DNA from: a virus
Taxonomy: Duplodnaviria > Heunggongvirae > Uroviricota > Caudoviricetes
Reading direction: 5' to 3' (one strand)
Virus record (IMG/VR): IMGVR_UViG_2579778842_000017
Span: 5,703-69,702 of that record
Length of the DNA stretch: 64,000 bases
The notes under the pieces are model-generated. The model worked only from the letters and a program-made list of their open reading frames with translations. It was not told the DNA's origin and made no database searches. Within the stretch, counting starts at the first letter, position 1. Each line of letters opens with the position of its first letter. Position numbers and translations under genes: made by a program. This document shows positions 1-64,000 of this stretch, one piece after another.

Positions 1-147
1 TCCGAGATCGTCATGATTTTGCAAGCCGCGATTGATGAAGATAGGTCGCCAAAGTCAGTTGAGTCATTTGCTCAGCAAGAAGCTGACAAATTCAAAGAGG
101 CGCTGCTGGAGACGCTGAAAACCATGTATGGTAAGGATGATAAATAA
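1..147 (+). CDS. 3' end of unknown gene (partial), translationally coupled to downstream gene
   Basis: In-frame ORF running off the window start, ends ...TMYGKDDK; stop TAA at 145-147 overlaps ATG at 147 (TAATG). Confidence 0.35.
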   Translation, partial: SEIVMILQAAIDEDRSPKSVESFAQQEADKFKEALLETLKTMYGKDDK

Positions 148-683
148 TGCTGCACACAATTCATTTCTTATGCCCCGTTAACACCGCCACTGTTGGGCAA
201 CTTCAGAACCACTGTCTCACCGCATTATCTCAAGGCGCAACTGAATTAAATATCCATATATCAAGTCAGGGAGGGGAAACTGCCGCTGGCTTTACTGCGT
301 ATAACTTTCTTAAGTCACTCCCTGTTACCGTTAGAACTCACAACATAAGCAATGTTGAATCCATAGCTAATATCGTTTTCCTGGCTGGCTCAGAACGTTT
401 CGCAAACCCATTATCAAGATTCCTGTTACATCCTCTATTATGGGGCTTTGCCACCCCAGCCGCCGACCATGCCAGATTGAGAGAGTACGGGAAATGCCTC
501 GATAACGATCTTGATCGCTTCGTTGAGACGTTCAATATCGACATCGGAACCCATATTAGGTGGGCATCCCTGATAGCAGACTCGACCATTTTGGATGCTA
601 ACAAGGCTCTTGAGCATGGCATAATTAATTCCATAAAAACTGCAAGGCTGGTATCCAATCAGGCAAACTGGTGGGTTGTTTGA
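147..683 (+). CDS. ClpP-like serine peptidase (ClpP/crotonase fold)
   Basis: 178 aa; by-eye alignment to the ClpP core: ISSQGGETAAG ~ INSPGGVITAG, VESIA ~ AASMG (Ser), LLHP ~ MIHQP (His). Confidence 0.55.
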   Translation: MLHTIHFLCPVNTATVGQLQNHCLTALSQGATELNIHISSQGGETAAGFTAYNFLKSLPVTVRTHNISNVESIANIVFLAGSERFANPLSRFLLHPLLWGFATPAADHARLREYGKCLDNDLDRFVETFNIDIGTHIRWASLIADSTILDANKALEHGIINSIKTARLVSNQANWWVV

Positions 684-708
684 TGGGTAAATCATGATTA
701 CTCCTTAT

Positions 709-735
709 AAAAAACCCACCTGACGGTGGGTTTTA
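709..735. terminator. bidirectional intrinsic terminator between convergent genes
   Basis: A-run, 10-bp stem AAAACCCACC/GGTGGGTTTT with loop TGAC, T-run; sits between 683 and 736. Confidence 0.6.
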
Positions 736-1158
736 TTAGTGCTTGTATAGCTTGAACTCCCTGTCGAGCCATAAGACATAAAAAGTGGCTCCTATCTTAT
801 AACCAACCATAGGTGCCTTAGAGCAAAATCTGAACGCAATGAAATCCACATCTTGAGTAACATGCTTAGGAATCGGAGCTTTTATCGCGTTTCTGGCAAT
901 TTTTTCCGTCCCAAGCCCGTGTTTATCAGATTTTCGTATCTCATCCCATGACATCCGACTTAACCTGAACAGCCTATCTGCAAATGCTGCCTTTTCATGC
1001 TTTTGGCAGCAATCTAGGCAATACCCCTTTTGTAGGTATCTAAGAGAAAATACAGGCGGACTTTTGTCTACATCATGAGATTCGTGATGGATAGAGAGGC
1101 CAACAGTAGCAGAGCTCTCTTTATCCCTCTGTTTTATTCTTCCCTTAACTCTAGACAT
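736..1158 (-). CDS. putative toxin partner of the Panacea protein (family not recognised)
   Basis: 140 aa basic protein starting 5 nt downstream of the DUF4065 gene in the same operon. Confidence 0.4.
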   Translation of the reverse strand: MSRVKGRIKQRDKESSATVGLSIHHESHDVDKSPPVFSLRYLQKGYCLDCCQKHEKAAFADRLFRLSRMSWDEIRKSDKHGLGTEKIARNAIKAPIPKHVTQDVDFIAFRFCSKAPMVGYKIGATFYVLWLDREFKLYKH

Positions 1159-1163
1159 ACACG

Positions 1164-1613
1164 TCAGTTAATTAACGTTTTGAAAAAACCTTTCATAGAA
1201 TCAAGTGTGATTTCTTGGCTAACCGCACCCTCAATGTAAGCATCTTTCCATGGCTGCTCTTCGTGAGTCATATTGCGCAGTTTCCAGGCAGAAAACTGAC
1301 CATAAACTTTATACACCTCATCCAGCAATTCAATTTCATCTTCACTGAATTTTTTAGCGTCAAAGTTTTCTGGCGCAGGTAAAGCTCCGTTACCACAGTC
1401 CCTATATTTACGATACAATTCAGGAACTACTGGCCCATGCATCCAGGCTTCAATTTTCTCATTAAATAGCGGCTTACCCAGAAGAACCAGAGAAAACCCT
1501 TGGGCATAATACGTCAACTTCTGAATTTTTAGGTTAGAGATAATGTCGCCACTTTCTTCATCGCAATGCGCCAAGAAGTAGTCGGCGACATCAAAACAAG
1601 TGAGCATAAACAT
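1164..1613 (-). CDS. Panacea (DUF4065) domain protein, putative antitoxin
   Basis: 149 aa; motifs KIQKLTYYAQGF and EAWMHGPVVPELY that I recall as typical of DUF4065/PanA. Confidence 0.6.
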   Translation of the reverse strand: MFMLTCFDVADYFLAHCDEESGDIISNLKIQKLTYYAQGFSLVLLGKPLFNEKIEAWMHGPVVPELYRKYRDCGNGALPAPENFDAKKFSEDEIELLDEVYKVYGQFSAWKLRNMTHEEQPWKDAYIEGAVSQEITLDSMKGFFKTLIN

Positions 1614-1770
1614 ACCTCCATCTTGATAGCCGCAGCTATGTATACAACTGTGTCAAGTTGCATTTAATACCATAACAAAGCTGTCATCAATCCTTCAGAG
1701 GCTAACTTACAACCACTTTATCGACACGTTTAAATCATTACATTTCACATTTACTGCATTTTCGCCGAAG

Positions 1771-1785
1771 TTACCTATAAGGTAA
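1771..1785. promoter_or_regulatory. operator-like palindrome TTACC-TATAA-GGTAA (site 1 of 5)
   Basis: Exact TTACC-N5-GGTAA in the divergent intergenic region upstream of the Panacea operon; followed by ATGTCAC half-site. Confidence 0.4.
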
Positions 1786-1981
1786 TGTCACATTTCCTGC
1801 AAGTTTCATGCAATGTTGAAAAGTGAGCTATTCACTTTTCTATGACACCAAACACCAAAAATAGCACTTTTTGCTAAATCATTCGCCCAAGTTGTGGATG
1901 GTTTGTCGTTGACACGTTTTCACACACCACTCCACCAATAAAGTATCATCTGGTATCCTGCTCAAAACTAAGGAGGTTGGT

Positions 1982-2170
1982 GTGAAGAAAAAATTTGTAA
2001 ACGTTGCAAAGTGCGCAATTTTTATATTTTTTATGACCTTTTACGGATTTAGTGCCGGAGAAGGTTTCGATCGTGATGCCAATGCATTCAGTTTCTTTTG
2101 TCTGTCTATAGTGGTCATAATTGTATGGGTGGAATTAAAGCAAACATTGTTTCATGTGCTAGGGAAATAA
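1982..2170 (+). CDS. small hydrophobic protein (likely 2 TM segments)
   Basis: 62 aa; GTG start 5 nt after a perfect AAGGAGG ribosome-binding site. Confidence 0.45.
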   Translation: MKKKFVNVAKCAIFIFFMTFYGFSAGEGFDRDANAFSFFCLSIVVIIVWVELKQTLFHVLGK

Positions 2171-2187
2171 CCATCCATGGCATTTAG

Positions 2188-4053
2188 TCACTGCTGTGTT
2201 GCCTCAGTGGCAAGCAGCGGTCTGATGGCATTTGCAGCGTTACTTAATGCTCTTTCATAGGCTGGCGTTCCTGCTTTGGTGTTTGCCAGACGTAAGAGCG
2301 CATTCCTGGCCATAGGGCTTTCATAAACCCTCGACATAAGGCCAATCCCTGTTTCCCCAGCCAATAGCGCGCCTCCGGTTTTTAGGTTACCAATAACCCT
2401 TACCAAAGGCGCGAGTGTCATGCCAGTCTTCGTCACAACATTAGCCTCAGATGCTCTTTTGGTAGCATCGAGAATAGATAACATCCCCTCTATCTCTTTT
2501 CCGTTCTTCCCACCAAATACAGTTTTAAACACCTGACCATTTGCTTGTTTTTGCAGCTTGCCAAGCTCGGTCATCATTTTCTGAGGGCTGTCACCTACCT
2601 TGTCAGCTATTTTGCTGATATATGCCGCCCTTAGCATGTCTTTACCTTTTTGATCGAGTTTCCCGTACAATCGAGCTATATCTGACCCATATTGTCCATA
2701 CACAATGGTATTTACAGCCTCGGGAGTTAAATCTCCTTTGTTTAGAACGTTTTTAAGGCGCGTTTGAGTTGCATGTGTTGCCATTTTTGCATAATCAGCT
2801 TTTCCCGCTCTCCATGCTGAAGCATCTTTTGGGCTAAGTCCTTTCGCTATAGATTTACTAAGGCTATTGGTTAGCGAGTTATAGACCCTGTCGACCATTG
2901 TTTGCGACATTGATGGCAGAACTGTACGATCGCCTTTTACGTCAATGCGGAACTGAGTTCTCAGCTTATCAAGTAACTCAAAGGCATCATCTCCATTTGT
3001 TATCTCCTGAATGGCATTCTTATAATCATTAAGCGCAGAAATGGTCTGGGTGTCAGAAACACCTTTAAGTTTCCCAAGTTCGTTTACTGCTCCGTCGATA
3101 GCTCTTATGGCGCCACTTGTATCAACTGGCTTTCCAACCATTCTTCCTGACAGGCTGTTTAGTTTTGACTTGGCTAACGATTTTTCCCTTGCAACGCCTG
3201 ACTTTAGACTATCAACGACTACAGATGGATCGTAGTCGCCGTATTTTTCGGTGAAGCGATTAACAAGCTTGGTTCTGGCATCCTGCTGTGCGGCTCTCAT
3301 TGGTCCAGTACCAGCTATGACTCCTTCTGAGTAACCCTGCAGTTGATTGCCAAGTTTTGTTTTTGGAGGAACTACATCCGATGTCATAACTGGTACATCT
3401 GCCGCAGCGGCACGCTTGAGCAATTGCTGATCTGCTGGTGATATTTCGCCACGAACAGCAGTAATTCCACGCCCTATTCCCTTTGCTGCTGCGGAAAGAA
3501 CCCCCTGAGCGGCAAGGTTAACTCCTGCATTTTTAGCTGCATTTTGTGCGAAATCGCCTTTCTGATTTGCGGCCTCTGCCAGTGATCCAATAGCCATGCT
3601 TCCTGCCGTTCCAACTCCTGGAACTAAATACCCGCCAATTGTTTCTCCAGCTTGCGCATAAGGGTCTGTTGGTCGATCTACTGGACGATAGACATCGTCC
3701 AAAACCTTGGGGCCACCAAGCCCCTGGCTGATTGCATTAATCAGGCTTGCGCCACCCTGCAATACGTCAAATGGTATGTTTACCAGACCACGACCAGCCT
3801 GCTCTGCAATTTGCCCTGCACTTTGACCACCAGTGAGCCAATCGCCAGCTTGTTGCATCAATGATGGTTCTTCTTTCTGCTGCTGAGGCGGAGGGTATGC
3901 TGCATAAAACTGATCTCTTGCTTCAGCCCATTTGTCACCAGCCTTAGGGGCAACAACCTCATCAAAATATTGCGCTTGAGCCTGTGCTTTCTGTTCTTCA
4001 GTTAACGCCTGATACTGTGGAGAGGCGATAACATCTTTCCATGCTTTAGCCAT
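2188..4053 (-). CDS. ejection (injection) protein, P22 gp16-like
   Basis: 621 aa, last gene of a P22-order late operon (3-2-1-8-5-4-10-26-14-7-20-16); size matches gp16 (~609 aa). Confidence 0.6.
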   Translation of the reverse strand: MAKAWKDVIASPQYQALTEEQKAQAQAQYFDEVVAPKAGDKWAEARDQFYAAYPPPQQQKEEPSLMQQAGDWLTGGQSAGQIAEQAGRGLVNIPFDVLQGGASLINAISQGLGGPKVLDDVYRPVDRPTDPYAQAGETIGGYLVPGVGTAGSMAIGSLAEAANQKGDFAQNAAKNAGVNLAAQGVLSAAAKGIGRGITAVRGEISPADQQLLKRAAAADVPVMTSDVVPPKTKLGNQLQGYSEGVIAGTGPMRAAQQDARTKLVNRFTEKYGDYDPSVVVDSLKSGVAREKSLAKSKLNSLSGRMVGKPVDTSGAIRAIDGAVNELGKLKGVSDTQTISALNDYKNAIQEITNGDDAFELLDKLRTQFRIDVKGDRTVLPSMSQTMVDRVYNSLTNSLSKSIAKGLSPKDASAWRAGKADYAKMATHATQTRLKNVLNKGDLTPEAVNTIVYGQYGSDIARLYGKLDQKGKDMLRAAYISKIADKVGDSPQKMMTELGKLQKQANGQVFKTVFGGKNGKEIEGMLSILDATKRASEANVVTKTGMTLAPLVRVIGNLKTGGALLAGETGIGLMSRVYESPMARNALLRLANTKAGTPAYERALSNAANAIRPLLATEATQQ

Positions 4054-5447
4054 TAATCACCCCATAGTGAAGAAAAGTTACTGCTGGCTGCTGGCTGTGA
4101 TACCTGTGTAGGTTGAGATTGCTGCCGCTGAGATTTACCAACATTAACGTTATATTGTTGGTTGTAATTGTTGGTGTATTCCTGAATCTCACGAATCGAC
4201 TGCTGCATAGCCTCCGGGCTTGAATAGTCAACCTGCGGCATCCCCTGAAAATACATCTTCGCTTCTGCAACGGTGTTAATACCACTGGCACCCATATCCC
4301 TTGCTGCCGCCACACCCTGATTCTGCATTCTGCCCTGAATACGTTGTGCTGAGTTATATAACTGGCGCTGCTCTTTTCCTGTTAATCGGCTGCGAACATC
4401 AGCACCAATTGCTGGATTACCTGCACCGCCTGTCATTCCTGTCATGAAATCGAGAGCAGAAGCGTCTGCATTTGCGATCGCGTCGATATCCTTCTTCATG
4501 GCATAGTTTTGTGCTGATGCAGACGATGTTGCAGGCGCTGCGATTGAACTGGCAGGAACGCGAACCATATTCCCCTCGTTGTCGATGCCTTCGTAGAACG
4601 CATTAGCCCCAGCGCCGTGAAGCTTCCCACCTACCGTTACAGTTCTGCCATCTGATAACTGAACTGTACGCTTATCATTCCCAGCGATTCCTCTTGTTGA
4701 CGCTCGCTGCATTGCCAAATCCTGACCTCGTCGCGCAGTAGAAGCAGATAAGTCCTGACCGCGCATCGTGATGTTCTGACCTCGTGCTGTTAGCGCCTCT
4801 CCAGCCTGATTGCTGCGGATTGTCTCTGCCAGCCTGCCTCGGTCAATTTCACGACCAGCCATCTTGTCCTGAACATTGAAGTAATCAATCGGACCAAGAG
4901 CAGCCATTCCAAGGTGATCAACAAACTCTGTGAAACCTTGTGGATTTTGCTGATACATTTTCGCCACATCCAGAGGGTCTACTCCGGCACGAGTAAGCTC
5001 AGATGAGTTGTTCTGCAACCATGACATCATGGCTTCTGGAGATGAAGCTGCCAGTCTGGCACTTGCTGCCAGTGTGCCGACAGTGGAACGCTGGTCTTCA
5101 TCGACAAATTTCATGCCGTTTCTTACAGCGTCAAACTGCTCAGGATACTGTGATGCCAGTTTTCGCATTGCATCGCGGTCACCAGATGTATATGCATCAG
5201 CATAAGCCTGCTGAAACTCTTGCTGTCGCTTCTGCTGATCCATCTGCTTATACATATCCATGACAGATGAAATGCCCTGCAAAGCCTGCAAGCCAACGTT
5301 ATTACGTCCTGAACGCTCCATCTCGTTATTCTGTCGAATGTATGCAAGCGTGGCGTCTGCATCACTTGCTCTTGGAGCGTTGGAGTTCATGCCGCCTAAC
5401 CCGGCAAGAAGCGCGCCTGAATTACCAGCCTGTTGCCATGTAGCCAA
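4053..5447 (-). CDS. ejection protein, P22 gp20-like
   Basis: 464 aa, position and size match gp20 (~471 aa). Confidence 0.6.
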
Positions 5448-5459
5448 GAGACACCTCCA

Positions 5460-6113
5460 TTAAAAAAGTGAACCAAGAAGACCGACGCCAGCACCAATTG
5501 CTGTACCCCAACCAGGCATGATTGCAGTACCTGCAGCTGCACCTGCTGCCGCTCCACCCAAGGCGCTCTGAAATCCTGATGGTTTATTCGCATTAGCCGC
5601 AGATGCTGCCGCCTGCTGTTGATACAATTGGCTGACGTTGTTGGCATAGTTCTGCCCGGCGTTTGCCTGACCTGTAAGAGCGCCAAGGCCGATATTTGCC
5701 AGATTGTTGTAGTTGTTCATCTGACCTGACAGCCAGTTTTGACCGAGTGTAGGTGCGATTGCTGCTAACTGGTTTCCTGTTGCTGTAGAGCCTAATCCAC
5801 CCGTTGCCTCTGCTGCTGCCAGACTCTGGTAACGCGCCTGCCCTGCAAGGTCTTTGTACTGCTGGGAGTTGTAATACTGGTTAAGCGCCTGACCTTGCCC
5901 CTGAAGAGAGGAAAGATTTTGCAACTGTGATACGTACTGCTGAGCGAGTGGCGTGAACGGTGCAAGGTTCTGCATGTTCGTCTGCCACATTTCACGCTGC
6001 AGTTCGATACCTTTTTCAGTTGCGCGTGCCTGGGCTTTTGAACCGCCATCACTGCCACCTTTGCAGTAAACAGCTTTGCTGAGGTGCTTATTGGCAATCT
6101 GGAAAATTAACAT
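5460..6113 (-). CDS. ejection protein, P22 gp7-like
   Basis: 217 aa, Gln/Ala/Gly-rich, position and size match gp7 (~229 aa). Confidence 0.6.
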   Translation of the reverse strand: MLIFQIANKHLSKAVYCKGGSDGGSKAQARATEKGIELQREMWQTNMQNLAPFTPLAQQYVSQLQNLSSLQGQGQALNQYYNSQQYKDLAGQARYQSLAAAEATGGLGSTATGNQLAAIAPTLGQNWLSGQMNNYNNLANIGLGALTGQANAGQNYANNVSQLYQQQAAASAANANKPSGFQSALGGAAAGAAAGTAIMPGWGTAIGAGVGLLGSLF

Positions 6114-6570
6114 TCTTTAGCTCCTCGTATTTTGAGCGCGGTAACTGATAAATCGTGATGCCTACAGGCTTTCCATTGCTGGTATAAGCATCATCAAGGT
6201 GACCAACACGGGTAGCGCCAAGCAAACGGATAATTGCCCGTCCGTATTTCGTTGTGTCAGGAACCATGGTGATGCTGTTAAGGAATGGTGAGTTTTCGAG
6301 AAGCCATTTGCAGAATAATCGATGCCCTTGCAGTGCATATTCACCACGGAATCCGGGGTCGTACACCGCATGGCATTCAACAACGCTATGCCAGAAGTTA
6401 CGCACTTCATGAACGCCAGCCAGCACTAATCCTTCGTAGATGCCGAGGTATACCGCATCAGGCTTGATGTAGTATTTATCTCCACTGTCTACGATATTTC
6501 CTGTGTTTGCCGGGTTGTTGAGGAATTCTGCAAGCTTCACCGGATTATCGATGAGCTTTATTTCCATCAC
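6088..6570 (-). CDS. P22 gp14-like head/tail-associated protein
   Basis: 160 aa, synteny between tail needle and gp7-like gene. Confidence 0.45.
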
Positions 6571-7415
6571 TGCTCCGCAATGATTTTGATGGTTGTGGCA
6601 GTAAACGACGCACCATTCGACTGAATGGTTAACGTGCTGCCATTTGTGGCAAGAAAGCCGTCTTTATCAACGCTAAAGAACGTAGCTAACAGGATGTTAT
6701 CGGTTGTTGTCGCAGAGTTACGACTGCTTACCAGTGTGTCAGGAACAGAACCGGAAAATGTTAGCTGCATTGACCTGTTGGCGGTTCCGCTGGGCCACGT
6801 CCCGACGATCGACAGCTTGAAGAACAAGGTTTTGTTCTCGTTGAACACAACCATCTTGTTGTTAACGGTGTCGAAGAATGGTGCCAACGTGCCGGATGAC
6901 GGCGTGAGAGTTTTCAGTAGGCTAACAAGGTTGGTCGGCGCTGTCGGGATGGTTACAGATACGCCAGAGTAAACAACCTCCGACTTCTTGCGAGTAGTGG
7001 CATACTCCAGAGCATCGATGCGCGTTTCATGGTCTGAAACCTGCGACTCCAGCGACTGAACTCTTGTGTCAAGCGACGAAATATCGCTTTCATTCTGAGC
7101 TATTCGTGTTTCATGGTCCTGAAGAGTTGATTCTGCCTGGCTGATTCGCTCCTCATGATTAACAAGCGTTGCTTCCGCAGCAGAAATTCGCTGCTCATGG
7201 TCAGCGAGAATCACATCCTGCTCATCGTTCCTGACCTGTGCATCATAAGCGCCCTGTCCGGCCTCGTTGGCCTTGTTAGCCACGTTACCAACATCAGTGC
7301 CCTGTGCGATAACGTAAAGCAGATACGACTGCGAGAAGATATTGCGTGGAAGGATTGATGTATCGAGCCGCGTAGCCTGCACAATAACAGGGGTGTTGAG
7401 ATTCGAATCAGCCAT
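6567..7415 (-). CDS. tail needle protein (P22 gp26-like) with C-terminal knob
   Basis: 282 aa; N-terminal heptad repeats ([13 protein letters not shown] / [13 protein letters not shown] / [13 protein letters not shown]) typical of the trimeric needle; longer C-terminus as in Sf6-type needles. Confidence 0.75.
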
Positions 7416-8833
7416 TACTCGATCCTTATCTGGCAGCCTGACAGAGTGACAGGTGACTTAGTGATAACGCGCAATTTGAAGCCGACATTTTTCCTGATGC
7501 GCCCGACACGCTTCCACAAAACACGTTTGTCGTAAATGAACGGTTCATTCTGCTCAATCATCTGCTCACGTCCGTAATTGATGCCGTCAGTGGTTGCAGA
7601 GAGAAAAAGGCGGTCAGCATACTGCGCAACGCCAGTTGACGACTCAACTTCAAGGTCGAAAACTCTGGCGTTATCCGCTTTGAACAGTGGAGTAAACAGC
7701 AGGTGTTCTTGCTGTAGCCCATACTGGCTGCTGATGTCGAACTGCAATTTGCCGGTAACCGATTCCAGCTTATCTCCGCACGTTATCTGATTGCCTTCGT
7801 AAATGAAGTCAATAGCGCGGTACACATCGTCATACAGGCCTGTTTTCAGCACACACCATTGCGGACCATTGGCGCTTGAAGATGCGTCGTACACGAGAAC
7901 ATGGCGCGGAAGGTGGATAATCAGCAACTCATGCGCATCAAACCGCAGCGATTCCATCACGCCATCAGCCAGTTCATCAGCAGTGTAGGAGCGTAGTATT
8001 TTCTCAATGCTCGCGCTGGCGATTGGTGATACCTGACCGGAGCCGATGATATACACAGACGGCGCACCTGTTGCCGGATTGCTGATAAACGCATAGGAAT
8101 CAGCAAACGGCGTTTTGCAGTAAGTTCCGGCGATGCCTTTTTGCACCATCAGCGATGGCTGTGCGACATATAAAGCGGCACCAACAGTGGTTGCGCCCGT
8201 CAGGGAGAAATATTCAATCGTCGATGAACCAAAGCAGACGATGAAGTCTCGCCATGTTCCGATGCCGATGATACCGTCCGGCTGCGATTCTGCGCGATAT
8301 TGTGCGCTGTAACGGTCAGGATGTGATTCGTCTTCAAGGTCAGTGATAAACCATGAATCAGTTCCGTCTTTTGACCACGCATAACGCCCACGTAAGCGCG
8401 TAATGTCGCGAACTGAACCTAACTCATACTGCGTGAATCCGCTGTCCGCAGGCCAGTTTGAGACGGTTTTAACCGTGCCATCATAGCGATACTCGACCAG
8501 TTGACCATTAACGCCTACAGCCTGAGATGTCCGACCATGCGCCATTGATACACGACCACTTCCGGCAACATCACCGACTTCGCTTTCGCCTTTGTAGAGC
8601 TTTCCACCACACACGCGATAAACAGCATTCTGCGCCATGTTGTACTCGACGCCGCGCGATATACCGTTCACATCAGAACGTTTTGCAATGCCCGGGAATG
8701 AGCGAAGATATCCGCTGCTGTTCAGGATTTCTTTGGGTGTAGCCAGCATATTCACTGGCAGATAGTCGATATAGTCGGCATTTCGGAAGTCTTTGCCGAC
8801 ACCTTTCATAAGCGGAAGTTGCTGAATCGGCAT
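7415..8833 (-). CDS. tail accessory/head completion protein, P22 gp10-like
   Basis: 472 aa, same length as P22 gp10, in expected position. Confidence 0.65.
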
Positions 8834-8842
8834 TTATTCACC

Positions 8843-9304
8843 TCACGTACTCGGATCATCTTTCTCGATGTAAAACCGATTCCACGTAAACGCGCTTTTG
8901 TTACCACTACCGCGAGGCATGTCATTTCGTCGCTCAAGTGGTGGTATTTTGGTTAAAGCGATACAGATTGTCTGATATGCACTGTCAGCAGCGGTCAGGA
9001 GAGCATCCGACGGCTGAATGACGTTATCCATGCACACTTGCACAGCGAGCTTCAAAGCGACGCCATCATTTGCCCATGCAGGGATACCTGAATCATCGTC
9101 AGGTAACGGCATGATGCCGTTTTCTGTATCCGCAAACTGATATCCAAGCTCGATACCTTTCGCCTGCCATGCTGCCATCATGTCTTCAAGGTCATTAATG
9201 GCATCTTCAATTGCCTGAGGGTCAGCATCTGTCAACGTGGCATTGGAATACAGCCCGGCTTTTCGTAAAGCCTTTAGAACGAGATCACCCTTCGTTTTCG
9301 CCAT
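8843..9304 (-). CDS. tail accessory protein, P22 gp4-like
   Basis: 153 aa, directly downstream of the coat region as in P22. Confidence 0.6.
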   Translation of the reverse strand: MAKTKGDLVLKALRKAGLYSNATLTDADPQAIEDAINDLEDMMAAWQAKGIELGYQFADTENGIMPLPDDDSGIPAWANDGVALKLAVQVCMDNVIQPSDALLTAADSAYQTICIALTKIPPLERRNDMPRGSGNKSAFTWNRFYIEKDDPST

Positions 9305-9473
9305 CTTCTTCCGCCTTAGCCACTTTTTGCTTCGTTGCGGTTTCTTCAGGAGTTTTTACCCAGCCTTTTTTCAGGTGAGATTTAACTTCTTCGTCATCAA
9401 CAATGATGTAATCGACAGCAAACTGACCACAGGTGATCATGTTGCCCGGCTTATAGAGCATTGTTCGTGCCAT
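9285..9473 (-). CDS. small hypothetical protein
   Basis: 62 aa from internal ATG of track ORF 9285..9512; GGGAGAA ribosome-binding site about 5 nt upstream. Confidence 0.3.
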   Translation of the reverse strand: MARTMLYKPGNMITCGQFAVDYIIVDDEEVKSHLKKGWVKTPEETATKQKVAKAEEDGENEG

Positions 9474-9514
9474 TGTCTTCTCCCAATAAAAATGGGGCCG
9501 AAGCCCCACCAAAA

Positions 9515-10768
9515 TTACTGCCCAGCTATAACGATGCCCGTATATTCAGGAACAAGTACAGAGCAACCGTACAGAGTGGTGAAACGAGCAGTGGTTACGC
9601 CTTTGATGTGGTCGAAGGCGTAAGACATGATCAGCGTAGCGCCCTGCTCGGTGGTTGCTGTCATTACCTGTGGACCCTGACCAGTCGGGAACGCTAGTTT
9701 GCCGTACATCAGCTCAACAGAACCATCAGCCCAGAACAGGTTAGCAGGTGCTGCGTTCTTGTTGAGAATGGTGATTGCTGCTGATTCTGCCGGTTTGGCA
9801 TCGACGTTTGCATATGGACGACTCGCAACATCGGTATTTTCAACAGGGAGAATCTTTGGAGAGATTGTTACGGTAGTTCCGCTAACAGCCAGAACACGGA
9901 ATACCTGCGGTTGCCCGGTGGTATCTTTTGTGATCTGGTGTACGGAATTCACACCGGCAATGGTGAACGCATCACCAACCTGCAAGCCAGATGCAGATAC
10001 CGTAATAGTCCCCTGTCGGTTATCAACTGGCATACCATTTGAATCTTTCGCTTCAACCTTGTGTTCAGGTTGGCCTGATACTGTCAAGGATTCAGCGCTT
10101 CCTTTCGGTAATCGACCAGAAATATCGGTCTTGTAGCTATCAAAGGAAGCAACCGGAGGGATCTGCGCTTTTTCGTATGCTGTCAGGGTTGCGCCCTGAG
10201 CGTAGGCACGGTGACCAAGCTCGCCAGCAAGGTCTTTGTAGTTGAAGGGGTTCCAGAAAGAGCGACGGTTGATACCCTGCGGTACACCAATCGCCGTCAT
10301 GGTGGCATCAATACCTGCCGCACAGTTCCACAAATCACGGCCCTGTGTACCTGTGGTTGAGTCAGACATTGTGATCACGTTAGTAGCACGCTGCGTAACC
10401 ATGGAAATCAGGTCAGAGTCAATCTGTGCAGCAAGGCGCATACCTGCGGCGCGACCAGCTTCAGTTTTATGCTCAGGGTCACGCATTTCACGCGCATCCA
10501 GAGTGTACAGAATGTTTTTCGGCTCCTTGAACACAGAAGGAACAAGGCGCTGAACCAGTGCTGTAGGCGTTTTGCTGCTGAGATCGAGGCCTTCCTCAAT
10601 GTTCATGTGGTAATGCTGCGGACGATACAGAACATCACCTGCTCGCTGCATTGCTGTATCACCGGGACGGAATTTTTTAGCGTTACGGGAAACTACGCAG
10701 GCGGCCTCAAAGCCTTCAACGTAGTTTTCGAACATGATTTCAAGGTTTTTTGCTAATTGGTTAGCCAT
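9515..10768 (-). CDS. major coat protein, P22 gp5-like
   Basis: 417 aa; conserved stretches resemble P22 coat (RVLAVSGTTVTISPK, YANVD, NLFWADGS). Confidence 0.8.
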   Translation of the reverse strand: MANQLAKNLEIMFENYVEGFEAACVVSRNAKKFRPGDTAMQRAGDVLYRPQHYHMNIEEGLDLSSKTPTALVQRLVPSVFKEPKNILYTLDAREMRDPEHKTEAGRAAGMRLAAQIDSDLISMVTQRATNVITMSDSTTGTQGRDLWNCAAGIDATMTAIGVPQGINRRSFWNPFNYKDLAGELGHRAYAQGATLTAYEKAQIPPVASFDSYKTDISGRLPKGSAESLTVSGQPEHKVEAKDSNGMPVDNRQGTITVSASGLQVGDAFTIAGVNSVHQITKDTTGQPQVFRVLAVSGTTVTISPKILPVENTDVASRPYANVDAKPAESAAITILNKNAAPANLFWADGSVELMYGKLAFPTGQGPQVMTATTEQGATLIMSYAFDHIKGVTTARFTTLYGCSVLVPEYTGIVIAGQ

Positions 10769-10786
10769 GCTTAATGCTCCGATAGG

Positions 10787-11680
10787 TTATTTTTTTGCCT
10801 TTTTAGCGGCGAAATACGGCGTCCAGTCACCAGTTTCCAGCGCCCTGGCTTTCAATTTGTCGAGGTTGTTGATTACTGCGCCGTTGCTCCCCTTAACTGT
10901 CGGGGTTGTGGCTGCCGTGGTTTTTGCTTTTGGCATGATTCTGGCCTTCGATTCGATACGTTCCAGCAGACGACCAATTGCTACGGGGTTTGTAGCTTCT
11001 GCCAGTTGCTTGCGCAGTTCAGCGTTGCGGCCGAGTGCCAGAACAACGATTTCCGGCTTCTCTGACTCAAACAGGATCGCGTTTTGTGTCTCGATGGGAA
11101 CTTCCTCGAGTACGGCCTGCTCAGCTTCCTGATAGCCAGGAACTTTGAGAGCCTTAACACGTTGCTGATATTTGGATAATCGCTCTTGATAGGCAGCCTG
11201 AAGCTCCTGCTCCTTCTGCTTGCGAGCCATCTCCTGTTGCTGGTACTTGCCGTTATCCTCTGCCCACTTAGCCATGCGTTGCTGGTAGATTTCTTCATCG
11301 AAACCGATGTCCTCATCATCCAGTTTTGGCATTCGCGGTGGTTGAGTGATTACCGGCTGCTGCTCGACGGGTTTCTGAGACTGACGCATCAGCTCTTTCA
11401 GCTCGCGGTCTTTCTCTTTAATCGTCTTGCGCAGGTGTTTTACCAGTCCATGCTCTGCGCCATCTTCGCTGGTTGGCGAATCCAGCTTTTCGTCACCAAA
11501 GTAGAATTCCTGTTCTGATTCGTCGTCATCAGTTTCAGTAGCTTCCTCTGCATCATTGCCGGAGGACTCACTGCCATCTTCTGTTTCGACTTCTTCAGCC
11601 AGTTCGACATCATCAGGAATCTGCTCTGACGCGTCGGTTTCGATTTCAACTTCTGGTGTGTTTTCTGCCATCTGGTCCAT
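10787..11680 (-). CDS. scaffolding protein, P22 gp8-like
   Basis: 297 aa, acidic N-terminus, helical Lys-rich C-terminus; between portal and coat. Confidence 0.75.
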   Translation of the reverse strand: MDQMAENTPEVEIETDASEQIPDDVELAEEVETEDGSESSGNDAEEATETDDDESEQEFYFGDEKLDSPTSEDGAEHGLVKHLRKTIKEKDRELKELMRQSQKPVEQQPVITQPPRMPKLDDEDIGFDEEIYQQRMAKWAEDNGKYQQQEMARKQKEQELQAAYQERLSKYQQRVKALKVPGYQEAEQAVLEEVPIETQNAILFESEKPEIVVLALGRNAELRKQLAEATNPVAIGRLLERIESKARIMPKAKTTAATTPTVKGSNGAVINNLDKLKARALETGDWTPYFAAKKAKK

Positions 11681-11770
11681 TTGTTACCCCTGTTTACTCG
11701 ATGTTCAGCCCATCGGAAGGCAATAGGGTGCCAGGCCTCATAAAGACAGCCATTGCACGTTATGGGTTAA

Positions 11771-13975
11771 TTACTGCTGTGGTTGTTGCTGAGTTGATTT
11801 TTGCAGGATGCTGCTGATGTCCATGCGCTGCGCATGGCCTTGCGCCTGACTTTTCAGGACAAGCTCTGCATCAGCACGGGCATTATCTCCTTGCTGTTGC
11901 TGGAACTGTCCGAGCAGTTTCAGCGCCTCACGGATATCAGATTTTTGCTGGCTATCGGCAGATGCGAGGATTTTCACAACATTTGCCGCTGCAACCTGAG
12001 CATCCGTCTGTGCCTGGAATGCTTTAACCTGAATGGCTGCCTGCTCGTTCTGCGCTTTCTGCAATTCAGCCTGACCAGCAAGAAGCTGACCTTGCGCTGC
12101 AACCATAGCCGGATCTGGCTGACTGGCCTGTTGTTGTTTCGCCTGTTCAACCATCTGCTGTTCTTCAGGCGTTCTCGGCTTGATAACGCCAGACAGAAGC
12201 AACTGATTGCGGTTGTATTCTTTCAGGTCGTCCATCCCTTCGCCGTCCATATTGTCGAGAATCATCGACGATACAAGGTCGTGCTTCGGCGTTCCTGGTG
12301 GGATAAGTGCCAGCATGGAAAGTAACGACTTAACCGTTGCGTCACGGCGAGTAGCGAACGACTGACCGACATCGACAGTCACTTCATAGTTACCCTGCGA
12401 AAGGTCGTTAAGCGCGATAACCTGCCCTGTCTGACGGTCAACCACTTCACCAGTCATCAGCGCCACGTCATCGCTGCCGTCCTCATTAACGATACGCATC
12501 GGCGTATCGCTGCCATAGACTTCACGCGCCATAGAAAGCCACACAACGCCAGCGCGACGCATAGATTTAGCCATGTTGTCCATGTAGATATAGGACTGCG
12601 TGTCCATCCGGTTAAAAATGCTATCAACGGTATCAGTAGCGACGTTGCTCGGCATGTTCTCAAGCTGCGACGCACCTGTAATTTGCTGAATAGCCGTTCC
12701 GGTGTACTGCAATAGCCCGGCAAGAGCTGGAGGCATTTGTGTCGGAGGCGTATAACTGCTGACCTGAGCCTGCGCAGTAATATCTCCGTTTTTGTTTTTC
12801 AGACTGACCATCGGCAGGAACGCCGGGCGCTTTTTGTTGCGCTCCGCCCAATGAGTGGCGAGAGGACCAGGAATCATGTCAACATCAACTACAGGAATGC
12901 CATCACCGCCAGCCTGAGTAGCGTTATCTGCAATCATGGAAACCATCAGGTTCTCAAGACGCTGTGCATCCATCGCTTTTGCTGCGTGTCCTTCAATTCG
13001 CTCCTGATTATCAACAAATGAGCGACGCCCATATACCGGGATGAGAGGAATATGTTCGCCCGGAATACGCTTCGGTTCTTCCAGCCATTCAGCGCCAGAC
13101 AGAAGACCGCAATAAACGCGGCGCTTCTTCACCGTTCGCTCGCCAATCAGTTCGAATGCACCATCGGTCAGTTCGTCGACAATATCTTTTATTTGCTCTT
13201 CATCATAGATTGCCGTTTCTCCGCTAACAGGGTTGCGCCACGCCGTGATCTTCACCTTCTCTATGCGAACTTCGTAGTAGCGTCCAACATAGATGGCATC
13301 TGGCGTTGACCAGTCATATTGAGTGCCAGTGTTATCACGAGAAAGGCTTGCCGCGGTGGAATCAGGGTATTCAGCCTCGAACGCTTTGGGCGTCATGGAG
13401 AACATTTCCATAGCCCACATAGCATCAGAGCGGTCATATTGCTTGCTGTCCTGATCAAAGAAGACGCATGTCGCTGGGTCGTAAACAGGAAGAAGGCTGA
13501 TGCGTCGCTGCTCGTTACTCGGATCCATTTCATCTTCGTAATCGGCACACATGCGGAAACAACCGAATCCGCCCGTTACAGCATCATCAAATGCGTTATC
13601 ACACGCTTCGCCACCGGATGTTTCCTGATAGTCAGCGCGGAATTTGCCGTTCATCTTTTCGGCTAACGCTTCCGATGCCTTATCGTCCTTAGGCCTGAAT
13701 TTAACGCTGATGCGATTCTGTCGATACTCGCCAATGATGCGATCACATTCACGGGCAATCTTATTCAGTTCAAAGCGCGGGTAATGCTCAAACCTGCCTT
13801 CATCAAATGAGTAACCAGCGTTTGTGCTGCCTTCCCACTGTGCGCCGGACACCCGGACGAAACGTTGAGCCTCAATAATCTGCTCACGCATATCCTTCGT
13901 TGCTGACCAGGCATTATCAAAGTTGCACAGCACCTTGCGATGCCAGTCAGTCATCTTTCTATCATCAGCCATCAT
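11771..13975 (-). CDS. portal protein, P22 gp1-like
   Basis: Track ORF 11771..13987; start refined to ATG at 13975 overlapping the terminase stop; C-terminal Gln-rich barrel region resembles P22 portal. Confidence 0.85.
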   Translation of the reverse strand: MMADDRKMTDWHRKVLCNFDNAWSATKDMREQIIEAQRFVRVSGAQWEGSTNAGYSFDEGRFEHYPRFELNKIARECDRIIGEYRQNRISVKFRPKDDKASEALAEKMNGKFRADYQETSGGEACDNAFDDAVTGGFGCFRMCADYEDEMDPSNEQRRISLLPVYDPATCVFFDQDSKQYDRSDAMWAMEMFSMTPKAFEAEYPDSTAASLSRDNTGTQYDWSTPDAIYVGRYYEVRIEKVKITAWRNPVSGETAIYDEEQIKDIVDELTDGAFELIGERTVKKRRVYCGLLSGAEWLEEPKRIPGEHIPLIPVYGRRSFVDNQERIEGHAAKAMDAQRLENLMVSMIADNATQAGGDGIPVVDVDMIPGPLATHWAERNKKRPAFLPMVSLKNKNGDITAQAQVSSYTPPTQMPPALAGLLQYTGTAIQQITGASQLENMPSNVATDTVDSIFNRMDTQSYIYMDNMAKSMRRAGVVWLSMAREVYGSDTPMRIVNEDGSDDVALMTGEVVDRQTGQVIALNDLSQGNYEVTVDVGQSFATRRDATVKSLLSMLALIPPGTPKHDLVSSMILDNMDGEGMDDLKEYNRNQLLLSGVIKPRTPEEQQMVEQAKQQQASQPDPAMVAAQGQLLAGQAELQKAQNEQAAIQVKAFQAQTDAQVAAANVVKILASADSQQKSDIREALKLLGQFQQQQGDNARADAELVLKSQAQGHAQRMDISSILQKSTQQQPQQ

Positions 13976-15468
13976 CCAACTCCGCAAGGTATGTTGTAGC
14001 TTGAGTAATCAATCTCTTTAGGATCTTTGATGTCTCGCATCTGTATTGCAAAACGCCTCATCATGTAGCCATAGCGAACAGCAGAAAGGATGTCGTCATT
14101 TAGCTTGACGATCTTCCCGTTCTCATCGCGGTGATACAGACGAAACTCTTCAAAGAATGGCTCGCAGGTGTTAAATACCTTGAAACGACCGTCGAGCATC
14201 ATGTCGCGTATCTCTGCTATCCCGGGTTCGACCGCATTACCTCCATCAGGCCATGTTGCATGATCTGGCAACATGTCGAACCCAGCTTCGGCGTATTGTT
14301 CCTTGAGCTGAGCGCCGCCTCCCTTTTCGTGCTGATGCCCGTCATGAGGCCAAGCCGTAGGGGTGTTTTTGCTCCATGCTTTAACAGCACTCCATGCCTC
14401 TGTCGCCTTCTTCTGTTTGGCCTTCCAGACGCGAGAAAGATAAATCACGTCCTCGTCTTTATCCCACCAAAGCTGGATATGTGCCTGTGGGTGATCCCAT
14501 CCGAAGTCCATTGCATTGATGACGTAGAAGTGATCAGGACACTCGAACGGCTGACACTTAATCGTCTCTTCCGGTATCTGGAAGATTCGACCGCTACCCA
14601 TCGTAGGAATACCGCGAGCACGCGCCTCTCTCTCATGCTCGGGATAGGATGCGATGATTTGCTCTTTCTGTTCGTCTGTGTAGTGCTCAGCGTCATAGAT
14701 GGTCATGTTGACCACTTTCTGCGACTTGCTGGGATTCTTCAGGAACTTGGTAACAACGTCAGACATCCCCATCAGCGGGGTAAACGTCAGAATTGAGAAT
14801 TGCCCGTATTTGTTGGTACGGGTAAGACCTTCGCCATAAATGCTGTATGGTGGCTCTTCGTCAAACCACACGCCGTGGATTGTGTCACCCTGCCAGCGAG
14901 CGCGGCCTTGCGAGTATGGTTTGAAGTAGCAGATTGAAATGCCATCTTCAACGCCATCAGCCGTGTGATGCTTAACCAGAAGATGATCAACAAGGTTCGG
15001 AAAGAAAGGAGACTTCTTCCAGCTAATGATGTCTTCTTTAGGTATGGAACCGTAGCCTGGCTCATCATTCTCTTCGATACGACCACACAGGATGCGTTGA
15101 GTCGTTTTGGTTACAGTCTCGTTTGTCTCGCCGCCAATCCAGAAGACAACAGGCTCATAGAAACGCTTACCTTTCCACTCACCGCCATATTTACCATCAG
15201 CAGGATAGCCTTTTGTGCCCGGGTAACGCCCGGTAAGGTGAAACGCGACTTCAGCAGCACCAGTAAATGACTTACCAAGCTGGTTACCAGCCATAAAACA
15301 TCGCTCTGGATAGTCATGCCCGGCGTCGATGAACTCACGCTGTTTGCTGTATGGCGTAAATTCATATAGCAGGTGTGTGTTACGGTAGTTCTCTTCTTCT
15401 TCGAGTAGCTCGAGCAATTCGATTTGCTCTTCGTCGCTCAAGTTATCAAGAATCGCGTCCAGTTCCAC
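13972..15468 (-). CDS. terminase large subunit, P22 gp2-like
   Basis: 498 aa; size and position match P22 gp2. Confidence 0.9.
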
Positions 15469-15934
15469 GGTTGAATAGCTCCTTGATACGAGAGCGCCGC
15501 TTATCGCGATCTCCCTTATCAGGTGTCACGTCTTCAACTTGCGACTGCTCTTTGAGGCCCAAATCACGGGCGATGATGTTAGCGTTGAGAAGGTCAGCGG
15601 CTGCGCCAGAGAATTTCTGGTCGTAGATGATGTCTTCCGCTCGTGATGTGACGTCAGAAAAACCTTCCATTGACCGGAAGGTTCCCCATGTTTGCCTGGT
15701 GATATCAAGGAAGGTACACAATCCTGAAATAGTCATGGCTCGCATCTTAGGGACATTAGCCTTAATTATTTCTCCCTGATATGAAAATACCTTACCCTCC
15801 CATAGCGGGTTATCATCAGCCCACTCGAAGTATTCACAACAAGCAGCCCACAGCGCCTCAGGCGATTCGAATTTAGGATTTCGCCCATGACTACTGCGGG
15901 CCTCCCAAAATCGGTTGCCCTTTGGTGCTGCCAT
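15446..15934 (-). CDS. terminase small subunit, P22 gp3-like
   Basis: 162 aa, same length as P22 gp3; directly upstream of the large subunit. Confidence 0.8.
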
Positions 15935-16013
15935 ATTGATTATTTCCCTTCTGCTTGCTTATCCCATTCATCGCGGAATTTGGATGGGTTGTCGAAACCT
16001 TGAGTTGCCATGT

Positions 16014-16256
16014 TTATGCTCCGGTAGTGAACAGGTCTAACGCTTCCTTCGATTTACGCACCGCTTCGATTGTGCGGGTCGTGATATCTGAATTAGCGCC
16101 GCCTGACTGGAAGTGAATTTTGAATAGCTCAAGCTTCAGCTCGTCAGTGCCAATGAACTGAAATGCTTCTTCTGCGGCTGCGTTCTGGTTCATGACCAGT
16201 TTGTAAATCTCTAGCTGGAATTTCTGTTCTTCAGTCATGGGAATAATCTCTGCCAT
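16014..16256 (-). CDS. hypothetical protein (P22 orf80-like position)
   Basis: 80 aa between lysis genes and terminase. Confidence 0.45.
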   Translation of the reverse strand: MAEIIPMTEEQKFQLEIYKLVMNQNAAAEEAFQFIGTDELKLELFKIHFQSGGANSDITTRTIEAVRKSKEALDLFTTGA

Positions 16257-16558
16257 TGTTGGCTCCGTTTATCCGTTAAAAGGGATATCAGTTAAGTTAT
16301 CCCGTGTAGGGTATAAGCCATTGTCGAGACCACTCATTGAATGGTCTCTGCAATAACCGATGTCTTTCCATCAGTCCGCCACCACAAAGAATCTTTTTTG
16401 CCATAAGGCAGGAGGTTCATCTTTCAGTGGCTGTCAGTGTTATTTCCCCACTTTCTGGCTTGGGTTGTTTCGCTGTACTGCCGTAACTGGTTACCCAGAA
16501 TAAATTCCGGTTTCATTATAAAGCCCACCCGTAGATAGGCTTTGTAATGCCTACATGG

Positions 16559-17161
16559 TTAAATGATTTGCCAGTCTTCAGCCATCAGGTCGCCAATGGA
16601 TGGAACCCATGTAGCAAGGCGGTTCTGTGAGTTTTTCAATACAAGCGTGTCATTGAAAGTTGACTCGCCAACATATTCGCCAAAGCCATAACCCAACGCA
16701 GACGCTAATTTTTCCCCTTTCACGAGATAAACAAACTGGTCTTTCCCATTCCATCCTGCCCGCTGCAAACTTTTGCCCTGTTTTAACGCTTCCATGGCAA
16801 GGCCGAAACTTAGTCCTGATACCGGACGATAAGCCTTTTCGAATACTTCTTTTGGACTCCAGCTAACGTAGCCATCAAAGCGATCGGTGTTAGGTTTTCC
16901 GCCATCCAGATATTCAACCAGATAGCCTTCGTCCTCGCCGTTTTCTCCGGCAGGAAGCTGCCAGCCACGAAAATCGTTATATGCCTGTCTCGTCATCGGA
17001 AAGGCGTTAATCAGTTTTACGCCAATATGCTGGGTCATAAAATTACCTATGCAGTTGGGAATAAAAAGCCCCGCAAATGCGAGGCTAAATCCTGGTATTT
17101 GTAATGAACTGGCTCTTATCTCAACGCAGCCCCTTACCGCGCGCCAGATGCTCAATATCAA
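16559..17161 (-). CDS. hypothetical protein with possible DUF2829-like core
   Basis: 200 aa (alternative ATG at 17038 gives 159 aa); motif FGLAMEALKQGKSLQRAGWNGK recalled from DUF2829-type phage proteins. Confidence 0.4.
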   Translation of the reverse strand: MILSIWRAVRGCVEIRASSLQIPGFSLAFAGLFIPNCIGNFMTQHIGVKLINAFPMTRQAYNDFRGWQLPAGENGEDEGYLVEYLDGGKPNTDRFDGYVSWSPKEVFEKAYRPVSGLSFGLAMEALKQGKSLQRAGWNGKDQFVYLVKGEKLASALGYGFGEYVGESTFNDTLVLKNSQNRLATWVPSIGDLMAEDWQII

Positions 17162-17260
17162 GCATCAGCAATGAGATGTTTAATCTGGATTCACTCCAGA
17201 AGTGATCATCACCCTGTCTACAGAGCCAGATGTGAAGGATGATGAGTAAAATTATCGCTA

Positions 17261-17698
17261 TCATCGAAGGCATTGCGTCCTGATGTACTCCTGCAGGTAG
17301 TTAACCTGCGCGGTTATCCTGTCGATTCCACTTCGGAGACGGTAATAATTGAGTTCAGCATCTGCTGTAAGTCTTGGGCTTTCTCCATCGCCCATGCTGC
17401 TGGCTCCGGTCGTTGACTTTGCACAGATGGCGGCGACTTGCAGGCGCTTACGACCAGCAGAAACATCAGCACGGAGACTTTCGATAGTCGCGTTAGCATC
17501 AGCAAGCTCCTTTGTGTATCTGGCGTCAAGTTCTGCTACATCACGTTGACGCTTCTGCATGTCAGCGATTGTGGATGTGGCCTTATCGCGCTGCTCTTTA
17601 TAGGCGATGGCGTTATCACGGTAATGATTAACAGCCCATGACAGGCAGACGATGATGCAGATAATCAGAGCGGAGATAATCGCGGTTACTCTGCTCAT
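17261..17698 (-). CDS. Rz: i-spanin (Rz-like)
   Basis: 145 aa, N-terminal TM segment, follows lysozyme. Confidence 0.8.
17314..17499 (-). CDS. Rz1: o-spanin (Rz1-like) embedded in Rz in the +1 frame
   Basis: 61 aa from internal Met; lipobox LLVVSAC; Pro-rich mature part. Confidence 0.6.
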
Positions 17699-18171
17699 GC
17701 CTCAATCTCTCTTACCGTTCCGCCAGCTTCTTTGAATTTTGCAATCAGGCTGTCAGCCTTATGCTCGAACTGACCATAACCAGCGCCAGGCAGTGAAGCC
17801 CAGATATTGCTGCAACGGTCGATTGCCTGACGGATATCACCGCGATCAATCATGGGTAAAGCACCACGTTCTTTAATCTGCTGCAATGCCACAGCATCCT
17901 GGCTTTTGGGAGAGAAGTCTTTCAGGCCAAGCTGCTTGCGGTAGGCATCCCACCAACGGGAAAGAAGCTGGTAACGTCCTGCTGCTGTTGATTTGAGTTT
18001 GGGGTTTAGCGTGACAAGTTTGCGAGGGTGATCGGAGTAATCAGTGAATAGCTCTCCGCCAACAATGACGTCATAACCATGATTCCTGGTTTTCTGACGT
18101 CCGTTATCAGTTCCCTCTGACCACGCCAGCATATCGAGGAACGCCTTACGTTGATTATTGATTTCCACCAT
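17695..18171 (-). CDS. endolysin, T4-type lysozyme (P22 gp19-like)
   Basis: 158 aa; position between holin and Rz. Confidence 0.85.
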
Positions 18172-18478
18172 CTTCTACTCCGGCTTTTTTAGCAGCGAAG
18201 CGTTTGATAAGCGAACCAATCGAGTCAGTACCGATGTAGCCGATGAACACGCTCGTTATATAAGCGAGATTGCTACTTAGTCCGGCGAAGTCGAGAAGGT
18301 CACGAATGAACCAGGCGATAATGGCGCACATCGTTGCGTCGATTACTGTTTTTGTAAACGCACCGCCATTATATCTGCCGCGAAGGTACGCCATTGCAAA
18401 CGCAAGGATTGCCCCGATGCCTTGTTCCTTTGCCGCGAGAATGGCGGCTAACAGGTCATGTTTTTCTGGCATCTTCAT
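18155..18478 (-). CDS. S: holin, lambda S-like
   Basis: 107 aa; sequence [25 protein letters not shown]... near-identical to lambda S as I recall it. Confidence 0.85.
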
Positions 18479-18602
18479 GTCTTACCCCCAATAAGGGGAT
18501 TTGCTCTATTTAATTAGGAATAAGGTCGATTACTGATAGAACAAATCCAGGCTACTGTGTTTAGTAATCAGATTTGTTCGTGACCGATATGCACGGGCAA
18601 AA

Positions 18603-18637
18603 CGGCAGGAGGTTGTTAGCGCGACCTCCTGTCACCC
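18603..18637 (-). terminator. hairpin, possible terminator in the Q-holin gap
   Basis: Stem CAGGAGGT/ACCTCCTG followed on the minus strand by CCGTTTTGCCC. Confidence 0.3.
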
Positions 18638-18874
18638 GCTTTCACGAAGATCATGTGTAGAAGGCCGCAGCGTAACTATCACTGATGAATTCAGGATAGC
18701 CAGTGGATACGGCTCAGTTTGGGTTGTGCTGTTGCTGGGCGGCGATGACGCCTGTACGCATTTGGTGATCCGGTTCTGCTTCCGGTATTCGCTTAATTCA
18801 GCACAACGGAAAGAGCACTCAATGCATTTAAACCAAGCCCCATAAAGGAGAATGCTCTTACCTGTTGCACAGAT

Positions 18875-18935
18875 ATAAAAAATCCCGAAACCGTTATGCA
18901 GGCTCTAACTATTACCTGCGAACTGTTTCGGGATT
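18875..18935 (-). terminator. tR'-like terminator downstream of Q
   Basis: Inverted repeat AATCCCGAAAC/GTTTCGGGATT followed on the minus strand by a U-run; about 210-270 nt past Q, the lambda 6S RNA geometry. Confidence 0.4.
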
Positions 18936-19146
18936 GCATTTTGCAGACCTCTCAGCCTGCGATGGTTGGAGTTCCAGACGATACGTCGAAGTGACCAACT
19001 AGGCGGAATCGGTAGTAAGCGCCGCCTCTTTTTATCTCACTACCACAACGAGCGAATTAACCCATCGTTGGGTCAAATTTACCCAACTTTATTCAAAAAG
19101 TCAATATCATGCCGTTAATATGTTGCCATCCGTGGCAATCATGCTG

Positions 19147-19770
19147 CTAACGTGTGACCGCATTCAAAATGTTGTCTGCGATTGACTCTTCTTTGTGGCA
19201 TTGCACCACCAGAGCGTCATACAGCGGCTTAACAGTGCGTGACCAGGTGGGTTGGGTAAGATTTGGGATTAGCATCGTCACAGCGCGATATGCGGCGCTT
19301 GCTGGCATCCTTGAATAGCCGACACCTTTGCATCTTCCGCATTCTTTCTCAACAACTCTCCCCCACTGCTCTGTTTTTGCTATATCAACCGCACGGCCTG
19401 TACCGTGACAATCTCTGCATCTTGCGCCAGGCGTCGCGGCACTACGGCAATAATCCGCATAAGCGAATGTTGCGAGCACTTGCAGTACCTTTGCCTTAGT
19501 ATTTCCTTCGAGCTTTGCCACACCACGGTATTTCCCCGATACCTTGTGTGCAAATTGCATCAGATAGTTGATAGCCTTTTGTTTGTCGTTCTGGCTGAGT
19601 TCGTGCTTACCACAGAATGCAGCCATTCCGAATCCGGCTTGTGATTGCGCCATCCCCATAGCAGCCATCACATCAGTACCGGAAAGAGAGTCAGAAGCCG
19701 TGGCCCGTGGTGAGTCACTCATCATCGGGCTTTTTGGCGAATGAAATTTAGCCACGCTTTCGAGTCTCAT
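19147..19770 (-). CDS. Q: late gene antiterminator Q
   Basis: 207 aa; recalled as near-identical to lambda Q. Confidence 0.9.
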
Positions 19771-20432
19771 GCGCCTTCTCCCTGTACCTGAATCAATGTG
19801 AGATTTCCGCAGAACACTGCCCCAGTATCGATATACATCTGGTTGGCAAATTTGAGTGGTTTCACTGCTGGCGTATGACCAAAGATGAACGTGTCCGCGC
19901 CTTTGATTTCTTTCACGATCCCGTCTTGTGAGTTGCTGATTCGTTCGCGGTTCCAGATTACCTGCTGATGATCAACTGGCTTTCCAAACTCGTATTCGTC
20001 ACAAGGATAATCGGCGTGGCAGATGACATATTTTTTATCTTTGCTCACCAGTTCGATGATTAACGGAAGTTCATCTGCTTTATGGGCAAGAGCTTTAGCC
20101 AGAATTTCTTTGTCGTAATCGAGATTAAAGAACCAGCCACCGCCATTAAGCATCCAGTGATTGACGTTTCCTCGCTCTGATAAGCCATCAATCATCATTT
20201 GCTCATGGTTTCCACGTACAGCTCTGAACCAGGGGAATGTGATTAATTCCAGGCATTCGACGTTCTCTGTACCGCGATCGACCAAATCGCCAACCGAGAT
20301 AAGCAGGTCTTTTTTGGTGTCGAATCCTATCGTCTCCAGTTTTTTCATCAGGTTCGTGTAGCATCCGTGCAGATCGCCAACTACCCAAATATTTCGGTAT
20401 TTGCTGCCATCAATTCTTTCGTAATAGCGCAT
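19767..20432 (-). CDS. Ser/Thr protein phosphatase (lambda ORF221/NinI-like)
   Basis: Start refined to MRYYERIDG...; metallophosphatase motifs GDLHGCY, GDLVDRG, GNHE. Confidence 0.85.
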
Positions 20433-20616
20433 CTCTTTCACTCCATCCGCGATGAACCATAAGAACGTCGTTGACGATGGCGTGCATTTTCCCGTCTTTA
20501 TCATCAACGTATTTTCTGACCGTACAGCGACTACATTTCAGTCTGCGTGCTACTTCTGTCTGGTTTCCGTATGCTTCAACGAGCATGTCTGGAATGGTTT
20601 TTACTGAGAACGTCAT
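20410..20616 (-). CDS. ninH: NinH
   Basis: 68 aa, [27 protein letters not shown]... as in lambda NinH. Confidence 0.85.
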
Positions 20617-21227
20617 GCGGCCTCACTTCTGCTATTTCGCAGGTCTTTGAGTTTCTGTTGGTACTCTGCCTTGATCGCCTTGCACTCTTCGACAGTCCAG
20701 CGATGGCGGTTATGGTTTGATTCGATTTCGTCTACTGCTTCCTGCCCGATACGGCTAATCAGTTCGACGCGATACGGAACGAGATTTCCGCTTTTGTGCT
20801 GGTTGCACACCACGCATTGCTTGTGAATATTGCGTTCATCAAATCGGAGTTGAGGTGCCGCAGCAGTTGTCCGGTAATGTCCGGCATCCCACTGAGCAGA
20901 CGTGATCGTTCCGCATGAGATACATGGTAAGTCGCGGTCTCTTTCTCTGATGAAGGCGTTTACGGCTTGTTGGACTTGTTTAATCCAGTAACTGCGGGGC
21001 TTTAAGGCGAGTTTTCGAATCTTAAGTTTATCTTTCTGTTTCTGCTCCTCTCGTCGTCGTTTCTTCTCTGCTGCTTTTTCCGCTTTTTCGCGTTCTTTGC
21101 TTCGTCGTTCGAGTGCTATCTTTGTTCCACACTCTGGAGAGCACCACCACTGATTAGCGAATGCAGGGTGAAACCATTCCCGACATTCTTCGTTTTTACA
21201 TCGTCTTCGCGCTGGTTTAGCCATCAT
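20613..21227 (-). CDS. ninG: NinG recombination-associated protein
   Basis: Start refined to [12 protein letters not shown]...; near-identical to lambda NinG as recalled. Confidence 0.85.
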
Positions 21228-21393
21228 CTTCTTCCTCGTACATTGAGCTATTCGGATCACTCATAAGTTCTGCGCAACAGTGCTCACACACGTGAACTTC
21301 CAGTACATGCAGCTTCTGACCGCAGTTAGCACACGTTAAAGCTCGCTCGACGCTTTCTTTCTGGTATTGAAGGGATTGGGATGGGCTAAGCAT
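21217..21393 (-). CDS. ninF: NinF
   Basis: 58 aa ORF absent from the track (<60 aa), translated by hand: [58 protein letters not shown]. Confidence 0.7.
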
Positions 21394-21748
21394 TATTGGC
21401 GTCCTGCATCATGAGAAAGACAATCATGGCGGCGCGGAGAACATTTTCATGCTCATGCTCCCAAATAGGGTTGGCAGAAGCACCGTGCAAACCGCTTTCG
21501 TTCCAGTCCCAGAGAATGTTAACTCTGTTATCATCAATAATCGGCCATGCGTCTGCTGGGTTTGCGCATGGGTTAAAGGATCCGCGCTCAACTTCTACTT
21601 CAACTGCGTCTCCGTTTACAATGTCTCCCTCAAATGAGATAAACACCATCGCGCCATTCTCACCTTCTTTGTAATCCGGTGATCCGTTATGAATGGCTTC
21701 GAATACCGCCACGTTAATTTCAAAATCACTTAACTGTGAATAATCCAT
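21386..21748 (-). CDS. nin-region protein, DUF2591/NinX-like (copy A)
   Basis: 120 aa from MDYSQLSDFEIN...; paralog of the plus-strand gene at 35707..36060. Confidence 0.55.
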   Translation of the reverse strand: MDYSQLSDFEINVAVFEAIHNGSPDYKEGENGAMVFISFEGDIVNGDAVEVEVERGSFNPCANPADAWPIIDDNRVNILWDWNESGLHGASANPIWEHEHENVLRAAMIVFLMMQDANNA

Positions 21749-21750
21749 TG

Positions 21751-21927
21751 TCATTTCCTCGCACGATTTCTTAGCCACCGGATATCCCACAGGTGAGCCG
21801 TGTAGTTGAAGGTTTTTACGTCAGATTCTTTTGGGATTGGCTTGCGTTTATTTCTGGAGCGTTTCGTTGGAAGGTATTTGCAGTTTTCGCAGATGATGTC
21901 GGTGAAACTTCGTCGCTGTCGCCTCAT
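21751..21927 (-). CDS. ninE: NinE
   Basis: 58 aa from internal Met of track ORF 21751..22062: [58 protein letters not shown]. Confidence 0.75.
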
Positions 21928-22451
21928 GCCGCCCTCCTGACGCCCTGCCCGATCGCCATCAATGCCGCTTTGGATACGGTAGTAAACATCCGTCGAGGAC
22001 TGATGAACGGTCGCCAAATCAGCAGCATGGAGCCTTTGCTGTTTCCCTTCTTCTCCAGCCATGTCGATGGTTCGATAAAATTAATCCGTCCATCAGTGAT
22101 AATGCGAACTTCGTCGACACTCTCCAGAGCCTTGCTGAACCATCCGACTGACATATCCTCTGGCACAAGCATAACTACCGTCTGTCGCTGTTGTATGCAC
22201 TGCTCAGCGGCTTTTTCCACCCACGGCCTGATATTGCTGTACGGTGGGTTATTCCAGATTGCACCGTGGCTTACCCACTCAGAATTGAGCGCGTCGTCGG
22301 CCTCAGTTAGCCAGTGAGCACACAGAGCATTTTTGTCGCTCGCTGCCGAATCCAGCCAGAATCCAAACTCAATATCCAGTGCATCAAAAAGCCAAAGCGG
22401 CGTTTGCCAGCAGTCCTTGTCGTGTGCTGGCGTATTTGATTTGATAGTCAT
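21924..22451 (-). CDS. DNA N6-adenine methyltransferase (phage Dam-like)
   Basis: Start refined to [18 protein letters not shown]...; catalytic NPPY motif (IWNNPPYSN). Confidence 0.75.
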
Positions 22452-32070: not shown

Positions 32071-32550
32071 ATGAAAATCTGCTCAAGATGCCATCAACAG
32101 AAGGAAGAAAGGGACTTTCAAATCAGAAGAGCATCCAGAGATGGATTAACTGCCGCTTGCCGGGCTTGCCTGGCTGAATACGACAAAGAGCGCGCGGGAT
32201 TGCCACATCGAGTATCAGCAAGGAGAGAATATCAATCATCGGAACGCGGCAGAGAACGGTGTAACGCAGCCAAAAAGCGGTTCATTCAGAGCAACCCATG
32301 GAAAAGAAAAGCCCACATCATTGTGGGTAATTTTTTGCGCGACGGTAAGCTAATCCGACCACCACAATGTGAGTGCTGCGGATCAGAATGTAAACCACAG
32401 GCGCACCACTGCGATTACAGTAAACCTCTTGAAGTGATGTGGCTATGCAAAGCATGTCATGTTGAATGGCACAAGCACAACAAGCCAATATATCCAGACG
32501 AGGAACCAGTAACTCTCCCCTTCCCTCGTCACGCTATTCACGCAATTTAA
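32071..32550 (+). CDS. HNH-like zinc-binding nuclease
   Basis: 159 aa; CxxC pairs and AHHCDYSKP...WLCKACHVEWH signature. Confidence 0.5.
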   Translation: MKICSRCHQQKEERDFQIRRASRDGLTAACRACLAEYDKERAGLPHRVSARREYQSSERGRERCNAAKKRFIQSNPWKRKAHIIVGNFLRDGKLIRPPQCECCGSECKPQAHHCDYSKPLEVMWLCKACHVEWHKHNKPIYPDEEPVTLPFPRHAIHAI

Positions 32551-32558
32551 GGACTTAC

Positions 32559-33107
32559 ATGAATCACTTGATGGTTGACCTTGAAACAATGGGCAACGGG
32601 CCATACGCGCCAGTTATTTCTATTGGGGCGGTGTTCTTTGACCCGAATACCGGAGAAACAGGAGAAGAGTTCTCGGTAAATATCTCGCTTGAGTCATCAA
32701 TGCGATATCGGGCGCGTCCTGACGCTTCAACGATTTTATGGTGGATGGAACAGAGTGAAGAAGCCAGAAAATCGCTAACCAGCAACACTCAGGAGCTTTC
32801 AACGGCTCTTTCATGGTTATCTGAATTCATCATAAAGAACGCTAACCACAAATTCGTTCAGGTTTGGGGGAATGGAGCATCATTTGACTGCGTTATTCTC
32901 CGCAACAGTTATTCGCTGACAGGGCAGCCAGTTCCGTGGCAGTGGTGGAATGACCGCGACGTAAGAACAATCGTCGAGCTTGGAAAGGTAATAGGATTTG
33001 ACCCTAAGCGAGATATGCCATTCAAAGGAACTCGCCACAACGCGCTTGATGATGCCATCCACCAAGCCAAATACGTTTCAGCAATCTGGAAAAAATTAGC
33101 TAAATAA
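32559..33107 (+). CDS. DEDDh-family 3'-5' exonuclease
   Basis: Start refined to MNHLMVDLETMGNG (Exo I D-x-E); C-terminal HNALDDA (Exo III). Confidence 0.7.
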   Translation: MNHLMVDLETMGNGPYAPVISIGAVFFDPNTGETGEEFSVNISLESSMRYRARPDASTILWWMEQSEEARKSLTSNTQELSTALSWLSEFIIKNANHKFVQVWGNGASFDCVILRNSYSLTGQPVPWQWWNDRDVRTIVELGKVIGFDPKRDMPFKGTRHNALDDAIHQAKYVSAIWKKLAK

Positions 33108-33123
33108 TCAACAGGAGAAAAAC

Positions 33124-33420
33124 ATGCCAGCGCCTCTGTATGGTGCGGATGACCCGCGCCGCTGTTCCGGCAATTCCATATCGGAGGTGCTGGATAAATT
33201 CAGAAAAAACTACGATCGGATAATGTCGCTACCGCAGGAAACGAAAGAGGAAAAGGAATTTCGCCACTGTATATGGCTTGCAGAGAAAGAAGAACACGAG
33301 CGAATTTACCAGACATCAATCCGACCATTCCGCAAAGCCACATATACCCACTTCCCTGAATATATCGACCCGCGCCTGCGTAATTACCGCTCACGCTATG
33401 GCGCTATCAGTAATGACTGA
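33124..33420 (+). CDS. hypothetical protein
   Basis: 98 aa, compact spacing within the operon. Confidence 0.4.
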
Positions 33421-33430
33421 GGAATTTACC

Positions 33431-33598
33431 ATGAGAGGACTTGCATACAATCCCGGCATTCTTCCGGCAGAAATGATTATTCGCCAACGCGTAAAGCCAA
33501 TGCCATCGAGAGAGGAATTGCTTAAGAGAAAGAGTTTCGGTTCTGTTAATGACAACAAATATCTGAATGCGATGTGGCGCAAAGGAGGCAACCAGTGA
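33431..33598 (+). CDS. small hypothetical protein
   Basis: 55 aa from ATG after GAGGAA ribosome-binding site, within track ORF 33278..33598. Confidence 0.3.
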
Positions 33599-33835
33599 GT
33601 AATTCAGCACGACTACAGCTTGGTTTTTCACCGCTATCAAAAACTATCATGCTGGCAAAAATGCGCGATGTTGAAGGTGGACGTATGCGCGTTGGCAATG
33701 ATCCAGGTCGTGATGTTACCAATGAGGCTGCTCAATTGGTGTGGCGACTGGTCATGGCTGAAGGTGGTGAGATCGCGTGGGAGCTGGATGATGGTTCTCG
33801 CATGGTGTTGAAGGCAGAAAAGCAGGAGGCAACCA

Positions 33836-34651
33836 GTGAGCCAGATTGATTATCAGGCACTGCGTGCTAAGGCAGAAAAAGCAACGTGTGGCGAGTGGTC
33901 GCTCGAATATGGAGAGGGCCGATTTGATGGTGATGATGCGCTAATTCATCGCGAGGCTGCTGGATATATTCCCATTTGCAGAATTGAAGGAGCGCATCCA
34001 GAAAGCGGTTTCGATGAAGATTTCCAAATGGAACAGCAGGCCAATGCTGAATTCATCGCCGCAGCCAATCCGGCTACCGTCTTGGCGCTGCTGGATGAGC
34101 TGGAAAGAAAACAGCAATACATCAAACGCCGTGACCAGGAGAACGAGGATATTGCTCTTACGGTTGGGAAGCTGAGAGTTGAGCTTGAGGAAGTAAAACA
34201 ACACGCTGAAGAATTATCCGAAACCAAGGCTGTTCGTAACCAATGGCGACCAGATATTTGCCCAATAACCGGACGTGCATTTTTCATGTGGATTGAGCAT
34301 CCAACATTGGGGAATGTGCCGACATATGGTGGCCCATTAGATAGTTACACCATTCCAACAAAGGACGGTGACGGTGAGTTTTCATGTGAGCGTTACGATC
34401 ATGATTTTGGCGGTTGGGTAGAAAGCGAATGTCTTGGGTTATATCTGATTGATGATAGAGAACAATGCAGGGTCTACGAACTGGAGGAACACGTTAAGGA
34501 ACTGGATGCTCGGGAAATATCGCTCCCGGAACGTAGCAGCATGCTTCATCGAACAGATTTTCACGATGATTACCAAACGGTAATGGCATACAAAGTTTCT
34601 GAAGTCATCGCTGCAATCCGCGCCGCAGGCATTCGCATCAAAGGAGAGTGA
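33836..34651 (+). CDS. Ea22-like (ead) protein
   Basis: 271 aa; family typical of the end of lambdoid PL operons. Confidence 0.65.
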   Translation: MSQIDYQALRAKAEKATCGEWSLEYGEGRFDGDDALIHREAAGYIPICRIEGAHPESGFDEDFQMEQQANAEFIAAANPATVLALLDELERKQQYIKRRDQENEDIALTVGKLRVELEEVKQHAEELSETKAVRNQWRPDICPITGRAFFMWIEHPTLGNVPTYGGPLDSYTIPTKDGDGEFSCERYDHDFGGWVESECLGLYLIDDREQCRVYELEEHVKELDAREISLPERSSMLHRTDFHDDYQTVMAYKVSEVIAAIRAAGIRIKGE

Positions 34652-34655
34652 TGAT

Positions 34656-35171
34656 ATGGCGTTAACACACCGCGAACTCTGTCAGATTGCGTACAAGTTC
34701 CTTAAGCGCAACGGGTTCAAGGTTTGCTTTCATGACCGCTTTGTTGCTGTAACCAGTACCGGAGAACAGCCAGATGCTATGGGATTCAGAAATTCAGCAT
34801 CATGCCTGATAGAGGCGAAGTGTTCTCGTGCTGACTTGTTGGCAGATAGAAAAAAGCGTTTCCGTAAAAATCCCTCACTTGGCATGGGCGACTGGCGATT
34901 CTTTATTAGTGAGCCGGGAATTATTTCAGTTGAGGATTTACCTCCCGGCTGGGGATTACTTCACGTTATTAACGGAAGAGTACGGAAAGTACATGGGTGG
35001 CCCAATGGTAATTGCTGTTGGGGTAATCCTGACGATAAGCCATTTACTGGAAATAAGCAGGTTGAATGCGATTACATGTTATCTGCATTAAGGCGCATGG
35101 AGTTGAGAGGGCACCTTAATGAAATATATGACGGTGTAATTGTTAATAAGAAAGAAGGAAACGCGGCATGA
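34656..35171 (+). CDS. hypothetical protein with PD-(D/E)xK-like motif
   Basis: 171 aa; D...EAK arrangement (DAMGF...LIEAKCS). Confidence 0.4.
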   Translation: MALTHRELCQIAYKFLKRNGFKVCFHDRFVAVTSTGEQPDAMGFRNSASCLIEAKCSRADLLADRKKRFRKNPSLGMGDWRFFISEPGIISVEDLPPGWGLLHVINGRVRKVHGWPNGNCCWGNPDDKPFTGNKQVECDYMLSALRRMELRGHLNEIYDGVIVNKKEGNAA

Positions 35172-35710
35172 CCACTATTACCAATAAGAAACAGTATCCC
35201 AGCGAGCAATATCTTAATGAGCTGATCACCAACATAGAGTTTGCTGCAAGGGCACCAGTTGAAGTCGTGAGAGCGATGGCAGCAGAGCTACAGAAGCGGC
35301 GCGAAGCTGATAGTGCAGAACCTGCAAGTAATCATGAAGAGTTGCCGCTTGATTATCTCCAAGGTCAAAAAGATGGTCTTGAATGGGCTGCGCAGCTTGC
35401 AGAAGCAAATCACCCACAAACTGGCGACTGGCTTTACGATGACCCGCTGGAGCTGGCTAAAGCTATCAGAAAAGGTCCTGACATGCCCGAGTTCGCTGGA
35501 CCCCATCCGGTAACTCCGGATGGTTGGATAAGCTGTAGTGAGCGAATGCCCCCTCAAGATGATTGGATTTTAATTTATTCAAAGCACGGCGAGTATATGG
35601 CAGGACAGGTACAAGGGGAATACGTGGAGTTGAGCGACGGCACTTTATCGTGGTTAGGGAACGCCTTGTACTGGATGCCGCTGCCAGAACCGCCGCAGGA
35701 GGCGAAATGA
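35168..35710 (+). CDS. DUF551-type phage protein
   Basis: 180 aa; C-terminal W/P-rich module ending WMPLPEPP. Confidence 0.55.
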   Translation: MTTITNKKQYPSEQYLNELITNIEFAARAPVEVVRAMAAELQKRREADSAEPASNHEELPLDYLQGQKDGLEWAAQLAEANHPQTGDWLYDDPLELAKAIRKGPDMPEFAGPHPVTPDGWISCSERMPPQDDWILIYSKHGEYMAGQVQGEYVELSDGTLSWLGNALYWMPLPEPPQEAK

Positions 35711-36060
35711 TGGACTATTCACAGTTAAGTGATTTTGAAATTAACAGAATGGTAGGAGACATAATTTTTAAAGGCCTTTGGGCATGTAAACCGGAAACAT
35801 CAGGGAATAACACCAACAAATGGTATTACGGAAATGCTGATACAACTTTTGAGCCATTAAACCCTTTACCTGACTACTGCAATAATCCATCGGATGCATG
35901 GCCTATTATTGTTGATAATAAAATCAGTCTAACCTGCCACCAATCTCGCGGTGAGTGGTCAGCTGTTTTTAATGCCGAGAACATTTGCTTTCATGCGAAT
36001 AATCCACTCCGAGCCGCCATGATTGTATTTCTCATGATGCAGGAAAATCAGAATGGCTAA
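35707..36060 (+). CDS. DUF2591/NinX-like protein (copy B)
   Basis: Start refined to MMDYSQLSDFEIN...; first 12 aa and last LRAAMIVFLMMQ identical to copy A, middle divergent. Confidence 0.55.
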   Translation: MMDYSQLSDFEINRMVGDIIFKGLWACKPETSGNNTNKWYYGNADTTFEPLNPLPDYCNNPSDAWPIIVDNKISLTCHQSRGEWSAVFNAENICFHANNPLRAAMIVFLMMQENQNG

Positions 36061-36391
36061 ATCAGCAGCAGAGCGCAAAGCCGCTCAGAGAGCCAGACAA
36101 GCTGCATCTGGTGTGCGTAAGCTGGAGATTGTGCTTGATGCTCAGGAAATTGAAATGCTGGAGCGTAACTGTGCCACGCGTCGCCCCGGGCGTGCGCCTT
36201 ACGAATTTGGTGAGTATATAGCGTTACTGATCCGCCAGGATGATGCACGCGTGCACGGGCGTATAAAATCGATCAGCAGAAAACGTTGCGGTAAGTGCGG
36301 CGAGAGAGTTCCTGTGAATTCATGCCCGTGTAATGGTGACTCGCAATGCTGGGTGACTAAAGGCTGGCATGAAACGAAATTAATAGTGTGA
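36053..36391 (+). CDS. hypothetical protein (Cys-rich C-terminus)
   Basis: 112 aa; the stop codon lies inside the GTGACATGTCAC palindrome. Confidence 0.45.
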   Translation: MAKSAAERKAAQRARQAASGVRKLEIVLDAQEIEMLERNCATRRPGRAPYEFGEYIALLIRQDDARVHGRIKSISRKRCGKCGERVPVNSCPCNGDSQCWVTKGWHETKLIV

Positions 36392-36399
36392 CATGTCAC
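36388..36399. promoter_or_regulatory. perfect 12-bp palindrome GTGACATGTCAC (copy 1)
   Basis: Exact palindrome; identical copy at 56151..56162. Confidence 0.35.
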
Positions 36400-36440
36400 G
36401 AGTAGATTATGCATGATGAATTTGATGGGTTTTGAATACT

Positions 36441-36466
36441 GCCGCCAACTATGGCGGCTTTATTTT
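36441..36466 (+). terminator. intrinsic terminator between early-left operon and terS-B
   Basis: GCCGCC-AACTAT-GGCGGC hairpin followed by TTTATTTT. Confidence 0.55.
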
Positions 36467-36473
36467 GCATGGT

Positions 36474-36502
36474 ACTATTACCACAACGGTAACTATTACC
36501 AC
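36474..36502 (+). repeat. 11-bp direct repeat ACTATTACCAC x2 upstream of terS-B
   Basis: Copies at 36474 and 36492; second embedded in GGTAA-CTA-TTACC. Confidence 0.35.
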
Positions 36503-36509
36503 GGTGGTT

Positions 36510-37106
36510 ATGATGCCTGCTGAACCTAAAACCTATAAACGCAAATCAACGCAATTTAAGCCACTAACAGCAATGCAGGAGGCTTATTGCCAGTCATACA
36601 TCAAAACGCCTGAAAACCAGACTCAGGCAGCGATTAACGCAGGATTCTCCCCAAATACAGCGGCAGTTAAAGCCAGTGTCATGATGCGCGATGAACGCAT
36701 TCAAAAACGGATTGCCGAGCTGATGGAGGAGCGCAACAAACGAATGCGCGTCAGTGCTGATTACGTTCTCATGCGCCTGGTGGAGATCGACCAGATGGAC
36801 GTGATTGATATCCTCAACGACGATGGGAGTCTTAAGCCAATCCGCGAGTGGCCGAAAATCTGGCGCACTACGCTTAGTGGCTTTGATCTGTCATCGACCA
36901 TCATGAACATGAACGAGGATTCGATAGAGACAATCCTCAAAAAAATTAAATGGCCTGACAAGATGAAGAACCTCGAACTGATTGGTAAGCACGTCGACGT
37001 TAACGCGTTCAAAGAGCGCCTGGAGGTTTCCGGCACGGTCACCATCGCCGACCGCATGGCCGCCGCCCGGCGCCGCGTCATAGAGCAGGCTGGTGGTGAA
37101 GAATGA
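36510..37106 (+). CDS. terminase small subunit (module B)
   Basis: Start refined to MMPAEPK... downstream of the terminator (track ORF from 36432); directly precedes terminase large subunit. Confidence 0.65.
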   Translation: MMPAEPKTYKRKSTQFKPLTAMQEAYCQSYIKTPENQTQAAINAGFSPNTAAVKASVMMRDERIQKRIAELMEERNKRMRVSADYVLMRLVEIDQMDVIDILNDDGSLKPIREWPKIWRTTLSGFDLSSTIMNMNEDSIETILKKIKWPDKMKNLELIGKHVDVNAFKERLEVSGTVTIADRMAAARRRVIEQAGGEE

Positions 37107-38578
37107 CAGCCGCAGCCATGTCGCCGGAAGAGCAACTCGTCGAGGATATCGCCTCGTTCACGTATGACCCGCTGGGCTATGCGCTGTATGCGTTTCCGTG
37201 GGGCGAGGAAGGCACAGAGCTGGCGCACGCCACCGGTCCGCGTAAGTGGCAGGCAGACGCATTCCGCGAGATACGCGATCACCTGCAGAACCCGGCGACG
37301 CGTCACCAGCCGTTGATGCTGGCCCGCGCATCCGGCCACGGCATCGGCAAGTCAGCTTTCATCTCAATGCTGATTAACTGGGGCATGTCCACTTGCGAGG
37401 ATTGTAAGGTCGTGGTGACCGCCAACACCGACAACCAGCTACGAACGAAGACCTGGCCGGAAATTATCAAGTGGTCGAACCTTGCTATCACGAAAGACTG
37501 GTTTACCTGTACCGCTACCGCGATGTACAGCAATGACCCTGGGCACGACAAGCGGTGGCGAGCTGACGCAATCCCCTGGTCTGAGCACAACACTGAGGCA
37601 TTCGCCGGATTACACAATGAGCGCAAACGCATCATCGTGGTATTCGATGAAGCGTCGAACATTGCGGATCTGGTGTGGGAAGTTGCTGAGGGTGCGCTTA
37701 CGGACGAAGACACTGAGATTATCTGGGTGGCGTTCGGAAACCCGACACGTAACACCGGGCGTTTCCGCGAATGTTTCCGCAAATATAAACACCGCTGGAA
37801 AACTGCACAGATTGACAGCCGGACGGTGGAAGGTACTAACAAGCAGCAATTACAGAAATGGGTTGATGACTACGGGGAAGACAGCGACTTCGTTAAAGTC
37901 CGTGTGCGCGGCATATTTCCTGATGCATCTGAATTGCAGTTTATCCCTACCGGTCTTACTGACGAGGCAATGAAACGGGTGGTAACTGCTGCGCAGGTGG
38001 CACATGCTCCGGTGATAATCGGCGTTGACCCGGCATACTCCGGCGTTGATGACGCTGTGATATACCTGCGGCAGGGGCTGCACAGTAAGGTGCTGTGGAC
38101 TGGCAACAAGACCACTGACGATCTGATAATGGCGAAGCGTATCGCTGACTTTGAAGACCAGTACCAGGCTGACGCAGTGTTCATCGACTTCGGTTACGGA
38201 ACCGGTCTGAAATCAATCGGTGACGGATGGGGTCGTACATGGCAACTTGTTCCGTTCGGTGGCGCGTCTACTGACCCGCAGATGCTCAACAAGCGTGGGG
38301 AGATGTTCAACTCATGCAAGACATGGCTGAGGCTGGGCGGCATGCTGGATGACCAGGAAACAGCGGACGACCTGTCTGCGGCAGAGTACAAAGTTCGAGT
38401 GGACGGTAAAATCGTTATCGAACCGAAGGAAGATATCAAGGAGCGGCTTGGGCGTTCGCCTGGTAAAGGCGATGCGCTACTGCTGACGTTTGCTTTCCCG
38501 GTGTCAAAGCGCCTGCGACTTCCCGGGCAGCAGAACCAGCAAGGCAAGGCCATCACAGATTACGATCCCTATGCTTAA
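37103..38578 (+). CDS. terminase large subunit (module B)
   Basis: 491 aa; Walker A-like ASGHGIGKS, ATPase and nuclease halves. Confidence 0.85.
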   Translation: MTAAAMSPEEQLVEDIASFTYDPLGYALYAFPWGEEGTELAHATGPRKWQADAFREIRDHLQNPATRHQPLMLARASGHGIGKSAFISMLINWGMSTCEDCKVVVTANTDNQLRTKTWPEIIKWSNLAITKDWFTCTATAMYSNDPGHDKRWRADAIPWSEHNTEAFAGLHNERKRIIVVFDEASNIADLVWEVAEGALTDEDTEIIWVAFGNPTRNTGRFRECFRKYKHRWKTAQIDSRTVEGTNKQQLQKWVDDYGEDSDFVKVRVRGIFPDASELQFIPTGLTDEAMKRVVTAAQVAHAPVIIGVDPAYSGVDDAVIYLRQGLHSKVLWTGNKTTDDLIMAKRIADFEDQYQADAVFIDFGYGTGLKSIGDGWGRTWQLVPFGGASTDPQMLNKRGEMFNSCKTWLRLGGMLDDQETADDLSAAEYKVRVDGKIVIEPKEDIKERLGRSPGKGDALLLTFAFPVSKRLRLPGQQNQQGKAITDYDPYA

Positions 38579-38668
38579 TCCGCTTGAGGGGATAATGTCG
38601 TTGATATCCTCTGATGAGGATAAAACAAAGCCAGCTCATAGGCTGGCTGTTTGTGATATGTCACGGTG

Positions 38669-39040
38669 TTATTGCTCGCTTAACTTCTGCTTCAGCAAGT
38701 AACCTTCAAGCATCCAGATTTTGTTTACAGCATTCTGTCGGGCAATCTTCCGACCAATTTCTGCATCAAAGTTTTCCGGGCTTGCACAGGCGCTCTCTCC
38801 GGTGACGGTGAAGCCGTTGCGCAGCACCAGGACGCAGAACGTCAGCAGAGAAAGTGATTCGTGCGGCTGGTAGTTTACCTCTCCGCCAGTATGTTTCGCT
38901 TTTATGGCTACGCCAAAGGCACCATCTTCTGCTGTGAAATATGCCTCCTGAGCAATAATGCTCTCGATATGGTCTGGCGTAACGCGCGGCGCGGCTAAAC
39001 CTTTAGCCTGAATTTCAGATTCAATGTCTTTGTCACTCAT
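38669..39040 (-). CDS. hypothetical protein (antisense to module B late genes)
   Basis: 123 aa on the opposite strand between terL-B and the tRNA. Confidence 0.5.
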   Translation of the reverse strand: MSDKDIESEIQAKGLAAPRVTPDHIESIIAQEAYFTAEDGAFGVAIKAKHTGGEVNYQPHESLSLLTFCVLVLRNGFTVTGESACASPENFDAEIGRKIARQNAVNKIWMLEGYLLKQKLSEQ

Positions 39041-39241
39041 AGTCTAATCTCACCTTAAAAATGCCCGGCGAACCGGGCGAACTGGAAGCAATGAGTTATG
39101 CCTTCCGTGGCTGTACGGGTTTACAGCATGAAGTCATCGCAATGGCGTCCTGCTGTAAAAAGGGCGGTGATAGTCCTTCAAGGGAAACCATCACCGCCAA
39201 GCCCCTGGAACTTCTGGCATCACGGTCCTTAGGCGTGATTC

Positions 39242-39318
39242 TGGCGTGGCATGCAGGATTCGAACCTGCGACCAACCGCTTAGAAGGCGGTTGCTCTGTC
39301 CGACTGAGCTAATGCCAC
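39242..39318 (-). tRNA. tRNA-Arg (anticodon UCU)
   Basis: 77-nt cloverleaf folded by hand: 7-bp acceptor stem, T-loop TTCGAAT, anticodon loop CTTCTAA, 3' CCA encoded; differs from E. coli argU in the acceptor stem. Confidence 0.9.
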
Positions 39319-39640
39319 AACGCTGAGAGCACTTAGCCTGTTAAGGCACCACACTTTGTCGCGGCTCCATAAATGCTCTCATCGTTGTACCCTCGTCTCT
39401 TCCGAGGCGTCACACCGAATCGCCGGGATGGTGAATCCCCGTGCGCGGCATAAAACCGCTCGACTTGCACATTCCGGCTACCTGGTTCGTTTGCCCGAGC
39501 AAGGGAGGGTGCCCCTTAAACGTATCCAGACCGCTATCGGCGCATGTGCCATACGCCGTACTGCTCAAAATAAAAGCTCACTCCACCTGTTCAATTTAAC
39601 GACAAGCCAGTCAGGTTAATAACAGGAATGCACTCTATGC

Positions 39641-39655
39641 TTACCTGAAAGGTAA
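39641..39655. promoter_or_regulatory. operator-like palindrome TTACC-TGAAA-GGTAA (site 2 of 5)
   Basis: Exact match about 90 nt upstream of the 39746 ORF and portal; flanks resemble site 5. Confidence 0.4.
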
Positions 39656-39745
39656 TAATTCGTGCGTTAAATGTCAACTACCTACGATAAATAAATCATA
39701 TGTGGTTAAATTGGTAATAATTTAATTGCGTACGGAGTCATTGAT

Positions 39746-39952
39746 ATGTGCATGGGTAGCTCACCATCAGTGCCTGCAACACCAGAAGTTCAGGCAGCAC
39801 CACAGGAGCAGGATGCCGCCGTTGTTGATGCCCGCGACGAAGAAACTCGTCGCCGTCGCGCTGCTGCTGGTCGTAGTTCTACGCTGCTTACCGGTTCTCA
39901 GGGCGACACATCAACCGCTAATACCAGCGGTAAAACGCTGCTTGGTCAGTAA
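39746..39952 (+). CDS. small hypothetical protein preceding portal B
   Basis: 68 aa; GGAG ribosome-binding site; the 12 nt before its ATG (CGGAGTCATTGA) recur before the portal ATG. Confidence 0.35.
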   Translation: MCMGSSPSVPATPEVQAAPQEQDAAVVDARDEETRRRRAAAGRSSTLLTGSQGDTSTANTSGKTLLGQ

Positions 39953-39966
39953 CCGGAGTCATTGAA

Positions 39967-41646
39967 ATGGCGGAAACAACTAAAGAGCGATTGAACAAAC
40001 AGTTCGCACAACTTGAAAGCGAGCGTCAGTCGTTCGAGCCGCACTGGCGCGAGTTGAGTGATTACATCAACCCGCGTGGTTCCCGCTTTCTGACTTCTGA
40101 GGTCAACCGTAACGATCGACGCAATACACGCATTATTGATTCGACCGGGACTATGGCGGCGCGCACTCTCGCCAGCGGCATGATGTCAGGCATCACAAGC
40201 CCCGCGCGTCCGTGGTTTCGCCTGGCTACGCCAGATCCTGAAATGATGGATTATGGCCCTGTTAAGTTGTGGCTTGAGGCGGTGCAGAACCGCATGAACG
40301 ATATGTTCAATAAGTCGAATCTCTATCAGTCGCTGCCGCAGTTATACGGAAGCCTCGGCACATACAGCACTGGTGCAATGGCAGTGCTGGAGGATGACGA
40401 GGACATCATTCGCACAATGCCATTCACGATAGGCAGTTACTACCTGGCTAACTCACCTCGTGGCAGTGTGGACACCTGTTTTCGCAAGTTCTCTATGACT
40501 GTTCGTCAGCTTGTTCAGGAGTTCGGGCTAAATAACGTCAGCGAATCCGTAAAAAGCATGTGGGAAAGCGGCACCTACGAGAAGTGGATTGAAGTGATGC
40601 ATTCGGTTTACCCGAACATTGACCGCGATACATCGAAGCTGGATAGCAAGAACAAGCCATTCAAATCGGTTTATTACGAGGTTGGTGGCGATAACGACAA
40701 GTTGTTGCGTGAGTCCGGATTCGATGAGTTTCCAATTATGGCTCCGCGCTGGGAAGTTAACGGCGAAGATGTTTATGGATCATCATGCCCGGGCATGCTG
40801 GCGCTTGGACCTGTTAAGGCATTGCAGCTTCTCCAGAAGCGCAAGTCGCAGTTGATTGATAAAGCCACCAATCCGCCGATGGTTGCTCCGATTTCCCTCA
40901 AGAATCAGCGTGCCTCCCTTCTTCCTGGCGACATCACGTATATCGATCAGATTACTGGTCAGGATGGTTTCAGGCCTGCTTATCTGGTTAACCCCAGTAC
41001 AGCAGATTTGGTGGCAGACATTCAGGACACTCGTCAAATCATTAACAGCGCCTACTTTGTCGATCTGTTCATGATGTTGCAGAACATCAATACCCGCTCG
41101 ATGCCTGTTGAAGCGGTGATCGAAATGAAAGAAGAAAAACTTCTGATGTTGGGGCCGGTTCTGGAGCGTCTGAACGACGAATGTCTTAATCCTCTCATTG
41201 ACCGCGCTTTCTCGATGATGGTGCGTAAAAACATGTTGCCGCCACCGCCTGACGCGATGGAAGGCATGCCCCTGAAGGTCGAATACATTTCCGTCATGGC
41301 TCAGGCGCAGAAGTCTATCGGCCTGTCCAGTCTGGCGTCCACGGTTAACTTCATTGGTCAACTTGCGCAAGCGAAACCAGAAGCTCTCGACAAACTCAAC
41401 GTTGATCAGGCGATCGATGCATTCGCTGATATGTCCGGAGTGTCTCCAACCGTCATTGTTCCGCAGGAACAGGTTGAGCAGGCTCGCCAGCAACGGGCAC
41501 AGCAACAACAGCAGCAACAAATGATGGCCATGGGGATGGCGGCGGCACAGGGTGCCAAGACGCTAAGCGAAGCTAAAACTTCGGATCCGAGTGTTTTGTC
41601 AGCTATGGCGAATGCAGTTAGTGGTCAGGGTGGGCAATCACAATGA
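39967..41646 (+). CDS. portal protein (module B)
   Basis: 559 aa following terminase; size compatible with T7 gp8-type portals. Confidence 0.75.
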   Translation: MAETTKERLNKQFAQLESERQSFEPHWRELSDYINPRGSRFLTSEVNRNDRRNTRIIDSTGTMAARTLASGMMSGITSPARPWFRLATPDPEMMDYGPVKLWLEAVQNRMNDMFNKSNLYQSLPQLYGSLGTYSTGAMAVLEDDEDIIRTMPFTIGSYYLANSPRGSVDTCFRKFSMTVRQLVQEFGLNNVSESVKSMWESGTYEKWIEVMHSVYPNIDRDTSKLDSKNKPFKSVYYEVGGDNDKLLRESGFDEFPIMAPRWEVNGEDVYGSSCPGMLALGPVKALQLLQKRKSQLIDKATNPPMVAPISLKNQRASLLPGDITYIDQITGQDGFRPAYLVNPSTADLVADIQDTRQIINSAYFVDLFMMLQNINTRSMPVEAVIEMKEEKLLMLGPVLERLNDECLNPLIDRAFSMMVRKNMLPPPPDAMEGMPLKVEYISVMAQAQKSIGLSSLASTVNFIGQLAQAKPEALDKLNVDQAIDAFADMSGVSPTVIVPQEQVEQARQQRAQQQQQQQMMAMGMAAAQGAKTLSEAKTSDPSVLSAMANAVSGQGGQSQ

Positions 41647-41939
41647 CAGATTACGAAGACGATCAACTGAAAGAAGAAAACGCCCGTAAGCAACGTGACA
41701 TGGCACAGCGTGAAATTGATGACATTCGCTTTGTCATGAGCAGTGAACAGGGGCGTCGCGTTGTCTGGTCTGTGCTGGAGAAAGGCCGTGTGTTTTCCGC
41801 TATCTCTCCGATGGATGCTATGGCAATGGCATTTAATGAGGGGCAACGCAATCTGGCGCTGGAACTGTTTCAGCGCGTTATGGCGCATTGCCCTGAACAG
41901 TATTTGAAGATGGCCAAAGAGGCCAGTGAACAGGAGTGA
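41643..41939 (+). CDS. hypothetical protein
   Basis: 98 aa between portal and scaffold. Confidence 0.4.
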   Translation: MTDYEDDQLKEENARKQRDMAQREIDDIRFVMSSEQGRRVVWSVLEKGRVFSAISPMDAMAMAFNEGQRNLALELFQRVMAHCPEQYLKMAKEASEQE

Positions 41940-42637
41940 TCATGAATTTATTTGAGCGTTTGCTGTATCGCCGTCTTTGCAATGAGCAACCAGTCGATGG
42001 TGGAGCAGCTCCGGCTGCGTCAGAACCATCAGCGCCTGCAGGTGATAACCATGCTCCAGTTGGTGATCCATCACAACAAGAAGGTGATAAGCCGCAACCT
42101 GTTGCTGATGGCGATAAACCTGCTGATGACAAAAAGTCTGAAAGCGATAAGCAGGGTGAAAAAAAGGACGGCGATAAACCGGATGGTGCGCCGGAGAAGT
42201 ACGAGTTTCAGGCTGCCGAAGGCGTAGAGCTGGATACAGAAGCGTTGAAGGAATTCGAGCCGGTGGCGCGAGAACTAAACCTGACCAACGAGCAAGCGCA
42301 AAAGCTGGTTGATGCTTATCCGAAGATTCTGGCAGGTGTTCAGCAGCGCCAGGCAGAAGCCTGGCAGAAAACAACCGAGCAGTGGGCTGCTGATGTAAAA
42401 GCTGACAAAGAAATCGGTGGCGACAAGTTGATTTCTAACCTTAGCGCCGCACAGCGTGCGCTTGACCAGTTCGGGACACCTGAACTCAAAGAATATCTGA
42501 ACACCACCGGGCTGGGTAATCACCCTGATCTGGTCAAAACGTTCGTGAAAATCGGAAAGGCGATGTCTGAAGATGGCATGGTCACCGGTGGTAATGAAGG
42601 CCAGCGTAGTGCGGCCGAAGTGCTCTATGGCAAATAA
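41936..42637 (+). CDS. scaffolding protein (module B)
   Basis: 233 aa, acidic Pro/Asp/Lys-rich N-terminus, helical C-terminus; precedes capsid gene. Confidence 0.55.
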   Translation: MIMNLFERLLYRRLCNEQPVDGGAAPAASEPSAPAGDNHAPVGDPSQQEGDKPQPVADGDKPADDKKSESDKQGEKKDGDKPDGAPEKYEFQAAEGVELDTEALKEFEPVARELNLTNEQAQKLVDAYPKILAGVQQRQAEAWQKTTEQWAADVKADKEIGGDKLISNLSAAQRALDQFGTPELKEYLNTTGLGNHPDLVKTFVKIGKAMSEDGMVTGGNEGQRSAAEVLYGK

Positions 42638-42645
42638 GAGAGGAA

Positions 42646-43638
42646 ATGACAATGGCTGTTAAAGGCTTAACTGCGCTAACGCTGGCTGACTGGGGTAAGC
42701 GCGTCGATCCAAACGGGAAAGTCGATAAGATTATCGAGCTTCTCGGTCAAACTAACCCGATCCTTCAGGATATGCCTTTTGTCGAAGGGAACCTTCCTAC
42801 CGGACACCGAACCACCATTCGTTCTGGTTTACCTTCAGCTACCTGGCGTTTGCTGAACTATGGCGTACAGCCAAGCAAATCAACCACAGTGCAGGTAACC
42901 GATTCCGTTGGCATGCTGGAAACCTATGCTGAAGTCGATAAGTCACTGGCTGATCTGAACGGCAATACCGCCGAATTCCGCCTGTCTGAAGACCGCGCAT
43001 TTATTGAAGCGATGAATCAGCAGATGGCGCAGACGCTATTTTATGGTGATTCCAGCGTTAACCCTCAGCAGTTTATGGGACTGTCCTCCCGCTATTCCAG
43101 CCTGTCTGCGGGTAATGCTCAGAACATCATTGATGCTGGTGGCACGGGTACAGATAACACCTCCATCTGGTTAGTGGTGTGGGGCGAAAACACCGTGCAT
43201 GGCATCTTCCCGAAAGGGCAGAAGGCTGGCATTCAGATGGAAGATAAAGGCCAGGTGACACTGGAAGATGTTAATGGCGGCAAGTACGAAGGCTACCGTA
43301 CCCATTACAAATGGGATAACGGACTTGCTCTGCGTGACTGGCGTTATGTTGTTCGCATTGCAAACATCGATGTCAGCAATCTTTCAGAACCTTCCTCTGC
43401 CGCAAATATTGCGAAGTTGATGGTTAAAGCACTGCATCGCATTCCAAATCGTGGCATGGGTCGCCCGGTGTTCTACATGAACCGCACTGTAGGCCAGGCT
43501 CTTGATCTGCAATCTCTGGAGAAAACATCTCTGGCGATCAGCGTAAAAGAGACAGAAGGCGAGTGGTGGACTTCATTCCGTGGTGTACCAATCCGTGAAA
43601 CTGATGCGCTTCTGGAAACAGAAGCCCGCGTGGTGTAA
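42646..43638 (+). CDS. major capsid protein (module B)
   Basis: 330 aa after scaffold; hairpin GTGGGTC-GTAACA-GACCCAC just downstream. Confidence 0.75.
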   Translation: MTMAVKGLTALTLADWGKRVDPNGKVDKIIELLGQTNPILQDMPFVEGNLPTGHRTTIRSGLPSATWRLLNYGVQPSKSTTVQVTDSVGMLETYAEVDKSLADLNGNTAEFRLSEDRAFIEAMNQQMAQTLFYGDSSVNPQQFMGLSSRYSSLSAGNAQNIIDAGGTGTDNTSIWLVVWGENTVHGIFPKGQKAGIQMEDKGQVTLEDVNGGKYEGYRTHYKWDNGLALRDWRYVVRIANIDVSNLSEPSSAANIAKLMVKALHRIPNRGMGRPVFYMNRTVGQALDLQSLEKTSLAISVKETEGEWWTSFRGVPIRETDALLETEARVV

Positions 43639-43689
43639 CGCCTGTTATTAACCTGTGGGTCGTAACAGACCCACTAATGGAGAAAGAAG

Positions 43690-44127
43690 ATGATCACCGA
43701 CAAACTGTTGATGTTCTCCGAAGCTCAGGCGGTTACGAATACCGCGGCTTCTACTGACGTAATCGATCTCGGTCCAATTGACGGAAAACGTCGTGATATC
43801 GGCGTGGGTTACCCGCTTGAGTTTTGGGCGCTGGTTAACACAGCCGCCGCGGCAAGCGGTAATGCAACTGTAAACATCCAGTTGCAGACGAGTGAGAATA
43901 ACAGCTCATGGACCACTATTTATGATAGTGGCGCACTGGCAAAGACCGCCCTGACAGCAGGTAAACGAGTTGTTTCTGCAAAGGTGCCTGCCGGTGTTCA
44001 GCGATATCTGCGTGTTAACTACTCCGTCGCAACCGGCCCACTAACGGCTGGCGAATTCACTGCTGGTATCAGTCTTGATGTTGATGCCAATACGCCGTAT
44101 CCGATCCGCTCAAAAGTAACTGGTTAA
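43690..44127 (+). CDS. virion-associated hypothetical protein
   Basis: 145 aa, position after capsid gene. Confidence 0.45.
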   Translation: MITDKLLMFSEAQAVTNTAASTDVIDLGPIDGKRRDIGVGYPLEFWALVNTAAAASGNATVNIQLQTSENNSSWTTIYDSGALAKTALTAGKRVVSAKVPAGVQRYLRVNYSVATGPLTAGEFTAGISLDVDANTPYPIRSKVTG

Positions 44128-44128
44128 G

Positions 44129-44473
44129 GTGATATCGATGTCAGGTGAGAAACCAAGATACCGCGTTCTGCGCCTCTCTCATATCCATAACACTCTGTGG
44201 CCGGAGGGGGCAGAAATCGAATACGAAGGTGAGCCTGGTAGCGCACTGGAACCTGTTAACGATGCAGCCAGACAGGCAAAAGCAAAAGTTGCAGGAAAGG
44301 TGTCAATGGCAGCAACCAGCACCAAAATCATCAACGATGTGTCAGATGATGATGAACTGGATAAGCTCCGTGAAGAGTACGAATTGCTCTTTAACGAGAA
44401 GCCACACCATAACGCCAAAGCCGAAACGCTCCGCGAGAAGATCGCAGATAAGCGTAAAGAACTGGGCGTGTAA
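44129..44473 (+). CDS. hypothetical protein
   Basis: 114 aa. Confidence 0.4.
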   Translation: MISMSGEKPRYRVLRLSHIHNTLWPEGAEIEYEGEPGSALEPVNDAARQAKAKVAGKVSMAATSTKIINDVSDDDELDKLREEYELLFNEKPHHNAKAETLREKIADKRKELGV

Positions 44474-44490
44474 GCCTCGCGAATCAGACA

Positions 44491-44510
44491 AGGGGCTTCG
44501 GCCCCTTTAT
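44491..44510 (+). terminator. intrinsic terminator after the capsid gene block
   Basis: AGGGGC-TTCG-GCCCCT hairpin followed by TTAT. Confidence 0.5.
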
Positions 44511-44517
44511 TGCAGGA

Positions 44518-44847
44518 GTGTATATGGAACTCGTAAACCTCAAAACCGGCACTGACAGCTACCAGGATGAGAGCGGAGAAACCAGAACTCGCGATGAATA
44601 CCCGTGGGGGCTGTGCATCACTCTTAATAACGACACATTGAATAAGCTGAAGGCGCAACCTCAGGGCGTCGGAACAGAAGTGATGATAACTGCAAAGGCT
44701 GTTATTCGAGGCCTGTCTGCCAGAGAAACTGACGATGGTGTTAATCGCAGCGCCGATCTGCAGATCACTGATATGGCGATCGCTCCTGTTTCCAGGGATG
44801 TAGAAAAATCAGCGGCTGAAACTCTGTACGGTAACGGAGGTGAGTGA
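44518..44847 (+). CDS. hypothetical protein
   Basis: 109 aa. Confidence 0.4.
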   Translation: MYMELVNLKTGTDSYQDESGETRTRDEYPWGLCITLNNDTLNKLKAQPQGVGTEVMITAKAVIRGLSARETDDGVNRSADLQITDMAIAPVSRDVEKSAAETLYGNGGE

Positions 44848-45452
44848 TGGCCTCTGTAGTAGAGATCTGTAATCGTGCGCTGTCCAATATTGGCAACAGC
44901 CGCAGTATTAACAGCCTGACGGAAGCCAGCAAGGAAGCGGGTGAATGTTCGCTGCACTTTGAGGCCTGCCGTGATGCTGTTCTTTCTGATTTTGACTGGA
45001 ACTTTGCTACCAAACGCGTGGCGCTTGCAGATACGAGCAATCCACCGCCTGACTGGGAATATGCGTACCAGTACCCGTCCGATTGTCTGCGCATTACTGA
45101 AATTATGCTTCCTGGTGTACGCAATCCAACAGCAGCAATGCGCGTTCAGTACGAAGTTGGTGCAGACACCAACGGAACAGGAAAGTTGATCTACACAGAC
45201 CAGCCGCAGGCATGGCTCAAGTATGTCTCTCGCGTTTCAGATGTGAACATGTTTGATGCCATTTTTATGGAGGCGTTGGCCTGGCGTCTTGCGGCAGCTA
45301 TTAACATGGCGCTGACTGGGAATGCAGACCTCGGTACGTTTGCCCTCAATATGTACAATCGCGTGATTCTTAGTGCTGGCTCGCATAGCCAGAATGAATC
45401 ACAGGAACCACAGCCACCGGTTGACGAGTTTACCATTGCGAGGTTGTCCTGA
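44844..45452 (+). CDS. tail tubular protein A-like (T7 gp11-like)
   Basis: 202 aa; N-terminal pattern ICNRALSNIGNSRSINSL resembles the gp11 N-terminus; precedes gp12-like gene. Confidence 0.5.
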   Translation: MMASVVEICNRALSNIGNSRSINSLTEASKEAGECSLHFEACRDAVLSDFDWNFATKRVALADTSNPPPDWEYAYQYPSDCLRITEIMLPGVRNPTAAMRVQYEVGADTNGTGKLIYTDQPQAWLKYVSRVSDVNMFDAIFMEALAWRLAAAINMALTGNADLGTFALNMYNRVILSAGSHSQNESQEPQPPVDEFTIARLS

Positions 45453-47923
45453 TGGCTATCAGTTGGATCCAGCCCAGCTTTGCCGGTGGTGAGATTGGAC
45501 CGTCGTTGTACGGTCGTATCGACATGGCGAAGTACCAGGTGGCATTGCGCAAGTGCGATAACTTTATCGTGCGGCAGTATGGCGGCGTTGAGAATCGACC
45601 TGGTACGCGTTTTGTCGGTGCCGCCAAATACCCAAATCGGAAATGCCGCCTAATCCCGTTCCAGTTCTCGACGGTTCAGACTTATGCTCTGGAGTTCGGA
45701 CACCAGTACATGCGCGTTATCAAAGATGGTGCGTTGGTGCTGAACAGCAGCAATGTTATTTATGAAATTGCCACGCCATATACTGAAGCCGATCTGTTCC
45801 GAATTAAATTCACGCAAAGCGCAGACGTGCTTACGCTGGTTCATCCGGCATACCCGCCGAAAGAGTTGCGCCGCTATGCGCATGACAACTGGCAACTGGT
45901 TGATGTGGTAACGAAGAACGGGCCATTTGAAGATATCAATATTGACGAGTCAGTGACGGTTTATGCCAGCGCCAGCACCGGGACAATTACGTTAACGGCA
46001 AGCGCCTCAATTTTTGGCGCGGAGCAGGTAGGCAAATTGTTCTATCTGGAACAGCCTGCAGTGGATTCTGTGCCGGTATGGGAAACCAGTAAGAGTACGT
46101 CGATTGGCGATATTCGCCGTGCAGACAGTAACTACTATCGCGCCGTTACAGCAGGCAAAACAGGCACTTTGCGCCCTTCGCATACAGAAGGCACATCATG
46201 GGATGGCTGGGGCGGATCCGGTGATGATGATACCGGCATTGAGTGGGAGTATCTGCACAGTGGTTTTGGCATTGCCCGTATCTCTGCTGCAAATGGAACT
46301 ACTGCAACTGCCGAGGTGATTTCCTATATCCCTTCGCAGGTAGTTGGCGAGGATAATGCCAGCTATAAATGGGCTAAATATGCCTGGGACAGTATTAACG
46401 GTTATCCTGGCACTGTTGTTTATTATCAACAACGCCTTTACTTCGCCGCATCGACTGCGTTCCCTCAGACTATCTGGGCCAGCCGTACCGGGGATTATAA
46501 GGATTTTGGCAAAAGCAATCCTACGCAGGATGACGACAGAATTATCTACACCTATGCCGGGCGTCAGGTTAATGAGATCCGTCACCTGATTGATGTTGGT
46601 TCGCTGGTGGCGCTGACTTCCGGAGGTGAGTACGTCATCACTGGCGACCAGAACAAAGTGCTTGCCCCATCATCATTTGCATTCAGCTCTCAGGGATCAA
46701 ATGGCTCGAGCAATGTCCCACCAATTGCCGTGGCGAATATTGCTCTGTTCGTCCAGGAGAAAGGCAGTGTTGTCCGTGATCTGGCCTACTCATTCGATGT
46801 TGACGGCTATCAGGGGAACGACCTGACCATCCTTGCCAATCATCTTTTTCAGAAGCACAGCATTGTTGACTGGTGCTTCTCGATTGTCCCTTACTCCAGC
46901 GCCTTCTGCATTCGTGATGACGGTAAATTACTGGTGATGACCTATTTGCGTGATCAGCAGGTTTTTGCATGGGCACCACAATCCAGTACCGGAAAATATG
47001 AAAGCACATGCAGTATCAGCGAAGGCAATGAAGATGCGGTGTATTTCGTCGTTAACCGAACCGTTAACGGGCAAACAGTGAGATACATCGAGCGGCTGTC
47101 CAGCCGTTTATTTACCAGCGATGAAGATGCTTTCTTTGTTGATTCTGGCCTTAGCTATGATGGAAGAAATACGTCTGACAGAACGATGACCATCACTGGT
47201 GGTTCTGGTGAATGGGATTACCGTGCGGAATATACAATCAGTGTTTCTGGTGGTGCGTACTTCACCAGTAGTGATGTCGGCGCGCAACTACAGTTCCCTT
47301 ATACCGGAACTGATCCTGGTACTGGCGATGAAGTGTCAAAAGAATTACGTTGCGACATTATTTCTGTAACCAGCAATACCGCTGTAGTGGTTCGTGCTAA
47401 CAGGAACGTCCCGCCATCCCTCAGGAATGTGGCCACCACGAACTGGCAGATGGCGCGCCGGACATTTGGAGGCCTGTCTCATCTTGAAGGCCAGACCGTA
47501 AACATTCTCTCTGATGCGAACGTGGAACCACAGAAAGTAGTTTCCGGAGGTGCCGTCACGCTGGAATCTCCGGGGGCTGTAGTGCACATCGGCCTGCCAA
47601 TAACTGCTGAATTCGAAACACTGGATATCAACATTAACGGACAGGAAACGCTGCTGGACAAAAAACAGGTGATCCCGTCCGTTACTCTGGTTGTGAATGC
47701 CAGCCGCGGCATCTGGGCGACTACGCCTGGCGGTAAATGGTACGAATATCCACAGCGTGAATTCGAGTTCTACGATGATCCTGTTGATGATGCTACCGGA
47801 AAAGTAGAAGTGAAACTGGACAGTAACTGGGGCAAAAACGGACGTGTAAAAATCCGTCAGCTTGACCCGTTGCCGCTGTCTGTTCTTGCCGTTATTCCTC
47901 GCCTTACTGTTGGGGGATTCTGA
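45452..47923 (+). CDS. tail tubular protein B-like (T7 gp12-like)
   Basis: 823 aa versus about 794 aa for T7 gp12. Confidence 0.55.
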   Translation: MAISWIQPSFAGGEIGPSLYGRIDMAKYQVALRKCDNFIVRQYGGVENRPGTRFVGAAKYPNRKCRLIPFQFSTVQTYALEFGHQYMRVIKDGALVLNSSNVIYEIATPYTEADLFRIKFTQSADVLTLVHPAYPPKELRRYAHDNWQLVDVVTKNGPFEDINIDESVTVYASASTGTITLTASASIFGAEQVGKLFYLEQPAVDSVPVWETSKSTSIGDIRRADSNYYRAVTAGKTGTLRPSHTEGTSWDGWGGSGDDDTGIEWEYLHSGFGIARISAANGTTATAEVISYIPSQVVGEDNASYKWAKYAWDSINGYPGTVVYYQQRLYFAASTAFPQTIWASRTGDYKDFGKSNPTQDDDRIIYTYAGRQVNEIRHLIDVGSLVALTSGGEYVITGDQNKVLAPSSFAFSSQGSNGSSNVPPIAVANIALFVQEKGSVVRDLAYSFDVDGYQGNDLTILANHLFQKHSIVDWCFSIVPYSSAFCIRDDGKLLVMTYLRDQQVFAWAPQSSTGKYESTCSISEGNEDAVYFVVNRTVNGQTVRYIERLSSRLFTSDEDAFFVDSGLSYDGRNTSDRTMTITGGSGEWDYRAEYTISVSGGAYFTSSDVGAQLQFPYTGTDPGTGDEVSKELRCDIISVTSNTAVVVRANRNVPPSLRNVATTNWQMARRTFGGLSHLEGQTVNILSDANVEPQKVVSGGAVTLESPGAVVHIGLPITAEFETLDININGQETLLDKKQVIPSVTLVVNASRGIWATTPGGKWYEYPQREFEFYDDPVDDATGKVEVKLDSNWGKNGRVKIRQLDPLPLSVLAVIPRLTVGGF

Positions 47924-48387
47924 TGATCGATGTTCAAATTATTCCCGCAACCGAAGAGCATCTTCAGATGATTTTGCCGGATGTTCGTCAGGCTGATATT
48001 GACGAACTGTATGCGGTATCACTGATGACTACCGAAGATGCGCTGCGTGTTGGTCTGCGTACTGCGACTATGGCCTGGTCAGGATTTGCGAACGGAGAAC
48101 TGGTAACCATGTTTGGCGTATCTCCGGCGTCAATGATCGGTGGCAATGGTACGCCCTGGCTGGTAGGAACCAGCCGTATTGAAAAATATCAGAAGACATT
48201 TCTGCGCCACTGCCGCCCTGTATTGCAGCAGATGCTGGCAGTTTATCCGCGCCTGGAAAACTACGTCGACGAGCGAAACCATGTTGCCAAAGCATGGCTG
48301 CACTGGCTTGGATTCAGGCTTGAAGAAGCCGCGCCTTATGGTGCTCTTGGTCTTAATTTCCACAGATTTCACATGGAGAGAAAATAA
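47923..48387 (+). CDS. internal virion protein (gp13-like position)
   Basis: 154 aa, synteny only. Confidence 0.4.
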   Translation: MIDVQIIPATEEHLQMILPDVRQADIDELYAVSLMTTEDALRVGLRTATMAWSGFANGELVTMFGVSPASMIGGNGTPWLVGTSRIEKYQKTFLRHCRPVLQQMLAVYPRLENYVDERNHVAKAWLHWLGFRLEEAAPYGALGLNFHRFHMERK

Positions 48388-48932
48388 TGTGCGATCCGGT
48401 TATTGCTGGTGGCGCAATGCTCGCCATGAGTGGCATTCAGGCATACACCCAGTACCAACAGGGAAAGTATGTCTCGAAGGTTGCAGAAGCGAACGCAGAT
48501 ATAGCCACAGCTCAGGCAAATGATGCAATAAACAGAGGTAACGCTGAAGCTGAGCAACGGCGCAGAGAGACCCGACAGCGGCTTGGTACACAGGCGGCGA
48601 CAATGGGGGCTACCGGCGCTGATTTATCTACAGGTAACGCGCTGGATATATTTGGCGACACTGCCCAGTTTGGCGCTCTTGATTCGCTGACGACGGTGAA
48701 TAACGCGCAACGCGAGGCTTACGGTTATCAGGTTCAGGCTGCCAACTATAAAGCAGAAGCCAGTTCAGCCCGTAAACAGGGGAATGTGGGAGCAGCAACA
48801 ACATTGCTCACCGCGCCTCTGAAGGCATACGGTGCGTACCAGATGTTTGGTGGGACGTGGAGTCCGTTTACTCAAAGCACTCCTGCGCCAATCGGGGCAG
48901 CAGCAGGAACCAGATTACCCGGAGGATTATAA
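48387..48932 (+). CDS. internal virion protein (gp14-like position)
   Basis: 181 aa, Ala/Gly/Gln-rich. Confidence 0.45.
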   Translation: MCDPVIAGGAMLAMSGIQAYTQYQQGKYVSKVAEANADIATAQANDAINRGNAEAEQRRRETRQRLGTQAATMGATGADLSTGNALDIFGDTAQFGALDSLTTVNNAQREAYGYQVQAANYKAEASSARKQGNVGAATTLLTAPLKAYGAYQMFGGTWSPFTQSTPAPIGAAAGTRLPGGL

Positions 48933-51445
48933 TGCCAGTCGTACCAACAGTATCCGGACGTCAGGTTGAGAGCCGTGGAGTTCAGTCAGCAGGCTTGCAG
49001 ACGTTTTCTCAGCCAGGTATTGGTGATGCTTTTGTTCGGGCAGGGACAGAGGCAATTGATGTTTTGGGGCAGGCAAAACAGCGTGCCAATATCGCTCTGG
49101 CTCAGGAGGCATCTCTTAACCTCAGTCAGATAAGCAGCGATCTGCTGAATAATCCTGAAACAGGATTGCTTAACCTGAAAGGGAAAAATGCTATTGGAAA
49201 AGGCCATGAGTATACGCAGCAGTTTGATGCTCAGGTCGAACAACTGGCTATGTCGCTGCCGGATGAACAGGCTCGTAATGCTTTCATGCAGCAGGCGCAG
49301 CAGCAGCGCATTCAGTTCACTACGCAGGCCGGGCGACACGAGATAGGGCAAATTAATGCCTACGAAGAAGGCCAGTTTCAGGCGACACTGCTGAACAATG
49401 GTAAAAATGCCGCAGCATTGTATGGCGACAACGCCGCATACGTATTGGCTAACAAGCAAACTTTCCAGCAAATTGAGGAGTACGGTGTTGCACATGGCTG
49501 GAGCAACGAGCAAATCCAGGCCAAGAAAATCGAGTTTAAAGAGAAGGTTGCTGATGCTGCATTGTCCCAGTGGTCGGCAAACAATGCGACCGCATTCATC
49601 CAAAGTAATGGCGAGTTAAGTGATACTGCTGCTGGAGCTCGCCGTGCTGTAGCAGATAGTGACTCTTCCGAGCGTGCCCGTGGCATACGCAACAATAACC
49701 CAGGAAATCTCGAATACAGCAAAACTAATCCGTGGGTAGGCCAGACCGGTGATGATGGTCGATTTGCTAAATTCGAAACACCTGAACACGGGATTCGTGC
49801 ATTAGGGCGGAACCTGATGTCGTATCAGAGGCAGGGTATTGATACTGTCAGCGAGATAATTAATCGCTGGGCACCGCCTGCTGATAAAAATGACACTATG
49901 TCGTATATCAAAGCAGTGTGCGAACAACTTGGCGTTTCTGCTGATGAGCCTCTCGATGCATCTAATCCTGATACCCTGAAGGCGCTTTGTGCAGCCATTA
50001 TCCATCATGAGAACGGTAGCCAGCCATACAGTGATCAGCAGTTAACTGCTGGTGTCAGTGCAGCACTTGGTTTATCAACAATTCCAACCAACACCAAACG
50101 CTATACCGGTAATGCAGCATTCGATGCGGCATCTCCTGAGGCGCAGGCAAGTTTTATGCGACAGGCGGATCAACTGCGTCGGCAGCAGCAGGCTGAATAT
50201 AAAACGATGATTGACAGCCAGGTTCGCGATGCGACAGCTGCGTATATGCGTGGCGTTGAATTTCCTAACCCACCTGGTGAGGCTGATTTTATTGCAGCTT
50301 ATGGAGTAAGAGAAGGAAACCTGCGATATACCGAGTTCAGAAATACGCAAATCGCCGGACAGTATATAGGCTCTTTCCGCAACATGCCGACAAGCAGCAT
50401 TACAGCATATGTTGAGCAATTACGCCCGGATACTGGTGAGACAGGGGAGGGTTATGCGGCACGAGCCGCTCTTTATGACAACGTTGTGTCGGCTGCAAGT
50501 CAGGTGATAAAGCAGCGACAGGCTGATCCTGTACAGTTCTCTCTTGCCGCCGGACAGGCAAAGCCTATCGACATGAGCAATAAGGATAACTTTGGACAGA
50601 GCGTTGCCTTGCGTGCTGCTCAGGTCAGTGACCTTGCTAAGTCATATGGCACTCCACTGACGTTCTTTTCCAAAGACGAGGCCAATCAGATCGGTGTTTT
50701 CTTTCGTGATGCTCCAGTTTCCCAACAGGCAGCATATCTCGACACCATCAGGCAGAGCACTGGTGGTGGGCAGGTGTATATGTCAGCACTACAGCAGATC
50801 AGTGCCAACGCTCCATCTGCTGCCGTTGCCGGGATACTGATGGATAAGCCTGGTGGTATTTTGGCAGAAAAAAACTGGTTTAATCCGGATGTTTCCGTGT
50901 CTCCTGAAACCGCTGCGCAGACAATTCTTGCTGGCGCGGCGGCTCGTAAAGGTACTGATGATGCGAAAGGTATTCCGATGCCTAAAGATGCTGATCTTCG
51001 CCTTGAGTTTTCTGACATGGTGAAGGATGCATTTGCTGGTGACGCTCATGGGGCATCAATGGCATACGAGATCGCAAAGGATTATTACGCTGGTGTGATG
51101 GCGAAAAAAGGCGTGGTATCAGGAGAAATTGACAATGATGTCTGGAAACAGGCTGTTAACGTAGCTACAGGTGGCGTGCATGACTATAACGGAATGGGGA
51201 ATGTCCTTTTGCCGTGGGGAATGTCTGCAGAGCAATTCGATAAGCAGGTTAATCAGGCTTGGAATGAACAAGTTGTCGGCTCCGGGATAAAAACACCGCC
51301 TGGTCAGTATGGTTTGCAAAGTTACGGCGATAGTCAGTACCTGGTGAAACTTGGTACTGGTTATCTGCTGAAAGATGATGGTTCTCCCGTTGTTCTTAAT
51401 CTGACACAGAAGCGTCAGAGATTCTCCGGAGATATTCCGCAATGA
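48932..51445 (+). CDS. internal core protein (gp15-like position)
   Basis: Start refined to MPVVPTVSG... (TAATG overlap); about 838 aa; segment RGIRNNNPGNLEYS...WVGQTGDDGRFAKF may be a cell-wall-active domain. Confidence 0.5.
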   Translation: MPVVPTVSGRQVESRGVQSAGLQTFSQPGIGDAFVRAGTEAIDVLGQAKQRANIALAQEASLNLSQISSDLLNNPETGLLNLKGKNAIGKGHEYTQQFDAQVEQLAMSLPDEQARNAFMQQAQQQRIQFTTQAGRHEIGQINAYEEGQFQATLLNNGKNAAALYGDNAAYVLANKQTFQQIEEYGVAHGWSNEQIQAKKIEFKEKVADAALSQWSANNATAFIQSNGELSDTAAGARRAVADSDSSERARGIRNNNPGNLEYSKTNPWVGQTGDDGRFAKFETPEHGIRALGRNLMSYQRQGIDTVSEIINRWAPPADKNDTMSYIKAVCEQLGVSADEPLDASNPDTLKALCAAIIHHENGSQPYSDQQLTAGVSAALGLSTIPTNTKRYTGNAAFDAASPEAQASFMRQADQLRRQQQAEYKTMIDSQVRDATAAYMRGVEFPNPPGEADFIAAYGVREGNLRYTEFRNTQIAGQYIGSFRNMPTSSITAYVEQLRPDTGETGEGYAARAALYDNVVSAASQVIKQRQADPVQFSLAAGQAKPIDMSNKDNFGQSVALRAAQVSDLAKSYGTPLTFFSKDEANQIGVFFRDAPVSQQAAYLDTIRQSTGGGQVYMSALQQISANAPSAAVAGILMDKPGGILAEKNWFNPDVSVSPETAAQTILAGAAARKGTDDAKGIPMPKDADLRLEFSDMVKDAFAGDAHGASMAYEIAKDYYAGVMAKKGVVSGEIDNDVWKQAVNVATGGVHDYNGMGNVLLPWGMSAEQFDKQVNQAWNEQVVGSGIKTPPGQYGLQSYGDSQYLVKLGTGYLLKDDGSPVVLNLTQKRQRFSGDIPQ

Positions 51446-53244
51446 GTTACTTTGGCCTTAATCCAGTAAACCAGAATCAGCAGCTTGACGAAGCAGCATC
51501 AAATCCAGCTGGCTTTAACAGCGATGTTGGTTTTTTCGACAATGCTGTAGGAGCGGCATTGTCTGGTTTGTACTCCGGGCTGGTGGCAAAGCCAGATCAG
51601 TTGCTATGGGCAGGGATGGATAAAATCGTATCCCCGATTGCTCAGTTTGTTAACGAAAACACCTCGCTCAATGACACTTCAGTTTCATACATTGCTGAGC
51701 AGAGAAAACTAGCAGAGCAGCAGGTTAAGCGGCTGACGCCTGATGCCGCGACAACCGGAACCGCCGGGCAGGTCCTTTATGGGTTGTTCGATATGGGCGG
51801 GCAGGCTGTTGTCGGTACAACGCTCGGTGGTCCGGTCGGAGGTGCTGCGGCGGTAACTTCGCTACAGGGTTTTTCTGAGTTTGAACGGCTGACAGCACAG
51901 GGTGTTGATTTCAGGACGGCGCAGGAAGCGGGATTAGTGCAGGGTATTACTGCTGGTGCCGGAACACTGATCCCTATGAGCCTCGGGTTACGTGCTGGTG
52001 GTGCGCTGGCGGAAGGTGTGGCGGCTCAGCTTGCGCGGACGGGTGAAAGTTCAGTGCGACGCGCCGCAGCAACAGCAGTACGTGCAACGCCAGATATTGC
52101 CTATGCCGCAGGTACAAATATTGCGTTCGGTATGGCACAGCGTGGGCTTACTGCAAAAACGCTTCGTGATGGTGGCTATAGCGAAATGGCTAACCAGTAT
52201 GATGTGTTGGATCGACAGGCAATTGCTATTGATGCTGTTCTTGGGGTGGCGTTTGGTGGTGTCGGCAGATTTATTAACTCTCGCGGCGAGTCTACAAGCG
52301 CACCAAATTTTTCACCAGTTGATATTGATGCTGCACTGGCGGCGAATGCCGCTCATCATGCTGAAATTGATATTGCTCCCGGCGTTCCGATCAACGTGCT
52401 TTCGCGTAATTCGCACATTCAGGCTCTGCGAAAAGCCATGTCTGATGTTAGCCAGGGGAGACCTGTAGACGTTGCCAGCATTGTTGAGTCTGCATCTTTC
52501 AGTGAAATTCCTGGGCGCAAGAGTCTGCTGTCTCAGGCAGTTAATGAGGCTCTGTCATCTGTAGATGATGGAGTAACTGCGCGCGCTATAGAAAATCGGT
52601 TGCTTGAAGAACAGGCCGCGCAGCTTTTGTCGCGTGGCGATAGACAGGTTTACCAGTCTGAAATCGCTAATAGCCAACGAATTATTGAAAATCTCACTGA
52701 ACAGCGCGCACAAATTCTTGCAGAAGAGCCAACCGGTAGCGGTAAGGCTTTATCTCGTGCTCGATCAGATAAACAGGCCAGACTTCGCGATATTGACCAA
52801 CGAATCCGGCAGGCACAAGAACGCCTGGAATTTTCTCGTAACGCGTTGGCGCCGCACGAGCCTGGAGGTCAGTTTTTTGAAGCTCGAGCAGAACTGGCAC
52901 GACGACAGCAGGCAGAAAGTGAACTTAATGCTCAGGCTGTTTCATTCTATAAAACAGCAGAGGTCAGGACGCCAGACGAAGTAGCTCCTTTTGAGCCCGG
53001 TAAGATATTGCAACAGACAGAACAAAAAATGATGGCAGATCCGGCAGGAGATATTGATCTGCGTATAGCTGAAGACTCGCTGCTTGAATCTCCGGACATG
53101 ATAATCACCGTGCTGGATGATGATGGTAATCCACAATCGCGCAGTGCGCGTGAAGTACTGGATGAAGCGAACAGGGAAAGTGAGCAGGCAATACAGGATT
53201 CCAGCCTGTTTGATGTCGCTGTGGCGTGTTTCTTGAGAGGTTAA
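51442..53244 (+). CDS. internal core protein (gp16-like, part 1)
   Basis: 600 aa, synteny only. Confidence 0.5.
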   Translation: MSYFGLNPVNQNQQLDEAASNPAGFNSDVGFFDNAVGAALSGLYSGLVAKPDQLLWAGMDKIVSPIAQFVNENTSLNDTSVSYIAEQRKLAEQQVKRLTPDAATTGTAGQVLYGLFDMGGQAVVGTTLGGPVGGAAAVTSLQGFSEFERLTAQGVDFRTAQEAGLVQGITAGAGTLIPMSLGLRAGGALAEGVAAQLARTGESSVRRAAATAVRATPDIAYAAGTNIAFGMAQRGLTAKTLRDGGYSEMANQYDVLDRQAIAIDAVLGVAFGGVGRFINSRGESTSAPNFSPVDIDAALAANAAHHAEIDIAPGVPINVLSRNSHIQALRKAMSDVSQGRPVDVASIVESASFSEIPGRKSLLSQAVNEALSSVDDGVTARAIENRLLEEQAAQLLSRGDRQVYQSEIANSQRIIENLTEQRAQILAEEPTGSGKALSRARSDKQARLRDIDQRIRQAQERLEFSRNALAPHEPGGQFFEARAELARRQQAESELNAQAVSFYKTAEVRTPDEVAPFEPGKILQQTEQKMMADPAGDIDLRIAEDSLLESPDMIITVLDDDGNPQSRSAREVLDEANRESEQAIQDSSLFDVAVACFLRG

Positions 53245-53249
53245 ATTAA

Positions 53250-55724
53250 ATGAGACAGGAATGTATACAAGCGGTCCAGCAGGCGGCGCAGCGCACGTTA
53301 ACGGCGCGAGAAATACAGAACATTGAAGACCGCATTTATCGAAATATGCGCTCCATTGCTCGTGATGACCCGATGTCGTGGAGACAACTTTCCGAATCAG
53401 AGCGGCTATATCGTGCAGCACAATTGGCATCTGAAGAATTACAGCGAGAAGCGGCATTAAAGAAACGTCGTGTGGCCCTCACTATAGCCGCACGTCAGAG
53501 ATTGGATAAATTTATCAATAGCTATCAAGGGGCTGATGGGAAACTTGGCGCTCTTAACCGTACTATTGCTTTTAATGCAGACGGTAAATCGAATTTCCTC
53601 TCTGTTGAATCCAGAACAAAAGCCACCCGTGATTATGCATTGAGTCAATTGCAGGAGGCATTCGAAGCAGTTGATCCTCGCTTTTTTGGTCTGTTTGAAG
53701 ATGAAGCGGGCGTACGTGACCTGGTATATGAAATGCGGGGGCAAAATACTGGCAATGCTAAAGCAAGAAAAGGTGCTAAGGCGTGGAGAGAAGTGACAGA
53801 GCTACTGCGCCGCCGGTTTAATGATGCTGGTGGGGACATTGGCTATCTCGAAAACTGGGGGATCCCTCAACATCATTCTATGGAAAAGGTTGGGGCGGTA
53901 TCAAAGGATAAGTGGGTTAGCGATGTTATAGGTAAGCTGGATCGCAAATATTATATCCGAGCCGATGGACAACTGATGAACGATGCCGAGTTGTCTGCAT
54001 TTCTTGGAGAGGCTTATAACACGATCGCTACTGGTGGGCTGAATAAGCTTACTGATACCGGAATGCGAATTTCCGGCGCACGTGCTAACCGTGGTAATGC
54101 ATCACGACAGATACATTTCAAAGATGCAGATTCCTATCTGCAATATCAGCAACTTTATGGCGATCGCTCTCTATGGGAAATCATGGTCGGTCACCTGGAA
54201 GGTATCAGTAAAGATATTGCACTGGTGGAAACATATGGTCCAAACCCCGATCATGTTTTCCGCTCCCTTCTTGATCAGGTTAAGGCAGAAACGGCAACAG
54301 CTAACCCGAGTAAAACCGGTAAAGTCGAGCGGCTGGCGAACAAAACAGAGAACCTGTACAACTTTATTTCCGGAAAGACACAGCCTGTAGCGAATCCGCA
54401 CATCGCGCGATGGTCTGACAATATCCGCAACTGGCTGGTTGCCAGCAGACTCGGATCCGCGTTGCTGTCATCGTTCTCTGATCTTGGAACCATGTATCTG
54501 TCTGCGAAGGTTACCAACCTTCCAATGAACCAGTTATTCCGCAACCAGCTTGAAGCTATGGACCCAACGAACCGTACAGAACTTGCGCGGGCGCGCCGCG
54601 CTGGTCTGGCGATGGAATCTCTACTTGGCAGCGTTAACCGCTGGGCGATGGATAATATGGGGCCGTCAGTGTCTCGTTGGGCGGCAACGGCGGTAATGCG
54701 TGCCAGTGGGCTTACAGCATGGTCAGATGCGCACAAGCGCGCCTATGGCGTAACCATGATGGGAAGCCTGGGAGAAGTAGTGTCACGGACACCAGACCTT
54801 CGTAGCCTCGATGACTATGATTTTCGTATCCTGAAAAGCAAAGGGATTACTGACACAGACTGGAGCGTATGGAAGCTGGCGCAACAGGAGGACTGGGGGA
54901 ACGGTAATAATACGATGCTGACACCGGAAAGCATTATGCGTATCCCTGATTCAGCAGTTAAACATCTTGGTGAGCCTGAACGTGTGAAATTTGAGGCAAT
55001 GCGTAAACTGCTCGGTGCCGTAACTGAAGAAGTTGATATGGCTGTTATTACACCGGGCGCACGTGAACGGATGTTCGTAGGGTCTGGTCTTCAGCGTGGA
55101 ACATGGAAAGGTGAATTAACGAGAAGTGTTTTCCTGTTTAAATCGTTCCCTATCTCGGTAGTTATGCGTCACTGGCATAGAGCTATGGGGATGCCGTCTG
55201 CTGGTGGGCGTGCGGCATATATAGCAACGTTTTTAGCAAGCACAACCATGCTTGGTGCTCTTTCCATGCAGATTACTGATCTTATTAATGGGAGAAATCC
55301 AAAAGAAATGACCGGTGACAACATGGTTAAATTCTGGATAAATGCATTTTTAAAAGGTGGTGGGGCAGGGTTGTATGGTGATTTTCTTTTCTCTGACCAC
55401 ACCAGGTACGGGAGCGGCGCACTAGCGTCGATGCTTGGCCCGGTAGCTGGTCTGGTTGATGACGTAGTGAAGATTGCTCAGGGCATACCGTTAAATGCTG
55501 TGGAAGGGAAGAATGAGCAGACTGGTGGTGATCTGGTTAAGCTTGGGAAAGGTTTGATGCCTGGTGCGAATCTCTGGTACTTGAAGGCGGCTCTCGATCA
55601 CATGATCTTTAATCAGATGCAGGAGTATTTTTCACCAGGCTATTTGCGTAAAATGGAGCAACGTTCGAAGAAAGAGTTTAACCAGACATACTGGTGGCGA
55701 CCTCAGGATGTCACTCCGCAATAA
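53250..55724 (+). CDS. internal core protein (gp16-like, part 2)
   Basis: 824 aa, synteny only. Confidence 0.5.
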   Translation: MRQECIQAVQQAAQRTLTAREIQNIEDRIYRNMRSIARDDPMSWRQLSESERLYRAAQLASEELQREAALKKRRVALTIAARQRLDKFINSYQGADGKLGALNRTIAFNADGKSNFLSVESRTKATRDYALSQLQEAFEAVDPRFFGLFEDEAGVRDLVYEMRGQNTGNAKARKGAKAWREVTELLRRRFNDAGGDIGYLENWGIPQHHSMEKVGAVSKDKWVSDVIGKLDRKYYIRADGQLMNDAELSAFLGEAYNTIATGGLNKLTDTGMRISGARANRGNASRQIHFKDADSYLQYQQLYGDRSLWEIMVGHLEGISKDIALVETYGPNPDHVFRSLLDQVKAETATANPSKTGKVERLANKTENLYNFISGKTQPVANPHIARWSDNIRNWLVASRLGSALLSSFSDLGTMYLSAKVTNLPMNQLFRNQLEAMDPTNRTELARARRAGLAMESLLGSVNRWAMDNMGPSVSRWAATAVMRASGLTAWSDAHKRAYGVTMMGSLGEVVSRTPDLRSLDDYDFRILKSKGITDTDWSVWKLAQQEDWGNGNNTMLTPESIMRIPDSAVKHLGEPERVKFEAMRKLLGAVTEEVDMAVITPGARERMFVGSGLQRGTWKGELTRSVFLFKSFPISVVMRHWHRAMGMPSAGGRAAYIATFLASTTMLGALSMQITDLINGRNPKEMTGDNMVKFWINAFLKGGGAGLYGDFLFSDHTRYGSGALASMLGPVAGLVDDVVKIAQGIPLNAVEGKNEQTGGDLVKLGKGLMPGANLWYLKAALDHMIFNQMQEYFSPGYLRKMEQRSKKEFNQTYWWRPQDVTPQ

Positions 55725-55733
55725 GGAACAACA

Positions 55734-56147
55734 ATGAAGGAATTATTGCTGTTATCGGTATTTTTGATATCCGCTTGCTCGACATCCTATGATGTTTATG
55801 ACGGTGTTGATAAGGCATATTGCGACAAAGTTAAAATGGATTTTTCTCTTGCCAAGACGGCGAAGGATAGTTGTATTGATCACTACGTCAAGACTTATAC
55901 CAAGCCAGCCTCATCGGCATCTGATATTGCTGAAGGTGCTGTGTTTGAGTGTAACAAGGTGATATCCATCGCAGCGAGTTCTTCATACGATGCTGCTGTA
56001 TGTGCAATGGCTGAAAGAAACGGCATGTCAGTGCAAAAAATTAATAGCATGATAAGCAGTAATGACGAAGCCAAAATAAGAACTGATATCAGCTCGGTGA
56101 AAAAAGATGCCATGAACAGAGTTGTAAAATATCAGTCATCTTTATAA
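55734..56147 (+). CDS. lipoprotein (possible superinfection-exclusion moron)
   Basis: 137 aa; signal peptide with lipobox LISAC; last gene of the plus-strand structural block. Confidence 0.55.
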   Translation: MKELLLLSVFLISACSTSYDVYDGVDKAYCDKVKMDFSLAKTAKDSCIDHYVKTYTKPASSASDIAEGAVFECNKVISIAASSSYDAAVCAMAERNGMSVQKINSMISSNDEAKIRTDISSVKKDAMNRVVKYQSSL

Positions 56148-56150
56148 GTC

Positions 56151-56162
56151 GTGACATGTCAC
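56151..56162. promoter_or_regulatory. perfect 12-bp palindrome GTGACATGTCAC (copy 2)
   Basis: Starts 4 nt after the lipoprotein stop, directly followed by a terminator hairpin. Confidence 0.35.
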
Positions 56163-56186
56163 AGGCCGCTTTCGCGGCCTTGTTTT
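56163..56186. terminator. terminator between lipoprotein gene and convergent peptide gene
   Basis: GGCCGC-TTTC-GCGGCC hairpin followed by TTGTTTTT on the plus strand. Confidence 0.55.
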
Positions 56187-56347
56187 TAACGAATGCCACC
56201 GCCACCCGGGCGGGAATCCGCAGAACGCCCACCGCAGCGGGAGCCGTCAGCAGCAGTGTCGCTGTCGTGCTGACAACGACCGGCAAAGGCCTGAGTTGAA
56301 GCTACCAGAGACAACAAAACGAACAGTGCAGCAAATGCTTTTTTCAT
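56186..56347 (-). CDS. small secreted Cys-containing peptide
   Basis: 53 aa from internal Met of track ORF 56186..56566; signal peptide MKKAFAALFVLLSLVASTQAFA; 31-aa mature part with 2 Cys and Gly-rich tail. Confidence 0.4.
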   Translation of the reverse strand: MKKAFAALFVLLSLVASTQAFAGRCQHDSDTAADGSRCGGRSADSRPGGGGIR

Positions 56348-56420
56348 TGTGAAATTTCCATCTATAAGCCACCTCAATGTGGCGTCAATGAGTGTTAGCA
56401 CTGACTTTTGTTTCGTCCAC

Positions 56421-56440
56421 AAAAAATCCCGCAGCGCGGG
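56421..56440 (-). terminator. intrinsic terminator after the two-gene cassette
   Basis: Minus strand: CCCGCGCTGCGGG hairpin followed by TTTTTTGT, right after the stop at 56442. Confidence 0.5.
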
Positions 56441-56441
56441 C

Positions 56442-56882
56442 TTATTCTTCTTCATCATTAAAAAGCGGATTGTTATTTCCATCTGATGAAAGGAAAGGTA
56501 TGTGTTCTCTTGAAAATCCAACAATGACAATTTCATTATCATTTTTTGCATAATGAATGCATTCATTAGAATGCATTCCGCCAGGGTTGAAATTTAAGTT
56601 AATGGTATAATTCTTAAATGTGTTTGGATACCATGTTGGCCCACAATGATAATGCCAATAATTCTCTTGCTCATAATTGTCTGAGCCGGGAATTTTATCA
56701 TGGTTATCATCAACCCACGAGGGCTTGTTTTTTCCAACAAGCGCCCTTCCATTGGCAACATCCTCTAAAAAACTTTGTATGATTTTTATTTCATCATCAG
56801 TAAGGAAAGGTCCGTCTACAGCGAAAGGGGTGTTGCTTTCCCCATGTAGAAAACTATTAGATATTCTAATGTTAAACTTCAA
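56442..56882 (-). CDS. hypothetical protein, AT-rich cassette gene 2
   Basis: About 146 aa from a TTG 6 nt after an AGGAG site (track ORF extends to 57023 in overlap with gene 1); no in-frame ATG near the 5' end. Confidence 0.4.
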   Translation of the reverse strand: MKFNIRISNSFLHGESNTPFAVDGPFLTDDEIKIIQSFLEDVANGRALVGKNKPSWVDDNHDKIPGSDNYEQENYWHYHCGPTWYPNTFKNYTINLNFNPGGMHSNECIHYAKNDNEIVIVGFSREHIPFLSSDGNNNPLFNDEEE

Positions 56883-56902
56883 GGAAAACTCCTGATGTGC
56901 TT

Positions 56903-57070
56903 CTATTTGGAGCGAAATGCCGCCTTGAAGTCGCTGAAAGATGTTCCTGTCTGGTAAACCATATCCTTGTCGCGCTCTTTGCTTGCGCGGCCAAGCATAA
57001 CTTTTCCAATGACATCCCAGCATTGCTTGGCTTGTTCATTGTGCTGAGTACGATTTTTCAACGCTGTCAT
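56903..57070 (-). CDS. 55-aa basic protein, candidate regulator, cassette gene 1
   Basis: ORF below the track cutoff, translated by hand (MTALKNRTQHNEQAKQCWDVIGKVMLGRASKERDKDMVYQTGTSFSDFKAAFRSK); AAGGAGG ribosome-binding site; operator-like site at its promoter. Confidence 0.4.
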   Translation of the reverse strand: MTALKNRTQHNEQAKQCWDVIGKVMLGRASKERDKDMVYQTGTSFSDFKAAFRSK

Positions 57071-57082
57071 ATCGCGCCTCCT

Positions 57083-57097
57083 TTACCTTTAAGGTAA
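57083..57097. promoter_or_regulatory. operator-like palindrome TTACC-TTTAA-GGTAA (site 3 of 5) at a promoter
   Basis: Minus strand reads TTGCAG-17 nt-TACTAT then TTACCTTTAAGGTAA and AAGGAGG before the 55-aa ORF. Confidence 0.5.
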
Positions 57098-57170
57098 TAG
57101 TACGCTATTCACCCACAGTCTGCAATCTGTACAGAATTATTTAAAGGCACATCCCTGTGCCGCCGTTCTG

Positions 57171-57881
57171 TCAGAAGAACCCTGCCTTGTCGTTGATGTA
57201 CTCCGCGTGCGTCTGGATATCACGCAGGCATTTGCTCACACCGACGATGTAGCAGAACATGGTGGTCAGCTCCGCCGCCGCGCCAGATACGTCGTGCCCG
57301 TCGTCCTGCAACTGGTTCAGCAGATTCATCAGCAGTGAGTTCTCCGTCAGGCCGAGAACACCAGACGGCGAGTGAATCAGGCTGCGGTAGCCGGGCTTCA
57401 GTGGGGCACTGTAGGTTTTGTTCTCTATCTTCATTGCCTGTATTACTGCTGACGCCGTGGCGTTGGCTACCTGGTCGGCAACCATCTTTATGCGTTCTTC
57501 CTGCGGGAGCGAGTCTTTAATGTAACTTCCGGTGCGGCGGATCTGAGGAAGAACCTCACCTGTAACCCATTTACGAAAGCGGTAGGGGATAGTGCCTGGT
57601 GTCACCGCATCGCGGCAGCGGAGGATCAGTGTGTAGAGGCCTGACTCGGAGATGATGTTGAGCTCTTTTACTCGGCTATCAAAAATTGCACGATGTTCAT
57701 GCCCTATGTTGAACATAGACCTTTCATCATCATCCAGTTTTTCAAGTGATTGGGTGACGTTTTGGATACGCAGCGCACTACAAACGTCTTGGGCTACAAA
57801 CCATGGTTGGCCATCGATAATGATGGAACGGATAGGGTTAACAGATTCAAATTTGAAGATGGCAGTTTGAGCATTAGCCAT
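57171..57881 (-). CDS. Bro-N domain antirepressor-like protein
   Basis: Start refined to MANAQTAIFKF...; N-terminal IIIDGQPWFVAQDVCSALRI is a Bro-N signature; C-terminal domain paralogous to the 85-aa protein upstream. Confidence 0.65.
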   Translation of the reverse strand: MANAQTAIFKFESVNPIRSIIIDGQPWFVAQDVCSALRIQNVTQSLEKLDDDERSMFNIGHEHRAIFDSRVKELNIISESGLYTLILRCRDAVTPGTIPYRFRKWVTGEVLPQIRRTGSYIKDSLPQEERIKMVADQVANATASAVIQAMKIENKTYSAPLKPGYRSLIHSPSGVLGLTENSLLMNLLNQLQDDGHDVSGAAAELTTMFCYIVGVSKCLRDIQTHAEYINDKAGFF

Positions 57882-58036
57882 GGTGGTTATCTCCACTTAG
57901 TGATTTTAATCACCACCGCAACGCCAATTACTGGTGGTGAACTGGACAAGGTTGGCGTACCGGCCTAAGTGGTACCGGCGTCCTTTCGGACCCCTGCCCA
58001 GCCCACCATAATTCGGATATGGCTGTGCTTAACGCA

Positions 58037-58059
58037 TAAAAAAACCACGTCTGGCGTGG
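58037..58059 (-). terminator. terminator-like hairpin with U-run
   Basis: Minus strand: CCACGCCAGACGTGG followed by TTTTTTT. Confidence 0.4.
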
Positions 58060-58150
58060 TATGCGCCACTTAGTAACTCGGGACGCCAATCCCGGCACTG
58101 GATTTTTCCAGTGCCCGATTACTATGGCACAAGAGGAGTGCGATGTAAAT

Positions 58151-58165
58151 TTACCGCAAAGGTAA
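58151..58165. promoter_or_regulatory. operator-like palindrome TTACC-GCAAA-GGTAA (site 4 of 5)
   Basis: Nested inside inverted repeat GGAGTGC...GCACTCC (58135..58178); minus-strand context TTGCAA-18 nt-TATATT then TTACC. Confidence 0.4.
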
Positions 58166-58196
58166 ATATAAGCACTCCACTTGGTAATTGCAAACC

Positions 58197-58454
58197 TTAT
58201 CTGGTTTGTTTTCGTAATTGTTCGGCACAATAGTCGAGATGTGTTTGCAGATCCCGCATAGACATCTGTGAGCTGGTGACGTAGTTAATCAGTGCAGTCA
58301 GTTCGGCAAGTGGGCCATCGACATTAAATCCATCCTTATCGAGCTCCCGGAGTAATTTCATCAAGTGCGATCCCTCCACCAGTGATCTAACGCCTCCCGG
58401 CGTGTGAATCCTTTCGGTAAATCCGTCTTCCAGTGGATAGTGATACTGCTGCAT
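58197..58454 (-). CDS. small antirepressor-like protein (paralog of the Bro-N protein C-terminus)
   Basis: 85 aa from ATG after GGAGAA site (track ORF 58197..58472 starts at TTG); about 45% identity by eye to residues about 150-236 of the Bro-N protein. Confidence 0.5.
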   Translation of the reverse strand: MQQYHYPLEDGFTERIHTPGGVRSLVEGSHLMKLLRELDKDGFNVDGPLAELTALINYVTSSQMSMRDLQTHLDYCAEQLRKQTR

Positions 58455-58475
58455 CTTATCTTCTCCATGCAATAA

Positions 58476-58491
58476 CTGTATAAATATACAG
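58476..58491. promoter_or_regulatory. LexA (SOS) box
   Basis: CTGTATAAATATACAG, a near-consensus CTGT-N8-ACAG palindrome about 22 nt upstream of the 85-aa gene start. Confidence 0.7.
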
Positions 58492-58530
58492 TATCAAATA
58501 ATTTATTTGCTATCCAGCACGTTTTGCGAA

Positions 58531-58545
58531 TCACCTGAAAGGTAA
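58531..58545. promoter_or_regulatory. operator-like palindrome TCACC-TGAAA-GGTAA (site 5 of 5, one mismatch)
   Basis: About 105 nt upstream of the tail fibre gene; flanks resemble site 2. Confidence 0.35.
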
Positions 58546-58649
58546 TATCTGTTCGTATTTATGGGTTGTCTATCCATATATGGTTTTTCAGGTAATAGAA
58601 TAACCGGATATGCGGCGCAACGGGTGCTGCGACTATCTGGAGATTTAAC

Positions 58650-64000: not shown

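Follow-up and report, generated by a model that had tools for sequence, protein, structure and literature searches.

The palindrome TTACC-N5-GGTAA that recurs in the 64-kb window (the whole stretch of viral DNA analysed here) is very probably, at an estimated probability of about 0.85, the operator of Rep, the lysogeny repressor of epsilon15/phiV10/SPC32H-type podophages (Uetakevirus). It is an already known, ordinary phage regulatory motif, and its assignment to Rep draws on the GenBank annotation of epsilon15 and on the genomic distribution of the motif. The original prediction that a single regulator ties accessory and structural loci together is thus supported, but its description of this regulator as unidentified was wrong: the epsilon15 annotation names a lysogeny repressor, and the motif flanks the rep gene.

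A scan of the window detected five exact copies, at 1771, 36478, 39641, 57083, and 58151. The one at 36478 had been overlooked in the original prediction, while the other four were confirmed. By chance, 0.01 exact copies would be expected from dinucleotide shuffles, or 0.064 from base composition, the latter in line with the ~0.06 first proposed. One-mismatch copies were found at 15272, 36496, and 58531, the last as originally described, and those at 36496 and 58531 are non-coding. The 15272 copy is probably a chance match, since it lies within a P22-like terminase ORF (13972–15468) and has a G at its centre, in contrast to 98% of the motif sites in related phages. The 36496 copy also has a central G, yet phiV10, epsilon15, and Tyrion have a site at the same place. 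The extended consensus of the operator is a-TTACC-wwWww-GGTAA-t, and the sites considered below, none of which is assigned to a strand, are the following.

1771–1785: exact copy of the same palindrome, within the P22-like module and 158 bp ahead of a Panacea (SocA-like) gene (motif scan)
36478–36492: predicted exact Rep operator opening a tandem pair; phiV10 site 87 is identical, and epsilon15 site 12 is its orthologue
36496–36510: predicted degenerate second operator TTACCACGGTGGTTA, one mismatch, 18 bp from the 36478 copy
39641–39655: Rep operator (exact) predicted by orthology, 5′ of the gp3-like/portal operon
57083–57097: predicted Rep operator (exact), directly between TTGCAG-N17-TACTAT and the AGGAGG/ATG of a 55-aa gene
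58151–58165: predicted Rep operator (exact), over the predicted start site of the promoter for an isrK-like/C4-like leader and Bro-N gene
58531–58545: predicted one-mismatch Rep operator (TCACC), between the divergent ant and tail fibre genes

The GenBank record of epsilon15 (NC_004775) includes seven protein_bind features labelled “repressor; lysogeny” (at 12, 2931, 19895, 32479, 32554, 32616, and 35906), and 7/7 coincide with TTACC-N5-GGTAA matches. Exact copies numbered 8 in phiV10 (0.038 expected), 11 in epsilon15 (0.036), 10 in SPC32H (0.036), 9 in BUCT711 (0.031), and 9 in Tyrion (0.039), and with up to one mismatch allowed, phiV10, epsilon15, and SPC32H carry 14–18 copies each. Overall, the motif is ~200-fold enriched in Rep-encoding phage genomes and clustered around rep, with 2–3 copies on each side of this gene in phiV10, epsilon15, SPC32H, BUCT711, and Tyrion. 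The remaining copies in these relatives match the late-operon positions of the window copies. In the relatives, the motif recurs before terminase, portal, ant/tail-fibre, and lysis units, and an intact UMNK88 prophage displays the same motif pattern as the Rep-encoding relatives.

Individual sites of the Uetakevirus part could be followed across genomes: the terS, portal, and ant/tail-fibre sites are aligned across phiV10, epsilon15, SPC32H, and Tyrion, and BUCT711 copies are present at the portal and tail-fibre positions. The 36478 site lies between the terminator of a p55-like gene (36441–36458) and the small terminase gene, and its epsilon15 orthologue, site 12, is labelled in GenBank as “repressor” binding. 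Its 36496 partner overlaps the terS Shine-Dalgarno (GGTGG; terS ATG at 36513), and the 18-bp tandem recurs in phiV10 (87/105), epsilon15 (12/30), and Tyrion (67/85). Orthologues of the 39641 site are found at 3252 in phiV10, 2932 in epsilon15 (an annotated repressor site), and 3175 in SPC32H. The 58531 copy is identical in phiV10 (20877) and TL-2011b, while the copy at this position is exact in epsilon15 and SPC32H, and in epsilon15 it is annotated as a repressor site. Among related phages, the operator arms are invariant while spacer and flanks diverge. At the portal site, the window spacer reads TGAAA and that of epsilon15 TAAAA, the surrounding DNA being ~75% identical; the 58151 site has the same arms as phiV10 site 20497 but an inverted 5-nt centre; and for the 57083 site, TL-2011b carries the same promoter and TTACC-CTTGA-GGTAA before a different cassette (YafO toxin), i.e., the arms were kept despite the swap.

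The window differs from its relatives by the absence of rep itself. Its 36.05–62.84 kb section is the late half of a phiV10/epsilon15-type prophage (97–99% identical to phiV10 across 36053–55727, and 85–87% in the flanking parts), whose early region was replaced by a P22-like prophage. Because the two elements are joined inside an ead/Ea22 gene (~34.08 kb), the rep, cro-like, and int genes of the Uetakevirus element are missing; the same replacement accounts for the loss of the rep-flanking operator cluster, which is present in every Rep-encoding relative examined. This junction probably arose by inversion. No Rep homologue was detected in the window (tblastn, best E = 1.7), hence repression cannot be exerted in cis, and the operators would need a Rep encoded at another genomic locus. 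The palindrome also differs from the operators of the P22 C2-type repressor encoded in the window: the immunity region of the window carries TTAAG-type palindromes, not TTACC.

27210–27860: resident P22 C2-type repressor gene, with TTAAG-N4-CTTAA operators beside it
36053–36391, plus strand: p55/gp49-like “transcriptional regulator” gene, the last early gene before terS (phrog_536)
62823–62839, plus strand: Uetakevirus att core, a single copy at the right end of the prophage (core sequence from PMC9782041)

Rep has an N-terminal helix-turn-helix domain and a C-terminal tetramerisation domain. Despite an overall identity of only 43%, Rep proteins have one invariant stretch of their N-terminal domain in common, NLVNRW, which we infer to be the recognition helix and which fits a common operator. 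The SPC32H repressor (5D50_A), to which phiV10 Rep is similar at E = 4e-42, is described in published work, as summarised in PMC9638917, as a tetramer that binds palindromic operators and is disassembled by Ant. The reach of Rep would exceed the two early promoters beside rep, with operators predicted before almost all transcription units, including terS, the portal operon, the divergent ant/tail-fibre region, lysis genes, a middle operon, and accessory cassettes. Most likely, Rep bound to an operator overlapping the −10 or start site blocks RNA polymerase, and these units would be silent in the lysogen. Upon DNA damage, release of LexA would allow the small antirepressor Ant to be made, and Ant would strip Rep off all operators simultaneously; a second antirepressor, combining Bro-N and Ant domains, lies behind an isrK/C4 RNA leader. 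The corresponding region of the window includes these features.

56442–57070, minus strand: accessory cassette formed by a 55-aa gene (56903–57070) and a 146-aa gene (56882, TTG start, to 56442), matching phrog_8607 and phrog_5954, two families without assigned function
57097–57125, minus strand: promoter-like TTGCAG-N17-TACTAT, which would drive the 55-aa/146-aa cassette (8/12)
57171–57896, minus strand: Bro-N antirepressor gene, with an SPC32H-Ant-type domain as its C-terminal part (Pfam Bro-N; phrog_450)
57930–58013, minus strand: C4 antisense RNA (RF01695; Rfam, 66 bits for a gathering score of 45)
58038–58114, minus strand: isrK-like sRNA leader (RF01394; Rfam gathering-level, 66 bits)
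58165–58193, minus strand: promoter-like TTGCAA-N17-TATATT (promoter scan, 9/12)
58197–58454, minus strand: ant, the small antirepressor inactivating Rep (ATG at 58454; PDB 5D50 chain E “Anti-repressor protein”, E = 7e-47)
58476–58491: LexA box CTGTATAAATATACAG before ant (sequence match)
58544–58572, minus strand: promoter-like TAGACA-N17-GATATT, ending inside the 58531 operator (promoter scan)

The ant gene of the window is 88% identical to that of SPC32H (tblastn). In the Bro-N protein, phrog_450 covers residues 158–239, and a tblastn search with Ant matches 57186–57419. The C4 antisense RNA lies upstream of this Bro-N/Ant gene on the same strand, as in P1-type immI. The leader region also includes a terminator-like hairpin (58044–58060).

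At 57083 and 58151, and likewise at 58531, the promoter-like pairs end on the first T of the palindrome, although the 57083 pair scores under the threshold of the promoter scanner and was read from the sequence. The geometry at 57083 and 58151 matches that of the phiV10 leftward early promoter, in which TTGACA-N17-AATTAT (followed by TACC) ends on the first T of the operator, while in the epsilon15 rightward early promoter (TTGATT-N17-AATAAT) the operator lies within the spacer. The minus-strand promoter-like pairs originally reported do exist, at 57083, 58151, and 58531; at 1771, however, a TTGCAG hexamer stands 11 nt from the palindrome, which overlaps the spacer and a weak −10 instead of following them. 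Promoter-like matches around the palindromes showed no excess over shuffled sequence, so that each single promoter call is weak. Ahead of the terS, portal, and tail-fibre operators, the strand of the gene offers no convincing −35, which weakens the case for simple promoter occlusion there. Downstream of the 39641 operator come GGTAATAAT and then CATATGTGGTTA, the latter 41 nt past the operator end (56 nt start to start), and CATATGTGGTTT followed 5–6 nt on by a −10-like hexamer is a conserved element downstream of late-operon operators.

Site 1771 is the sole element left unexplained, and may reflect wiring across prophages. It stands near a putative toxin–antitoxin cassette whose Panacea gene also matches the NF047745 SocA antitoxin model, below the cut-off of that model.

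736–1613, minus strand: Panacea-domain antitoxin-like gene (1164–1613) and its 140-aa partner gene (736–1158) (PF13274, E = 2e-24; phrog_8366)

The presence of the motif across both modules, as originally described, depends on this one site, located in a phage type without Rep. For 1771 only, the odds fall somewhat short of even that it arose by chance, or serves an unrelated regulator of the P22-like phage or its cassette, with no link to Rep. Consistent with this, no other exact copy occurs in the 37 kb of non-Uetakevirus DNA, the site has only a weak promoter context, and the resident C2-type repressor uses TTAAG-N4-CTTAA operators. The surrounding 390 bp are conserved in Emek, E212, and phiv205-1, but because this whole block is 95% identical overall, conservation does not single out the palindrome, and no divergent homologues of the 1771 region were found for comparison. 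Arguing against chance, only 0.038 copies are expected over the non-Uetakevirus part, and by a rough estimate ~10× fewer in intergenic DNA, and the spacer is A/T-rich with a central T, as in 98% of Rep operators. Moreover, of 5426 complete E. coli genomes, 537 carry a phiV10-type rep, so that co-residence is frequent. We thus consider it possible, if on balance doubtful, that 1771 is a functional Rep-type operator of the P22-like (Lederbergvirus) phage, and that Uetakevirus accessory cassettes are wired to the immunity repressor. If so, a co-resident Uetakevirus prophage would silence the Panacea toxin–antitoxin/defence cassette of an unrelated phage, or turn it on at induction, and the cassettes at 57083 and, with YafO, in TL-2011b would be under the immunity repressor and not constitutive, in contrast to lysogenic-conversion genes, which are usually expressed constitutively from their own promoters.

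It is improbable that the p55/gp49-like protein, rather than Rep, binds the palindrome and activates the late units. The protein of the window is 100% identical to phiV10 p55, its gene has the position of a late activator, many sites precede late operons, and since the gene accompanies the motif in all genomes, co-occurrence alone does not separate it from Rep. However, the densest clusters (3 + 3) flank rep at divergent immunity promoters, the signature of an immunity repressor/Cro system, and the epsilon15 annotation attributes the sites to the repressor. The CATATGTGGTTT element and its −10-like hexamer are a better candidate for an activator site, leaving the p55/gp49-like protein as a candidate late-gene activator that does not bind the palindrome.

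A host factor is very unlikely to bind these sites. The antitoxin MqsA recognizes AACCT-N3-AGGTT (PMC4894380), and four window sites depart from this palindrome solely in the terminal base of each arm (tACCT-N3-AGGTa at 1771, 39641, and 57083; cACCT-N3-AGGTa at 58531). That outer base is T (C at 58531) and never A in the window sites, which hence do not match the MqsA palindrome as given there. Moreover, 36478 (ACCA...CGGT) and 58151 (ACCG...AGGT) lack the ACCT/AGGT combination, as do most epsilon15 and SPC32H sites, e.g., TTACCAAAACGGTAA, and the enrichment of the motif in Rep-encoding phages and its clustering at rep would be unexpected for a host site. Coordination of these loci by an accessory-cassette regulator, with the 55-aa protein as originally proposed or the Panacea protein binding the palindrome, is similarly implausible and as a general explanation refuted: the 55-aa gene does start 13 nt after the 57083 palindrome, a natural geometry for autoregulation, which is common through palindromes in toxin–antitoxin-like cassettes, but phiV10, epsilon15, and SPC32H, three motif-rich genomes, lack the 55-aa, 146-aa, and Panacea genes, so that neither protein can be the regulator, and TL-2011b keeps the operator before an unrelated cassette. 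In addition, domain and family searches found no recognizable DNA-binding domain in the 55-aa or Panacea protein, and the 55-aa and 146-aa proteins had no Pfam or NCBIfam match.

With Rep as the preferred regulator, the closest precedent is Salmonella phage epsilon15, for which repressor-binding sites were reportedly predicted by Kropinski et al. in 2007. These share with the window sites their sequence, orthologous positions (terS, portal, gp19/tail fibre), and dispersed distribution; unlike epsilon15, the window lacks rep and the rep-flanking clusters, and has extra sites at the accessory cassette (57083), the isrK/C4-Bro-N unit (58151), and the P22-like module (1771). The Rep-Ant lytic switch of Salmonella phage SPC32H, said to have been described by Kim & Ryu in 2013 and Kim et al. 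in 2016 (PDB 5D4Z, 5D50), likewise shares Ant (5D50_E), the LexA box before ant, and the motif map, although the window lacks Rep and its second, Bro-N/Ant fusion antirepressor is absent from SPC32H. As in the P22 immI region (Mnt/Arc operators, ant), an antirepressor region with small palindromic operators lies beside the tail fibre/tailspike gene, but Mnt and Arc homologues play no part here, the O-mnt and O-arc sequences differ from the window palindrome, and the controller would be the main immunity repressor. The large number of repressor sites placed outside the immunity region, in or between late operons, also recalls the “stoperators” of mycobacteriophage L5 gp71; those are asymmetric, orientation-dependent, and block elongation, whereas the window sites are palindromic and adjoin promoter-like sequences. 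Finally, phage P1 has a C1 repressor with many dispersed operators, and its immI operon (c4 antisense RNA, icd, ant) is under a C1 operator. The repressor families are unrelated, and the operator is symmetric here but asymmetric and 17 bp long for P1 C1, yet the leader and Bro-N arrangement of the window resembles the P1 immI region, and both systems would combine one immunity repressor with scattered operators, one of them at the promoter of a C4-RNA-antirepressor unit.

A scan of the entire window recovered five exact copies of the palindrome TTACC-N5-GGTAA (1771, 36478, 39641, 57083, and 58151) and three copies with one mismatch (15272, 36496, and 58531). Since only 0.01 (dinucleotide shuffles) to 0.064 (base composition) exact copies would be expected by chance, the repeat is real and non-random, which bears out the recurring palindrome of the original prediction. 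The four exact sites listed there and the one at 58531 were all recovered, while 36478 and its degenerate neighbor 36496 had been overlooked. The copy at 15272 is probably a chance match, since it falls within a P22-like terminase ORF and its central base is G, where 98% of sites carry A or T (47 exact sites from related phages). The 36496 copy has a central G too, yet it is kept at the same place in relatives.

Its sequence, positions, and conservation place the motif in the operator family of Rep, the lysogeny repressor of epsilon15/phiV10/SPC32H-type phages (Uetakevirus). The GenBank record of epsilon15 holds seven protein_bind features labeled “repressor; lysogeny”, all seven of which coincide with a TTACC-N5-GGTAA match, and those at 12, 2932, and 19896 are orthologues of the terS, portal, and ant/tail-fibre sites of the window. 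Exact copies number 8 in phiV10, 11 in epsilon15, 10 in SPC32H, and 9 each in Klebsiella phage BUCT711 and Enterobacter phage Tyrion, so that every Rep-encoding genome examined holds far more copies than the 0.03–0.04 expected per phage. All five phages have two or three copies on each flank of rep, where the divergent immunity promoters lie, and the remaining ones stand before terS, the portal operon, the lysis genes, a middle operon, and the ant/tail-fibre region. The arms do not vary, whereas spacers and flanks have diverged: the portal-site spacer is TGAAA in the window and TAAAA in epsilon15, within DNA that is ~75% identical, and at 58151 the 5-nt center is inverted relative to phiV10 with both arms intact. 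The phiV10 counterpart of window 58151-58165 sits at the center of a 41-bp near-perfect palindrome (20484-20524; ggagtgcttatat-TTACCTTTGCGGTAA-atataagcactcc). With an overall identity of only 43%, Rep proteins have in common an invariant NLVNRW stretch of the N-terminal domain, which we infer to be the recognition helix, and the Rep of phiV10 is a match to chain 5D50_A, the SPC32H repressor (E=4e-42). A full-text literature search for TTACC/GGTAA returned nothing relevant, and the ZX5 paper leaves the operator undefined. Overall, this is an already annotated regulatory motif of a studied repressor–antirepressor switch. The sites had been attributed to one unidentified regulator; the observation itself was correct, but the regulator is known, namely Rep, and is encoded outside the window.

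Other candidate regulators fared less well. The proteins of the accessory 55-aa/146-aa cassette (56442..57070, minus strand) and the Panacea protein (gene at 1164-1613, minus strand) cannot be the cognate regulator, since none has a homologue in phiV10, epsilon15, or SPC32H, which carry 14–18 motif copies each at ≤1 mismatch. Nor was any DNA-binding family recognized in the Panacea protein or in the 55-aa protein, the candidate put forward earlier. The resident P22-like C2 repressor was rejected as the binder because its operators are of the TTAAG-N4-CTTAA type, and a hairpin or terminator role because the stem is just 5 bp, lacks a T-run, and has arms that are kept as DNA whatever the strand or spacer orientation. 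The MqsA palindrome, AACCT-N3-AGGTT, is a different motif.

The window joins parts of two prophages. Positions 36053-55727 are 97–99% identical to Escherichia phage phiV10, and positions 57170-59131 and 60807-62452 are 85–87% identical to it. Judged by this similarity, the phiV10-like part represents the late half of a podophage of the epsilon15/phiV10 type (genus Uetakevirus), with the gene order p55-like regulator, terminase, portal, capsid, tail, ant/Bro-N region, tail fibre, and lysis. Only one copy of the att core of Uetakevirus, ATTGAGTGGGAATGATT (PMC9782041), is present, at 62823-62839, which places the right prophage end there. Among the accessory genes that separate terL from the portal operon is a tRNA-Arg(tct) gene (39242-39318, minus strand); SPC32H has a tRNA-Arg at the same position, and the 83-aa and 87-aa ORFs of this region are probably spurious. 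Positions 1–34 kb are a P22-like (Lederbergvirus) prophage with structural genes on the minus strand, a C2-type S24 repressor (27210-27860), and a plus-strand leftward early operon (Rad52/Erf, SSB, anti-RecBCD, and Ead/Ea22 genes).

No rep was found in cis: tblastn searches of the window with epsilon15 gp38 and phiV10 p40 identified no Rep homologue (best E=1.7). P22-like phages match the window at 26.5–35.5 kb, Uetakevirus homology begins within the ead/Ea22 to DUF551 region, and E. coli UMNK88 matches 34076-37500 at 99.4%; the leftward early operon of the P22-like prophage gives way to Uetakevirus DNA at ~34076, within an ead/Ea22 gene (ORF 33836-34651). This junction occurs in no complete E. 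coli genome, and the 277.6-kb contig of GCA_000696835.1 that holds the window was seen in three samples. At guaA, UMNK88 carries an intact Uetakevirus that includes rep and the complete set of operators, and, ~178 kb away, a P22-like prophage with the Panacea region, whose ead gene is inverted in orientation. The junction may stem from a deletion or from misassembly at the ead repeat instead, but the UMNK88 comparison suggests a ~180 kb inversion between the ead genes of the two prophages. Recombination of ead with ead would invert the interval and yield exactly the arrangement of the window, with rep presumably at the reciprocal junction. A large rearrangement thus appears to have parted the operators of the window from the gene of their repressor.

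The accessory region lies at 56.4–58.65 kb; its elements are listed here in the order read on the minus strand, away from the tail-fibre gene.

Elements of the accessory region
58531-58545: operator, beside promoter-like TAGACA-N17-GATATT
58476-58491: perfect LexA box CTGTATAAATATACAG, upstream of ant by 22 nt (counted to the ATG, 58454)
58197-58454, minus strand: ant, small antirepressor that inactivates Rep, ATG at 58454; close match to 5D50 chain E (E=7e-47)
58151-58165: operator on which the minus-strand, promoter-like TTGCAA-N17-TATATT ends
58038-58114, minus strand: isrK-like sRNA (Rfam gathering-level match, 66 bits)
58044-58060: terminator-like hairpin within the isrK-like sRNA
57930-58013, minus strand: C4 antisense RNA, after the isrK-like sRNA (Rfam gathering-level match, 66 bits)
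57171-57896, minus strand: Bro-N protein gene, whose C-terminus is a second Ant domain
57083-57097: operator on which the minus-strand, promoter-like TTGCAG-N17-TACTAT ends; AGGAGG and then the start codon (ATG) of the 55-aa/146-aa cassette come right after it

The LexA box also contains a plausible -10 (TATATT). The isrK and C4 RNAs both lie in the Bro-N leader (57930-58114, minus strand). The C-terminal domain of Bro-N is homologous to the small SPC32H-type Ant (phrog_450, residues 158-239), so the element encodes two antirepressors with the same Rep-binding module. In the phiV10 leftward early promoter, TTGACA-N17-AATTAT|TACC, the -10 hexamer abuts the operator, as it does at window 57083 and 58151, and in the epsilon15 rightward early promoter, TTGATT-N17-AATAAT, the operator lies within the spacer. 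Phage TL-2011b carries a YafO-family toxin and a 59-aa gene behind a promoter identical to that at window 57083 (TL-2011b position 2554; operator TTACC-CTTGA-GGTAA), and homology between the two breaks at the operator. With different cargo behind an identical promoter, the locus has the look of a hot spot at which cassettes are exchanged.

Across five genomes, the terS, portal, and tail-fibre sites have no conserved -35 on the strand of the gene, and their operators continue as GGTAAT(A/T)(A/T)T. Beyond the late-operon Rep operators, 29–47 nt past their end, comes a second element that is conserved, CATATGTGGTTT, which makes up one half of the palindrome AAACCA-N4-TGGTTT and is followed after 5–6 nt by a -10-like hexamer (TAATAA, TAATAG, or TATAAT).

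Positions of the second element
Window: 39697-39708, 58575-58586, 60847-60862
phiV10: 3308, 20921, 24739, 35116
epsilon15: 2988, 19940, 24751, 35953

The element and its hexamer are a candidate for a late promoter that depends on an activator, a role that the p55/gp49-like protein (“transcriptional regulator” gene, 36053..36391, plus strand) may fill.

In a lysogen, Rep would sit on these operators and most likely keep the promoters that they overlap from initiating; for the sites before terS, the portal operon, and the tail fibre, weak-promoter occlusion, looping, or a roadblock are the options. A secondary summary (PMC9638917) describes Rep as a tetramer whose DNA-binding domain pairs are contributed by different dimers, and a spacing of 17–18 bp, as in the tandem pairs of terS and of the rightward immunity operators, would fit a single tetramer of this kind. 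Release of LexA would allow Ant to be made, and Ant would then disassemble Rep, derepressing all units together. By analogy with lambda, a cro-like protein probably uses the same sites.

The site at 1771 stands apart: it belongs to the P22-like module and precedes the Panacea gene by 158 bp. Around it is a 390-bp non-coding block that is 95% identical in phages Emek, E212, EC.P3, and phiv205-1, and since the whole block is conserved (all homologues ≥95% identical), it offers no palindrome-specific footprint; the segments from these phages contain only the one motif copy. Its spacer fits the Rep consensus, and 0.038 chance matches are expected in the 37 kb of non-Uetakevirus DNA. Compared as totals, the Panacea region occurs in 82 and rep in 537 of 5426 complete E. 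coli genomes; with phiV10-type rep in ~10% of them, both kinds of prophage must frequently be co-resident. The site may be a genuine cross-prophage operator. The P22-like half has its own complete immunity region, since C2-type operators (TTAAG-N4-CTTAA) flank its 216-aa S24 repressor gene at 27120-27215 and 27900-27990. A 178-aa ClpP-like protease ORF (147-683, plus strand) adjoins the Panacea/SocA-like pair (736-1613, minus strand), and these genes occupy the P22-like region where P22 itself carries sieA.

As an annotated operator of a studied repressor–antirepressor switch, the motif is of small significance as found. The residual novelty is in the accessory cassettes that appear wired to Rep, the lone site in a P22-like phage, which hints at regulatory cross-talk between unrelated prophages often sharing a host, and the separation of operators from their repressor gene, which makes this prophage half a natural test of trans-repression. 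The map further indicates how completely a phage family puts its transcription units under one repressor, including accessory cassettes and the isrK/C4-antirepressor unit. In the immI region of phage P1, a C4-antirepressor unit is under a repressor-controlled promoter, and the arrangement of isrK/C4 RNAs and antirepressor behind a putative repressor-controlled promoter in the window resembles that control region.

Follow-up and report, generated by a model that had tools for sequence, protein, structure and literature searches.

The locus and the limits of the gene

The window (by which is meant the whole 64,000-nucleotide stretch of DNA that was analysed) includes a P22-like (Lederbergvirus-type) prophage, and it is within this that the gene of interest lies. 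Along the minus strand, a Q antiterminator gene is followed by those for holin, endolysin and Rz, then by a 50-aa ORF, the gene itself, a DUF2560 gene, and the small and large terminase genes (Table 1), which agrees with the location between lysis and terminase genes given in an earlier note on this DNA: holin, endolysin and Rz are found on one side and the terminase genes on the other. The 50-aa ORF is conserved, is annotated as hypothetical in RefSeq, and corresponds to Kapi1_042 (for which a signal peptide is predicted); it gave no family match in any library searched.

Table 1 Positions of the features discussed. Coordinates refer to the window unless another sequence is named.
Feature	Position	Strand	Remarks
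Holin	18155-18478	-	
Endolysin	17695-18171	-	
Rz	17261-17698	-	
50-aa ORF	17121-17273	-	Hydrophobic N-terminus; overlaps end of Rz
Boundary element, ~60 bp	17056..17120	-	Terminator-like hairpin (stem 17086..17067) then T-run; terminator scan and fold
Shine-Dalgarno-like AGGT	17045..17048	-	6 nt upstream of ATG; read from sequence
Two-domain protein gene	16559..17038	-	ATG 17038, TAA stop 16559-16561; ORF list and sequence
N-terminal conserved module	16820..17038	-	aa 1-73; small beta-barrel plus two helices (predicted); no Pfam family
Tad2-like domain (PF11195, formerly DUF2829)	16562..16816	-	aa 75-159
Motif quoted in the earlier note	16742..16807	-	aa 78-99; predicted helix alpha1, strand beta1 and W-N ligand loop
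Two 3' stem-loops	16514-16549 and 16495-16510 (16495..16549)	-	Directly after the stop codon; no U-run after
DUF2560 gene	16014-16256	-	
Small terminase	15446-15934	-	
Large terminase	13972-15468	-	
Kapi1_043	L002, 2661-3182		Phage vB_EcoP_Kapi1
Huey CDS0064	L001, 997-1497		
N4 gp49	EF056009, 34003..34485		gp48-gp49 pair is L004, 2109-2962

The earlier note had taken the gene to be the 200-aa ORF at 16559..17161, and the motif that it quoted, FGLAMEALKQGKSLQRAGWNGK, is indeed encoded within this ORF; both the motif and the minus-strand gene are real, but the start had been placed too far upstream. The long ORF begins with TTG and reads through the terminator-like hairpin of the boundary element. 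The ATG at 17038 (MTQHIGVKL...), on the other hand, is preceded by AGGT, and is the start used also in the annotated genes Huey CDS0064 and Kapi1_043 and in the RefSeq E. coli protein WP_001535928.1. Taking together the hairpin inside the long ORF, the AGGT and the starts of the orthologs, the true gene is therefore the shorter one, encoding 159 aa, and the 200-aa ORF is over-extended. Its DNA is 100% identical to that of an E. coli ETEC4085 gene labelled in RefSeq as 'DUF2829 domain-containing protein'. The result is of use for correcting annotation, the label being 'DUF2829' in RefSeq and 'anti-CRISPR' in Huey, and the start codon being in need of trimming.

Searched by itself, the boundary element of roughly 60 bp is present in about 1,500 of the 5,426 complete E. 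coli genomes, and in every case it comes directly behind the 50-aa ORF next to Rz. It therefore represents the conserved terminus of the lambdoid lysis cassette, beyond which the variable cargo begins. An Rfam scan of 15900-19200 gave nothing above noise, so the element is not a known RNA family. As for the 3' stem-loops, their predicted folding energy is -25 kcal/mol (z = -4.1, with none of 200 shuffled sequences as stable), and the 3' flank is conserved in related prophages; because a U-run is absent, they may act to stabilise the transcript or to mark the cassette boundary. A promoter scan found no sigma-70-like promoter on the gene's strand within 15800-17800, and we infer that expression, its timing included, would come from the Q-dependent late transcript; the gene would then form a self-contained unit between hairpins that lies behind the lysis cassette and is read as part of the late operon. 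According to a 2026 transcriptome paper, no prophage transcript is more abundant in cultures of the lysogen than that of the positional ortholog Kapi1_043; a promoter of its own was considered as the source of this high level, and was set aside when no promoter-like site was found on the strand of the window gene.

The 5' half of the gene occurs in only 45 of the 5,426 complete E. coli genomes, and the window allele in 37. In the sister prophage of ETEC4085 there is an additional gene of the Gp49 family (PF13876, the Acb4 anti-CBASS sponge) between the Tad2 and DUF2560 genes, and this cassette of about 420 bp is cleanly absent from the window (~16257-16340, compared with L003 19372-19900 for ETEC4085). 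Huey also has an Acb4-type gene at the same locus, and in other P22-like phages the slot holds Rha or GIY-YIG genes. Such neighbours imply that the slot is a cargo site, often occupied by anti-signalling genes, and they mark the interval between Rz and the small terminase of P22-like prophages as a place where such cargo may be sought; what lies between lysis cassette and terminase genes would be swappable. Each cassette at the slot seems to end in its own hairpin. A suggested link to the BTP1 gene st313-td was rejected, as that gene is bstA, which adjoins cI and is unrelated.

Two observations from elsewhere in the window may be added here. At 23163-25556 on the minus strand the prophage has a DnaB-like replicative helicase of 797 aa in which a domain of LAGLIDADG type lies between the N- and C-terminal helicase domains, which suggests an intein. 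Adjoining the P22-like prophage, from about 36400 to 64000 on the plus strand, is a second phage-like region with a small terminase (PF03592), a head-tail connector of T7 type (PF12236) and a major capsid protein of GP7 type; a tRNA-Arg(tct) is found at 39242-39318 on the minus strand.

The Tad2-like domain

The motif had originally been likened to DUF2829 proteins, and that family associated with the Thoeris anti-defence protein Tad2. A profile search bears out both points: aa 75-159 match PF11195, now named 'Thoeris anti-defense 2-like domain', from end to end (profile positions 2-73 of 73) with a score of 77.5 bits and E 1.2e-21, the cut-off for this family being 25 bits. It is, however, just the C-terminal half that matches; the first 73 residues make up a conserved domain of their own, which had been overlooked. 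Amongst PDB sequences searched with phmmer, SPO1 Tad2 (8sme, 8smf, 8smg and 8wje) is matched at E 5e-25 along all 85 residues of the domain, residues 75-159 aligning with chain residues 5-89 without gaps and at about 50% identity. ModTad2 comes next at 2e-18, and SptTad2, HgmTad2 and AcrIIA7 are much weaker.

Structure prediction, which had also been proposed in the earlier note, points the same way. In an AlphaFold2 model built from 113 homologs (pLDDT 90.6), the predicted elements of this half of the protein are H78-86, E91-93, E102-106, H108-115, E131-135, E141-143, H148-152 and E156-158, and this order, i.e. helix-strand-strand-helix-strand-strand-helix-strand, is that described for SPO1 Tad2. 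The model has the features of the Tad2 fold, namely an N-terminal helix, a five-stranded antiparallel sheet, and short helices in the beta2-beta3 and beta4-beta5 loops. Using Foldseek, it superposes on the SPO1 Tad2 chains of 8wje and 8smf with target-normalised TM scores of 0.81-0.92, and every one of the 24 significant PDB matches is an entry of the Tad2 family.

The residues of SPO1 Tad2 that make van der Waals and polar contacts with the ligand are W25, N26, W73, S76 and D79, and all of these are identical in the window protein (W96, N97, W144, S147 and D150, respectively), being kept in 109-113 of the 113 two-domain homologs. The other five of the ten residues of the SPO1 ligand environment are changed (I63L, T65N, D67Q, H71A and T78G), at positions that lie on the adenine side or co-ordinate water, and that are variable across the Tad2 family rather than family-defining. 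Between N97 and W144 there are 46 residues, exactly as in SPO1 Tad2. On the basis of the sequence and of the predicted structure, aa 75-159 are thus assigned as a member of the Tad2 family. The likeness to SPO1 Tad2 (Gp34.65) extends to fold, domain length, the five contacts and the short beta2-beta3 insert; the differences are that SPO1 Tad2 is a single domain of 89 aa, as opposed to a two-domain protein, and that its F44, which occludes the second pocket, is a Leu at the corresponding position in the window protein.

Published precedent and the question of signal specificity

SPO1 Tad2 is a homotetramer with two pockets, located at protomer interfaces, that bind 1''-3' gcADPR (i.e. 3'cADPR, the signal made by TIR in Thoeris defence). 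With this signal sequestered, the ThsA effector stays inactive, NAD+ is spared and the phage completes its cycle. Homotetramers have been shown for SPO1, Hgm and Mod Tad2.

For a protein that is almost the same as that of the window, the function has been shown by experiment. In the work of Yirmiya et al. (bioRxiv 10.1101/2023.05.01.538930; Nature 2024), Suppl. Table 12 marks a 159-aa protein of E. coli AIEC_UM149 (IMG gene 2729517083) as 'Experimentally verified: Yes'. This protein has the same two-domain architecture as the window protein and is identical to it at 157 of 159 positions (98.7%), the sole differences being A94V and S126P, neither of which is a known contact residue. According to the main text of that study, four of five chosen Tad2 homologs inhibited Thoeris when co-expressed in B. 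subtilis, with which the four 'Yes' rows and the one 'Tested, not active' row (Myroides) of Suppl. Table 12 are consistent; the verification of the AIEC_UM149 protein was against Bacillus cereus Thoeris in B. subtilis, not against an E. coli system. It is the full-length E. coli protein, N-terminal module included, that according to this source inhibits type I Thoeris.

The anti-defence role that had previously been put forward with low confidence is supported by this precedent, and the published work already accounts for the gene: its product is an unremarkable Tad2, nearly identical to one that has been verified by experiment, and so the gene in itself represents one further annotated copy of a verified anti-Thoeris sponge. 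Taking sequence, model and precedent together, we put the probability that the product is a Tad2-family protein with which the phage counters host defence at roughly 0.88. The window protein would inhibit type I Thoeris through its C-terminal domain, aa 75-159, probably by sequestering 1''-3' gcADPR in interfacial pockets of a tetramer, as SPO1 Tad2 does. Kapi1_043 was itself proposed to be Tad2-like in the 2026 transcriptome paper, in which the Kapi1 host is without Thoeris.

Since the specificity of Tad2 is known to drift, the preferred signal in E. coli hosts could be different or broader. ModTad2 (~40% identical) binds His-ADPR and not 3'cADPR, and other Tad2 homologs inhibit Thoeris of types I, II and IV, CBASS and Pycsar. 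One might then suppose that the main natural target is His-ADPR (type II), N7-cADPR (type IV Thoeris) or a cyclic nucleotide instead of 3'cADPR, and it is true that the adenine-facing residues differ from those of SPO1 Tad2, and that A142 and the S-x-G/S-D pattern resemble ModTad2. However, the near-identical AIEC_UM149 ortholog did inhibit type I Thoeris, the nearest solved relative is the 3'cADPR binder SPO1 Tad2 (91 bits, as against 70 for ModTad2), and the short insert speaks against a cyclic-dinucleotide pocket, so that this alternative target is considered unlikely.

The matter of the insert deserves some comment. HgmTad2/AcrIIA7, SptTad2 and ModTad2 belong to the same family and share the tetrameric sponge mechanism of Tad2 generally, but they have longer inserts that create a further pocket, in which cGG/cGAMP or cUMP is bound, or their specificity has altered (His-ADPR); in HgmTad2 and SptTad2 it is an insertion of 35-41 residues after beta2 that forms this second, cyclic-dinucleotide pocket. 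The window protein falls outside the long-insert subgroup, having 46 residues between the N and W contacts as compared with 60 in Kapi1_043, and because its insert is short and of SPO1 type the second pocket is probably absent. For the same reason, the idea of a cyclic-di-GMP sponge acting in the lysogen was set aside for the window allele. Kapi1_043 and Huey CDS0064 occupy the same P22-like locus as the window gene, with an N-terminal module that is 96-100% identical and the same last eight or so residues, but between these they carry a swapped Tad2 core, the inserts of which (60 and 53 residues, respectively) are closer to the long, cyclic-dinucleotide-binding type.

In Huey, both CDS0064 and its Acb4-type neighbour are labelled 'anti-CRISPR protein', a label that is probably outdated. 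Following it, and given that AcrIIA7 contains DUF2829, the window protein might be read as an anti-CRISPR of AcrIIA7 type, yet its similarity to AcrIIA7/HgmTad2 is weak and covers just the first 36 or so residues of the domain (E 4e-6 to 1e-5). The CRISPR-Cas systems of E. coli are of types I-E and I-F, and to our knowledge type II-A is not among them. The authors of the Tad2 work regard DUF2829 proteins as anti-Thoeris and not anti-CRISPR, and binding to Cas9 was never shown; an anti-CRISPR role is accordingly very improbable indeed.

The N-terminal module

Given the published precedent for the gene as a whole, it is the N-terminal module that is the only part of the finding meriting further effort. 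This module, aa 1-73, would be a separate unit. Neither the protein, nor the module, nor the neighbouring small ORFs gave any match in PADLOC or NCBIfam, the module has no Pfam match, and aa 1-73 show no sequence or fold similarity to Tad1, Acb2, Acb4, Sequestin, Lockin or TadIV-1. Its AlphaFold2 model has a pLDDT of 94, and it is acidic (pI 4.9). Conservation is high: K8, R17, Y20, R24, W26, Y43, Y57 and W60 are invariant or nearly so, and at 31 of about 72 positions the conservation across clusters reaches 90% or more, including surface loops rich in D, E and N. The median identity to the query is 77% for the module, as opposed to 47% for the Tad2 half, and in some homologs the module is 100% identical with a Tad2 domain that is 41% identical; a constant module joined to a divergent Tad2 half implies that the latter is swapped by recombination.

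In a profile search of 1.84 billion cluster representatives (clustered at 50% identity), 3,049 proteins with the module reached E<=1e-3, its place in them being variously N-terminal, internal or C-terminal. Members of the family are present in N4 gp49, in P22-like prophages, and in crAss-like, Vibrio, Pseudomonas and Clostridium phages. Among the best 141 of these 3,049 representatives, the partner named by Pfam is Tad2 in 47, Sequestin (PF21825) in 40, Acb4 (PF13876) in 15 and an Acb2/Tad1 hairpin in one; 16 consist of the module alone. In 32 of the best 141 the partner was not named by HMMs; these are mostly singletons, several being degenerate Tad2 C-termini or probable frameshifts, and the only one that recurred is a Lockin-like domain, found in two representatives and sharing 58% identity with one of the tabulated Lockin homologs. 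Triple arrays also exist (Acb4-module-Sequestin and module-Sequestin-Tad2), as do stand-alone module genes of 73-78 aa in isolated phages; that of Erwinia phage phiEaP8 adjoins the virion RNA polymerase and has no sponge gene next to it. The module is thus among the most conserved small domains in these phages, and it travels with several families of immune-signal sponges.

The Sequestin and Tad2 homolog tables of previous papers each contain about 100 sequence-motif matches to the module, which is not mentioned in the passages of those papers that were searched. The fusion screen that discovered Sequestin queried Pfam families only, so that a module lacking a Pfam family would have been missed; one 2026 preprint calls the module a 'fold with unknown function'. 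In phage N4, gp49 is built in the same way (module plus Tad2 domain, 160 aa), differing in that its module is 54% identical and its insert has 41 residues. Its neighbour gp48 belongs to PF13876/Acb4, paralleling the pair in the ETEC4085 prophage, and gp49 sits in an N4-like anti-signalling hotspot adjoining the virion RNA polymerase; no test of it was found in the papers searched. Since the PF13876 protein of EF056009 is gp48, the name 'N4 Gp49' that Pfam gives to this family is at odds with the numbering of the record.

A more distant relative is RyR Tad (Pectobacterium phage vB_PatP_CB1 gp68), the N-domain of which is a divergent member of the module family: residues 2-81 of gp68 are matched by the module HMM at 36.6 bits, the gp68 homolog YenMTG1_208 is found by Foldseek at E 1.2e-4, and gp68 and the module share the motif K-L-V-x-A-x-P-M-T ... 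E-G-Y-L-V-x-Y ... Y-x-S-W-S-P. RyR Tad differs in that the module is fused not to Tad2 but to a sponge made of ryanodine-receptor repeats, and in that part of the acidic loop is missing.

The module belongs to an unnamed family of phage domains without a Pfam entry. As to what it does, one reading, which we rate as less likely than not, is that the family is itself a counter-defence unit, most likely a sponge for some signal that its partners do not cover (most simply, one other than 3'cADPR), making the whole a two-in-one inhibitor. Proteins that would be analogous are already seen in Acb4-Tad2 and Acb4-Sequestin fusions. The range of partners among the best 141 of the 3,049 representatives, together with the Lockin-like domains and RyR Tad, the free placement of the module at either end or in the middle of chained arrays, and the autonomous copies, including that at the virion RNA polymerase hotspot of phiEaP8, are all consistent with such a role. 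Guilt by fusion is, moreover, the logic by which Sequestin was found, though that search was confined to Pfam families. The small size of the module and its conserved aromatic and basic residues also fit, and the RyR Tad crystal shows it as a domain-swapped dimer, the pockets of sponges being usually located at oligomer interfaces. There are nevertheless clear points on the other side: the divergent copy in RyR Tad (gp68 aa 1-86) had 'no apparent activity' when tested alone (which was against type I Thoeris only), the RyR Tad ligand is located in the C-terminal domain, the acidic character of the module differs from the positively charged pockets of known sponges, and the module is so much better conserved than the sponges joined to it that a role in structure or in binding a protein would fit equally well.

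A competing view, to which we give only slightly less weight, is that the module serves only as a scaffold for dimerisation, stability or valency that aids whatever sponge is attached to it. In the RyR Tad crystal, the N-domain, which exchanges its strand beta1, and the C-terminal domain each take part in forming the dimer; the inactivity of that N-domain alone against type I Thoeris is as would be expected for a scaffold; and in the window protein only about three residues join the module to Tad2 helix alpha1, which forms the tetramer core. Against this, Tad2, Acb4 and Lockin oligomerise unaided, and activity is seen in single-domain Tad2 proteins of 81-92 aa. A pure scaffold would hardly be expected to occur as a stand-alone gene with no sponge gene beside it, and the proportion of highly conserved positions exceeds what a dimer interface would need. 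The unusually strong conservation would also be in keeping with a scaffold, or with binding to a host protein that is itself conserved.

The consequences would be of some interest. Were the module to bind a signal or a host factor, many of the 'Tad2', 'Sequestin' and 'Acb4' proteins that have been studied would be bifunctional; were it specifically a sponge, the window protein would neutralise two signals at once. The counter-defence reading, if true, would amount to a new inhibitor family, represented in the model phage N4 and testable with simple constructs.

Lastly, some metagenomic proteins with the module may be mentioned. P0357, P0346, P0375, P0335, P0353, P0331 and P0330, which are 260-310 aa in length, combine the module with Acb4, Sequestin and/or Tad2 in varied orders, and P0355 (354 aa) is a module-plus-Tad2 protein with HNH and AP2 domains inserted into, or joined to, its Tad2 region, in what looks like a homing-endonuclease insertion.

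Follow-up and report, generated by a model that had tools for sequence, protein, structure and literature searches.

The window, by which is meant the whole stretch of 64,000 nucleotides analysed here, carries on its plus strand a terminase operon made up of terS (36513..37106; Terminase_2, Pfam E = 4.1e-30) and, as its second gene, terL (37103..38578). The end of this operon (38629..38664, plus strand) consists of a terminator at 38629..38648 and then a 12-bp palindrome, GTGATATGTCAC (38653..38664). The last gene before the junction with terS encodes a 112-aa homologue of epsilon15 gp49 and phiV10 p55 (36053..36391, plus strand). Its stop codon is overlapped by another, strandless copy of the palindrome, GTGACATGTCAC (36388..36399), which is the first of three in module B, the part of the window to which these genes belong. 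Between the stop of the 112-aa ORF and terS lie an intrinsic terminator and two direct repeats. The true start of terS is most likely the ATG at 36513, judging from its alignment with relatives, and the corresponding ribosome-binding site is GGTGG at 36503..36507. An alternative start at TTG 36432, which is the one given in the phiV10 RefSeq entry and would make the repeats coding, is unlikely because the relatives start at the aligned ATGCC and present indels of 1-2 nt between the two repeat units (O1 and O2, see below).

The terminator claimed by the original prediction is real. The hairpin GCCGCCA-ACTA-TGGCGGC at 36441..36458 has seven pairs, six of them G-C, and a 4-nt loop, and it is followed by TTTATTTTG; the plus-strand segment 36441..36467 thus combines the G+C-rich hairpin and the T tract that define intrinsic (Rho-independent) terminators, and it is annotated as a terminator in the phiV10 and epsilon15 records. 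Its predicted RNA fold has an energy of -13.8 kcal/mol (z = -4.0), and none of 200 shuffled sequences was equally stable. As a boundary, this element stands in the window but it is not universal: in BUCT554, Kp4865-1, BUCT711 and two genomic loci there is no terminator between the upstream ORF and the dyads described below, which are kept. These comparisons indicate that the terminator is a non-universal part of the junction, dispensable in relatives. An Rfam scan of 35500..37500 returned only rseX (E = 0.82), far under the gathering score, which was taken as noise.

The segment that separates the 112-aa gene from the terminator (36392..36440) is an insertion hot spot among relatives. In several of them, the site holds a gene behind a good promoter that is overlapped by a perfect LexA box, TACTGT-N8-ACAGTA. 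The window only has a mini-ORF of eight codons (MHDEFDGF*, 36409..36435, plus strand) that resembles the 3' end of the 85-aa cassette gene of the relatives, and 36392..36440 looks like the remnant of an inserted SOS-box cassette. The stop codon of the mini-ORF is located 6 nt 5' of the terminator stem. A provisional identification of the ORFs of these cassettes as "ant" was withdrawn, since the 85-aa product matched no PDB chain, the SPC32H Rep-Ant entry included, and the only match of a 109-aa cassette product was a non-significant one to UmuD at its N-terminus (E = 0.2).

The same segment bears on whether terS could head a Q-type late module, in which a constitutive promoter at 36388..36417 would produce a short transcript and the terminator would be passed by a modified polymerase. 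A promoter-like GTGACA-18-CATGAT does lie at that place, just 5' of the strong terminator. Nevertheless, the match scores 9/12 and is at chance level, with 3 sites of this kind in 5 kb where 6.3 would be expected. The "GTGACA" is, moreover, half of the 12-bp palindrome, further copies of which mark two other operon ends and accompany gp49-family genes in unrelated contexts; the segment resembles a cassette remnant, and the annotation of phiV10 and epsilon15 includes no Q-like gene. This explanation is hence hardly credible.

A composite contig

From 36392 rightward, the window corresponds to phiV10 from position 1 of its record (94% identity), and epsilon15 aligns from about 36467. The gene order, from terS and terL over portal through tail fibre and lysis, matches that of phiV10, and module B can on this comparison be identified as a phiV10-like late region. 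At its right end, the window matches E. coli UMNK88, beside yfgI/yfgH, with 100% identity. The native prophage of that strain, located at guaA, is arranged in the order int, early-left genes, Rep (WP_000836290), a Cro-like gene, replication genes, ea genes, the 112-aa gene and then terS. Left of about 34076, the window is made up of a P22-like phage (97% identity; relatives of IME10, HK620 and Sf6) that contributes a cI-like repressor gene (27210..27860), an N-like gene (28210..28509, upstream of the terminator and on the same strand) and a Q-like gene (19147..19770, minus strand). The last of these agrees with the claim that Q lies on the other strand and serves the other module.

Identity to UMNK88 begins abruptly at 34076, within an Ead/Ea22 gene; in the comparison with that genome, mismatches cluster at 34081..34312 and are followed by 3 kb without any. 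The identical hybrid 271-aa protein and its gene neighbourhood are found on a 277-kb contig of assembly GCA_000696835.1. The PL operon thus stands beside terS because two prophages are joined within their shared ea genes; the joint, at about 34076, may have arisen by recombination or in the assembly of the reads. The early-left operon that had been placed upstream of terS is accordingly correct for this contig, where it is the P22-like PL operon, but not for the phage lineage: in six complete Uetakevirus genomes, as in the native prophage of UMNK88, what comes before the junction is the early-right operon of the phage itself.

Tandem dyads upstream of terS

The two direct repeats that had been noticed before terS are exact copies of the 11-mer ACTATTACCAC, although the second is one base away from the position originally implied. 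They occur at 36474..36484 and 36492..36502 (plus strand), 18 bp apart, and nowhere else in the window as exact matches; allowing up to one mismatch, there are 4 matches in 64 kb for 0.49 expected, a count that no shuffled sequence reached. The repeats do not constitute a separate family. They supply the left arms of a tandem pair of 17-bp dyads of the form ATTACC-N5-GGTAAT, each repeat combining an arm with a -10-like sequence: (T)ACTAT with the left arm of the first dyad in copy 1, and AACTAT with that of the second in copy 2. The first dyad, O1 (ATTACCACAACGGTAAC, 36477..36493), has one mismatch to the full consensus and a perfect TTACC-N5-GGTAA core, and is located about 32 bp upstream of the terS start. 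The second, O2 (ATTACCACGGTGGTTAT, 36495..36511), also has one mismatch but is weaker, with a degenerate right arm; it spans the start codon region of terS and contains its ribosome-binding site. Neither dyad is assigned a strand.

The epsilon15 record (AY150271.2) has an orthologous site at 12..27, just 5' of terS, that its depositors annotated as "protein_bind: repressor". Six further annotated repressor sites in the same record share ATTACC-N5-GGTAAT, and three of them adjoin the repressor gene. Since O1 and O2 are identical in kind to the annotated site, they are the same element and belong to an already known kind of control region, and the sequence of the window at this place hardly differs from phiV10; the label of predicted repressor site derives from the depositors' annotation and from the distribution of the motif.

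This distribution was studied through an unbiased count of palindromes, in which all the 5-mer inverted repeats with spacers of 3-9 bp were ranked in six Uetakevirus genomes and in the halves of the window. TTACC-N5-GGTAA is the top palindrome in all six genomes, with 8-11 perfect copies in each, and again ranks first, with 4 copies, in the module-B part; it is not among the top-ranked palindromes of the P22-like part. At up to two mismatches, the dyad is found 12 times in the window, 15 times in phiV10 and 18 times in epsilon15, where 1.5, 1.2 and 1.1 occurrences, respectively, would be expected. The sites are non-coding in 14 of 14 cases in phiV10 and in 14 of 15 in epsilon15, while non-coding sequence makes up 6.7% of the genome (p ~1e-16). 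Besides PL and PR, they occupy the heads of the p42, p45, terS, portal, tail-fibre, lysis and int units, in many cases right after an annotated terminator, and clusters of them flank the cognate repressor gene in phiV10, epsilon15 and the native UMNK88 prophage. In the window, operator-type dyads without assigned strand are located at the head of the portal/structural operon (39640..39656), upstream of the tail-fibre gene (58530..58546) and at 57082..57098 and 58150..58166, and one with two mismatches precedes the lysis genes (60804..60820). The distance between paired dyads is 18 bp at terS and 62 bp at PL and p45 in both phiV10 and epsilon15.

At terS itself, a perfect O1 core is present 23-34 bp before the ATG in all six Uetakevirus genomes (at about -32 in four of them), and it is also found upstream of terS in Rahnella, Buttiauxella and Superficieibacter prophages. 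The alignment of 48 distinct sequences upstream of terS indicates that the arms of the dyads are conserved whereas the N5 spacer varies freely, which is the signature of a protein-binding dyad. The dyads also stay beside terS in relatives in which upstream genes have been inserted or the terminator has been lost. An operator at terS is however not universal in the wider lineage: the Proteus/Providencia sister group, used as a heteroimmune comparison for covariation, has a different immunity palindrome, and none recurs at its terS.

Several functions could be attributed to such a motif. One possibility is that the repeats are recognized by the small terminase as pac or cosB-like sites, in which case the packaging origin would be beside terS. 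Both the R sites of lambda cosB and the pacL of SPP1 are directly upstream of the small terminase gene, where the present repeats are also found, and both the phiV10 and the epsilon15 record begin no more than about 120 bp away. Yet, record start points differ between phages and therefore look arbitrary, and the dyad is present at 12-18 non-coding places in each genome, the immunity region and the lysis and integrase genes among them. Since the motif is genome-wide, this very improbable explanation was excluded.

Another possibility is that the dyads bind a positive late regulator, for which the candidates would be the Cro-like p41, the PerC- or AlpA-like early-left proteins and the 112-aa protein; in a variant of this explanation, a protein of the repressor family would act both ways and the operon would need activation. 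The -35 elements are poor at the terS, portal and tail-fibre units. In the tail-fibre and lysis units, where the -35 is weak, the dyad does not lie over the core promoter but some 30 bp upstream of it, a position that is typical of activators and suggests that the mode of action may differ between units. A second motif, CATATnTGGTTT, is also common to the spacers of five unit promoters. Nevertheless, the repressor gene is surrounded at PL and PR by clusters of this same dyad, and the dyads of terS extend over the spacer, -10 and start region, positions from which a bound protein would repress. Among the candidates, the 112-aa protein was rejected as an activator of terS, because its homologues in other prophages are encoded in nin regions before DUF1367-like or Q-like genes, or by xis/int, and its gene is therefore not specific to terS. 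Positive control through the dyads is altogether improbable.

The occurrence of the dyads in the immunity region rather suggests negative control. phiV10 p40 shows full-length homology to the SPC32H Rep (PDB 5D50, E = 4e-42), and the dyads would be operators of the type assigned to the immunity repressors of the SPC32H Rep/epsilon15 gp38/phiV10 p40 family. The SPC32H Rep is described as a tetramer when bound to its palindromic sites (PMC9638917), which fits the pairing of the dyads. O1 and O2 are on these grounds putative operators of such a Rep. The interval is thus probably the standard boundary between the early-right and terminase operons of a phiV10/epsilon15-type (Uetakevirus) prophage, in which the dyads hold terS-terL off by means of the phage's own repressor. 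In the lysogen, repressor bound to O1 and O2 would keep terS-terL silent, either by occluding a weak local promoter inside the dyads, by blocking the polymerases that escape the terminator, or both, and the terminator would insulate the terminase operon from upstream transcription. The inactivation of the repressor would then release terS-terL and the other dyad-headed operons together, with no need for a Q-type activator.

Transcription of terS-terL

Where transcription of terS would start was evaluated in the window and its relatives. No sigma-70 promoter passed a consensus scan between the terminator and terS. In the sister group, 61 of 64 loci of Proteus/Providencia type have a canonical TTGAnn-17-nATAAT promoter at the homologous position, with diverse upstream flanks. 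In the alignment, this sister-group promoter corresponds to TTGCAT (36465)-17-GGTAAC (36493) in the window, a candidate weak terS promoter (36465..36493, plus strand) that is homologous in position to the TTGAAK-17-CATAAT of the relatives. The place of the sister -10 reads GGTAAC, and the key A at its second base is missing. An alternative candidate would be ATGGCG (36451)-16-TACTAT (36473..36478), which adjoins O1. In both PL (TTGACA-17-AATTAT) and the p45 promoter (TTGATT-17-TTTAAT), the -10 abuts a dyad, and the TACTAT next to O1 and the AACTAT next to O2 have the same geometry.

Alternatively, terS could be promoterless and its transcription depend on polymerases that pass the 36441 terminator from the upstream operon, by read-through or attenuation; the dyads would then be mere roadblocks in the lysogen. 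The source would be the p45/early-right unit in the native phage and N-modified P22-like PL transcription in the composite contig, and translation of the mini-ORF, ending 6 nt before the hairpin, would weaken termination. In addition to the lack of a consensus promoter between the terminator and terS, this possibility is in line with the preservation of the xDEFDGF of the mini-ORF through synonymous changes in seven DNA variants from distant relatives, with the inserted 85-aa gene of other relatives, which likewise stops 5-6 nt before the same terminator, and with the several relatives that have no terminator between the upstream ORF and the dyads. N complexes of the lambda type read through intrinsic terminators, and the N-like gene of the window is upstream on the same strand. 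Yet, the hairpin is strong and has a good T tract, close E. coli relatives present non-synonymous and frameshift variants of the mini-ORF, the sister group keeps a canonical promoter at the homologous place, and no alternative hairpin or antiterminator structure, such as a leader-peptide attenuator would have, was found in the RNA fold near the terminator. Promoterless transcription of this kind is possible but somewhat unlikely. It overlaps with the repressor-operator explanation and only differs from it in the place where transcription starts; if the dyads are indeed operators, the choice between local initiation and read-through is roughly even.

In this context, the absence of an obvious activator that had been pointed out for module B is accurate as an observation, given that none is evident in the window, but it is no anomaly, since the dyads are common to the immunity region and control looks negative. 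The window does not encode homologues of module B's cognate Rep, Cro-like, PerC-like, AlpA-like or Int proteins, and no description of late regulation in phiV10/epsilon15-type phages was found in the accessible literature. What is unusual about the region is its composite context; as a control region it is ordinary and for the most part annotated already, and it is not an orphan late operon. The analysis explains the repeats and corrects the start of terS.

The 112-aa gene and its palindrome

The 112-aa protein has no sequence match in Pfam, NCBIfam or PDB, and a BFVD search gave no useful match. AF2 modelling, which reached a pLDDT of 55 with 14 close sequences and 89 with 60 sequences, predicts a ribbon-helix-helix-like fold followed by a C-terminal Cys-rich motif. 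The gene is accompanied by the exact 12-mer GTGACATGTCAC, or by a variant in its two central bases, in most of 60 diverse prophage loci that encode gp49-family proteins, including some from Xenorhabdus, Pantoea, Rahnella and Yersinia. The palindrome is usually at the stop codon or no more than 13 nt after it, even when this is outside the ORF and regardless of the downstream content. Reciprocally, 46 of 120 IMG/VR stretches with the 14-mer TGTGACATGTCACG encode a homologue, and the site is within 40 nt of the 3' end of the gene in 40 of these 46. Uetakeviruses have three copies of GTGACATGTCAC, each beside an intrinsic terminator that ends a rightward operon. In the window, the second copy has one mismatch and is directly 3' of the terL terminator, and the third (56151..56162) belongs to the end of the structural operon (56151..56186, plus strand), with an intrinsic terminator directly after it. 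The sequence of the palindrome was not found in the accessible literature and, as far as could be checked, its association with the gene is new.

One may speculate that the 112-aa protein binds GTGACATGTCAC and that both form an undescribed phage system acting at operon ends, although this is rather unlikely. In that case, the protein could modulate termination or read-through and thereby set the moment at which transcription reaches terS; another option would be a MatP-matS-like role, in which it insulates the three sites or bridges them. The comparison with the latter is limited: matS is a 13-bp site (GTGACRNYGTCAC) with three central nucleotides whereas GTGACATGTCAC has 12 bp and two central nucleotides, the structural similarity between MatP and the 112-aa protein is weak and their identity 14%, the Cys-rich tail is absent in MatP and the pairing of protein and site is putative here. 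The gene-plus-palindrome pair (36053..36399) is nonetheless a testable lead to an uncharacterised, putative DNA-binding family of Enterobacterales prophages, and it is the part of this region most worth following up.

Comparison with known systems

The closest parallels to the terS dyads are the predicted repressor sites of epsilon15 (AY150271.2) and the Rep/Ant switch of SPC32H, with which they share the 17-bp dyad, the position before terS and the repressor family. They differ in that the terS sites of the window have one mismatch each and the gene for the cognate repressor is absent from the 64 kb. The presence of a strong terminator immediately before the first late gene is reminiscent of the lambda Q/PR'-tR' arrangement; however, in module B there is neither a Q gene nor a credible upstream promoter or Q-binding element, and relatives can do without the terminator.

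Two other systems are similar in the use of the repressor site itself. The stoperators of mycobacteriophage L5 are repressor sites dispersed through the prophage that silence it globally, and here too a repressor-type site is repeated a dozen or more times in both early and late regions. Yet, stoperators are asymmetric, act in an orientation-dependent manner and are inside transcribed regions, whereas the present dyads are symmetric and located at operon heads, usually after a terminator. The likeness to the OL/OR operators of lambda consists of the tandem palindromic sites, the -10 that abuts or overlaps a site and the clusters on both sides of the repressor gene. In lambda, however, repressor action is confined to PL and PR and the late genes depend on antitermination by N and Q, whereas here the late, lysis and integrase units are headed by the dyad as well. 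With a single dyad heading practically all operons, Uetakeviruses would follow a repressor-centred logic that is simpler than the N/Q cascade of lambda.

The junction upstream of terS

The terS gene, which heads the phiV10/epsilon15-type late region (module B), starts at TTG 36432 according to the phiV10 RefSeq record, a position that would put the intrinsic terminator (36441..36467) and both upstream operator-type dyads (ATTACC-N5-GGTAAT, assigned to the phage's own repressor) within the gene; the relatives indicate ATG 36513 instead. A mini-ORF encoding MHDEFDGF* (36409..36435) ends 6 nt 5' of the terminator stem. Its xDEFDGF portion is preserved via synonymous changes across seven DNA variants, and non-synonymous and frameshift variants are present in close E. 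coli relatives. The mini-ORF may be a remnant or, alternatively, an aid to read-through.

In several relatives, the equivalent of 36400..36440 is occupied by a gene of 85 or 109 aa (loci L082, at 4336..4420, L083, L090 and L148, the latter being BUCT554), the longer version of which carries a UmuD'-like GFPSPA at its N-terminus. Ahead of this gene is a promoter of the form TTGACx-17, and a perfect LexA box (TACTGT-N8-ACAGTA) overlaps that promoter. A different further insert occupies the same junction point in at least 13 IMG/VR loci.

The sister group made up of Proteus/Providencia-type relatives (loci L271-L334) has a different immunity palindrome, approximately ATAAACA-N-TGTTTAT. A canonical promoter (TTGAAK-17-CATAAT) is conserved immediately 5' of terS in these loci, and the palindrome does not lie over it.

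Dyad spacing and a second shared motif

In phiV10 (31952/32014 and 35069/35131) and epsilon15 (32554/32616 and 35906/35968) alike, PL and the p45 unit each have a pair of dyads exactly 62 bp apart, a spacing that suggests looping by a tetrameric repressor. A second common motif, CATATnTGGTTT (roughly AACCA-N4-TGGTT), is found 5-40 nt 3' of dyads, with copies at 39697..39708, 58575..58586 and 60847..60862 in the window and at 3308, 20921, 24739, 33135 and 35116 in phiV10. It falls within the -35/spacer region of five promoters (portal, tail-fibre, lysis, p42 and p45) and has no clear copy at terS; it may be the site of another regulator.

In module B, the terminase operon and the portal operon have a tRNA-Arg gene (anticodon TCT) between them, at 39242..39318 on the minus strand. 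The convergent minus-strand gene that follows terL (38669..39040) bears the NCBI product name 'Gp49 family protein' (PF13876, N4 gp49 / Sf6 gene 66) and is easily confused by name with the distinct epsilon15 gp49 homologue at 36053..36391.

The prophage joint and an isolated dyad

The P22-like prophage on the left meets the phiV10-like prophage at about 34076, within an Ead/Ea22 gene (ORF 33836..34651). This joint is absent from every complete E. coli genome searched. The same arrangement was found on contig JNBX01000102.1 of assembly GCA_000696835.1, and the joint arose either by recombination or in assembly. The P22-like part contains a single operator-type dyad with a perfect core, GTTACCTATAAGGTAAT (1770..1786), which lies 5' of a SocA/Panacea-domain gene on the minus strand (1164..1613). 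Its presence could be due to chance or reflect cross-talk between both prophages. In P22, the region corresponding to that of this dyad is where immI sits.

Follow-up and report, generated by a model that had tools for sequence, protein, structure and literature searches.

A conserved, pseudoknotted non-coding RNA upstream of a phage tRNA-Arg(UCU) gene

What occupies the interval between a phage-borne tRNA gene and the operator-like site upstream of it? The question arose in a window of 64 kb (the whole stretch of 64,000 nucleotides that was analysed), which contains a phiV10/epsilon15-like (Uetakevirus) prophage. The initial annotation of this locus had described a cleanly folding tRNA-Arg(UCU), encoded on the opposite strand between terminase and portal. 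The segment 39319-39640 was left as unexplained upstream sequence with several hairpins and no plausible ORF, and a leader, a small RNA or a decayed second tRNA were suggested for it.

The tRNA and the module around it

The single tRNA found by ARAGORN in the window is tRNA-Arg(tct) with an encoded CCA, at 39242-39318 on the minus strand. A covariance search accepted it: its 73.3 bits exceed the gathering score of the Rfam tRNA family (RF00005), which is 29. The gene is antisense between terL (37103-38578, plus strand) and the gp3-like and portal genes (39746-39952 and 39967-41646, plus strand), as had been described. The acceptor stem GUGGCAU/AUGCCAC is intact and is followed by G and CCA. 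The tRNA is identical to E. coli K-12 argU at 63 of 77 positions, with the differences in the acceptor and anticodon stems; the acceptor stem had rightly been noted as unlike that of the host. RefSeq E. coli genomes annotate the homologue of 39242-39318 as tRNA-Arg, and the tRNA-Arg(UCU) of the window is real and ordinary. It shares with argU-like phage tRNA-Arg(UCU) genes the canonical cloverleaf, the UCU anticodon, the encoded CCA and a temperate phage with AGA-rich early and tail genes (7-15 AGA per 1000 codons in these parts of the prophage). The terminase-to-capsid genes are almost without AGA, which is absent from 8 of the 10 ORFs scored there. The tRNA differs from the argU-like genes in its acceptor and anticodon stems and in its placement inside an RNA module.

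The sequence upstream of the tRNA was indeed unexplained, but its bounds have to be moved. A conserved RNA module of ~480 nt runs from ~39630 through the tRNA to the terminator-like hairpin T1 at 39157. The order is an operator-overlapped promoter-like site, a leader hairpin, the core RNA, helix P6, a tRNA slot, hairpin P7, T1, a second terminator-like hairpin T2, and a Gp49-family gene. The extension past the tRNA to a conserved terminator, the independence from the tRNA and the existence of a widespread family had been overlooked initially.

The site at 39649-39677 on the minus strand, read from the sequence, is a putative promoter. It has a -35 element TTGACA (39672-39677), a 17-nt spacer and a weak -10 element TACCTT (39649-39654). 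TTGACA and the spacing are kept in Uetakeviruses of Klebsiella, Enterobacter and Salmonella. However, a consensus promoter scan made no call at 39649-39677, because the -10 element matches the consensus at only 3 of 6 positions. The palindrome CTTACCTGAAAGGTAAT (39640-39656) overlaps the -10/+1 region of this site. It had been noted as operator-like, and it does belong to a motif, ATTACC-N5-GGTAAT, that occurs at 12 sites in the window where 1.5 are expected and is common to the immunity region, which has three of them (57082, 58150 and 58530). The epsilon15 homologue of the palindrome carries a repressor-binding-site annotation. The leader hairpin, CCUGUU/AACAGG with its flanks (39579-39630, minus strand), is seen in the sequence, and its longer epsilon15 homologue is annotated as an RNase III site.

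Beyond the core, the long closing helix P6 (39318-39387, minus strand; CAACGAUGAGAGCA ... UGCUCUCAGCGUUG with a variable apex) ends exactly at G1 of the tRNA, which is its last base. A helix of 15-17 bp is retained among 74 arm pairs through multiple compensatory changes, with variants such as GAGAGCA/UGCUCUC, GAUGACU/AGUCAUC and AAAGGCG/CGCCGUUU. The mean duplex energy is -15.7 kcal/mol, compared with -12.1 kcal/mol for arms exchanged at random between loci. The string UGCUCUU(U) is found in the 3' arm in 103 of 155 variants. The tRNA-Arg fills the slot after P6; relatives that lack a tRNA retain an acceptor-like stem followed by N-CCA at this position. Inserts that are tRNA-shaped or T-loop-like are also seen at defined slots in relatives.

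Hairpin P7, AUCACG-CCUAAGGAC-CGUGAU (39219-39239, minus strand), follows directly after the CCA of the tRNA. By eye, this placement, behind either a tRNA or a tRNA-like slot, is conserved at both Uetake-like and lambdoid loci; AUCGC..GCGAU is one of the variants. T1, called by a terminator scan, is an intrinsic-terminator-like hairpin, GGCGGUGAUGG...CUAUCACCGCC followed by CUUUUU (39157-39198, minus strand). Its sequence is conserved across phage families. T1-type hairpins follow the element in 78 of 83 Uetake-like and 64 of 92 lambdoid non-redundant loci, and their inner stem covaries. The U-tract of T1 forms the 5' arm of a further hairpin seen in the sequence, UUUACAGCA...UGCUGUAAA (39120-39159, minus strand), which is kept in Uetakeviruses including epsilon15. 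T2, from the same scan, is GCCCGGUUCGCCGGGC followed by AUUUUU (39057-39078, minus strand); it abuts the Shine-Dalgarno sequence of the cargo gene and is found in most Uetake-like loci. Overall, 165 of 199 instances of the element have a strong terminator-like hairpin in the 1 kb that follows, compared with 33 of 181 and 7 of 127 in controls. In the P1-like loci, neither T1 nor another strong terminator was found behind the element (0 of 10). A riboswitch-type attenuation of T1 is implausible because a variable insert of 0.2-0.9 kb separates the core from T1. The loop motif UCCCUUGA of T1 and P2 was considered as a common binding site, which is weakened by a natural variant with an inverted T1 apex.

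A pseudoknotted core RNA

The core lies at 39385-39561 on the minus strand, the same strand as the tRNA. It is ~177 nt long in the window and ~155-185 nt across the family, and our covariance model R1 finds a single copy in the window, with 148 bits (E = 8e-41). The fold, on the minus strand throughout, consists of helix P1 (39538-39558), helix P2 (39481-39530), the junction J with the sequence GUAGCCGGAAUGUGCAAG (39464-39481), helices P3a (39443-39461) and P4 (39425-39439), a pseudoknot that pairs CACC (39430-39433) with GGUG (39413-39416), and helix P5, CCUCG-GAAGAGA-CGAGG (39391-39407). Long conserved stretches are unpaired, and the junctions are near-invariant. Helix P1 contains GGCACATGYGCC, a near-perfect DNA palindrome.

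Among 82 distinct core sequences, 97.0% of the cells are paired and 13 pairs show compensatory change. Their covariation score of 0.252 exceeds those of shuffled (0.124; none of 500 reached the observed value) and slid (0.03-0.06) alignments, and the compensatory covariation spans five or six helices. G-U pairs are strand-specific: U9-G19 is found in 77 of 79 sequences, and further G-U pairs occur at 6-22, 46-99 and 146-161. By this comparative evidence, the hairpins first noticed in the segment are real beyond chance, despite a single-sequence fold z of only -1.98.

Two alternative pairings were rejected. RNAalifold replaced the local P1 hairpin with a long-range helix (GCACAU:AUGUGC and others), which shows no covariation beyond P2 and whose invariance is partly a product of the search anchor, whereas pair 8-20 of the local hairpin covaries perfectly. 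The long-range helix is possible as an alternative conformer of the core. A hairpin GGUG-UGA-CRCC in place of the pseudoknot has no compensatory changes and at least 17 breaks; pseudoknot pair 152-173, by comparison, switches from C-G to A-U and is never broken. As a check on ascertainment, the collection was re-anchored on P5 rather than on J. The exact 18-mer was then present in 98 of 121 loci, and near-variants were present in all the remaining loci but two truncated forms. P5-type hairpins are enriched ~300-fold at the element (0.96 versus 0.003 per kb) and are duplicated in 10 of 199 instances.

The absence of a plausible ORF from 39319-39640 was borne out, and a small protein is rejected, as no frame is conserved across 79 full-length homologues (lengths modulo 3 of 40/20/19; best frame open in 56%). 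ORFs are drawn across the element in some phage records. A scan of 38600-39800 against Rfam 15 at E ≤ 10 returned the tRNA and chance-level matches only, and the SPN1S and mEp460 homologues gave no family match to the element at E ≤ 5. A known Rfam family is therefore rejected: at gathering and at permissive thresholds alike, the tRNA is all that is recovered from the window and both homologues. A decayed second tRNA is likewise rejected for this window: ARAGORN and Rfam detect none, even at E ≤ 10, and the same element exists without a tRNA in lambdoid phages. The suggestion of a leader or small RNA fared better, in that the segment encodes, in the same orientation as the tRNA, a conserved structured RNA that follows the operator-overlapped promoter-like site. 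The core is a conserved, pseudoknotted, non-coding RNA family absent from Rfam 15. It carries no annotation in any record examined, none of the papers searched contains the 14-18-nt core sequence, and those consulted on P1, phiV10 and ZX5 mention the tRNA alone.

Occurrence in three groups of temperate phages

Core matches are present in 1840 of 5426 complete E. coli genomes (about a third) and in the genomes of 23 Enterobacterales species. Every match examined belonged to a prophage, a phage or a P1-like plasmid, contrary to the possibility that the segment is ordinary host intergenic sequence. Among 220 loci, 102 are lambdoid, 90 Uetake-like and 15 P1-like. Three groups of temperate phages that are unrelated to each other, Uetakeviruses, lambdoids and P1, carry the same core in equivalent positions. 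In Uetakeviruses it is antisense between portal and terminase. In phage P1 it scores 141 bits at 71021-71203, between trnI and ban, in the C1-repressed ban operon. In lambdoid phages it follows cI just downstream of PL, next to which these phages lack an N-like gene, and no tRNA was called with the core in any of the 102 loci. Phage cdtI illustrates the lambdoid order: the cI stop, the cI terminator, TTGACA-17-CATAAT with a palindromic operator, ~50 nt and the element.

Truncated forms of the element start ~12 nt after an operator-flanked promoter, and minimal forms with only P4, the pseudoknot and P5 exist without P6 or a slot nearby. The element adjoins tRNAs in two unrelated phage groups. 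The prophage has no second core, whether after PR or at another site, and we found no protein gene common to all three phage groups. At lambdoid loci, the commonest genes behind the element gave no match to an N-like PHROG, whereas the positive control, lambda N, matches phrog_271. Epsilon15 has lost the element by deletion and is viable. The trnI-ban region of phage P1 is also non-essential (PMC10695390).

Possible functions of the element

From its position, we tentatively read the core as a leader of early or accessory operons under repressor control that would bring about antitermination in cis, in the manner of put; this assignment could well prove wrong. The put RNAs mediate cis-acting, factor-independent, processive antitermination through the zinc-binding domain of the RNA polymerase beta' subunit. 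The core would similarly act in cis on the transcribing polymerase, as HK022 put RNA does, so that transcripts from the repressor-controlled promoter would read through T1/T2 and reach early or accessory genes, whereas transcripts from other starts would stop there. The same antitermination would let transcripts escape Rho on a long untranslated leader that contains a tRNA. The tRNA would be a passenger in its slot. It would decode AGA in the early and tail genes, which are rich in this codon, and its processing by RNase P and at the 3' end would separate the leader from the RNA that follows. Put acts untethered and over >10 kb (PMC9378689); such action would tolerate the variable 0.2-0.9-kb inserts and the processing of the tRNA.

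This antitermination reading is favoured by the enrichment of strong terminator-like hairpins downstream of the element, by the operator motif at 39640-39656 that is shared with the immunity region, and by the lambdoid elements, which lie at PL without an N-like PHROG among the commonest downstream genes. The put elements of HK022 and HK639 are likewise structured RNAs just downstream of a repressor-controlled PL in N-less lambdoids, upstream of terminators and without a dedicated protein gene. Our element shares their location in an early-operon leader, with a repressor-controlled promoter upstream and terminators downstream, and HK639 also has a single, left-operon copy of a putL-like RNA. 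On visual comparison, helix P1 and put stem I have the same base (A-CGGCG...CAUG-CGUCG). However, put has ~70 nt and two stems; the core is two to three times larger, with P2-P5 and a pseudoknot, continues into P6, the tRNA slot, P7 and T1, and is also found in non-lambdoid phages (Uetakevirus and P1). A search of HK022 (24-31 kb) and of the HK639 genome with R1 gave no match, and an nhmmer profile gave only E > 1 at putL. Homology to put is rejected on these results, and the common ACGGCG..CAUGCGUCG is retained only as a lead. Several other observations weigh against antitermination: the single copy per phage with none after PR, the P1-like loci without a strong terminator, the dispensability in epsilon15 and P1, and the weak -10 element without a promoter call in the window. 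Moreover, a generic processive antiterminator would not need a sequence-conserved T1.

The complex pseudoknotted fold with its long conserved unpaired stretches would also suit a stable, processed, trans-acting RNA, an 'ornate' tRNA-hosting non-coding RNA by analogy with GOLLD and ROOL. RNase P and RNase III would then free the core from the primary transcript, T1 would simply be its terminator, and the RNA would act early in infection by binding or sequestering a factor of the host or of a defence system. We consider this rather unlikely. GOLLD and ROOL are likewise phage-encoded, elaborately folded and beside or enclosing tRNA genes. A unit that spans promoter to conserved terminator, a tRNA or tRNA-shaped domain at a fixed slot right after a 15-17-bp helix, nearby cargo that includes anti-defence-type (Tad2-like) genes, and dispensability for plaque formation, like that of accessory functions, are all consistent with such an RNA. 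On the other hand, the element has no Rfam similarity to GOLLD, ROOL or another family, is smaller, is restricted to Enterobacterales and lies inside an mRNA leader instead of standing free. In P1, the core continues directly into the ban mRNA and no terminator intervenes; in lambdoid phages, the entire early-left operon has the core as its leader. The element could instead be a scaffold for RNA maturation or stability, in which two long helices (the leader hairpin and P6) and the tRNA(-like) slot guide cutting by RNase III and RNase P. These cuts would mature the tRNA, give the ban, early-left and cargo mRNAs defined, protected ends and perhaps release P7-T1 as a 3'-trailer sRNA. The junction of P6 with tRNA G1, the RNase III annotation in epsilon15, the acceptor-like stem and N-CCA of tRNA-less relatives and the proximity to tRNAs in two phage groups agree with processing, and the C4 RNA of P1/P7 is matured by RNase P. 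Nevertheless, processing signals need no pseudoknotted core of ~170 nt with near-invariant junctions, and both the minimal forms without P6 or slot and the 102 lambdoid loci without a called tRNA make a scaffold quite unlikely.

Lambda nut sites (boxA and boxB, for antitermination that depends on N and Nus factors) and rrn boxA leaders were also compared with the element, which lies in an early-operon leader. The boxB loop of lambda nutL is GAAGA, which the GAAGAGA loop on the 5-bp GC stem of P5 resembles, and UGCUCUC/UGCUCUUU or the frequent UGCUCUU(U) of P6 looks like boxA. The element might then be a nut-like loading site for a phage- or host-encoded protein antiterminator or RNA-binding regulator, with P5 in the role of boxB, as the enrichment and occasional duplication of P5-type hairpins would allow. 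This is improbable, and a boxA/boxB nut site in particular is rejected. The boxA-like string lies 3' of P5, the reverse of the nut order, and is paired in P6 instead of single-stranded. It is not conserved, being replaced by AGUCAUC or CGCCGUUU with compensating changes. No cognate N-like ARM protein was found among the commonest downstream ORFs, nor any protein gene common to the three phage groups, and the element RNA is much larger. Finally, the P1 palindrome GGCACATGYGCC, the deletions, inversions and cargo junctions at the element and the ORFs annotated across it might point to no RNA feature at all but to a small protein gene, a decayed tRNA or a site that works at the DNA level, such as a recombination or module boundary or a palindrome bound by protein. 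The strand-specific G-U pairs, the covariation in five or six helices and the lack of a conserved reading frame or tRNA signal in the element make this very improbable, and the ORF and covariation tests largely refute it.

More broadly, the element may represent a new class of large modular phage RNA (core, long helix, tRNA slot and dedicated terminator) that has spread horizontally among Uetakevirus, N-less lambdoids and P1 and that, without a dedicated protein, either reprogrammes RNA polymerase through terminators or, once processed, neutralises a host factor or defence early. We hold this with considerable reserve. If the antitermination reading is right, an undescribed regulatory RNA is present in the early operons of the textbook phage P1 and in those carried by a third of the sequenced E. 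coli genomes. To our knowledge, put is so far the sole family of RNA-only control of transcription elongation; the element would be a second, structurally different one and would explain early-left expression in lambdoid phages seemingly without N. Even with another mechanism, a strongly covarying fold of ~170 nt in well-studied organisms is missing from Rfam. The element is directly testable in P1, phiV10 and mEp460.

The module also marks a hot spot for the insertion of tRNAs and of genes with accessory or anti-defence roles (Tad2-like, Gp49/Sf6 gp66 family), which is useful for annotation and for the discovery of new cargo. In the window, the cargo gene behind T1/T2 (38669-39040, minus strand) encodes a 123-residue protein of the Phage_gp49_66 family (Pfam PF13876, E = 2.4e-35; 'Gp49 family protein' in RefSeq). 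Tad2-like, DUF551 or other genes take this position in relatives. The element marks the junctions with differing cargo, and its repeats are sites at which deletions and inversions have occurred.

A structured RNA on the tRNA strand

The segment upstream of the tRNA-Arg(UCU) gene contains a conserved structured RNA, encoded on the tRNA strand. Homologues were gathered from IMG/VR using two independent anchors and reduced to 28, later 82, distinct sequences; a covariance model was built from them and then applied. The window has one copy, at 39385–39561 on the minus strand (148 bits). Among the 82 distinct sequences, standard pairs fill 97.0% of the cells versus 89.9% after shuffling, and both partners have changed in 13 of the pairs. 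Covariation scored 0.252 versus 0.124 for shuffled alignments, and none of 500 shuffles reached 0.252; slid controls gave 0.03–0.06. The G-U pairs of the core are strand-specific; therefore, a plain DNA palindrome is excluded. No reading frame is conserved across the homologues, and no Rfam 15 family matched the element in the window, even at E ≤ 10, or two divergent homologues, which supports a non-coding RNA. The initial annotation had noted hairpins and no plausible ORF here, as the alignment confirms. Its interpretation is partly supported: of its guesses, a leader RNA survives and a decayed tRNA does not.

The core begins with P1, a local hairpin, followed by P2 with variable hairpins inside it, a near-invariant junction J (GGUAGCCGGAAUGUGCAAG) and helices P3 and P3a. 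The loop of P4 (UCACC) forms a pseudoknot with GGUG, 9–10 nt further on, and P5 has the form CCUCG-GAAGAGA-CGAGG. That the 18-mer seems absolutely invariant is due in part to its use as an anchor. In the P5-anchored collection, it is exact in 98 of 121 loci; among the remaining 23, 21 differ by 1–5 bases, and two are 5′-truncated forms that do not contain it. The truncated forms keep only the 3′ half (the end of J, P3a, P4, the pseudoknot and P5) and begin about 12 nt past an operator-flanked promoter. RNAalifold favours a long-range alternative, GCACAU:AUGUGC, which has no covariation of its own in the alignment and is therefore kept solely as a possible second conformer.

The tRNA slot and the terminators

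Downstream of P5, a 15–17-bp helix, P6 (CAACGAUGAGAGCA...UGCUCUCAGCGUUG), closes a variable apex, and multiple compensatory changes have preserved its pairing. The element is enriched about 300-fold in P5-type hairpins, which are sometimes duplicated along with P6. In the window, the final base of P6 is G1 of the tRNA. The slot after P6 is closed by GUGG...CCAC. Its occupant is tRNA-Arg in the window, in SPN1S and in the Klebsiella phages; at other loci there are other inserts or a tRNA-shaped domain ending in CACCAC-A-CCA. In tRNA-less relatives (seen among records L008, L010, L012 and L013), this domain reads GUGGUGA...UCACCAC-A-CCA and lies between P6 and P7. T-loop-like hairpins (GGUUCAAUUCC, GUUCGAUUC) are present within the P6 apex of SPN1S and Stx2a_1447. 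Neither ARAGORN nor Rfam called a tRNA in these domains or hairpins.

Hairpin P7 follows the slot, and after it comes T1, a strong, sequence-conserved terminator (GGCGGU...ACCGCC-CUUUUUACA), whose U-tract is re-used by a further hairpin downstream. The Uetakeviruses have a second terminator, T2, which abuts the Shine-Dalgarno sequence of the cargo gene. Of 199 non-redundant instances of the core, 165 have a strong terminator-like hairpin in the next 1 kb downstream; the control counts are 33 of 181 for the antisense strand of that stretch and 7 of 127 for sequence a further 2–3 kb away. Behind the core, a T1-type hairpin is present at 78/83 Uetake-like loci, 64/92 lambdoid loci and 0/10 P1-like loci. 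In the IMG/VR record L172, the T1 apex is the exact reverse complement of that in the window, a natural inversion that kept the hairpin and changed the loop. In epsilon15 (NC_004775, 1433–1537), a deletion between two GTT(T)CCCTTGATGCT copies, one in the P2 loop and the other in the T1 loop, has removed the tRNA along with most of the element and left helix P1 fused to T1.

The tRNA is the only one in the 64 kb (ARAGORN tRNA-Arg(tct), 39242–39318, minus strand; Rfam tRNA, 73.3 bits), and its CCA is encoded. It is identical to K-12 argU at 63 of 77 positions; the acceptor stem is GUGGCAU/AUGCCAC versus GCGCCCU/AGGGCGC in argU, and the anticodon stem also differs. The antisense tRNA-Arg(UCU) with an acceptor stem unlike that of argU, as initially annotated, is thus correct. 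AGA makes up 7–15 of every 1000 codons in the prophage's early, accessory and tail regions and is nearly missing from the terminase-to-capsid genes (zero in eight of ten ORFs scored, terS to ~44.8 kb); therefore, the usual role of codon supplementation is plausible. RefSeq already annotates the same tRNA in hundreds of genomes, and we therefore regard it as known and ordinary. The RefSeq record of phiV10 (NC_007804) has no tRNA feature and draws a hypothetical CDS, PhiV10p04 (2672–2923), across the gene, probably a mis-annotation.

Operon context and distribution

With 99.9% identity to E. coli UMNK88 and 98.5% to phage phiV10, the region is a phiV10/epsilon15-like (Uetakevirus) prophage. On the plus strand, terS (36432–37106) and terL (37103–38578) are followed by a bidirectional terminator (~38629–38648). 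The Gp49-family CDS (Phage_gp49_66, 38669–39040, minus strand) is the cargo behind T1/T2. A gap of ~427 nt separates the tRNA from a gp3-like ORF (39746–39952, plus strand), and the portal gene follows (39967–41646, plus strand).

A palindrome at 39640–39656 overlaps the −10 and +1 positions of a TTGACA-17-TACCTT site on the minus strand. This site has a weak −10 and was missed by a generic promoter scan; the promoter is therefore putative. The motif occurs 12 times in the window versus 1.5 expected, three of them in the immunity region, and its homologue at 39640–39656 carries a repressor-binding label in the epsilon15 record. Further copies of (T)ATTACC-N5-GGTAA(T) lie at 36477–36511, as a tandem pair where terS begins, and at 57082–57098, 58150–58166 and 58530–58546 in the immunity region; TATTACCTTTCAGGT is common to the 58.5-kb site and that at 39640–39656. 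In cdtI-type phages, the element is downstream of cI on the cI strand, in the order cI stop, cI terminator, TTGACA-17-CATAAT with a palindromic operator, ~50 nt, and the element. Early or accessory operons under repressor control have a conserved structured RNA on their 5′ side, with strong terminators behind it and the genes after those.

BLAST of 39319–39745 found the full stretch in E. coli Uetakeviruses and 70–78% identical copies in Uetakeviruses of Klebsiella, Enterobacter and Salmonella. The tRNA-proximal 240 nt (39319–39559) has ~83% identical copies in lambdoid phages with no tRNA at that place (cdtI, mEp460, 2H10 and Stx2c/Stx2a-converting phages), and a 165-nt portion (~79%) occurs in ~95-kb non-mobilizable P1-like plasmids. 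These copies show the element to be conserved independently of the tRNA. In phage P1, it lies at 71021–71203, between trnI and ban, within the C1-repressed ban operon. Species-level genomes gave 23 true matches, all in Enterobacterales; four matches outside this order were rejected by the covariance model as chance. Sorted by context, 220 loci comprised 102 lambdoid (the element behind a cI-like gene of its own strand), 90 Uetake-like, 15 P1-like and 13 others. One of the last lies directly downstream of a CI-type HTH repressor; a different one is followed next by a Tad2-like gene.

The genes behind T1/T2 vary between phages, and the cargo position is a variable hot spot of accessory genes. 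A Klebsiella phage carries a Tad2-like gene, and Tyrion carries DUF551 and others. Variants are seen in records L009 (1635–2156), L105 (6003–6578) and L012 (1053–1934); Tad2-like (Thoeris anti-defence 2-like) genes occur there twice, in different phage backgrounds, as do DUF551 and unknown genes.

Possible modes of action

The put and nut leaders are most alike to the RNA module by position, but it did not qualify as a member of put, nut, GOLLD/ROOL or any Rfam family. The leading possibility, which we hold tentatively, is a cis action of the RNA on RNA polymerase like that of HK022 put: transcripts initiated at its own promoter would pass T1/T2, and the same transcripts would resist Rho along the long untranslated leader. 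Put is ~70 nt long, sits just after PL, binds the β′ zinc-binding domain, and is effective over >10 kb with no tethering required (PMC9378689). With such a reach, variable inserts and tRNA processing at the element would be tolerable. However, homology to put is not detectable, P1-like loci have no terminator behind the element, and T1 is conserved in sequence, which a generic antiterminator would not need. Epsilon15 can also do without the element, and phage P1 does not require the trnI-ban region (PMC10695390).

By analogy with the tRNA-associated ornate phage RNAs, the module may instead be a processed, stable RNA that acts in trans, which we consider doubtful. It is unlikely to be a scaffold for RNase III/RNase P maturation and stability, and a nut-like site for protein loading is more improbable still. 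Among the commonest ORF clusters downstream of the element in lambdoid carriers, none matched an N-like PHROG; the positive control, lambda N, matched phrog_271. The lambdoid carriers appear to have no N-like gene at the PL-proximal position, and mEp460 has a single copy of the element, with no second one after PR. A DNA-level, coding or decayed-tRNA feature is very improbable.

The core sequence was not found in the literature searched, although it may be described elsewhere, and papers on phage P1, phiV10 and ZX5 mention only the tRNA. The tRNA is known, and we found no description there of the RNA module, a structured early-operon leader RNA of temperate phages with a substantial chance of being a new class. 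All of the matching complete E. coli records (1840 of 5426 genomes) leave it unannotated. The interest lies in this strongly covarying, unannotated family in phage P1 and about one third of E. coli genomes, not in the tRNA alone.

The P1 ban operon (NC_005856) that carries the element is unusually rich in RNA features, with an annotated 'dicF-like region' (68791–68892) and three tRNAs upstream of it. In the window, C4 antisense RNA and isrK adjoin at 57930–58114 on the minus strand (Rfam, 66 bits each), and the pair forms a P1/P7-type immI-like RNA module within the Uetakevirus prophage.

What the first reader, a model, noticed from the sequence alone, without database searches (positions are those of the whole stretch)
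55734..56347. Lipoprotein and a convergent small secreted Cys peptide at the end of the structural operon
A 137-aa lipoprotein (lipobox LISAC) follows the last internal core gene, and a 53-aa ORF with a clean signal peptide and a 31-aa mature part (2 Cys, Gly-rich tail) is encoded convergently with its own terminator. Lipoproteins at this position often block the phage's own receptor; the peptide has no obvious role.
Basis: partly seen in the sequence, partly recalled or inferred. Interest (0 to 1): 0.5.

Follow-up and report, generated by a model that had tools for sequence, protein, structure and literature searches.

The report
Two independent prophage envelope cargo genes
Both small genes are real and under strong selection, but they are two unrelated accessory genes of an epsilon15-like prophage: a rare outer-membrane lipoprotein that most likely blocks entry of related phages, and a very widespread, uncharacterised secreted 31-residue peptide.

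Summary
ORF 55734-56147 (+) encodes a 137-aa lipoprotein and ORF 56186-56347 (-) a 53-aa Sec-signal pre-peptide. Both are under strong purifying selection.

The window is a Uetakevirus (epsilon15/phiV10-like) prophage. The genes lie between the ejection-protein operon and a C4-RNA/Bro-N antirepressor module upstream of the tailspike.

The two genes are not a pair. They assort independently: 22 versus 445 of 5426 complete E. coli genomes.

- **Lipoprotein.** It fills an exchangeable slot, 55729-56149. In relatives this slot holds small membrane proteins, another lipoprotein family or a secreted protein. It stays behind the gp17-like gene down to 26% identity. A 29%-identical relative sits in defence islands. 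The model is a confident all-helical domain with four invariant Cys and no fold match.
- **Peptide.** It belongs to a family of more than 1300 members with an almost invariant C-x4-D-x-A-x-DGSRCG-x-RS-x-DSRPGG core. In enterobacterial prophages it is a stand-alone cassette with its own conserved upstream region.
- **Hairpin.** The hairpin at 56163-56180 is primarily the late-operon terminator, not the peptide's own.

Best reading: the lipoprotein is a superinfection-exclusion-type factor and the peptide a periplasmic moron product with an unknown target. Neither function is shown. Both are uncharacterised members of a known kind.

The parts
53250..55724 (+). Context: gp17-like 824-aa virion/ejection protein, the last large gene of the late operon
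   Evidence: phrog_684 'virion structural protein', E=0. Syntenic with epsilon15 gp17 and phiV10 p20.
55729..56149 (+). Exchangeable cargo slot: ribosome-binding site plus lipoprotein ORF. Exactly this stretch is replaced in relatives.
   Evidence: Window vs HEMP4: 100% identity up to 55728 and 98% from 56150, unrelated in between. GC is 39.4% against 49-51% in the flanks.
55734..56147 (+). Lipoprotein gene, 137 aa. Signal peptide is aa 1-14, lipidated Cys15 is at 55776-55778, and the mature part is 123 aa.
   Evidence: phrog_8691 E=1.6e-91. dN/dS about 0.05. Invariant C15, C30, C47, C73, C90. AF2 pLDDT 86.7, all-helical.
56151..56162 (.). Perfect palindrome GTGACATGTCAC between the lipoprotein stop and the terminator; a conserved junction element
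   Evidence: Present at this junction in epsilon15, phiV10, HEMP4 and Citrobacter prophages.
56163..56188 (+). Late-operon intrinsic terminator: hairpin AGGCCGC-TTTC-GCGGCCT plus T-run. The T-run overlaps the peptide's stop codon.
   Evidence: Conserved with or without the peptide gene.
56186..56347 (-). Peptide gene, 53 aa. Signal peptide codons are 56282-56347, the mature 31-aa part is 56189-56281, and the stop is 56186-56188.
   Evidence: phrog_14503 E=2.3e-40. Purifying selection. Family alignments.
56348..56419 (-). Conserved ~70-nt upstream region of the peptide cassette. It holds a -35-like TGGACG (56419-56414), a -10-like TAACAC(T) (56397-56391), a 5'-UTR hairpin GCCAC-ATTGAG-GTGGC (56383-56368) and a weak SD GGA.
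   Evidence: Nearly invariant across 109 loci whatever gene lies upstream. TAnnnT element conserved in position in other genera. Hairpin shows compensatory changes. Promoter activity is inferred, not shown.
56428..56440 (-). Terminator that ends the upstream antirepressor/193-aa ORF unit and separates it from the peptide cassette
   Evidence: CCCGCGCTGCGGG + ATTTTTTG. Stem varies with compensatory changes among loci.

Best explanation
These are two separate accessory (cargo) cassettes. They sit at the junction between the late virion/ejection-protein operon and the antirepressor module of a Uetakevirus prophage.

(1) Lipoprotein.
- Shown: it is translated from the late operon transcript. There is no promoter-like site upstream, and the RBS lies 9 nt after the gp17-like stop.
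- Inferred: its 13-kDa all-helical periplasmic domain is stapled by two disulfides, C30-C90 and C47-C73.
- Most likely role (inferred): superinfection exclusion. It would interfere in the periplasm with the trans-envelope conduit, or with the lytic transglycosylase, formed by the ejection proteins of incoming epsilon15-like phages. That would protect the infected or lysogenic cell and stop progeny from being wasted on cell debris.

(2) Peptide.
- Inferred: it is a stand-alone moron transcribed from its own sigma-70-type promoter, including in the lysogen.
- Inferred from sequence: it is exported by Sec and cleaved after AFA. This releases a hydrophilic ~3-kDa periplasmic peptide with one 12-residue disulfide loop and an invariant DGSRCG-x-RS-x-DSRPGG core.
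- Inferred: because this core is nearly unchanged from Enterobacterales to Rhizobiales and cyanobacteria, its target should be a universally conserved envelope component or ion, not a phage-specific protein.
- Its effect, whether exclusion or host fitness, is unknown.
For: Reality and export:
- ORFs and motifs. Purifying selection. Invariant Cys patterns.

Independence of the two genes:
- Co-occurrence patterns in 119 loci.
- 22 vs 445 of 5426 E. coli genomes.
- Lipoprotein without peptide in Citrobacter and Cedecea prophages.
- Peptide with other slot occupants in HEMP4, phiv142-3, BUCT711 and Cronobacter.

The slot:
- Exact replacement boundaries 55729-56149.
- Occupants are the epsilon15 gp18 TM protein, the phiV10 p21 2-TM protein, 57- and 98-aa TM proteins, a second lipoprotein family (phrog_3716) and a signal-peptide protein (phrog_11983).
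- Low GC.

Link to ejection proteins:
- The lipoprotein family is retained directly downstream of SLT / gp16-like / gp17-like genes at 55%, 43% and 26% identity, while the tailspikes differ.

Defence association:
- Relative P0077 lies in AlpA/DUF3987 islands. Its neighbours there are a UvrD-type helicase, a DruE-like helicase, a type I restriction-modification system and PDC-S11.

Structure:
- pLDDT 86.7, six helices.
- Cys positions sum to 120 in both pairs, as expected for an antiparallel helix pair (inference).

Precedent:
- P22 SieA lies between the ejection-protein genes and the tailspike gene. It blocks the gp16/gp20 conduit (PMC10883804).

Peptide cassette:
- Terminator upstream, conserved ~70-nt leader and terminator downstream in every context.
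- Found in prophages of different morphotypes in gamma- and alpha-proteobacteria.
- More than 1385 family members; 60 species-level loci across several phyla.
Against: - The lipoprotein has no promoter-like site of its own. It may therefore be made only late in the lytic cycle and not in lysogens, which fits classical prophage exclusion less well.
- The defence-island relative is only 29% identical, so guilt by association is weak.
- The peptide's mature part models poorly, with pLDDT 50-67.
- No conserved partner gene exists.
- Outside Enterobacterales some copies are in ordinary chromosomal contexts. A phage-directed role is therefore not implied by the family as a whole.
- In this window the -10-like element carries a 1-nt insertion, seen in 3 of 109 loci. 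This may weaken expression.
Confidence: 0.45

Rival explanations
1. Receptor masking. The lipoprotein would bind an outer-membrane protein from the periplasmic side, one that epsilon15-like phages use as secondary receptor, and inactivate it as T5 Llp does with FhuA or Cor does in phi80/N15.
For: It is an OM-sorted lipoprotein of a size comparable to such factors and is encoded a few kb from the tailspike gene. Late co-expression with virion genes would suit protection of progeny from debris, the role discussed for T5 Llp (PMC12373910). A secondary receptor for this phage group is not known, so the idea cannot be excluded.
Confidence: 0.15
2. The lipoprotein is not anti-phage. It would be a lysogenic-conversion or host-fitness factor such as Bor/Iss-type serum resistance, or a late accessory of envelope disruption or virion release.
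For: Low-GC cargo in a moron hot-spot. Prophage lipoproteins such as lambda Bor have host-directed roles (established knowledge). Its position in the late operon could indicate a lytic-cycle function.
Against: No similarity to Bor/Iss or spanins. A complete lysis cassette with Rz/Rz1 lies elsewhere in this phage group. The long-term synteny with ejection-protein genes and the defence-island relative are not explained.
Confidence: 0.2
3. The lipoprotein and the peptide form one functional unit, for example a two-part exclusion system or a toxin/immunity pair, as the finding's title implies.
For: They are adjacent and convergent, share a hairpin, and both are exported.
Against: They assort independently. 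Lipoprotein without peptide occurs in about 18 loci and peptide without lipoprotein in more than 60 loci. Genome prevalence is 22 vs 445 of 5426. The peptide also occurs in unrelated phage types and in alpha-proteobacteria.
Confidence: 0.03
4. The peptide is a secreted pro-peptide of a phage communication system (arbitrium-like), or a released antibacterial peptide.
For: It is a small Sec-exported phage-encoded peptide with a conserved C-terminal ...SRPGG stretch. It would be released on lysis.
Against: No receptor or regulator gene is linked in any context. The whole 26-aa core, not a short C-terminal piece, is conserved. A 3-kDa peptide is not expected to cross the outer membrane. Some family members are lipoprotein-anchored or chromosomal.
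Confidence: 0.04

Closest known systems
P22 SieA (superinfection exclusion protein of P22-like podophages)
   Same: Same genome position logic: it is encoded between the ejection-protein genes and the tailspike gene (PMC10883804). From my own knowledge, the P22 antirepressor (immI) module lies in that same interval. SieA is an envelope protein that acts on the incoming ejection-protein conduit. Several unrelated sequence types fill the same role.
   Different: SieA is a polytopic inner-membrane protein expressed from the prophage. The protein here is a lipoprotein with a soluble helical domain, shows no sequence similarity, and apparently lies in the late operon without its own promoter.
T5 Llp and Cor (phi80/N15/HK022) receptor-blocking lipoproteins
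   Same: Small phage-encoded OM lipoproteins that prevent superinfection and loss of progeny on debris.
   Different: No sequence or fold similarity. Those proteins target FhuA, the protein receptor of their own phage. Phages of this group use O-antigen via a tailspike, and the gene tracks the ejection proteins rather than the tailspike.
Ltp of Streptococcus thermophilus phage TP-J34
   Same: A phage lipoprotein involved in superinfection exclusion (PMC3952083, abstract seen). From my own knowledge, it has a helical extracytoplasmic domain and blocks DNA injection by binding the tape measure protein.
T4 Spackle (periplasmic inhibitor of the gp5 tail lysozyme)
   Same: A small, helical, disulfide-bonded periplasmic phage protein. 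The phage here also delivers a peptidoglycan hydrolase: an SLT domain in the gp15-like protein.
   Different: The Pfam PF25676 match is at noise level, E=0.82 and 10.7 bits against a cut-off of 27, and covers the signal peptide. No fold match. Spackle is soluble, not lipidated.
Phage morons (lambda bor/lom, HK97 gp15 type): autonomous promoter-gene-terminator cassettes between phage operons
   Same: The peptide gene has this anatomy: a terminator before it, a conserved leader with promoter-like elements, and a terminator after it. It also has the opposite orientation to its neighbours and occurs in several phage types.
   Different: The product is far smaller and far more conserved than typical morons. 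The same mini-domain also occurs outside phages.
Excalibur (DxDxDGxxCE) extracellular Ca-binding motif and the disulfide-closed CKPHDC loop of the lysozyme inhibitor Ivy (leads recalled from memory only)
   Same: A secreted, Cys-bracketed, Asp-rich loop (C-Q-H-D-S-D-T-A-A-D-G-S-R-C). 'D-x-A-x-D-G-x-x-C' resembles the Excalibur signature, and His-Asp in a disulfide loop resembles Ivy.
   Different: Pfam gives no Excalibur or any other hit at E<=1. The third Asp and the final Glu of the Excalibur motif are absent. The loop is 12 residues long rather than Ivy's 4. No test of metal binding or lysozyme inhibition was possible.

Membership tests
Bacterial lipoproteins (Lgt/LspA/Lnt substrates) | N-terminal signal peptide ending in a lipobox [LVI][ASTVI][GAS]C with an invariant Cys | tested here: met
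   MKELLLLSVFL-ISAC. Lipobox Cys invariant in 11 homologues down to 26% identity: ISAC, LSGC, IVGC, LFGC.
Bacterial lipoproteins (Lgt/LspA/Lnt substrates) | Actual lipid modification and Lol-dependent OM sorting (no Asp at +2) | not testable with these tools
   Residue +2 is Ser here and Ser or Thr in all homologues. OM sorting is inferred from the +2 rule. Acylation needs a labelling or globomycin experiment.
PHROG 8691 (unknown function) | Full-length profile match | tested here: met
   E=1.6e-91, residues 1-137 on profile positions 1-137.
T5 Llp / Cor receptor-blocking lipoproteins | Sequence or fold similarity to Llp or Cor | tested here: not met
T5 Llp / Cor receptor-blocking lipoproteins | Binds and inactivates the phage's own OM protein receptor | not testable with these tools
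   Needs adsorption and pull-down assays. Indirect evidence is against it: the gene tracks the ejection-protein genes, not tailspike type.
P22 SieA-type exclusion | Encoded between the ejection-protein genes and the tailspike gene (next to the antirepressor module) | tested here: met
   Gene order in the window is gp17-like, then lipoprotein, then peptide, then the 193-aa ORF. Next come Bro-N ant with C4/isrK RNA, the gp19-like gene and the tailspike. P22 layout from PMC10883804.
P22 SieA-type exclusion | Polytopic inner-membrane protein | tested here: not met
   The only hydrophobic segment is the signal peptide. The mature domain is soluble and helical.
P22 SieA-type exclusion | Blocks DNA delivery after adsorption; escape mutations in ejection proteins | not testable with these tools
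   Requires infection assays.
T4 Spackle (PF25676) | Pfam profile match above the gathering score | tested here: not met
   10.7 bits against a cut-off of 27, E=0.82, residues 1-56 including the signal peptide.
Sec-exported, signal-peptidase-I-cleaved peptide | Positively charged n-region, 10-15-residue hydrophobic core, small residues at -3 and -1 | tested here: met
   MKK / AFAALFVLLSLVAS / TQAFA|G. Ala at -1 and Gly at +1 are at least 90% conserved in 56 sequences, while the hydrophobic core varies freely. Cleavage itself is not shown.
PHROG 14503 / 3117 ('membrane associated protein'; NCBI name 'transmembrane anchored protein') | Full-length profile match | tested here: met
   E=2.3e-40 and 4.1e-36. 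Source names. The name implies an uncleaved anchor, which the 14-residue h-region and the conserved AxA site argue against.
Moron (autonomous promoter-gene-terminator cassette) | Own promoter and terminator; inserted between phage operons; found in different phage backgrounds | tested here: inconclusive
   Flanking terminators and different backgrounds are met. The conserved leader has a -35/-10-like pair, but the default scan called no promoter and transcription has not been measured.
Excalibur Ca-binding domain (PF05901) | Pfam match and DxDxDGxxCE signature | tested here: not met
   No Pfam hit at E<=1. The motif here is D-[TR]-A-[AS]-D-G-S-R-C-G, lacking the third Asp and the Glu.
Arbitrium-type communication peptide | Adjacent receptor gene (aimR-like) and a short mature C-terminal peptide | tested here: not met
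   No conserved neighbour in 12 examined contexts. The whole 26-aa core is conserved.

The most novel reading that the evidence does not exclude
The 26-31-residue mature peptide is a previously undescribed, self-sufficient secreted mini-domain with the core C-x4-D-x-A-x-DGSRCG-x-RS-x-DSRPGG. It is spread across Proteobacteria, cyanobacteria and beyond. Temperate phages would have captured it as a moron because it binds a universally conserved periplasmic target. Candidate targets are peptidoglycan, the lytic-transglycosylase or lysozyme activity that incoming phages need, or a divalent cation. By this route it would exclude competing phages or remodel the envelope of about 8% of E. coli strains.
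Probability: 0.12. Interest if true: 0.7.

Novelty: new member of a known kind. Interest (0 to 1): 0.4.

Why it matters
**Lipoprotein.** If it blocks the epsilon15-type ejection conduit, it would be the first exclusion factor described for Uetakeviruses. It would also be only the second for short-tailed phages after P22 SieA, with a new disulfide-stapled helical fold. The slot behind the gp17-like gene would then be a ready source of further exclusion proteins: at least six unrelated envelope-targeted occupants were seen here.

**Peptide.** It is the more general lead. It is present in 445 of 5426 complete E. coli genomes and in prophages of distant bacteria. Its core is more conserved than almost any flanking phage protein, yet it has no Pfam family, no literature and a probably misleading database name.

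**Practical relevance.** Both genes bear on phage therapy and phage typing of E. coli, Klebsiella and Salmonella lysogens. They are also relevant to the annotation of small proteins.

Tried and rejected
Annotation libraries:
- Pfam, NCBIfam and PADLOC scans of both proteins and their neighbours gave only noise-level hits.
- These were Linker_histone (E=0.0011, below cut-off), T4_Spackle (E=0.82), CC_3452 (16 bits vs 40) and HxsA3 (13 bits vs 65). All rejected.

Structure:
- The PDB profile search matched only signal peptides and designed helical repeats.
- Foldseek vs BFVD gave a best E of 0.38.
- The afdb50 library was unavailable.
- The AF2 model of the peptide is low-confidence in the mature part, so no fold search was done on it.

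Sequence searches:
- tblastn of the lipoprotein against 50,697 phage records found nothing. The gene is known only from prophages and metagenomes.
A PDB search with it found nothing.

Literature:
- Searches for the database name, the peptide motif, WP accessions, PHROG ids and 'Uetakevirus lipoprotein' found no paper.
- The epsilon15 genome paper was not held.

Rejected readings:
- The two genes as a functional pair, because of their distribution.
- The 126-aa extended ORF, which is not conserved.
- The promoter candidate TTGACG-16-TATAGA around the hairpin. Its -10 lacks the final T, and it is not conserved in other genera, whereas the upstream TAnnnT element is.
- Rfam found no known RNA in the finding's interval. 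The only nearby match, Trp_leader at 56419-56526, reached E=0.87 and 20 bits against a gathering score of 41, so it was rejected.
Full report
**What is there.** The window region is part of a Uetakevirus (epsilon15/phiV10-like) prophage.
- DNA 55000-58700 is 95% identical to Escherichia phage HEMP4 and 94% to phiv142-3. Weaker matches reach phiV10, TL-2011b, Salmonella SPN1S-type phages and epsilon15.
- On the + strand, the 600-aa and 824-aa virion/ejection proteins come first; the latter is phrog_684 and gp17-like. The 137-aa ORF 55734-56147 follows.
- The gap after the gp17-like stop is 9 nt and contains AAGGA. No promoter-like site lies upstream on that strand.
- Convergent to it is the 53-aa ORF 56186-56347.
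- Further along the minus strand lie a terminator (56440-56428), a 193-aa ORF of unknown function (phrog_5954) and a Bro-N antirepressor. That antirepressor is preceded by C4 antisense RNA and isrK matches. A gp19-like gene follows, and the tailspike starts at 58650 on the + strand.
- The layout of ejection proteins, small envelope gene, antirepressor module and tailspike mirrors the P22 region that holds sieA (PMC10883804).

**Both ORFs are genes.**
- The lipoprotein has dN/dS of about 0.05 against homologues with dS 0.24-0.5. Cys15 and four further Cys are invariant in relatives down to 26% identity.
- For the peptide, synonymous sites are saturated between genera while dN in the mature part is 0.05-0.16.
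- PGAP annotates both as hypothetical proteins in an E. coli chromosome that is identical over both genes.

**The lipoprotein.**
- Its N-terminus MKELLLLSVFL-ISAC is a canonical lipobox. Residue +2 is Ser, so by the Lol +2 rule it should go to the outer membrane (inference).
- With an 11-sequence alignment, AlphaFold2 gives a confident model with pLDDT 86.7. The model has six helices and no strands.
- C30 and C47 lie in the long first helix. C73 and C90 lie at the start of and within the third. Since 30+90 = 47+73 = 120, both pairs fit one antiparallel register. I infer two disulfides that staple these helices, which agrees with a periplasmic location.
- The family is small. There are 17 near-identical proteins in E. 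coli, Enterobacter and Citrobacter, plus a 55% homologue in Cedecea. An exhaustive search of 1.8 billion representatives added four relatives at 26-44% identity.
- It occurs in 22 of 5426 complete E. coli genomes and in no isolated phage genome.

**The slot.**
- Against HEMP4, identity is 100% up to 55728 and 98% from 56150. The stretch between is unrelated. GC there drops to 39% from about 50%.
- In HEMP4, phiv142-3, Klebsiella phage BUCT711 and a Cronobacter prophage, the slot holds a 98-aa multi-TM protein, often with a 57-aa TM protein.
- In phiV10 it holds a 46-aa 2-TM protein, and in epsilon15 the 64-aa TM protein gp18.
- In other prophages it holds a different lipoprotein (phrog_3716) or a 186-aa signal-peptide protein (phrog_11983).
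- No locus has two of these at once. They behave as alternative alleles of one slot, and most are envelope-targeted; a 152-aa occupant with no export signal is the exception.
- The lipoprotein family itself keeps this position in diverged phages. In Cedecea it follows an 848-aa gp17-like gene. The 43% relative follows a gp17-like C-terminus.
- The 26% relative lies downstream of SLT, 573-aa and 855-aa genes, separated from them by one extra 191-aa gene.
- The tailspikes of these carriers differ: 624, 675, 690, 826 and 1070 aa.
- The 29% relative P0077 lies in AlpA/DUF3987 integrative islands. Its neighbours there are a UvrD-type helicase, a DruE-like helicase, a type I restriction-modification system and PDC-S11.

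**The peptide.**
- The precursor has a typical cleavable signal peptide. Across 56 homologues the hydrophobic core varies freely, while Ala at -1 and Gly at +1 are at least 90% conserved.
- The mature part is almost invariant: G-N/R-C-Q-H-D-x-D-T/R-A-A/S-D-G-S-R-C-G-G-R-S-A/S-D-S-R-P-G-G.
- A profile search finds 1385 proteins at E<=1. One genome per species gives 60 loci in Enterobacterales, Vibrio, Tolumonas, Advenella, many Rhizobiales, Azospirillum, cyanobacteria, Bacteriovorax and a myxobacterium.
- In all of these the motif is at the extreme C-terminus. It usually follows a signal peptide or a lipobox plus a short linker.
- Databases call it 'transmembrane anchored protein' or 'membrane associated protein'. 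The short h-region and the conserved cleavage site argue for a released peptide instead.
- It has no Pfam family and no paper.
- In Enterobacterales, and in the Mesorhizobium and Methylobacterium cases examined, it lies in prophages of several kinds. These include Uetakevirus, a siphovirus-like Pectobacterium prophage and elements with large polyvalent proteins. It is usually a lone gene in its own orientation, near tailspike, ejection-protein or lysis genes.
- Elsewhere some copies are in ordinary chromosomal neighbourhoods, and no neighbour recurs.
- It is present in 445 of 5426 complete E. coli genomes.

**Anatomy of the peptide cassette.**
- It begins right after the terminator of the upstream unit.
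- The next ~70 nt are nearly invariant in 109 loci, whatever gene lies upstream. They contain TGGACG-16-TACACT. In other genera the same position reads TACAAT, TACGCT, TAAAAT or TATACT.
- A short hairpin follows. Its stem changes by compensatory substitutions: GCCAC/GTGGC, GCCGC/GCGGC and others. One pair splits 6 G-C, 5 A-U and 2 G-U.
- The window's copy has a 1-nt insertion in the -10-like element (TAACACT), shared by only 3 of 109 loci.
- Downstream, every context has a GC-rich hairpin within a few nt of the stop, usually with a T-run in the peptide's direction.
- In this window the T-run is on the other strand. The same palindrome-plus-hairpin junction also closes the late operon in epsilon15, phiV10 and in Citrobacter prophages that have the lipoprotein but no peptide gene.

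**They are not a pair.** About 25 loci have lipoprotein with peptide and about 18 have lipoprotein without peptide. More than 60 have the peptide with other occupants (some contigs were fetched twice). The 20-fold difference in prevalence points the same way.

**Most likely mechanism.**
- For the lipoprotein I favour superinfection exclusion acting on the ejection step. It would interfere in the periplasm with the conduit or the lytic transglycosylase delivered by incoming epsilon15-like virions.
- The support is circumstantial. It rests on slot equivalence with inner-membrane proteins, stable linkage to ejection-protein genes rather than to tailspike type, the P22 SieA precedent for the position, and the defence-island relative.
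- Its apparent late-operon expression fits protection of infected cells and of progeny against debris better than classical lysogen immunity.
- Receptor masking of the Llp/Cor type remains possible if these phages use an unknown OM protein as secondary receptor.
- For the peptide I can only say that it is a periplasmic effector made from its own transcription unit. Conservation across phyla points to a universal target.
- The Asp-rich disulfide loop recalls Excalibur-type calcium sites and the inhibitory loop of Ivy. These are resemblances from memory, and the one test available (Pfam) was negative.

**Verdict.** The receptor-blocking interpretation is a reasonable analogy without specific support. 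Both genes are uncharacterised members of a known kind, namely envelope-targeted prophage cargo. Interest is moderate, mainly because of the breadth and conservation of the peptide family and because the slot looks like a reservoir of exclusion-type genes.

Noticed in passing
window 57930-58127 (-), with 57171-57896 (-) and 58197-58472 (-): C4 antisense RNA (RF01695, 66 bits, 58013-57930) and isrK (RF01394, 66 bits, 58114-58038) both pass their gathering scores. A sub-threshold c4 a1/b1 target match also lies there. All three sit between the gp19-like gene and the Bro-N antirepressor. The minus-strand unit is therefore a P1/P7 immI-like or Gifsy isrK-type RNA-controlled antirepressor module.
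   Followed up: partly
window 56151-56162 and 36388-36399; 1-mismatch copy at 38653-38664; epsilon15 L128 2142, 19517, 39612: The perfect 12-nt palindrome GTGACATGTCAC recurs at the 3' ends of rightward transcription units. In epsilon15 two of three copies overlap a stop codon and sit just before an annotated terminator. It is also the right-hand boundary of the exchangeable slot. Chance expectation in 64 kb is about 0.004. It may be a regulator or termination-related site, or a recombination boundary.
   Followed up: partly
window 56368-56383 (-) and 56391-56397 (-): A short 5'-UTR hairpin upstream of the peptide start is kept across genera by compensatory changes, followed in most genera by a CTACACA motif. 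The window's -10-like element carries a 1-nt insertion, seen in 3 of 109 loci, that may weaken the promoter.
   Followed up: partly
window 56442-57023 (-): A 193-aa ORF (PGAP calls a 146-aa version) with phrog_5954 unknown function and no Pfam/NCBIfam/PADLOC hit. GC is 38%, and it is present in only a minority of related loci. It is another cargo gene of the antirepressor unit.
   Followed up: no
L131 6001-6420 and L132 6001-6420: A 139-aa lipoprotein 29% identical to the window's, with the same four-Cys pattern, lies as a lone gene in AlpA/DUF3987/YagK-type integrative islands. In one genome its neighbours are a UvrD-type helicase and a DruE-like helicase. In another they are a type I restriction-modification system plus PDC-S11.
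   Followed up: partly
L041 and L057 (IMG/VR prophages), slot after the gp17-like gene: The same slot holds other exported proteins in relatives. One is a 126-aa lipoprotein with lipobox LLVGC (phrog_3716). Another is a 186-aa signal-peptide protein (phrog_11983). Both are of unknown function.
   Followed up: partly
L168, L173, L180 (cyanobacteria); L185 (Bacteriovorax): The peptide's core motif also forms the extreme C-terminus of cyanobacterial lipoproteins, as lipobox plus Gly/Ser linker plus motif. It also ends a 278-aa Bacteriovorax lipoprotein. This suggests an autonomous mini-domain that can be soluble or membrane-tethered.
   Followed up: partly
L002 (phiV10) 2382-2440 and 3226-3293: phiV10 keeps only remnants of the peptide gene: the last ~23 nt next to the late terminator, plus an annotated 'similar to SF0880' fragment. 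It also has a 29-aa relic of the antirepressor C-terminus. This shows that the region decays and rearranges quickly.
   Followed up: no

Follow-up and report, generated by a model that had tools for sequence, protein, structure and literature searches.

A candidate toxin-antitoxin-like cassette with a predicted RelE/ParE-type protein in an exchangeable slot of epsilon15/phiV10-type prophages

RelE, YoeB, YafQ and HigB, toxins of the RelE/ParE (BECR) fold class, are encoded in two-gene operons with a small upstream partner, and RelE/ParE toxins have a patchy, mobile distribution. A conserved set of His, Lys and Tyr residues on the sheet is typical of the RNase members YoeB, YafQ and HigB and not of ParE, and in these three a catalytic His stands just after the last strand. 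T4 RegB is an endoribonuclease with a RelE/YoeB fold. Many, though not all, type II modules have an antitoxin that binds DNA through a domain of its own and autoregulates the operon. In E. coli O157 prophages, PaaA2-ParE2 has a very short antitoxin, apparently the toxin-binding segment only, with no DNA-binding domain, and is regulated by a separate repressor; its toxin is not an RNase. YafO has been placed on the margin of the RelE superfamily (PMC7180214, PMC8546651, PMC11980606), and yafNO is an antitoxin-first module (PMC11980606, Table 1). Over-expression of a phiV10-type repressor lowers lysis-gene transcripts by more than 99.9% (PMC9782041). In the epsilon15 record NC_004775.2, ATTACC-N5-GGTAAT sites are annotated as 'protein_bind: repressor, lysogeny'.

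The DNA analysed here (the window) is a 64,000-nucleotide stretch of IMG/VR virus record IMGVR_UViG_2579778842_000017. Its right half is an epsilon15/phiV10-type (Uetakevirus) E. coli prophage, and positions 36053–62452 can be aligned to phages phiV10 and phiv142-3. The cassette region is 99% identical to phiv142-3 and shows 100% identity with the prophage that E. coli UMNK88, a porcine ETEC strain, has integrated at guaA. RefSeq/PGAP calls the same two ORFs in UMNK88, both as "hypothetical protein", with accession WP_000125783.1 for the 55-aa and WP_000671197.1 for the 146-aa product; the UMNK88 repressor is WP_000836290.1. The cassette lies after the last plus-strand virion gene (53250–55724) and before the tailspike gene (58650–60677), in a minus-strand island that also contains a Bro-N antirepressor gene (57171–57896). 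GC content is 0.35–0.40 across 56350–56950 and 0.48–0.57 in the flanks on both sides, so the region is AT-rich, as an earlier sequence-only reading had described it, against about 0.5 around it. An Rfam scan of 54000–60000 found no RNA family within the cassette. Features are listed in Table 1.

Table 1. Features of the cassette in the window, and cargoes found behind the same promoter-operator in IMG/VR contigs.
Feature	Position in window, or number of contigs	Strand	Basis and remarks
-35 hexamer TTGCAG	57120–57125	minus	read from sequence; 17-nt spacer to -10
-10 hexamer TACTAT	57097–57102	minus	read from sequence
Palindrome TTACCTTAAAGGTAA (TTACC-N5-GGTAA)	57083–57097		Uetakevirus repressor operator type
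Shine-Dalgarno AAGGAGG of 55-aa gene	57077–57083	minus	6 nt 5' of ATG at 57070
55-aa basic protein, putative antitoxin	56903–57070	minus	ORF, ATG start; PHROG 8607 (function unknown)
Shine-Dalgarno AGGAG of 146-aa gene	56889–56893	minus	6 nt 5' of TTG at 56882
146-aa protein, putative toxin	56442–56882	minus	ORF, TTG start; RelE/ParE-type predicted fold; PHROG 5954 (function unknown)
Terminator-like hairpin CCCGCGCUGCGGG + U6	56421–56440	minus	canonical intrinsic type, short
Exchangeable cargo segment	56466–57081	minus	blastn and alignments; replaced in TL-2011b, promoter-operator and terminator kept
Cargo: 59 aa + YafO-family protein	22 contigs		behind 33-nt promoter-operator
Cargo: 55 aa + 146 aa (present cassette)	10 contigs		behind 33-nt promoter-operator
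Cargo: 108 aa + 170 aa YafO-like	3 contigs		behind 33-nt promoter-operator
Cargo: single 210-aa protein	1 contig		behind 33-nt promoter-operator
Cargo: 69 aa + 288-aa membrane protein	1 contig		behind 33-nt promoter-operator

The two genes are co-directional, separated by 20 nt, and lie between one promoter and one terminator, as expected of a single transcription unit. The earlier reading had named a -35/-10 pair, an AAGGAGG site, the palindrome and both ORFs, and had given the cassette its own promoter and terminator; all were found, on the minus strand. It had also called the genes coupled. They are close, but they do not overlap and the second has its own ribosome-binding site. The promoter is modest, since the -35/-10 pair has 8 of 12 consensus matches and falls under the 9/12 threshold of the promoter scan. 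The terminator is a canonical hairpin followed by U6, and its description as strong was overstated: CCCGCGCUGCGGG forms 5 GC pairs at -8.3 kcal/mol (z = -1.1 against shuffles). The same terminator is common to the YafO cassette of TL-2011b and to phiv142-3.

Both the YWHYHCGPTWYP motif and the acidic NDEEE tail that had been pointed out are present in the 146-aa protein, which is acidic as a whole (pI 4.8). The sequence-only reading recognised no family for either product. At the level of sequence this stands: the 146-aa protein has no match in Pfam, NCBIfam or PADLOC, and neither protein matches the PADLOC-DB 2.0 defence models at E up to 1. A Pfam scan of 69 family members (this protein and 68 relatives; 31 close at E up to 10, 38 distant at E up to 0.01) found no YafO and no other toxin family, and none of the 69 matched any of the 13 BECR toxin families of Pfam that PMC11980606 names. 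PDB sequence searches with the single sequence and with a 91-sequence profile gave chance matches only, to a cytochrome repeat and Cks1. A word-indexed search returned 36 clusters, of which the named ones are all "hypothetical" and from Enterobacterales and Pasteurellaceae, and a profile search of 1.84 billion representatives returned 118 clusters at E ≤ 0.001. Relatives with a traced source belong to Enterobacterales, Pasteurellaceae and viral contigs. The close family shows little or no variation in GKNKPSW, YWHYHCG, IHY and S-x-x-H-x-PF. H79 and H127 do not vary among 91 diverse members, and conservation reaches 90% or more at H77, Y78, H110, Y111, N52, K53 and S55. Isoelectric point varies within the family, with a median of 6.7 and values above 8 in 28 of the 91.

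The claim of no resemblance does not extend to the predicted fold, which is of RelE/ParE type. An AlphaFold2 model built from the family alignment (pLDDT 91, pTM 0.86) has a RelE-type alpha/beta fold. Foldseek searches of the PDB placed YafQ, HP0894, YoeB, RelK/RelE and HigB at the top ranks, with E-values of 0.2–0.8 that are not significant, and the model had no match in BFVD. Taken together, a RelE/ParE (BECR) fold of the 146-aa protein is well supported as a prediction. In the model, one predicted β-strand bears H77 and H79 and the following one H110/Y111, while H127 comes immediately behind the final strand; K53 and N52 likewise fall on or beside predicted strands. Conserved His, Lys and Tyr on the predicted sheet with a His after the last strand recall YoeB, YafQ and HigB. 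The modelled protein is probably a His-dependent endoribonuclease. It differs from RelE/ParE toxins in being about 55 residues longer, in an extra N-terminal strand and helix beyond the common fold, in a 28-residue insert between strands, and in the acidity of the E. coli member. We file the putative toxin as a new sequence family of the known RelE/ParE fold class.

Every one of the 84 loci compared (the window, 7 that were fetched and the 76 that the toxin alignment recovered from IMG/VR) has a same-strand ORF immediately upstream of the toxin gene, at a distance of -29 to +21 nt (up to 68 nt as called). These partners are 55–211 aa long. Their C-terminal ~30 aa align, with the pattern h-h-x-G/S-R, 7–9 residues, h-S/T-Y/F, 4 residues, S/T-h-D/E-D/E-F/I/L-x-x-A-h, and their N-terminal parts are unrelated. 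A conserved C-terminus on variable N-termini is the pattern expected for a toxin-binding segment. The partner in the window is basic, as had been stated (pI 9.8); long partners have a pI of about 5. Direct searches with the 55-aa protein found close relatives only, and it has no match in Pfam, NCBIfam or PADLOC and no sequence match in the PDB. No known domain, DNA-binding or other, was found in the 55-aa protein and 7 diverse partners. The partner is unrelated to RelB, YefM, DinJ and HigA. A YafN-like C-terminus (T-x-x-D-F) of the 55-aa protein was considered and rejected, as the partner C-terminal profile misses both YafN and gp45 of TL-2011b.

The cassette is present in 77 of 5426 complete E. 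coli genomes (1.4%), always with both genes and always chromosomal. In Uetakevirus-like prophages of E. coli, Pectobacterium and Serratia the pair lies beside a Bro-N gene, in Klebsiella lambdoid prophages in the nin region, and in a Pasteurellaceae prophage beside a MuF polyvalent protein; it also occurs in Proteus. In Erwinia persicina the two genes stand by themselves, flanked by accA and an IF-2B-family gene. This distribution over mobile elements and a lone chromosomal islet is patchy, as it is for RelE/ParE toxins and other type II modules.

Regulation was approached through the TTACC-N5-GGTAA palindrome, which overlaps the last base of the -10 hexamer and the expected start site. The window contains 8 such sites with at most 1 mismatch against 0.94 expected, including copies 5' of terS, ant and a gp19-like gene. 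With copies so far above chance, the palindrome is a phage-wide element and not a private operator. The layout in which the -10 abuts the palindrome (TACTA-TTACC) recurs 5' of terS (36470–36492). phiV10, which has no cassette, contains 14 copies against 0.77 expected, nearly all directly 3' of a -10-like hexamer and two within the divergent repressor/cro-like region, and phiv142-3 contains 10 exact copies. The annotated epsilon15 operators stand at equivalent places. The cassette site has the same arms and spacing as the epsilon15/phiV10 operators and follows the -10 directly, like those at the terS, ant, early-left and early-right promoters; it is a single putative site, whereas terS and the immunity region have paired sites. 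Among the cassette loci compared, the palindrome arms are conserved and the 5-nt spacer is variable.

The palindrome is thus of the phage-wide, annotated repressor type and sits at -10/+1, which makes the cassette promoter a candidate member of the prophage repressor's regulon; the cassette appears to be wired into that regulon through putative control of its promoter. The repressor over-expressed in PMC9782041 is identical to the one concerned here. The idea that the cassette has an operator of its own had to be given up, given the scatter of this site and its 14 copies in cassette-free phiV10. The palindrome was likewise rejected as the antitoxin's own operator: besides its presence in phiV10 and the epsilon15 annotation, it precedes unrelated cargo and, in non-Uetakevirus loci, is missing from the 600 nt upstream. 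The feature of antitoxin DNA binding with operon autoregulation was accordingly not seen here, the cassette palindrome being of the phage repressor site type. An RNA hairpin is also unlikely, and a DNA operator likelier, because the expected transcription start lies inside the palindrome. In 53 of 76 IMG/VR loci, which carry cassettes of non-E. coli type, the 600 nt before the toxin gene contain no palindrome, and none was found at the Erwinia copy. A Klebsiella palindrome lies about 610 nt upstream. One Klebsiella lambdoid prophage has a copy 5' of the cassette operon and none in its immunity region. We read the Klebsiella palindrome as a promoter that travelled with the cargo.

The cassette had been proposed to be an accessory insert, and comparison with related phages bears this out. 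Window 56209–57169 is absent from phiV10, and in TL-2011b other cargo takes its place. The difference from TL-2011b is confined to the segment given in Table 1; the two agree in the palindrome-bearing promoter, in the terminator and in the final few codons. In TL-2011b the segment encodes a 59-aa ORF and a 181-aa protein (gp44) that matches Pfam YafO_toxin (PF13957) at E = 8e-6. The 33-nt promoter-operator block TTGCAG...TACTATTACC was searched for in IMG/VR and is exactly kept in 37 contigs, with five cargo types behind it (Table 1). The 170-aa protein (L109) aligns with nearly the whole YafO_toxin profile at E = 7e-4, under Pfam's cut-off. With the same promoter-operator standing before YafO-type cargoes, the 55-aa/146-aa cassette is therefore an allele of the YafO-type cassettes. 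The slot that it occupies on these alignments is exchangeable and lies downstream of the antirepressor gene.

The slot, the promoter-operator and the terminator are those of the YafO-type cassettes of TL-2011b-type phages, which raises the question of homology. The gene order, antitoxin then toxin, is as in YafN-YafO. The conserved motifs of the 146-aa family line up with YafO motifs without a change of order: an L-T/S-x-x-E helix, GKNK with GRD, WHYH with aHIH, S..IHY with SD.HLVY, and S..H with P..H. The 146-aa protein lacks the C-terminal helices of YafO, and the partner C-terminal profile does not match YafN. Membership of the YafO family was not found, because none of 69 toxin-family members matches PF13957 and the hhalign comparison of the two alignments (score 15.8, E 0.011–0.083, probability below 4%) did no better than shuffles: 5 of 60 column-shuffled controls reached that score. 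The predicted YafO model (pLDDT 50) is too poor for a fold comparison. YafO homology as a demonstrated relationship was dropped and is kept as a lead.

We consider it probable, with reservations, that the cassette is a type II-like toxin-antitoxin module with a new RelE/ParE-fold toxin family and a short toxin-binding antitoxin, carried in an exchangeable slot that bears a repressor operator. The sequence-only reading had offered two alternatives, and its toxin-antitoxin-like one is favoured by the predicted fold, by a partner in all 84 loci and by allelism with YafO-type cassettes. The mobility of the pair, the weak start codons of the toxin gene in several lineages and the identity of the operator also speak for it. 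In the proposed mechanism the module is phage-borne with the antitoxin gene first. The 146-aa protein would act as an endoribonuclease, probably on mRNA, and H77, H79, H110/Y111, H127 and K53/N52 would be the catalytic or RNA-binding residues. The 55-aa protein would neutralise it, with the conserved C-terminal ~30 residues as the part that binds. Transcription would start from the modest sigma-70 promoter, with -10 and start covered by one putative repressor operator. Because a copy of the Uetakevirus repressor operator covers these elements, expression would be tied to the state of the prophage repressor, instead of or besides antitoxin autoregulation. The module may arrest growth or protect in the manner of abortive infection, or it may help to retain the prophage; the main alternative is a task in lytic growth after derepression. 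Protection of the lysogen would require leaky or conditional expression if the operator fully represses the promoter. Against the toxin reading, there is no sequence link to a known toxin family, the YafO score does not exceed that of shuffled controls, no DNA-binding domain was found in the partner, and an acidic 146-aa protein with a basic partner is the reverse of classical RelE/RelB pairs, in a family of variable pI.

PaaA2-ParE2 offers a parallel in a prophage-borne module of the same fold class, and its antitoxin, like the putative one here, is very short and apparently a toxin-binding segment only. The two share no sequence similarity, ParE2 belongs to a different toxin branch, and PaaA2-ParE2 has a dedicated PaaR-type gene where the cassette would presumably use the main prophage repressor at a genome-wide operator.

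Two other explanations accept the predicted fold and assign it a different task. The pair could be a lytic-cycle RNase with its inhibitor, made only after loss of the repressor, and no addiction or defence module; the RNase would reshape host or phage mRNA as RegB does in T4, with the small protein setting the timing or the extent of its action. Both the RelE-type RNase fold and the operator, which is of the type found at terS, ant, int and the early operons and may keep the cassette silent in stable lysogens, would suit such a role. We think it unlikely, as the Erwinia chromosome has the pair alone, without phage or operator, lambdoid nin regions that have no matching repressor contain it too, two of the slot alleles are YafO-type and YafO is the toxin of a chromosomal toxin-antitoxin system, and the cassette is dispensable, being absent from phiV10. 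It is also rather improbable that the fold is kept without RNase activity, in a ParE-like poison of another target or in a protein that is not toxic and serves in binding or anti-defence, the 55-aa protein being its partner or chaperone. Acidity is unusual for an RNA-binding toxin, and no characterised RNase family is matched in sequence, both of which would fit a non-RNase. The best structural matches are nevertheless RNase members, and four conserved His with Lys and Tyr lie on the predicted sheet as in those members and not as in ParE.

The remaining two explanations redistribute the roles within the pair. In the other alternative of the sequence-only reading, a regulator-effector pair, the 55-aa protein would bind TTACC-N5-GGTAA and control a downstream effector. 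A small basic protein and a palindrome overlapping the promoter invite this view, which is nonetheless very unlikely: the palindrome is phage-wide, occurs in cassette-free phages and stands before unrelated small proteins at the same promoter, while most IMG/VR loci (53/76) have no copy within 600 nt and the Erwinia copy has none at all. No DNA-binding domain was detected in the 55-aa protein or in 7 diverse partners, and conservation confined to the partner C-terminus is a better fit to protein binding than to DNA binding. Reversed polarity, with the small basic protein toxic and the acidic 146-aa protein its antidote, would account for the charge pattern of a small basic and a large acidic protein. 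It too is highly improbable, for the toxin fold is predicted in the 146-aa protein, the gene order is that of antitoxin-first modules such as yafNO (PMC11980606, Table 1), and the charges are not conserved, with long partners at pI about 5 and 28/91 toxin-family members above 8.

The toxin-antitoxin reading can be extended to the slot as a whole, although we regard this extension as doubtful. The slot would be a repressor-gated "dead-man's switch" for interchangeable RNase toxins, and the cassette toxin would be a fourteenth RelE-fold sequence family. The cassette and the YafO-type alleles would then be silent while the Uetakevirus repressor is present and would fire together with the antirepressor when repression collapses or on entry into a repressor-free cell. 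The toxin would serve the phage decision circuit or inter-phage competition and not post-segregational killing, and the antitoxin would be of a new type consisting of the toxin-binding segment only.

If confirmed, the toxin-antitoxin reading would bring in two families, one of RelE-fold toxins so far without annotation and a new one of antitoxins, which now appear only as "hypothetical protein" or as PHROGs 5954 and 8607. One promoter-operator-terminator frame in epsilon15/phiV10-type prophages would then hold at least 5 alternative cargoes, a natural experiment, and 3 of these are two-gene cassettes with YafO-type or predicted RelE-fold proteins. The frame carries the operator of the prophage repressor, and it therefore offers a testable case of toxin-antitoxin expression wired to the lysis-lysogeny switch. 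The cassette is found in 1.4% of complete E. coli genomes, UMNK88 among them, and annotation pipelines leave it unnamed.

Elsewhere in the window, the gene at 38669–39040 was considered as a second RelE-like gene and rejected; it belongs to PF13876 (N4 Gp49/Sf6 gp66), not to the HigB-like gp49 family. In several lineages the toxin gene begins with a weak start codon: GTG in Erwinia, TTG in the E. coli, Pectobacterium and Serratia copies.

The repressor palindrome TTACC-N5-GGTAA is found at nearly all phage promoters, both in the window and in phiV10, a related phage without the cassette. Palindrome-bearing promoters include those of terS, the gp3-like gene, the antirepressor gene ant, the gp19-like gene, oac/p27, int, and early-left, and the palindrome also occurs at the repressor/cro region, the replication operon, and the nin-like operon. 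phiV10 has 14 sites. Judged from sequence, this distribution is a predicted scattered-operator immunity layout. The scattered sites carry annotation in the epsilon15 record, and no account of the layout was found in the searchable literature. A second palindrome-like motif, AACCAnATATGGTT, is repeated beside several repressor sites and could be a candidate binding site of another factor; IHF sites are annotated nearby in the epsilon15 record.

Three RNA elements detected with Rfam, a C4 antisense RNA, isrK, and a c4 a1/b1 target element, all lie upstream of the Bro-N antirepressor gene. Based on these elements, an antisense-RNA mechanism of the P1/P7 immI type appears to control the antirepressor gene, which lies downstream of a palindrome-bearing promoter. 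Feature coordinates are reported in the table.

Features of the window and phiV10 outside the cassette
Feature	Position	Strand	Remarks
140-aa ORF after SocA/Panacea gene	736-1158	minus	no Pfam match
SocA/Panacea-domain gene	1164-1613	minus	Pfam E = 2e-24
Exact palindrome copy	1771-1785		lambdoid part; ~160 nt upstream of SocA/Panacea gene
cI	27210-27860		lambdoid part
N-like gene	28210-28509		lambdoid part
erf	30880-31587		lambdoid part
ssb, exonuclease			lambdoid left-operon/immunity region
Junction	~34076		inside ead/Ea22-like gene 33836-34651
Repressor palindrome sites	36478-36510, 39641-39655, 58151-58165, 58531-58545
137-aa predicted lipoprotein	55734-56147	plus	lipobox LISAC; PHROG 8691 (function unknown)
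53-aa signal-peptide protein gene (MKKAFAALFVLLSLVASTQAFA...)	56186-56347	minus	PHROG 14503 'membrane associated protein'
C4 antisense RNA	57930-58013	minus	Rfam, 66 bits
isrK	58038-58114	minus	Rfam, 66 bits
c4 a1/b1 target element	58075-58127	minus	Rfam
Promoter upstream of RNA elements	58194-58165	minus	carries palindrome 58151-58165
AACCAnATATGGTT	~58590		window
AACCAnATATGGTT	near 20900, 24720, 33140		phiV10

The exchangeable slot that holds the cassette is flanked by a gene for a 53-aa signal-peptide protein, with a TTGACG...TATAGA promoter-like pair directly beyond the cassette terminator. This gene is kept with all slot cargo types and is absent from phiV10. The neighboring gene for the predicted 137-aa lipoprotein, which ends the virion operon, is likewise accessory and variable; phiV10 has a 46-aa membrane protein in its place.

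Three more cargo alleles were found downstream of the common promoter in IMG/VR contigs L109, L111, and L113: a 108-aa protein paired with a YafO-like protein of 170 aa, a lone 210-aa protein, and a 69-aa protein with a 288-aa protein containing N-terminal membrane helices. The 210-aa and 288-aa proteins have no match in Pfam, and the 210-aa and 69-aa + 288-aa cargoes may be uncharacterized exclusion or defense genes. Among distant family members, the long partner proteins of 184–211 aa (IMG/VR loci L061–L097) start with a conserved N-L-S-L-N-P-I-F segment and a hydrophobic stretch. These features suggest that a distinct N-terminal module, perhaps a membrane-associated one, is joined to the same putative C-terminal toxin-binding motif.

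The window matches the Uetakevirus prophage of Escherichia coli UMNK88 (99.6%) only to the right of the junction. To the left are a lambdoid left-operon and immunity region and then a whole lambdoid late region, reaching down to window position 1. The window contains no phiV10-type repressor gene. The junction was found in 0 of 5426 complete E. coli genomes and reflects either recombination at the Ea22-like gene or chimeric assembly.

About 0.06 exact palindrome copies are expected in 64 kb, and the lone copy in the lambdoid part could be chance. The SocA/Panacea gene downstream of it and the following 140-aa ORF may form a second toxin–antitoxin-like pair.
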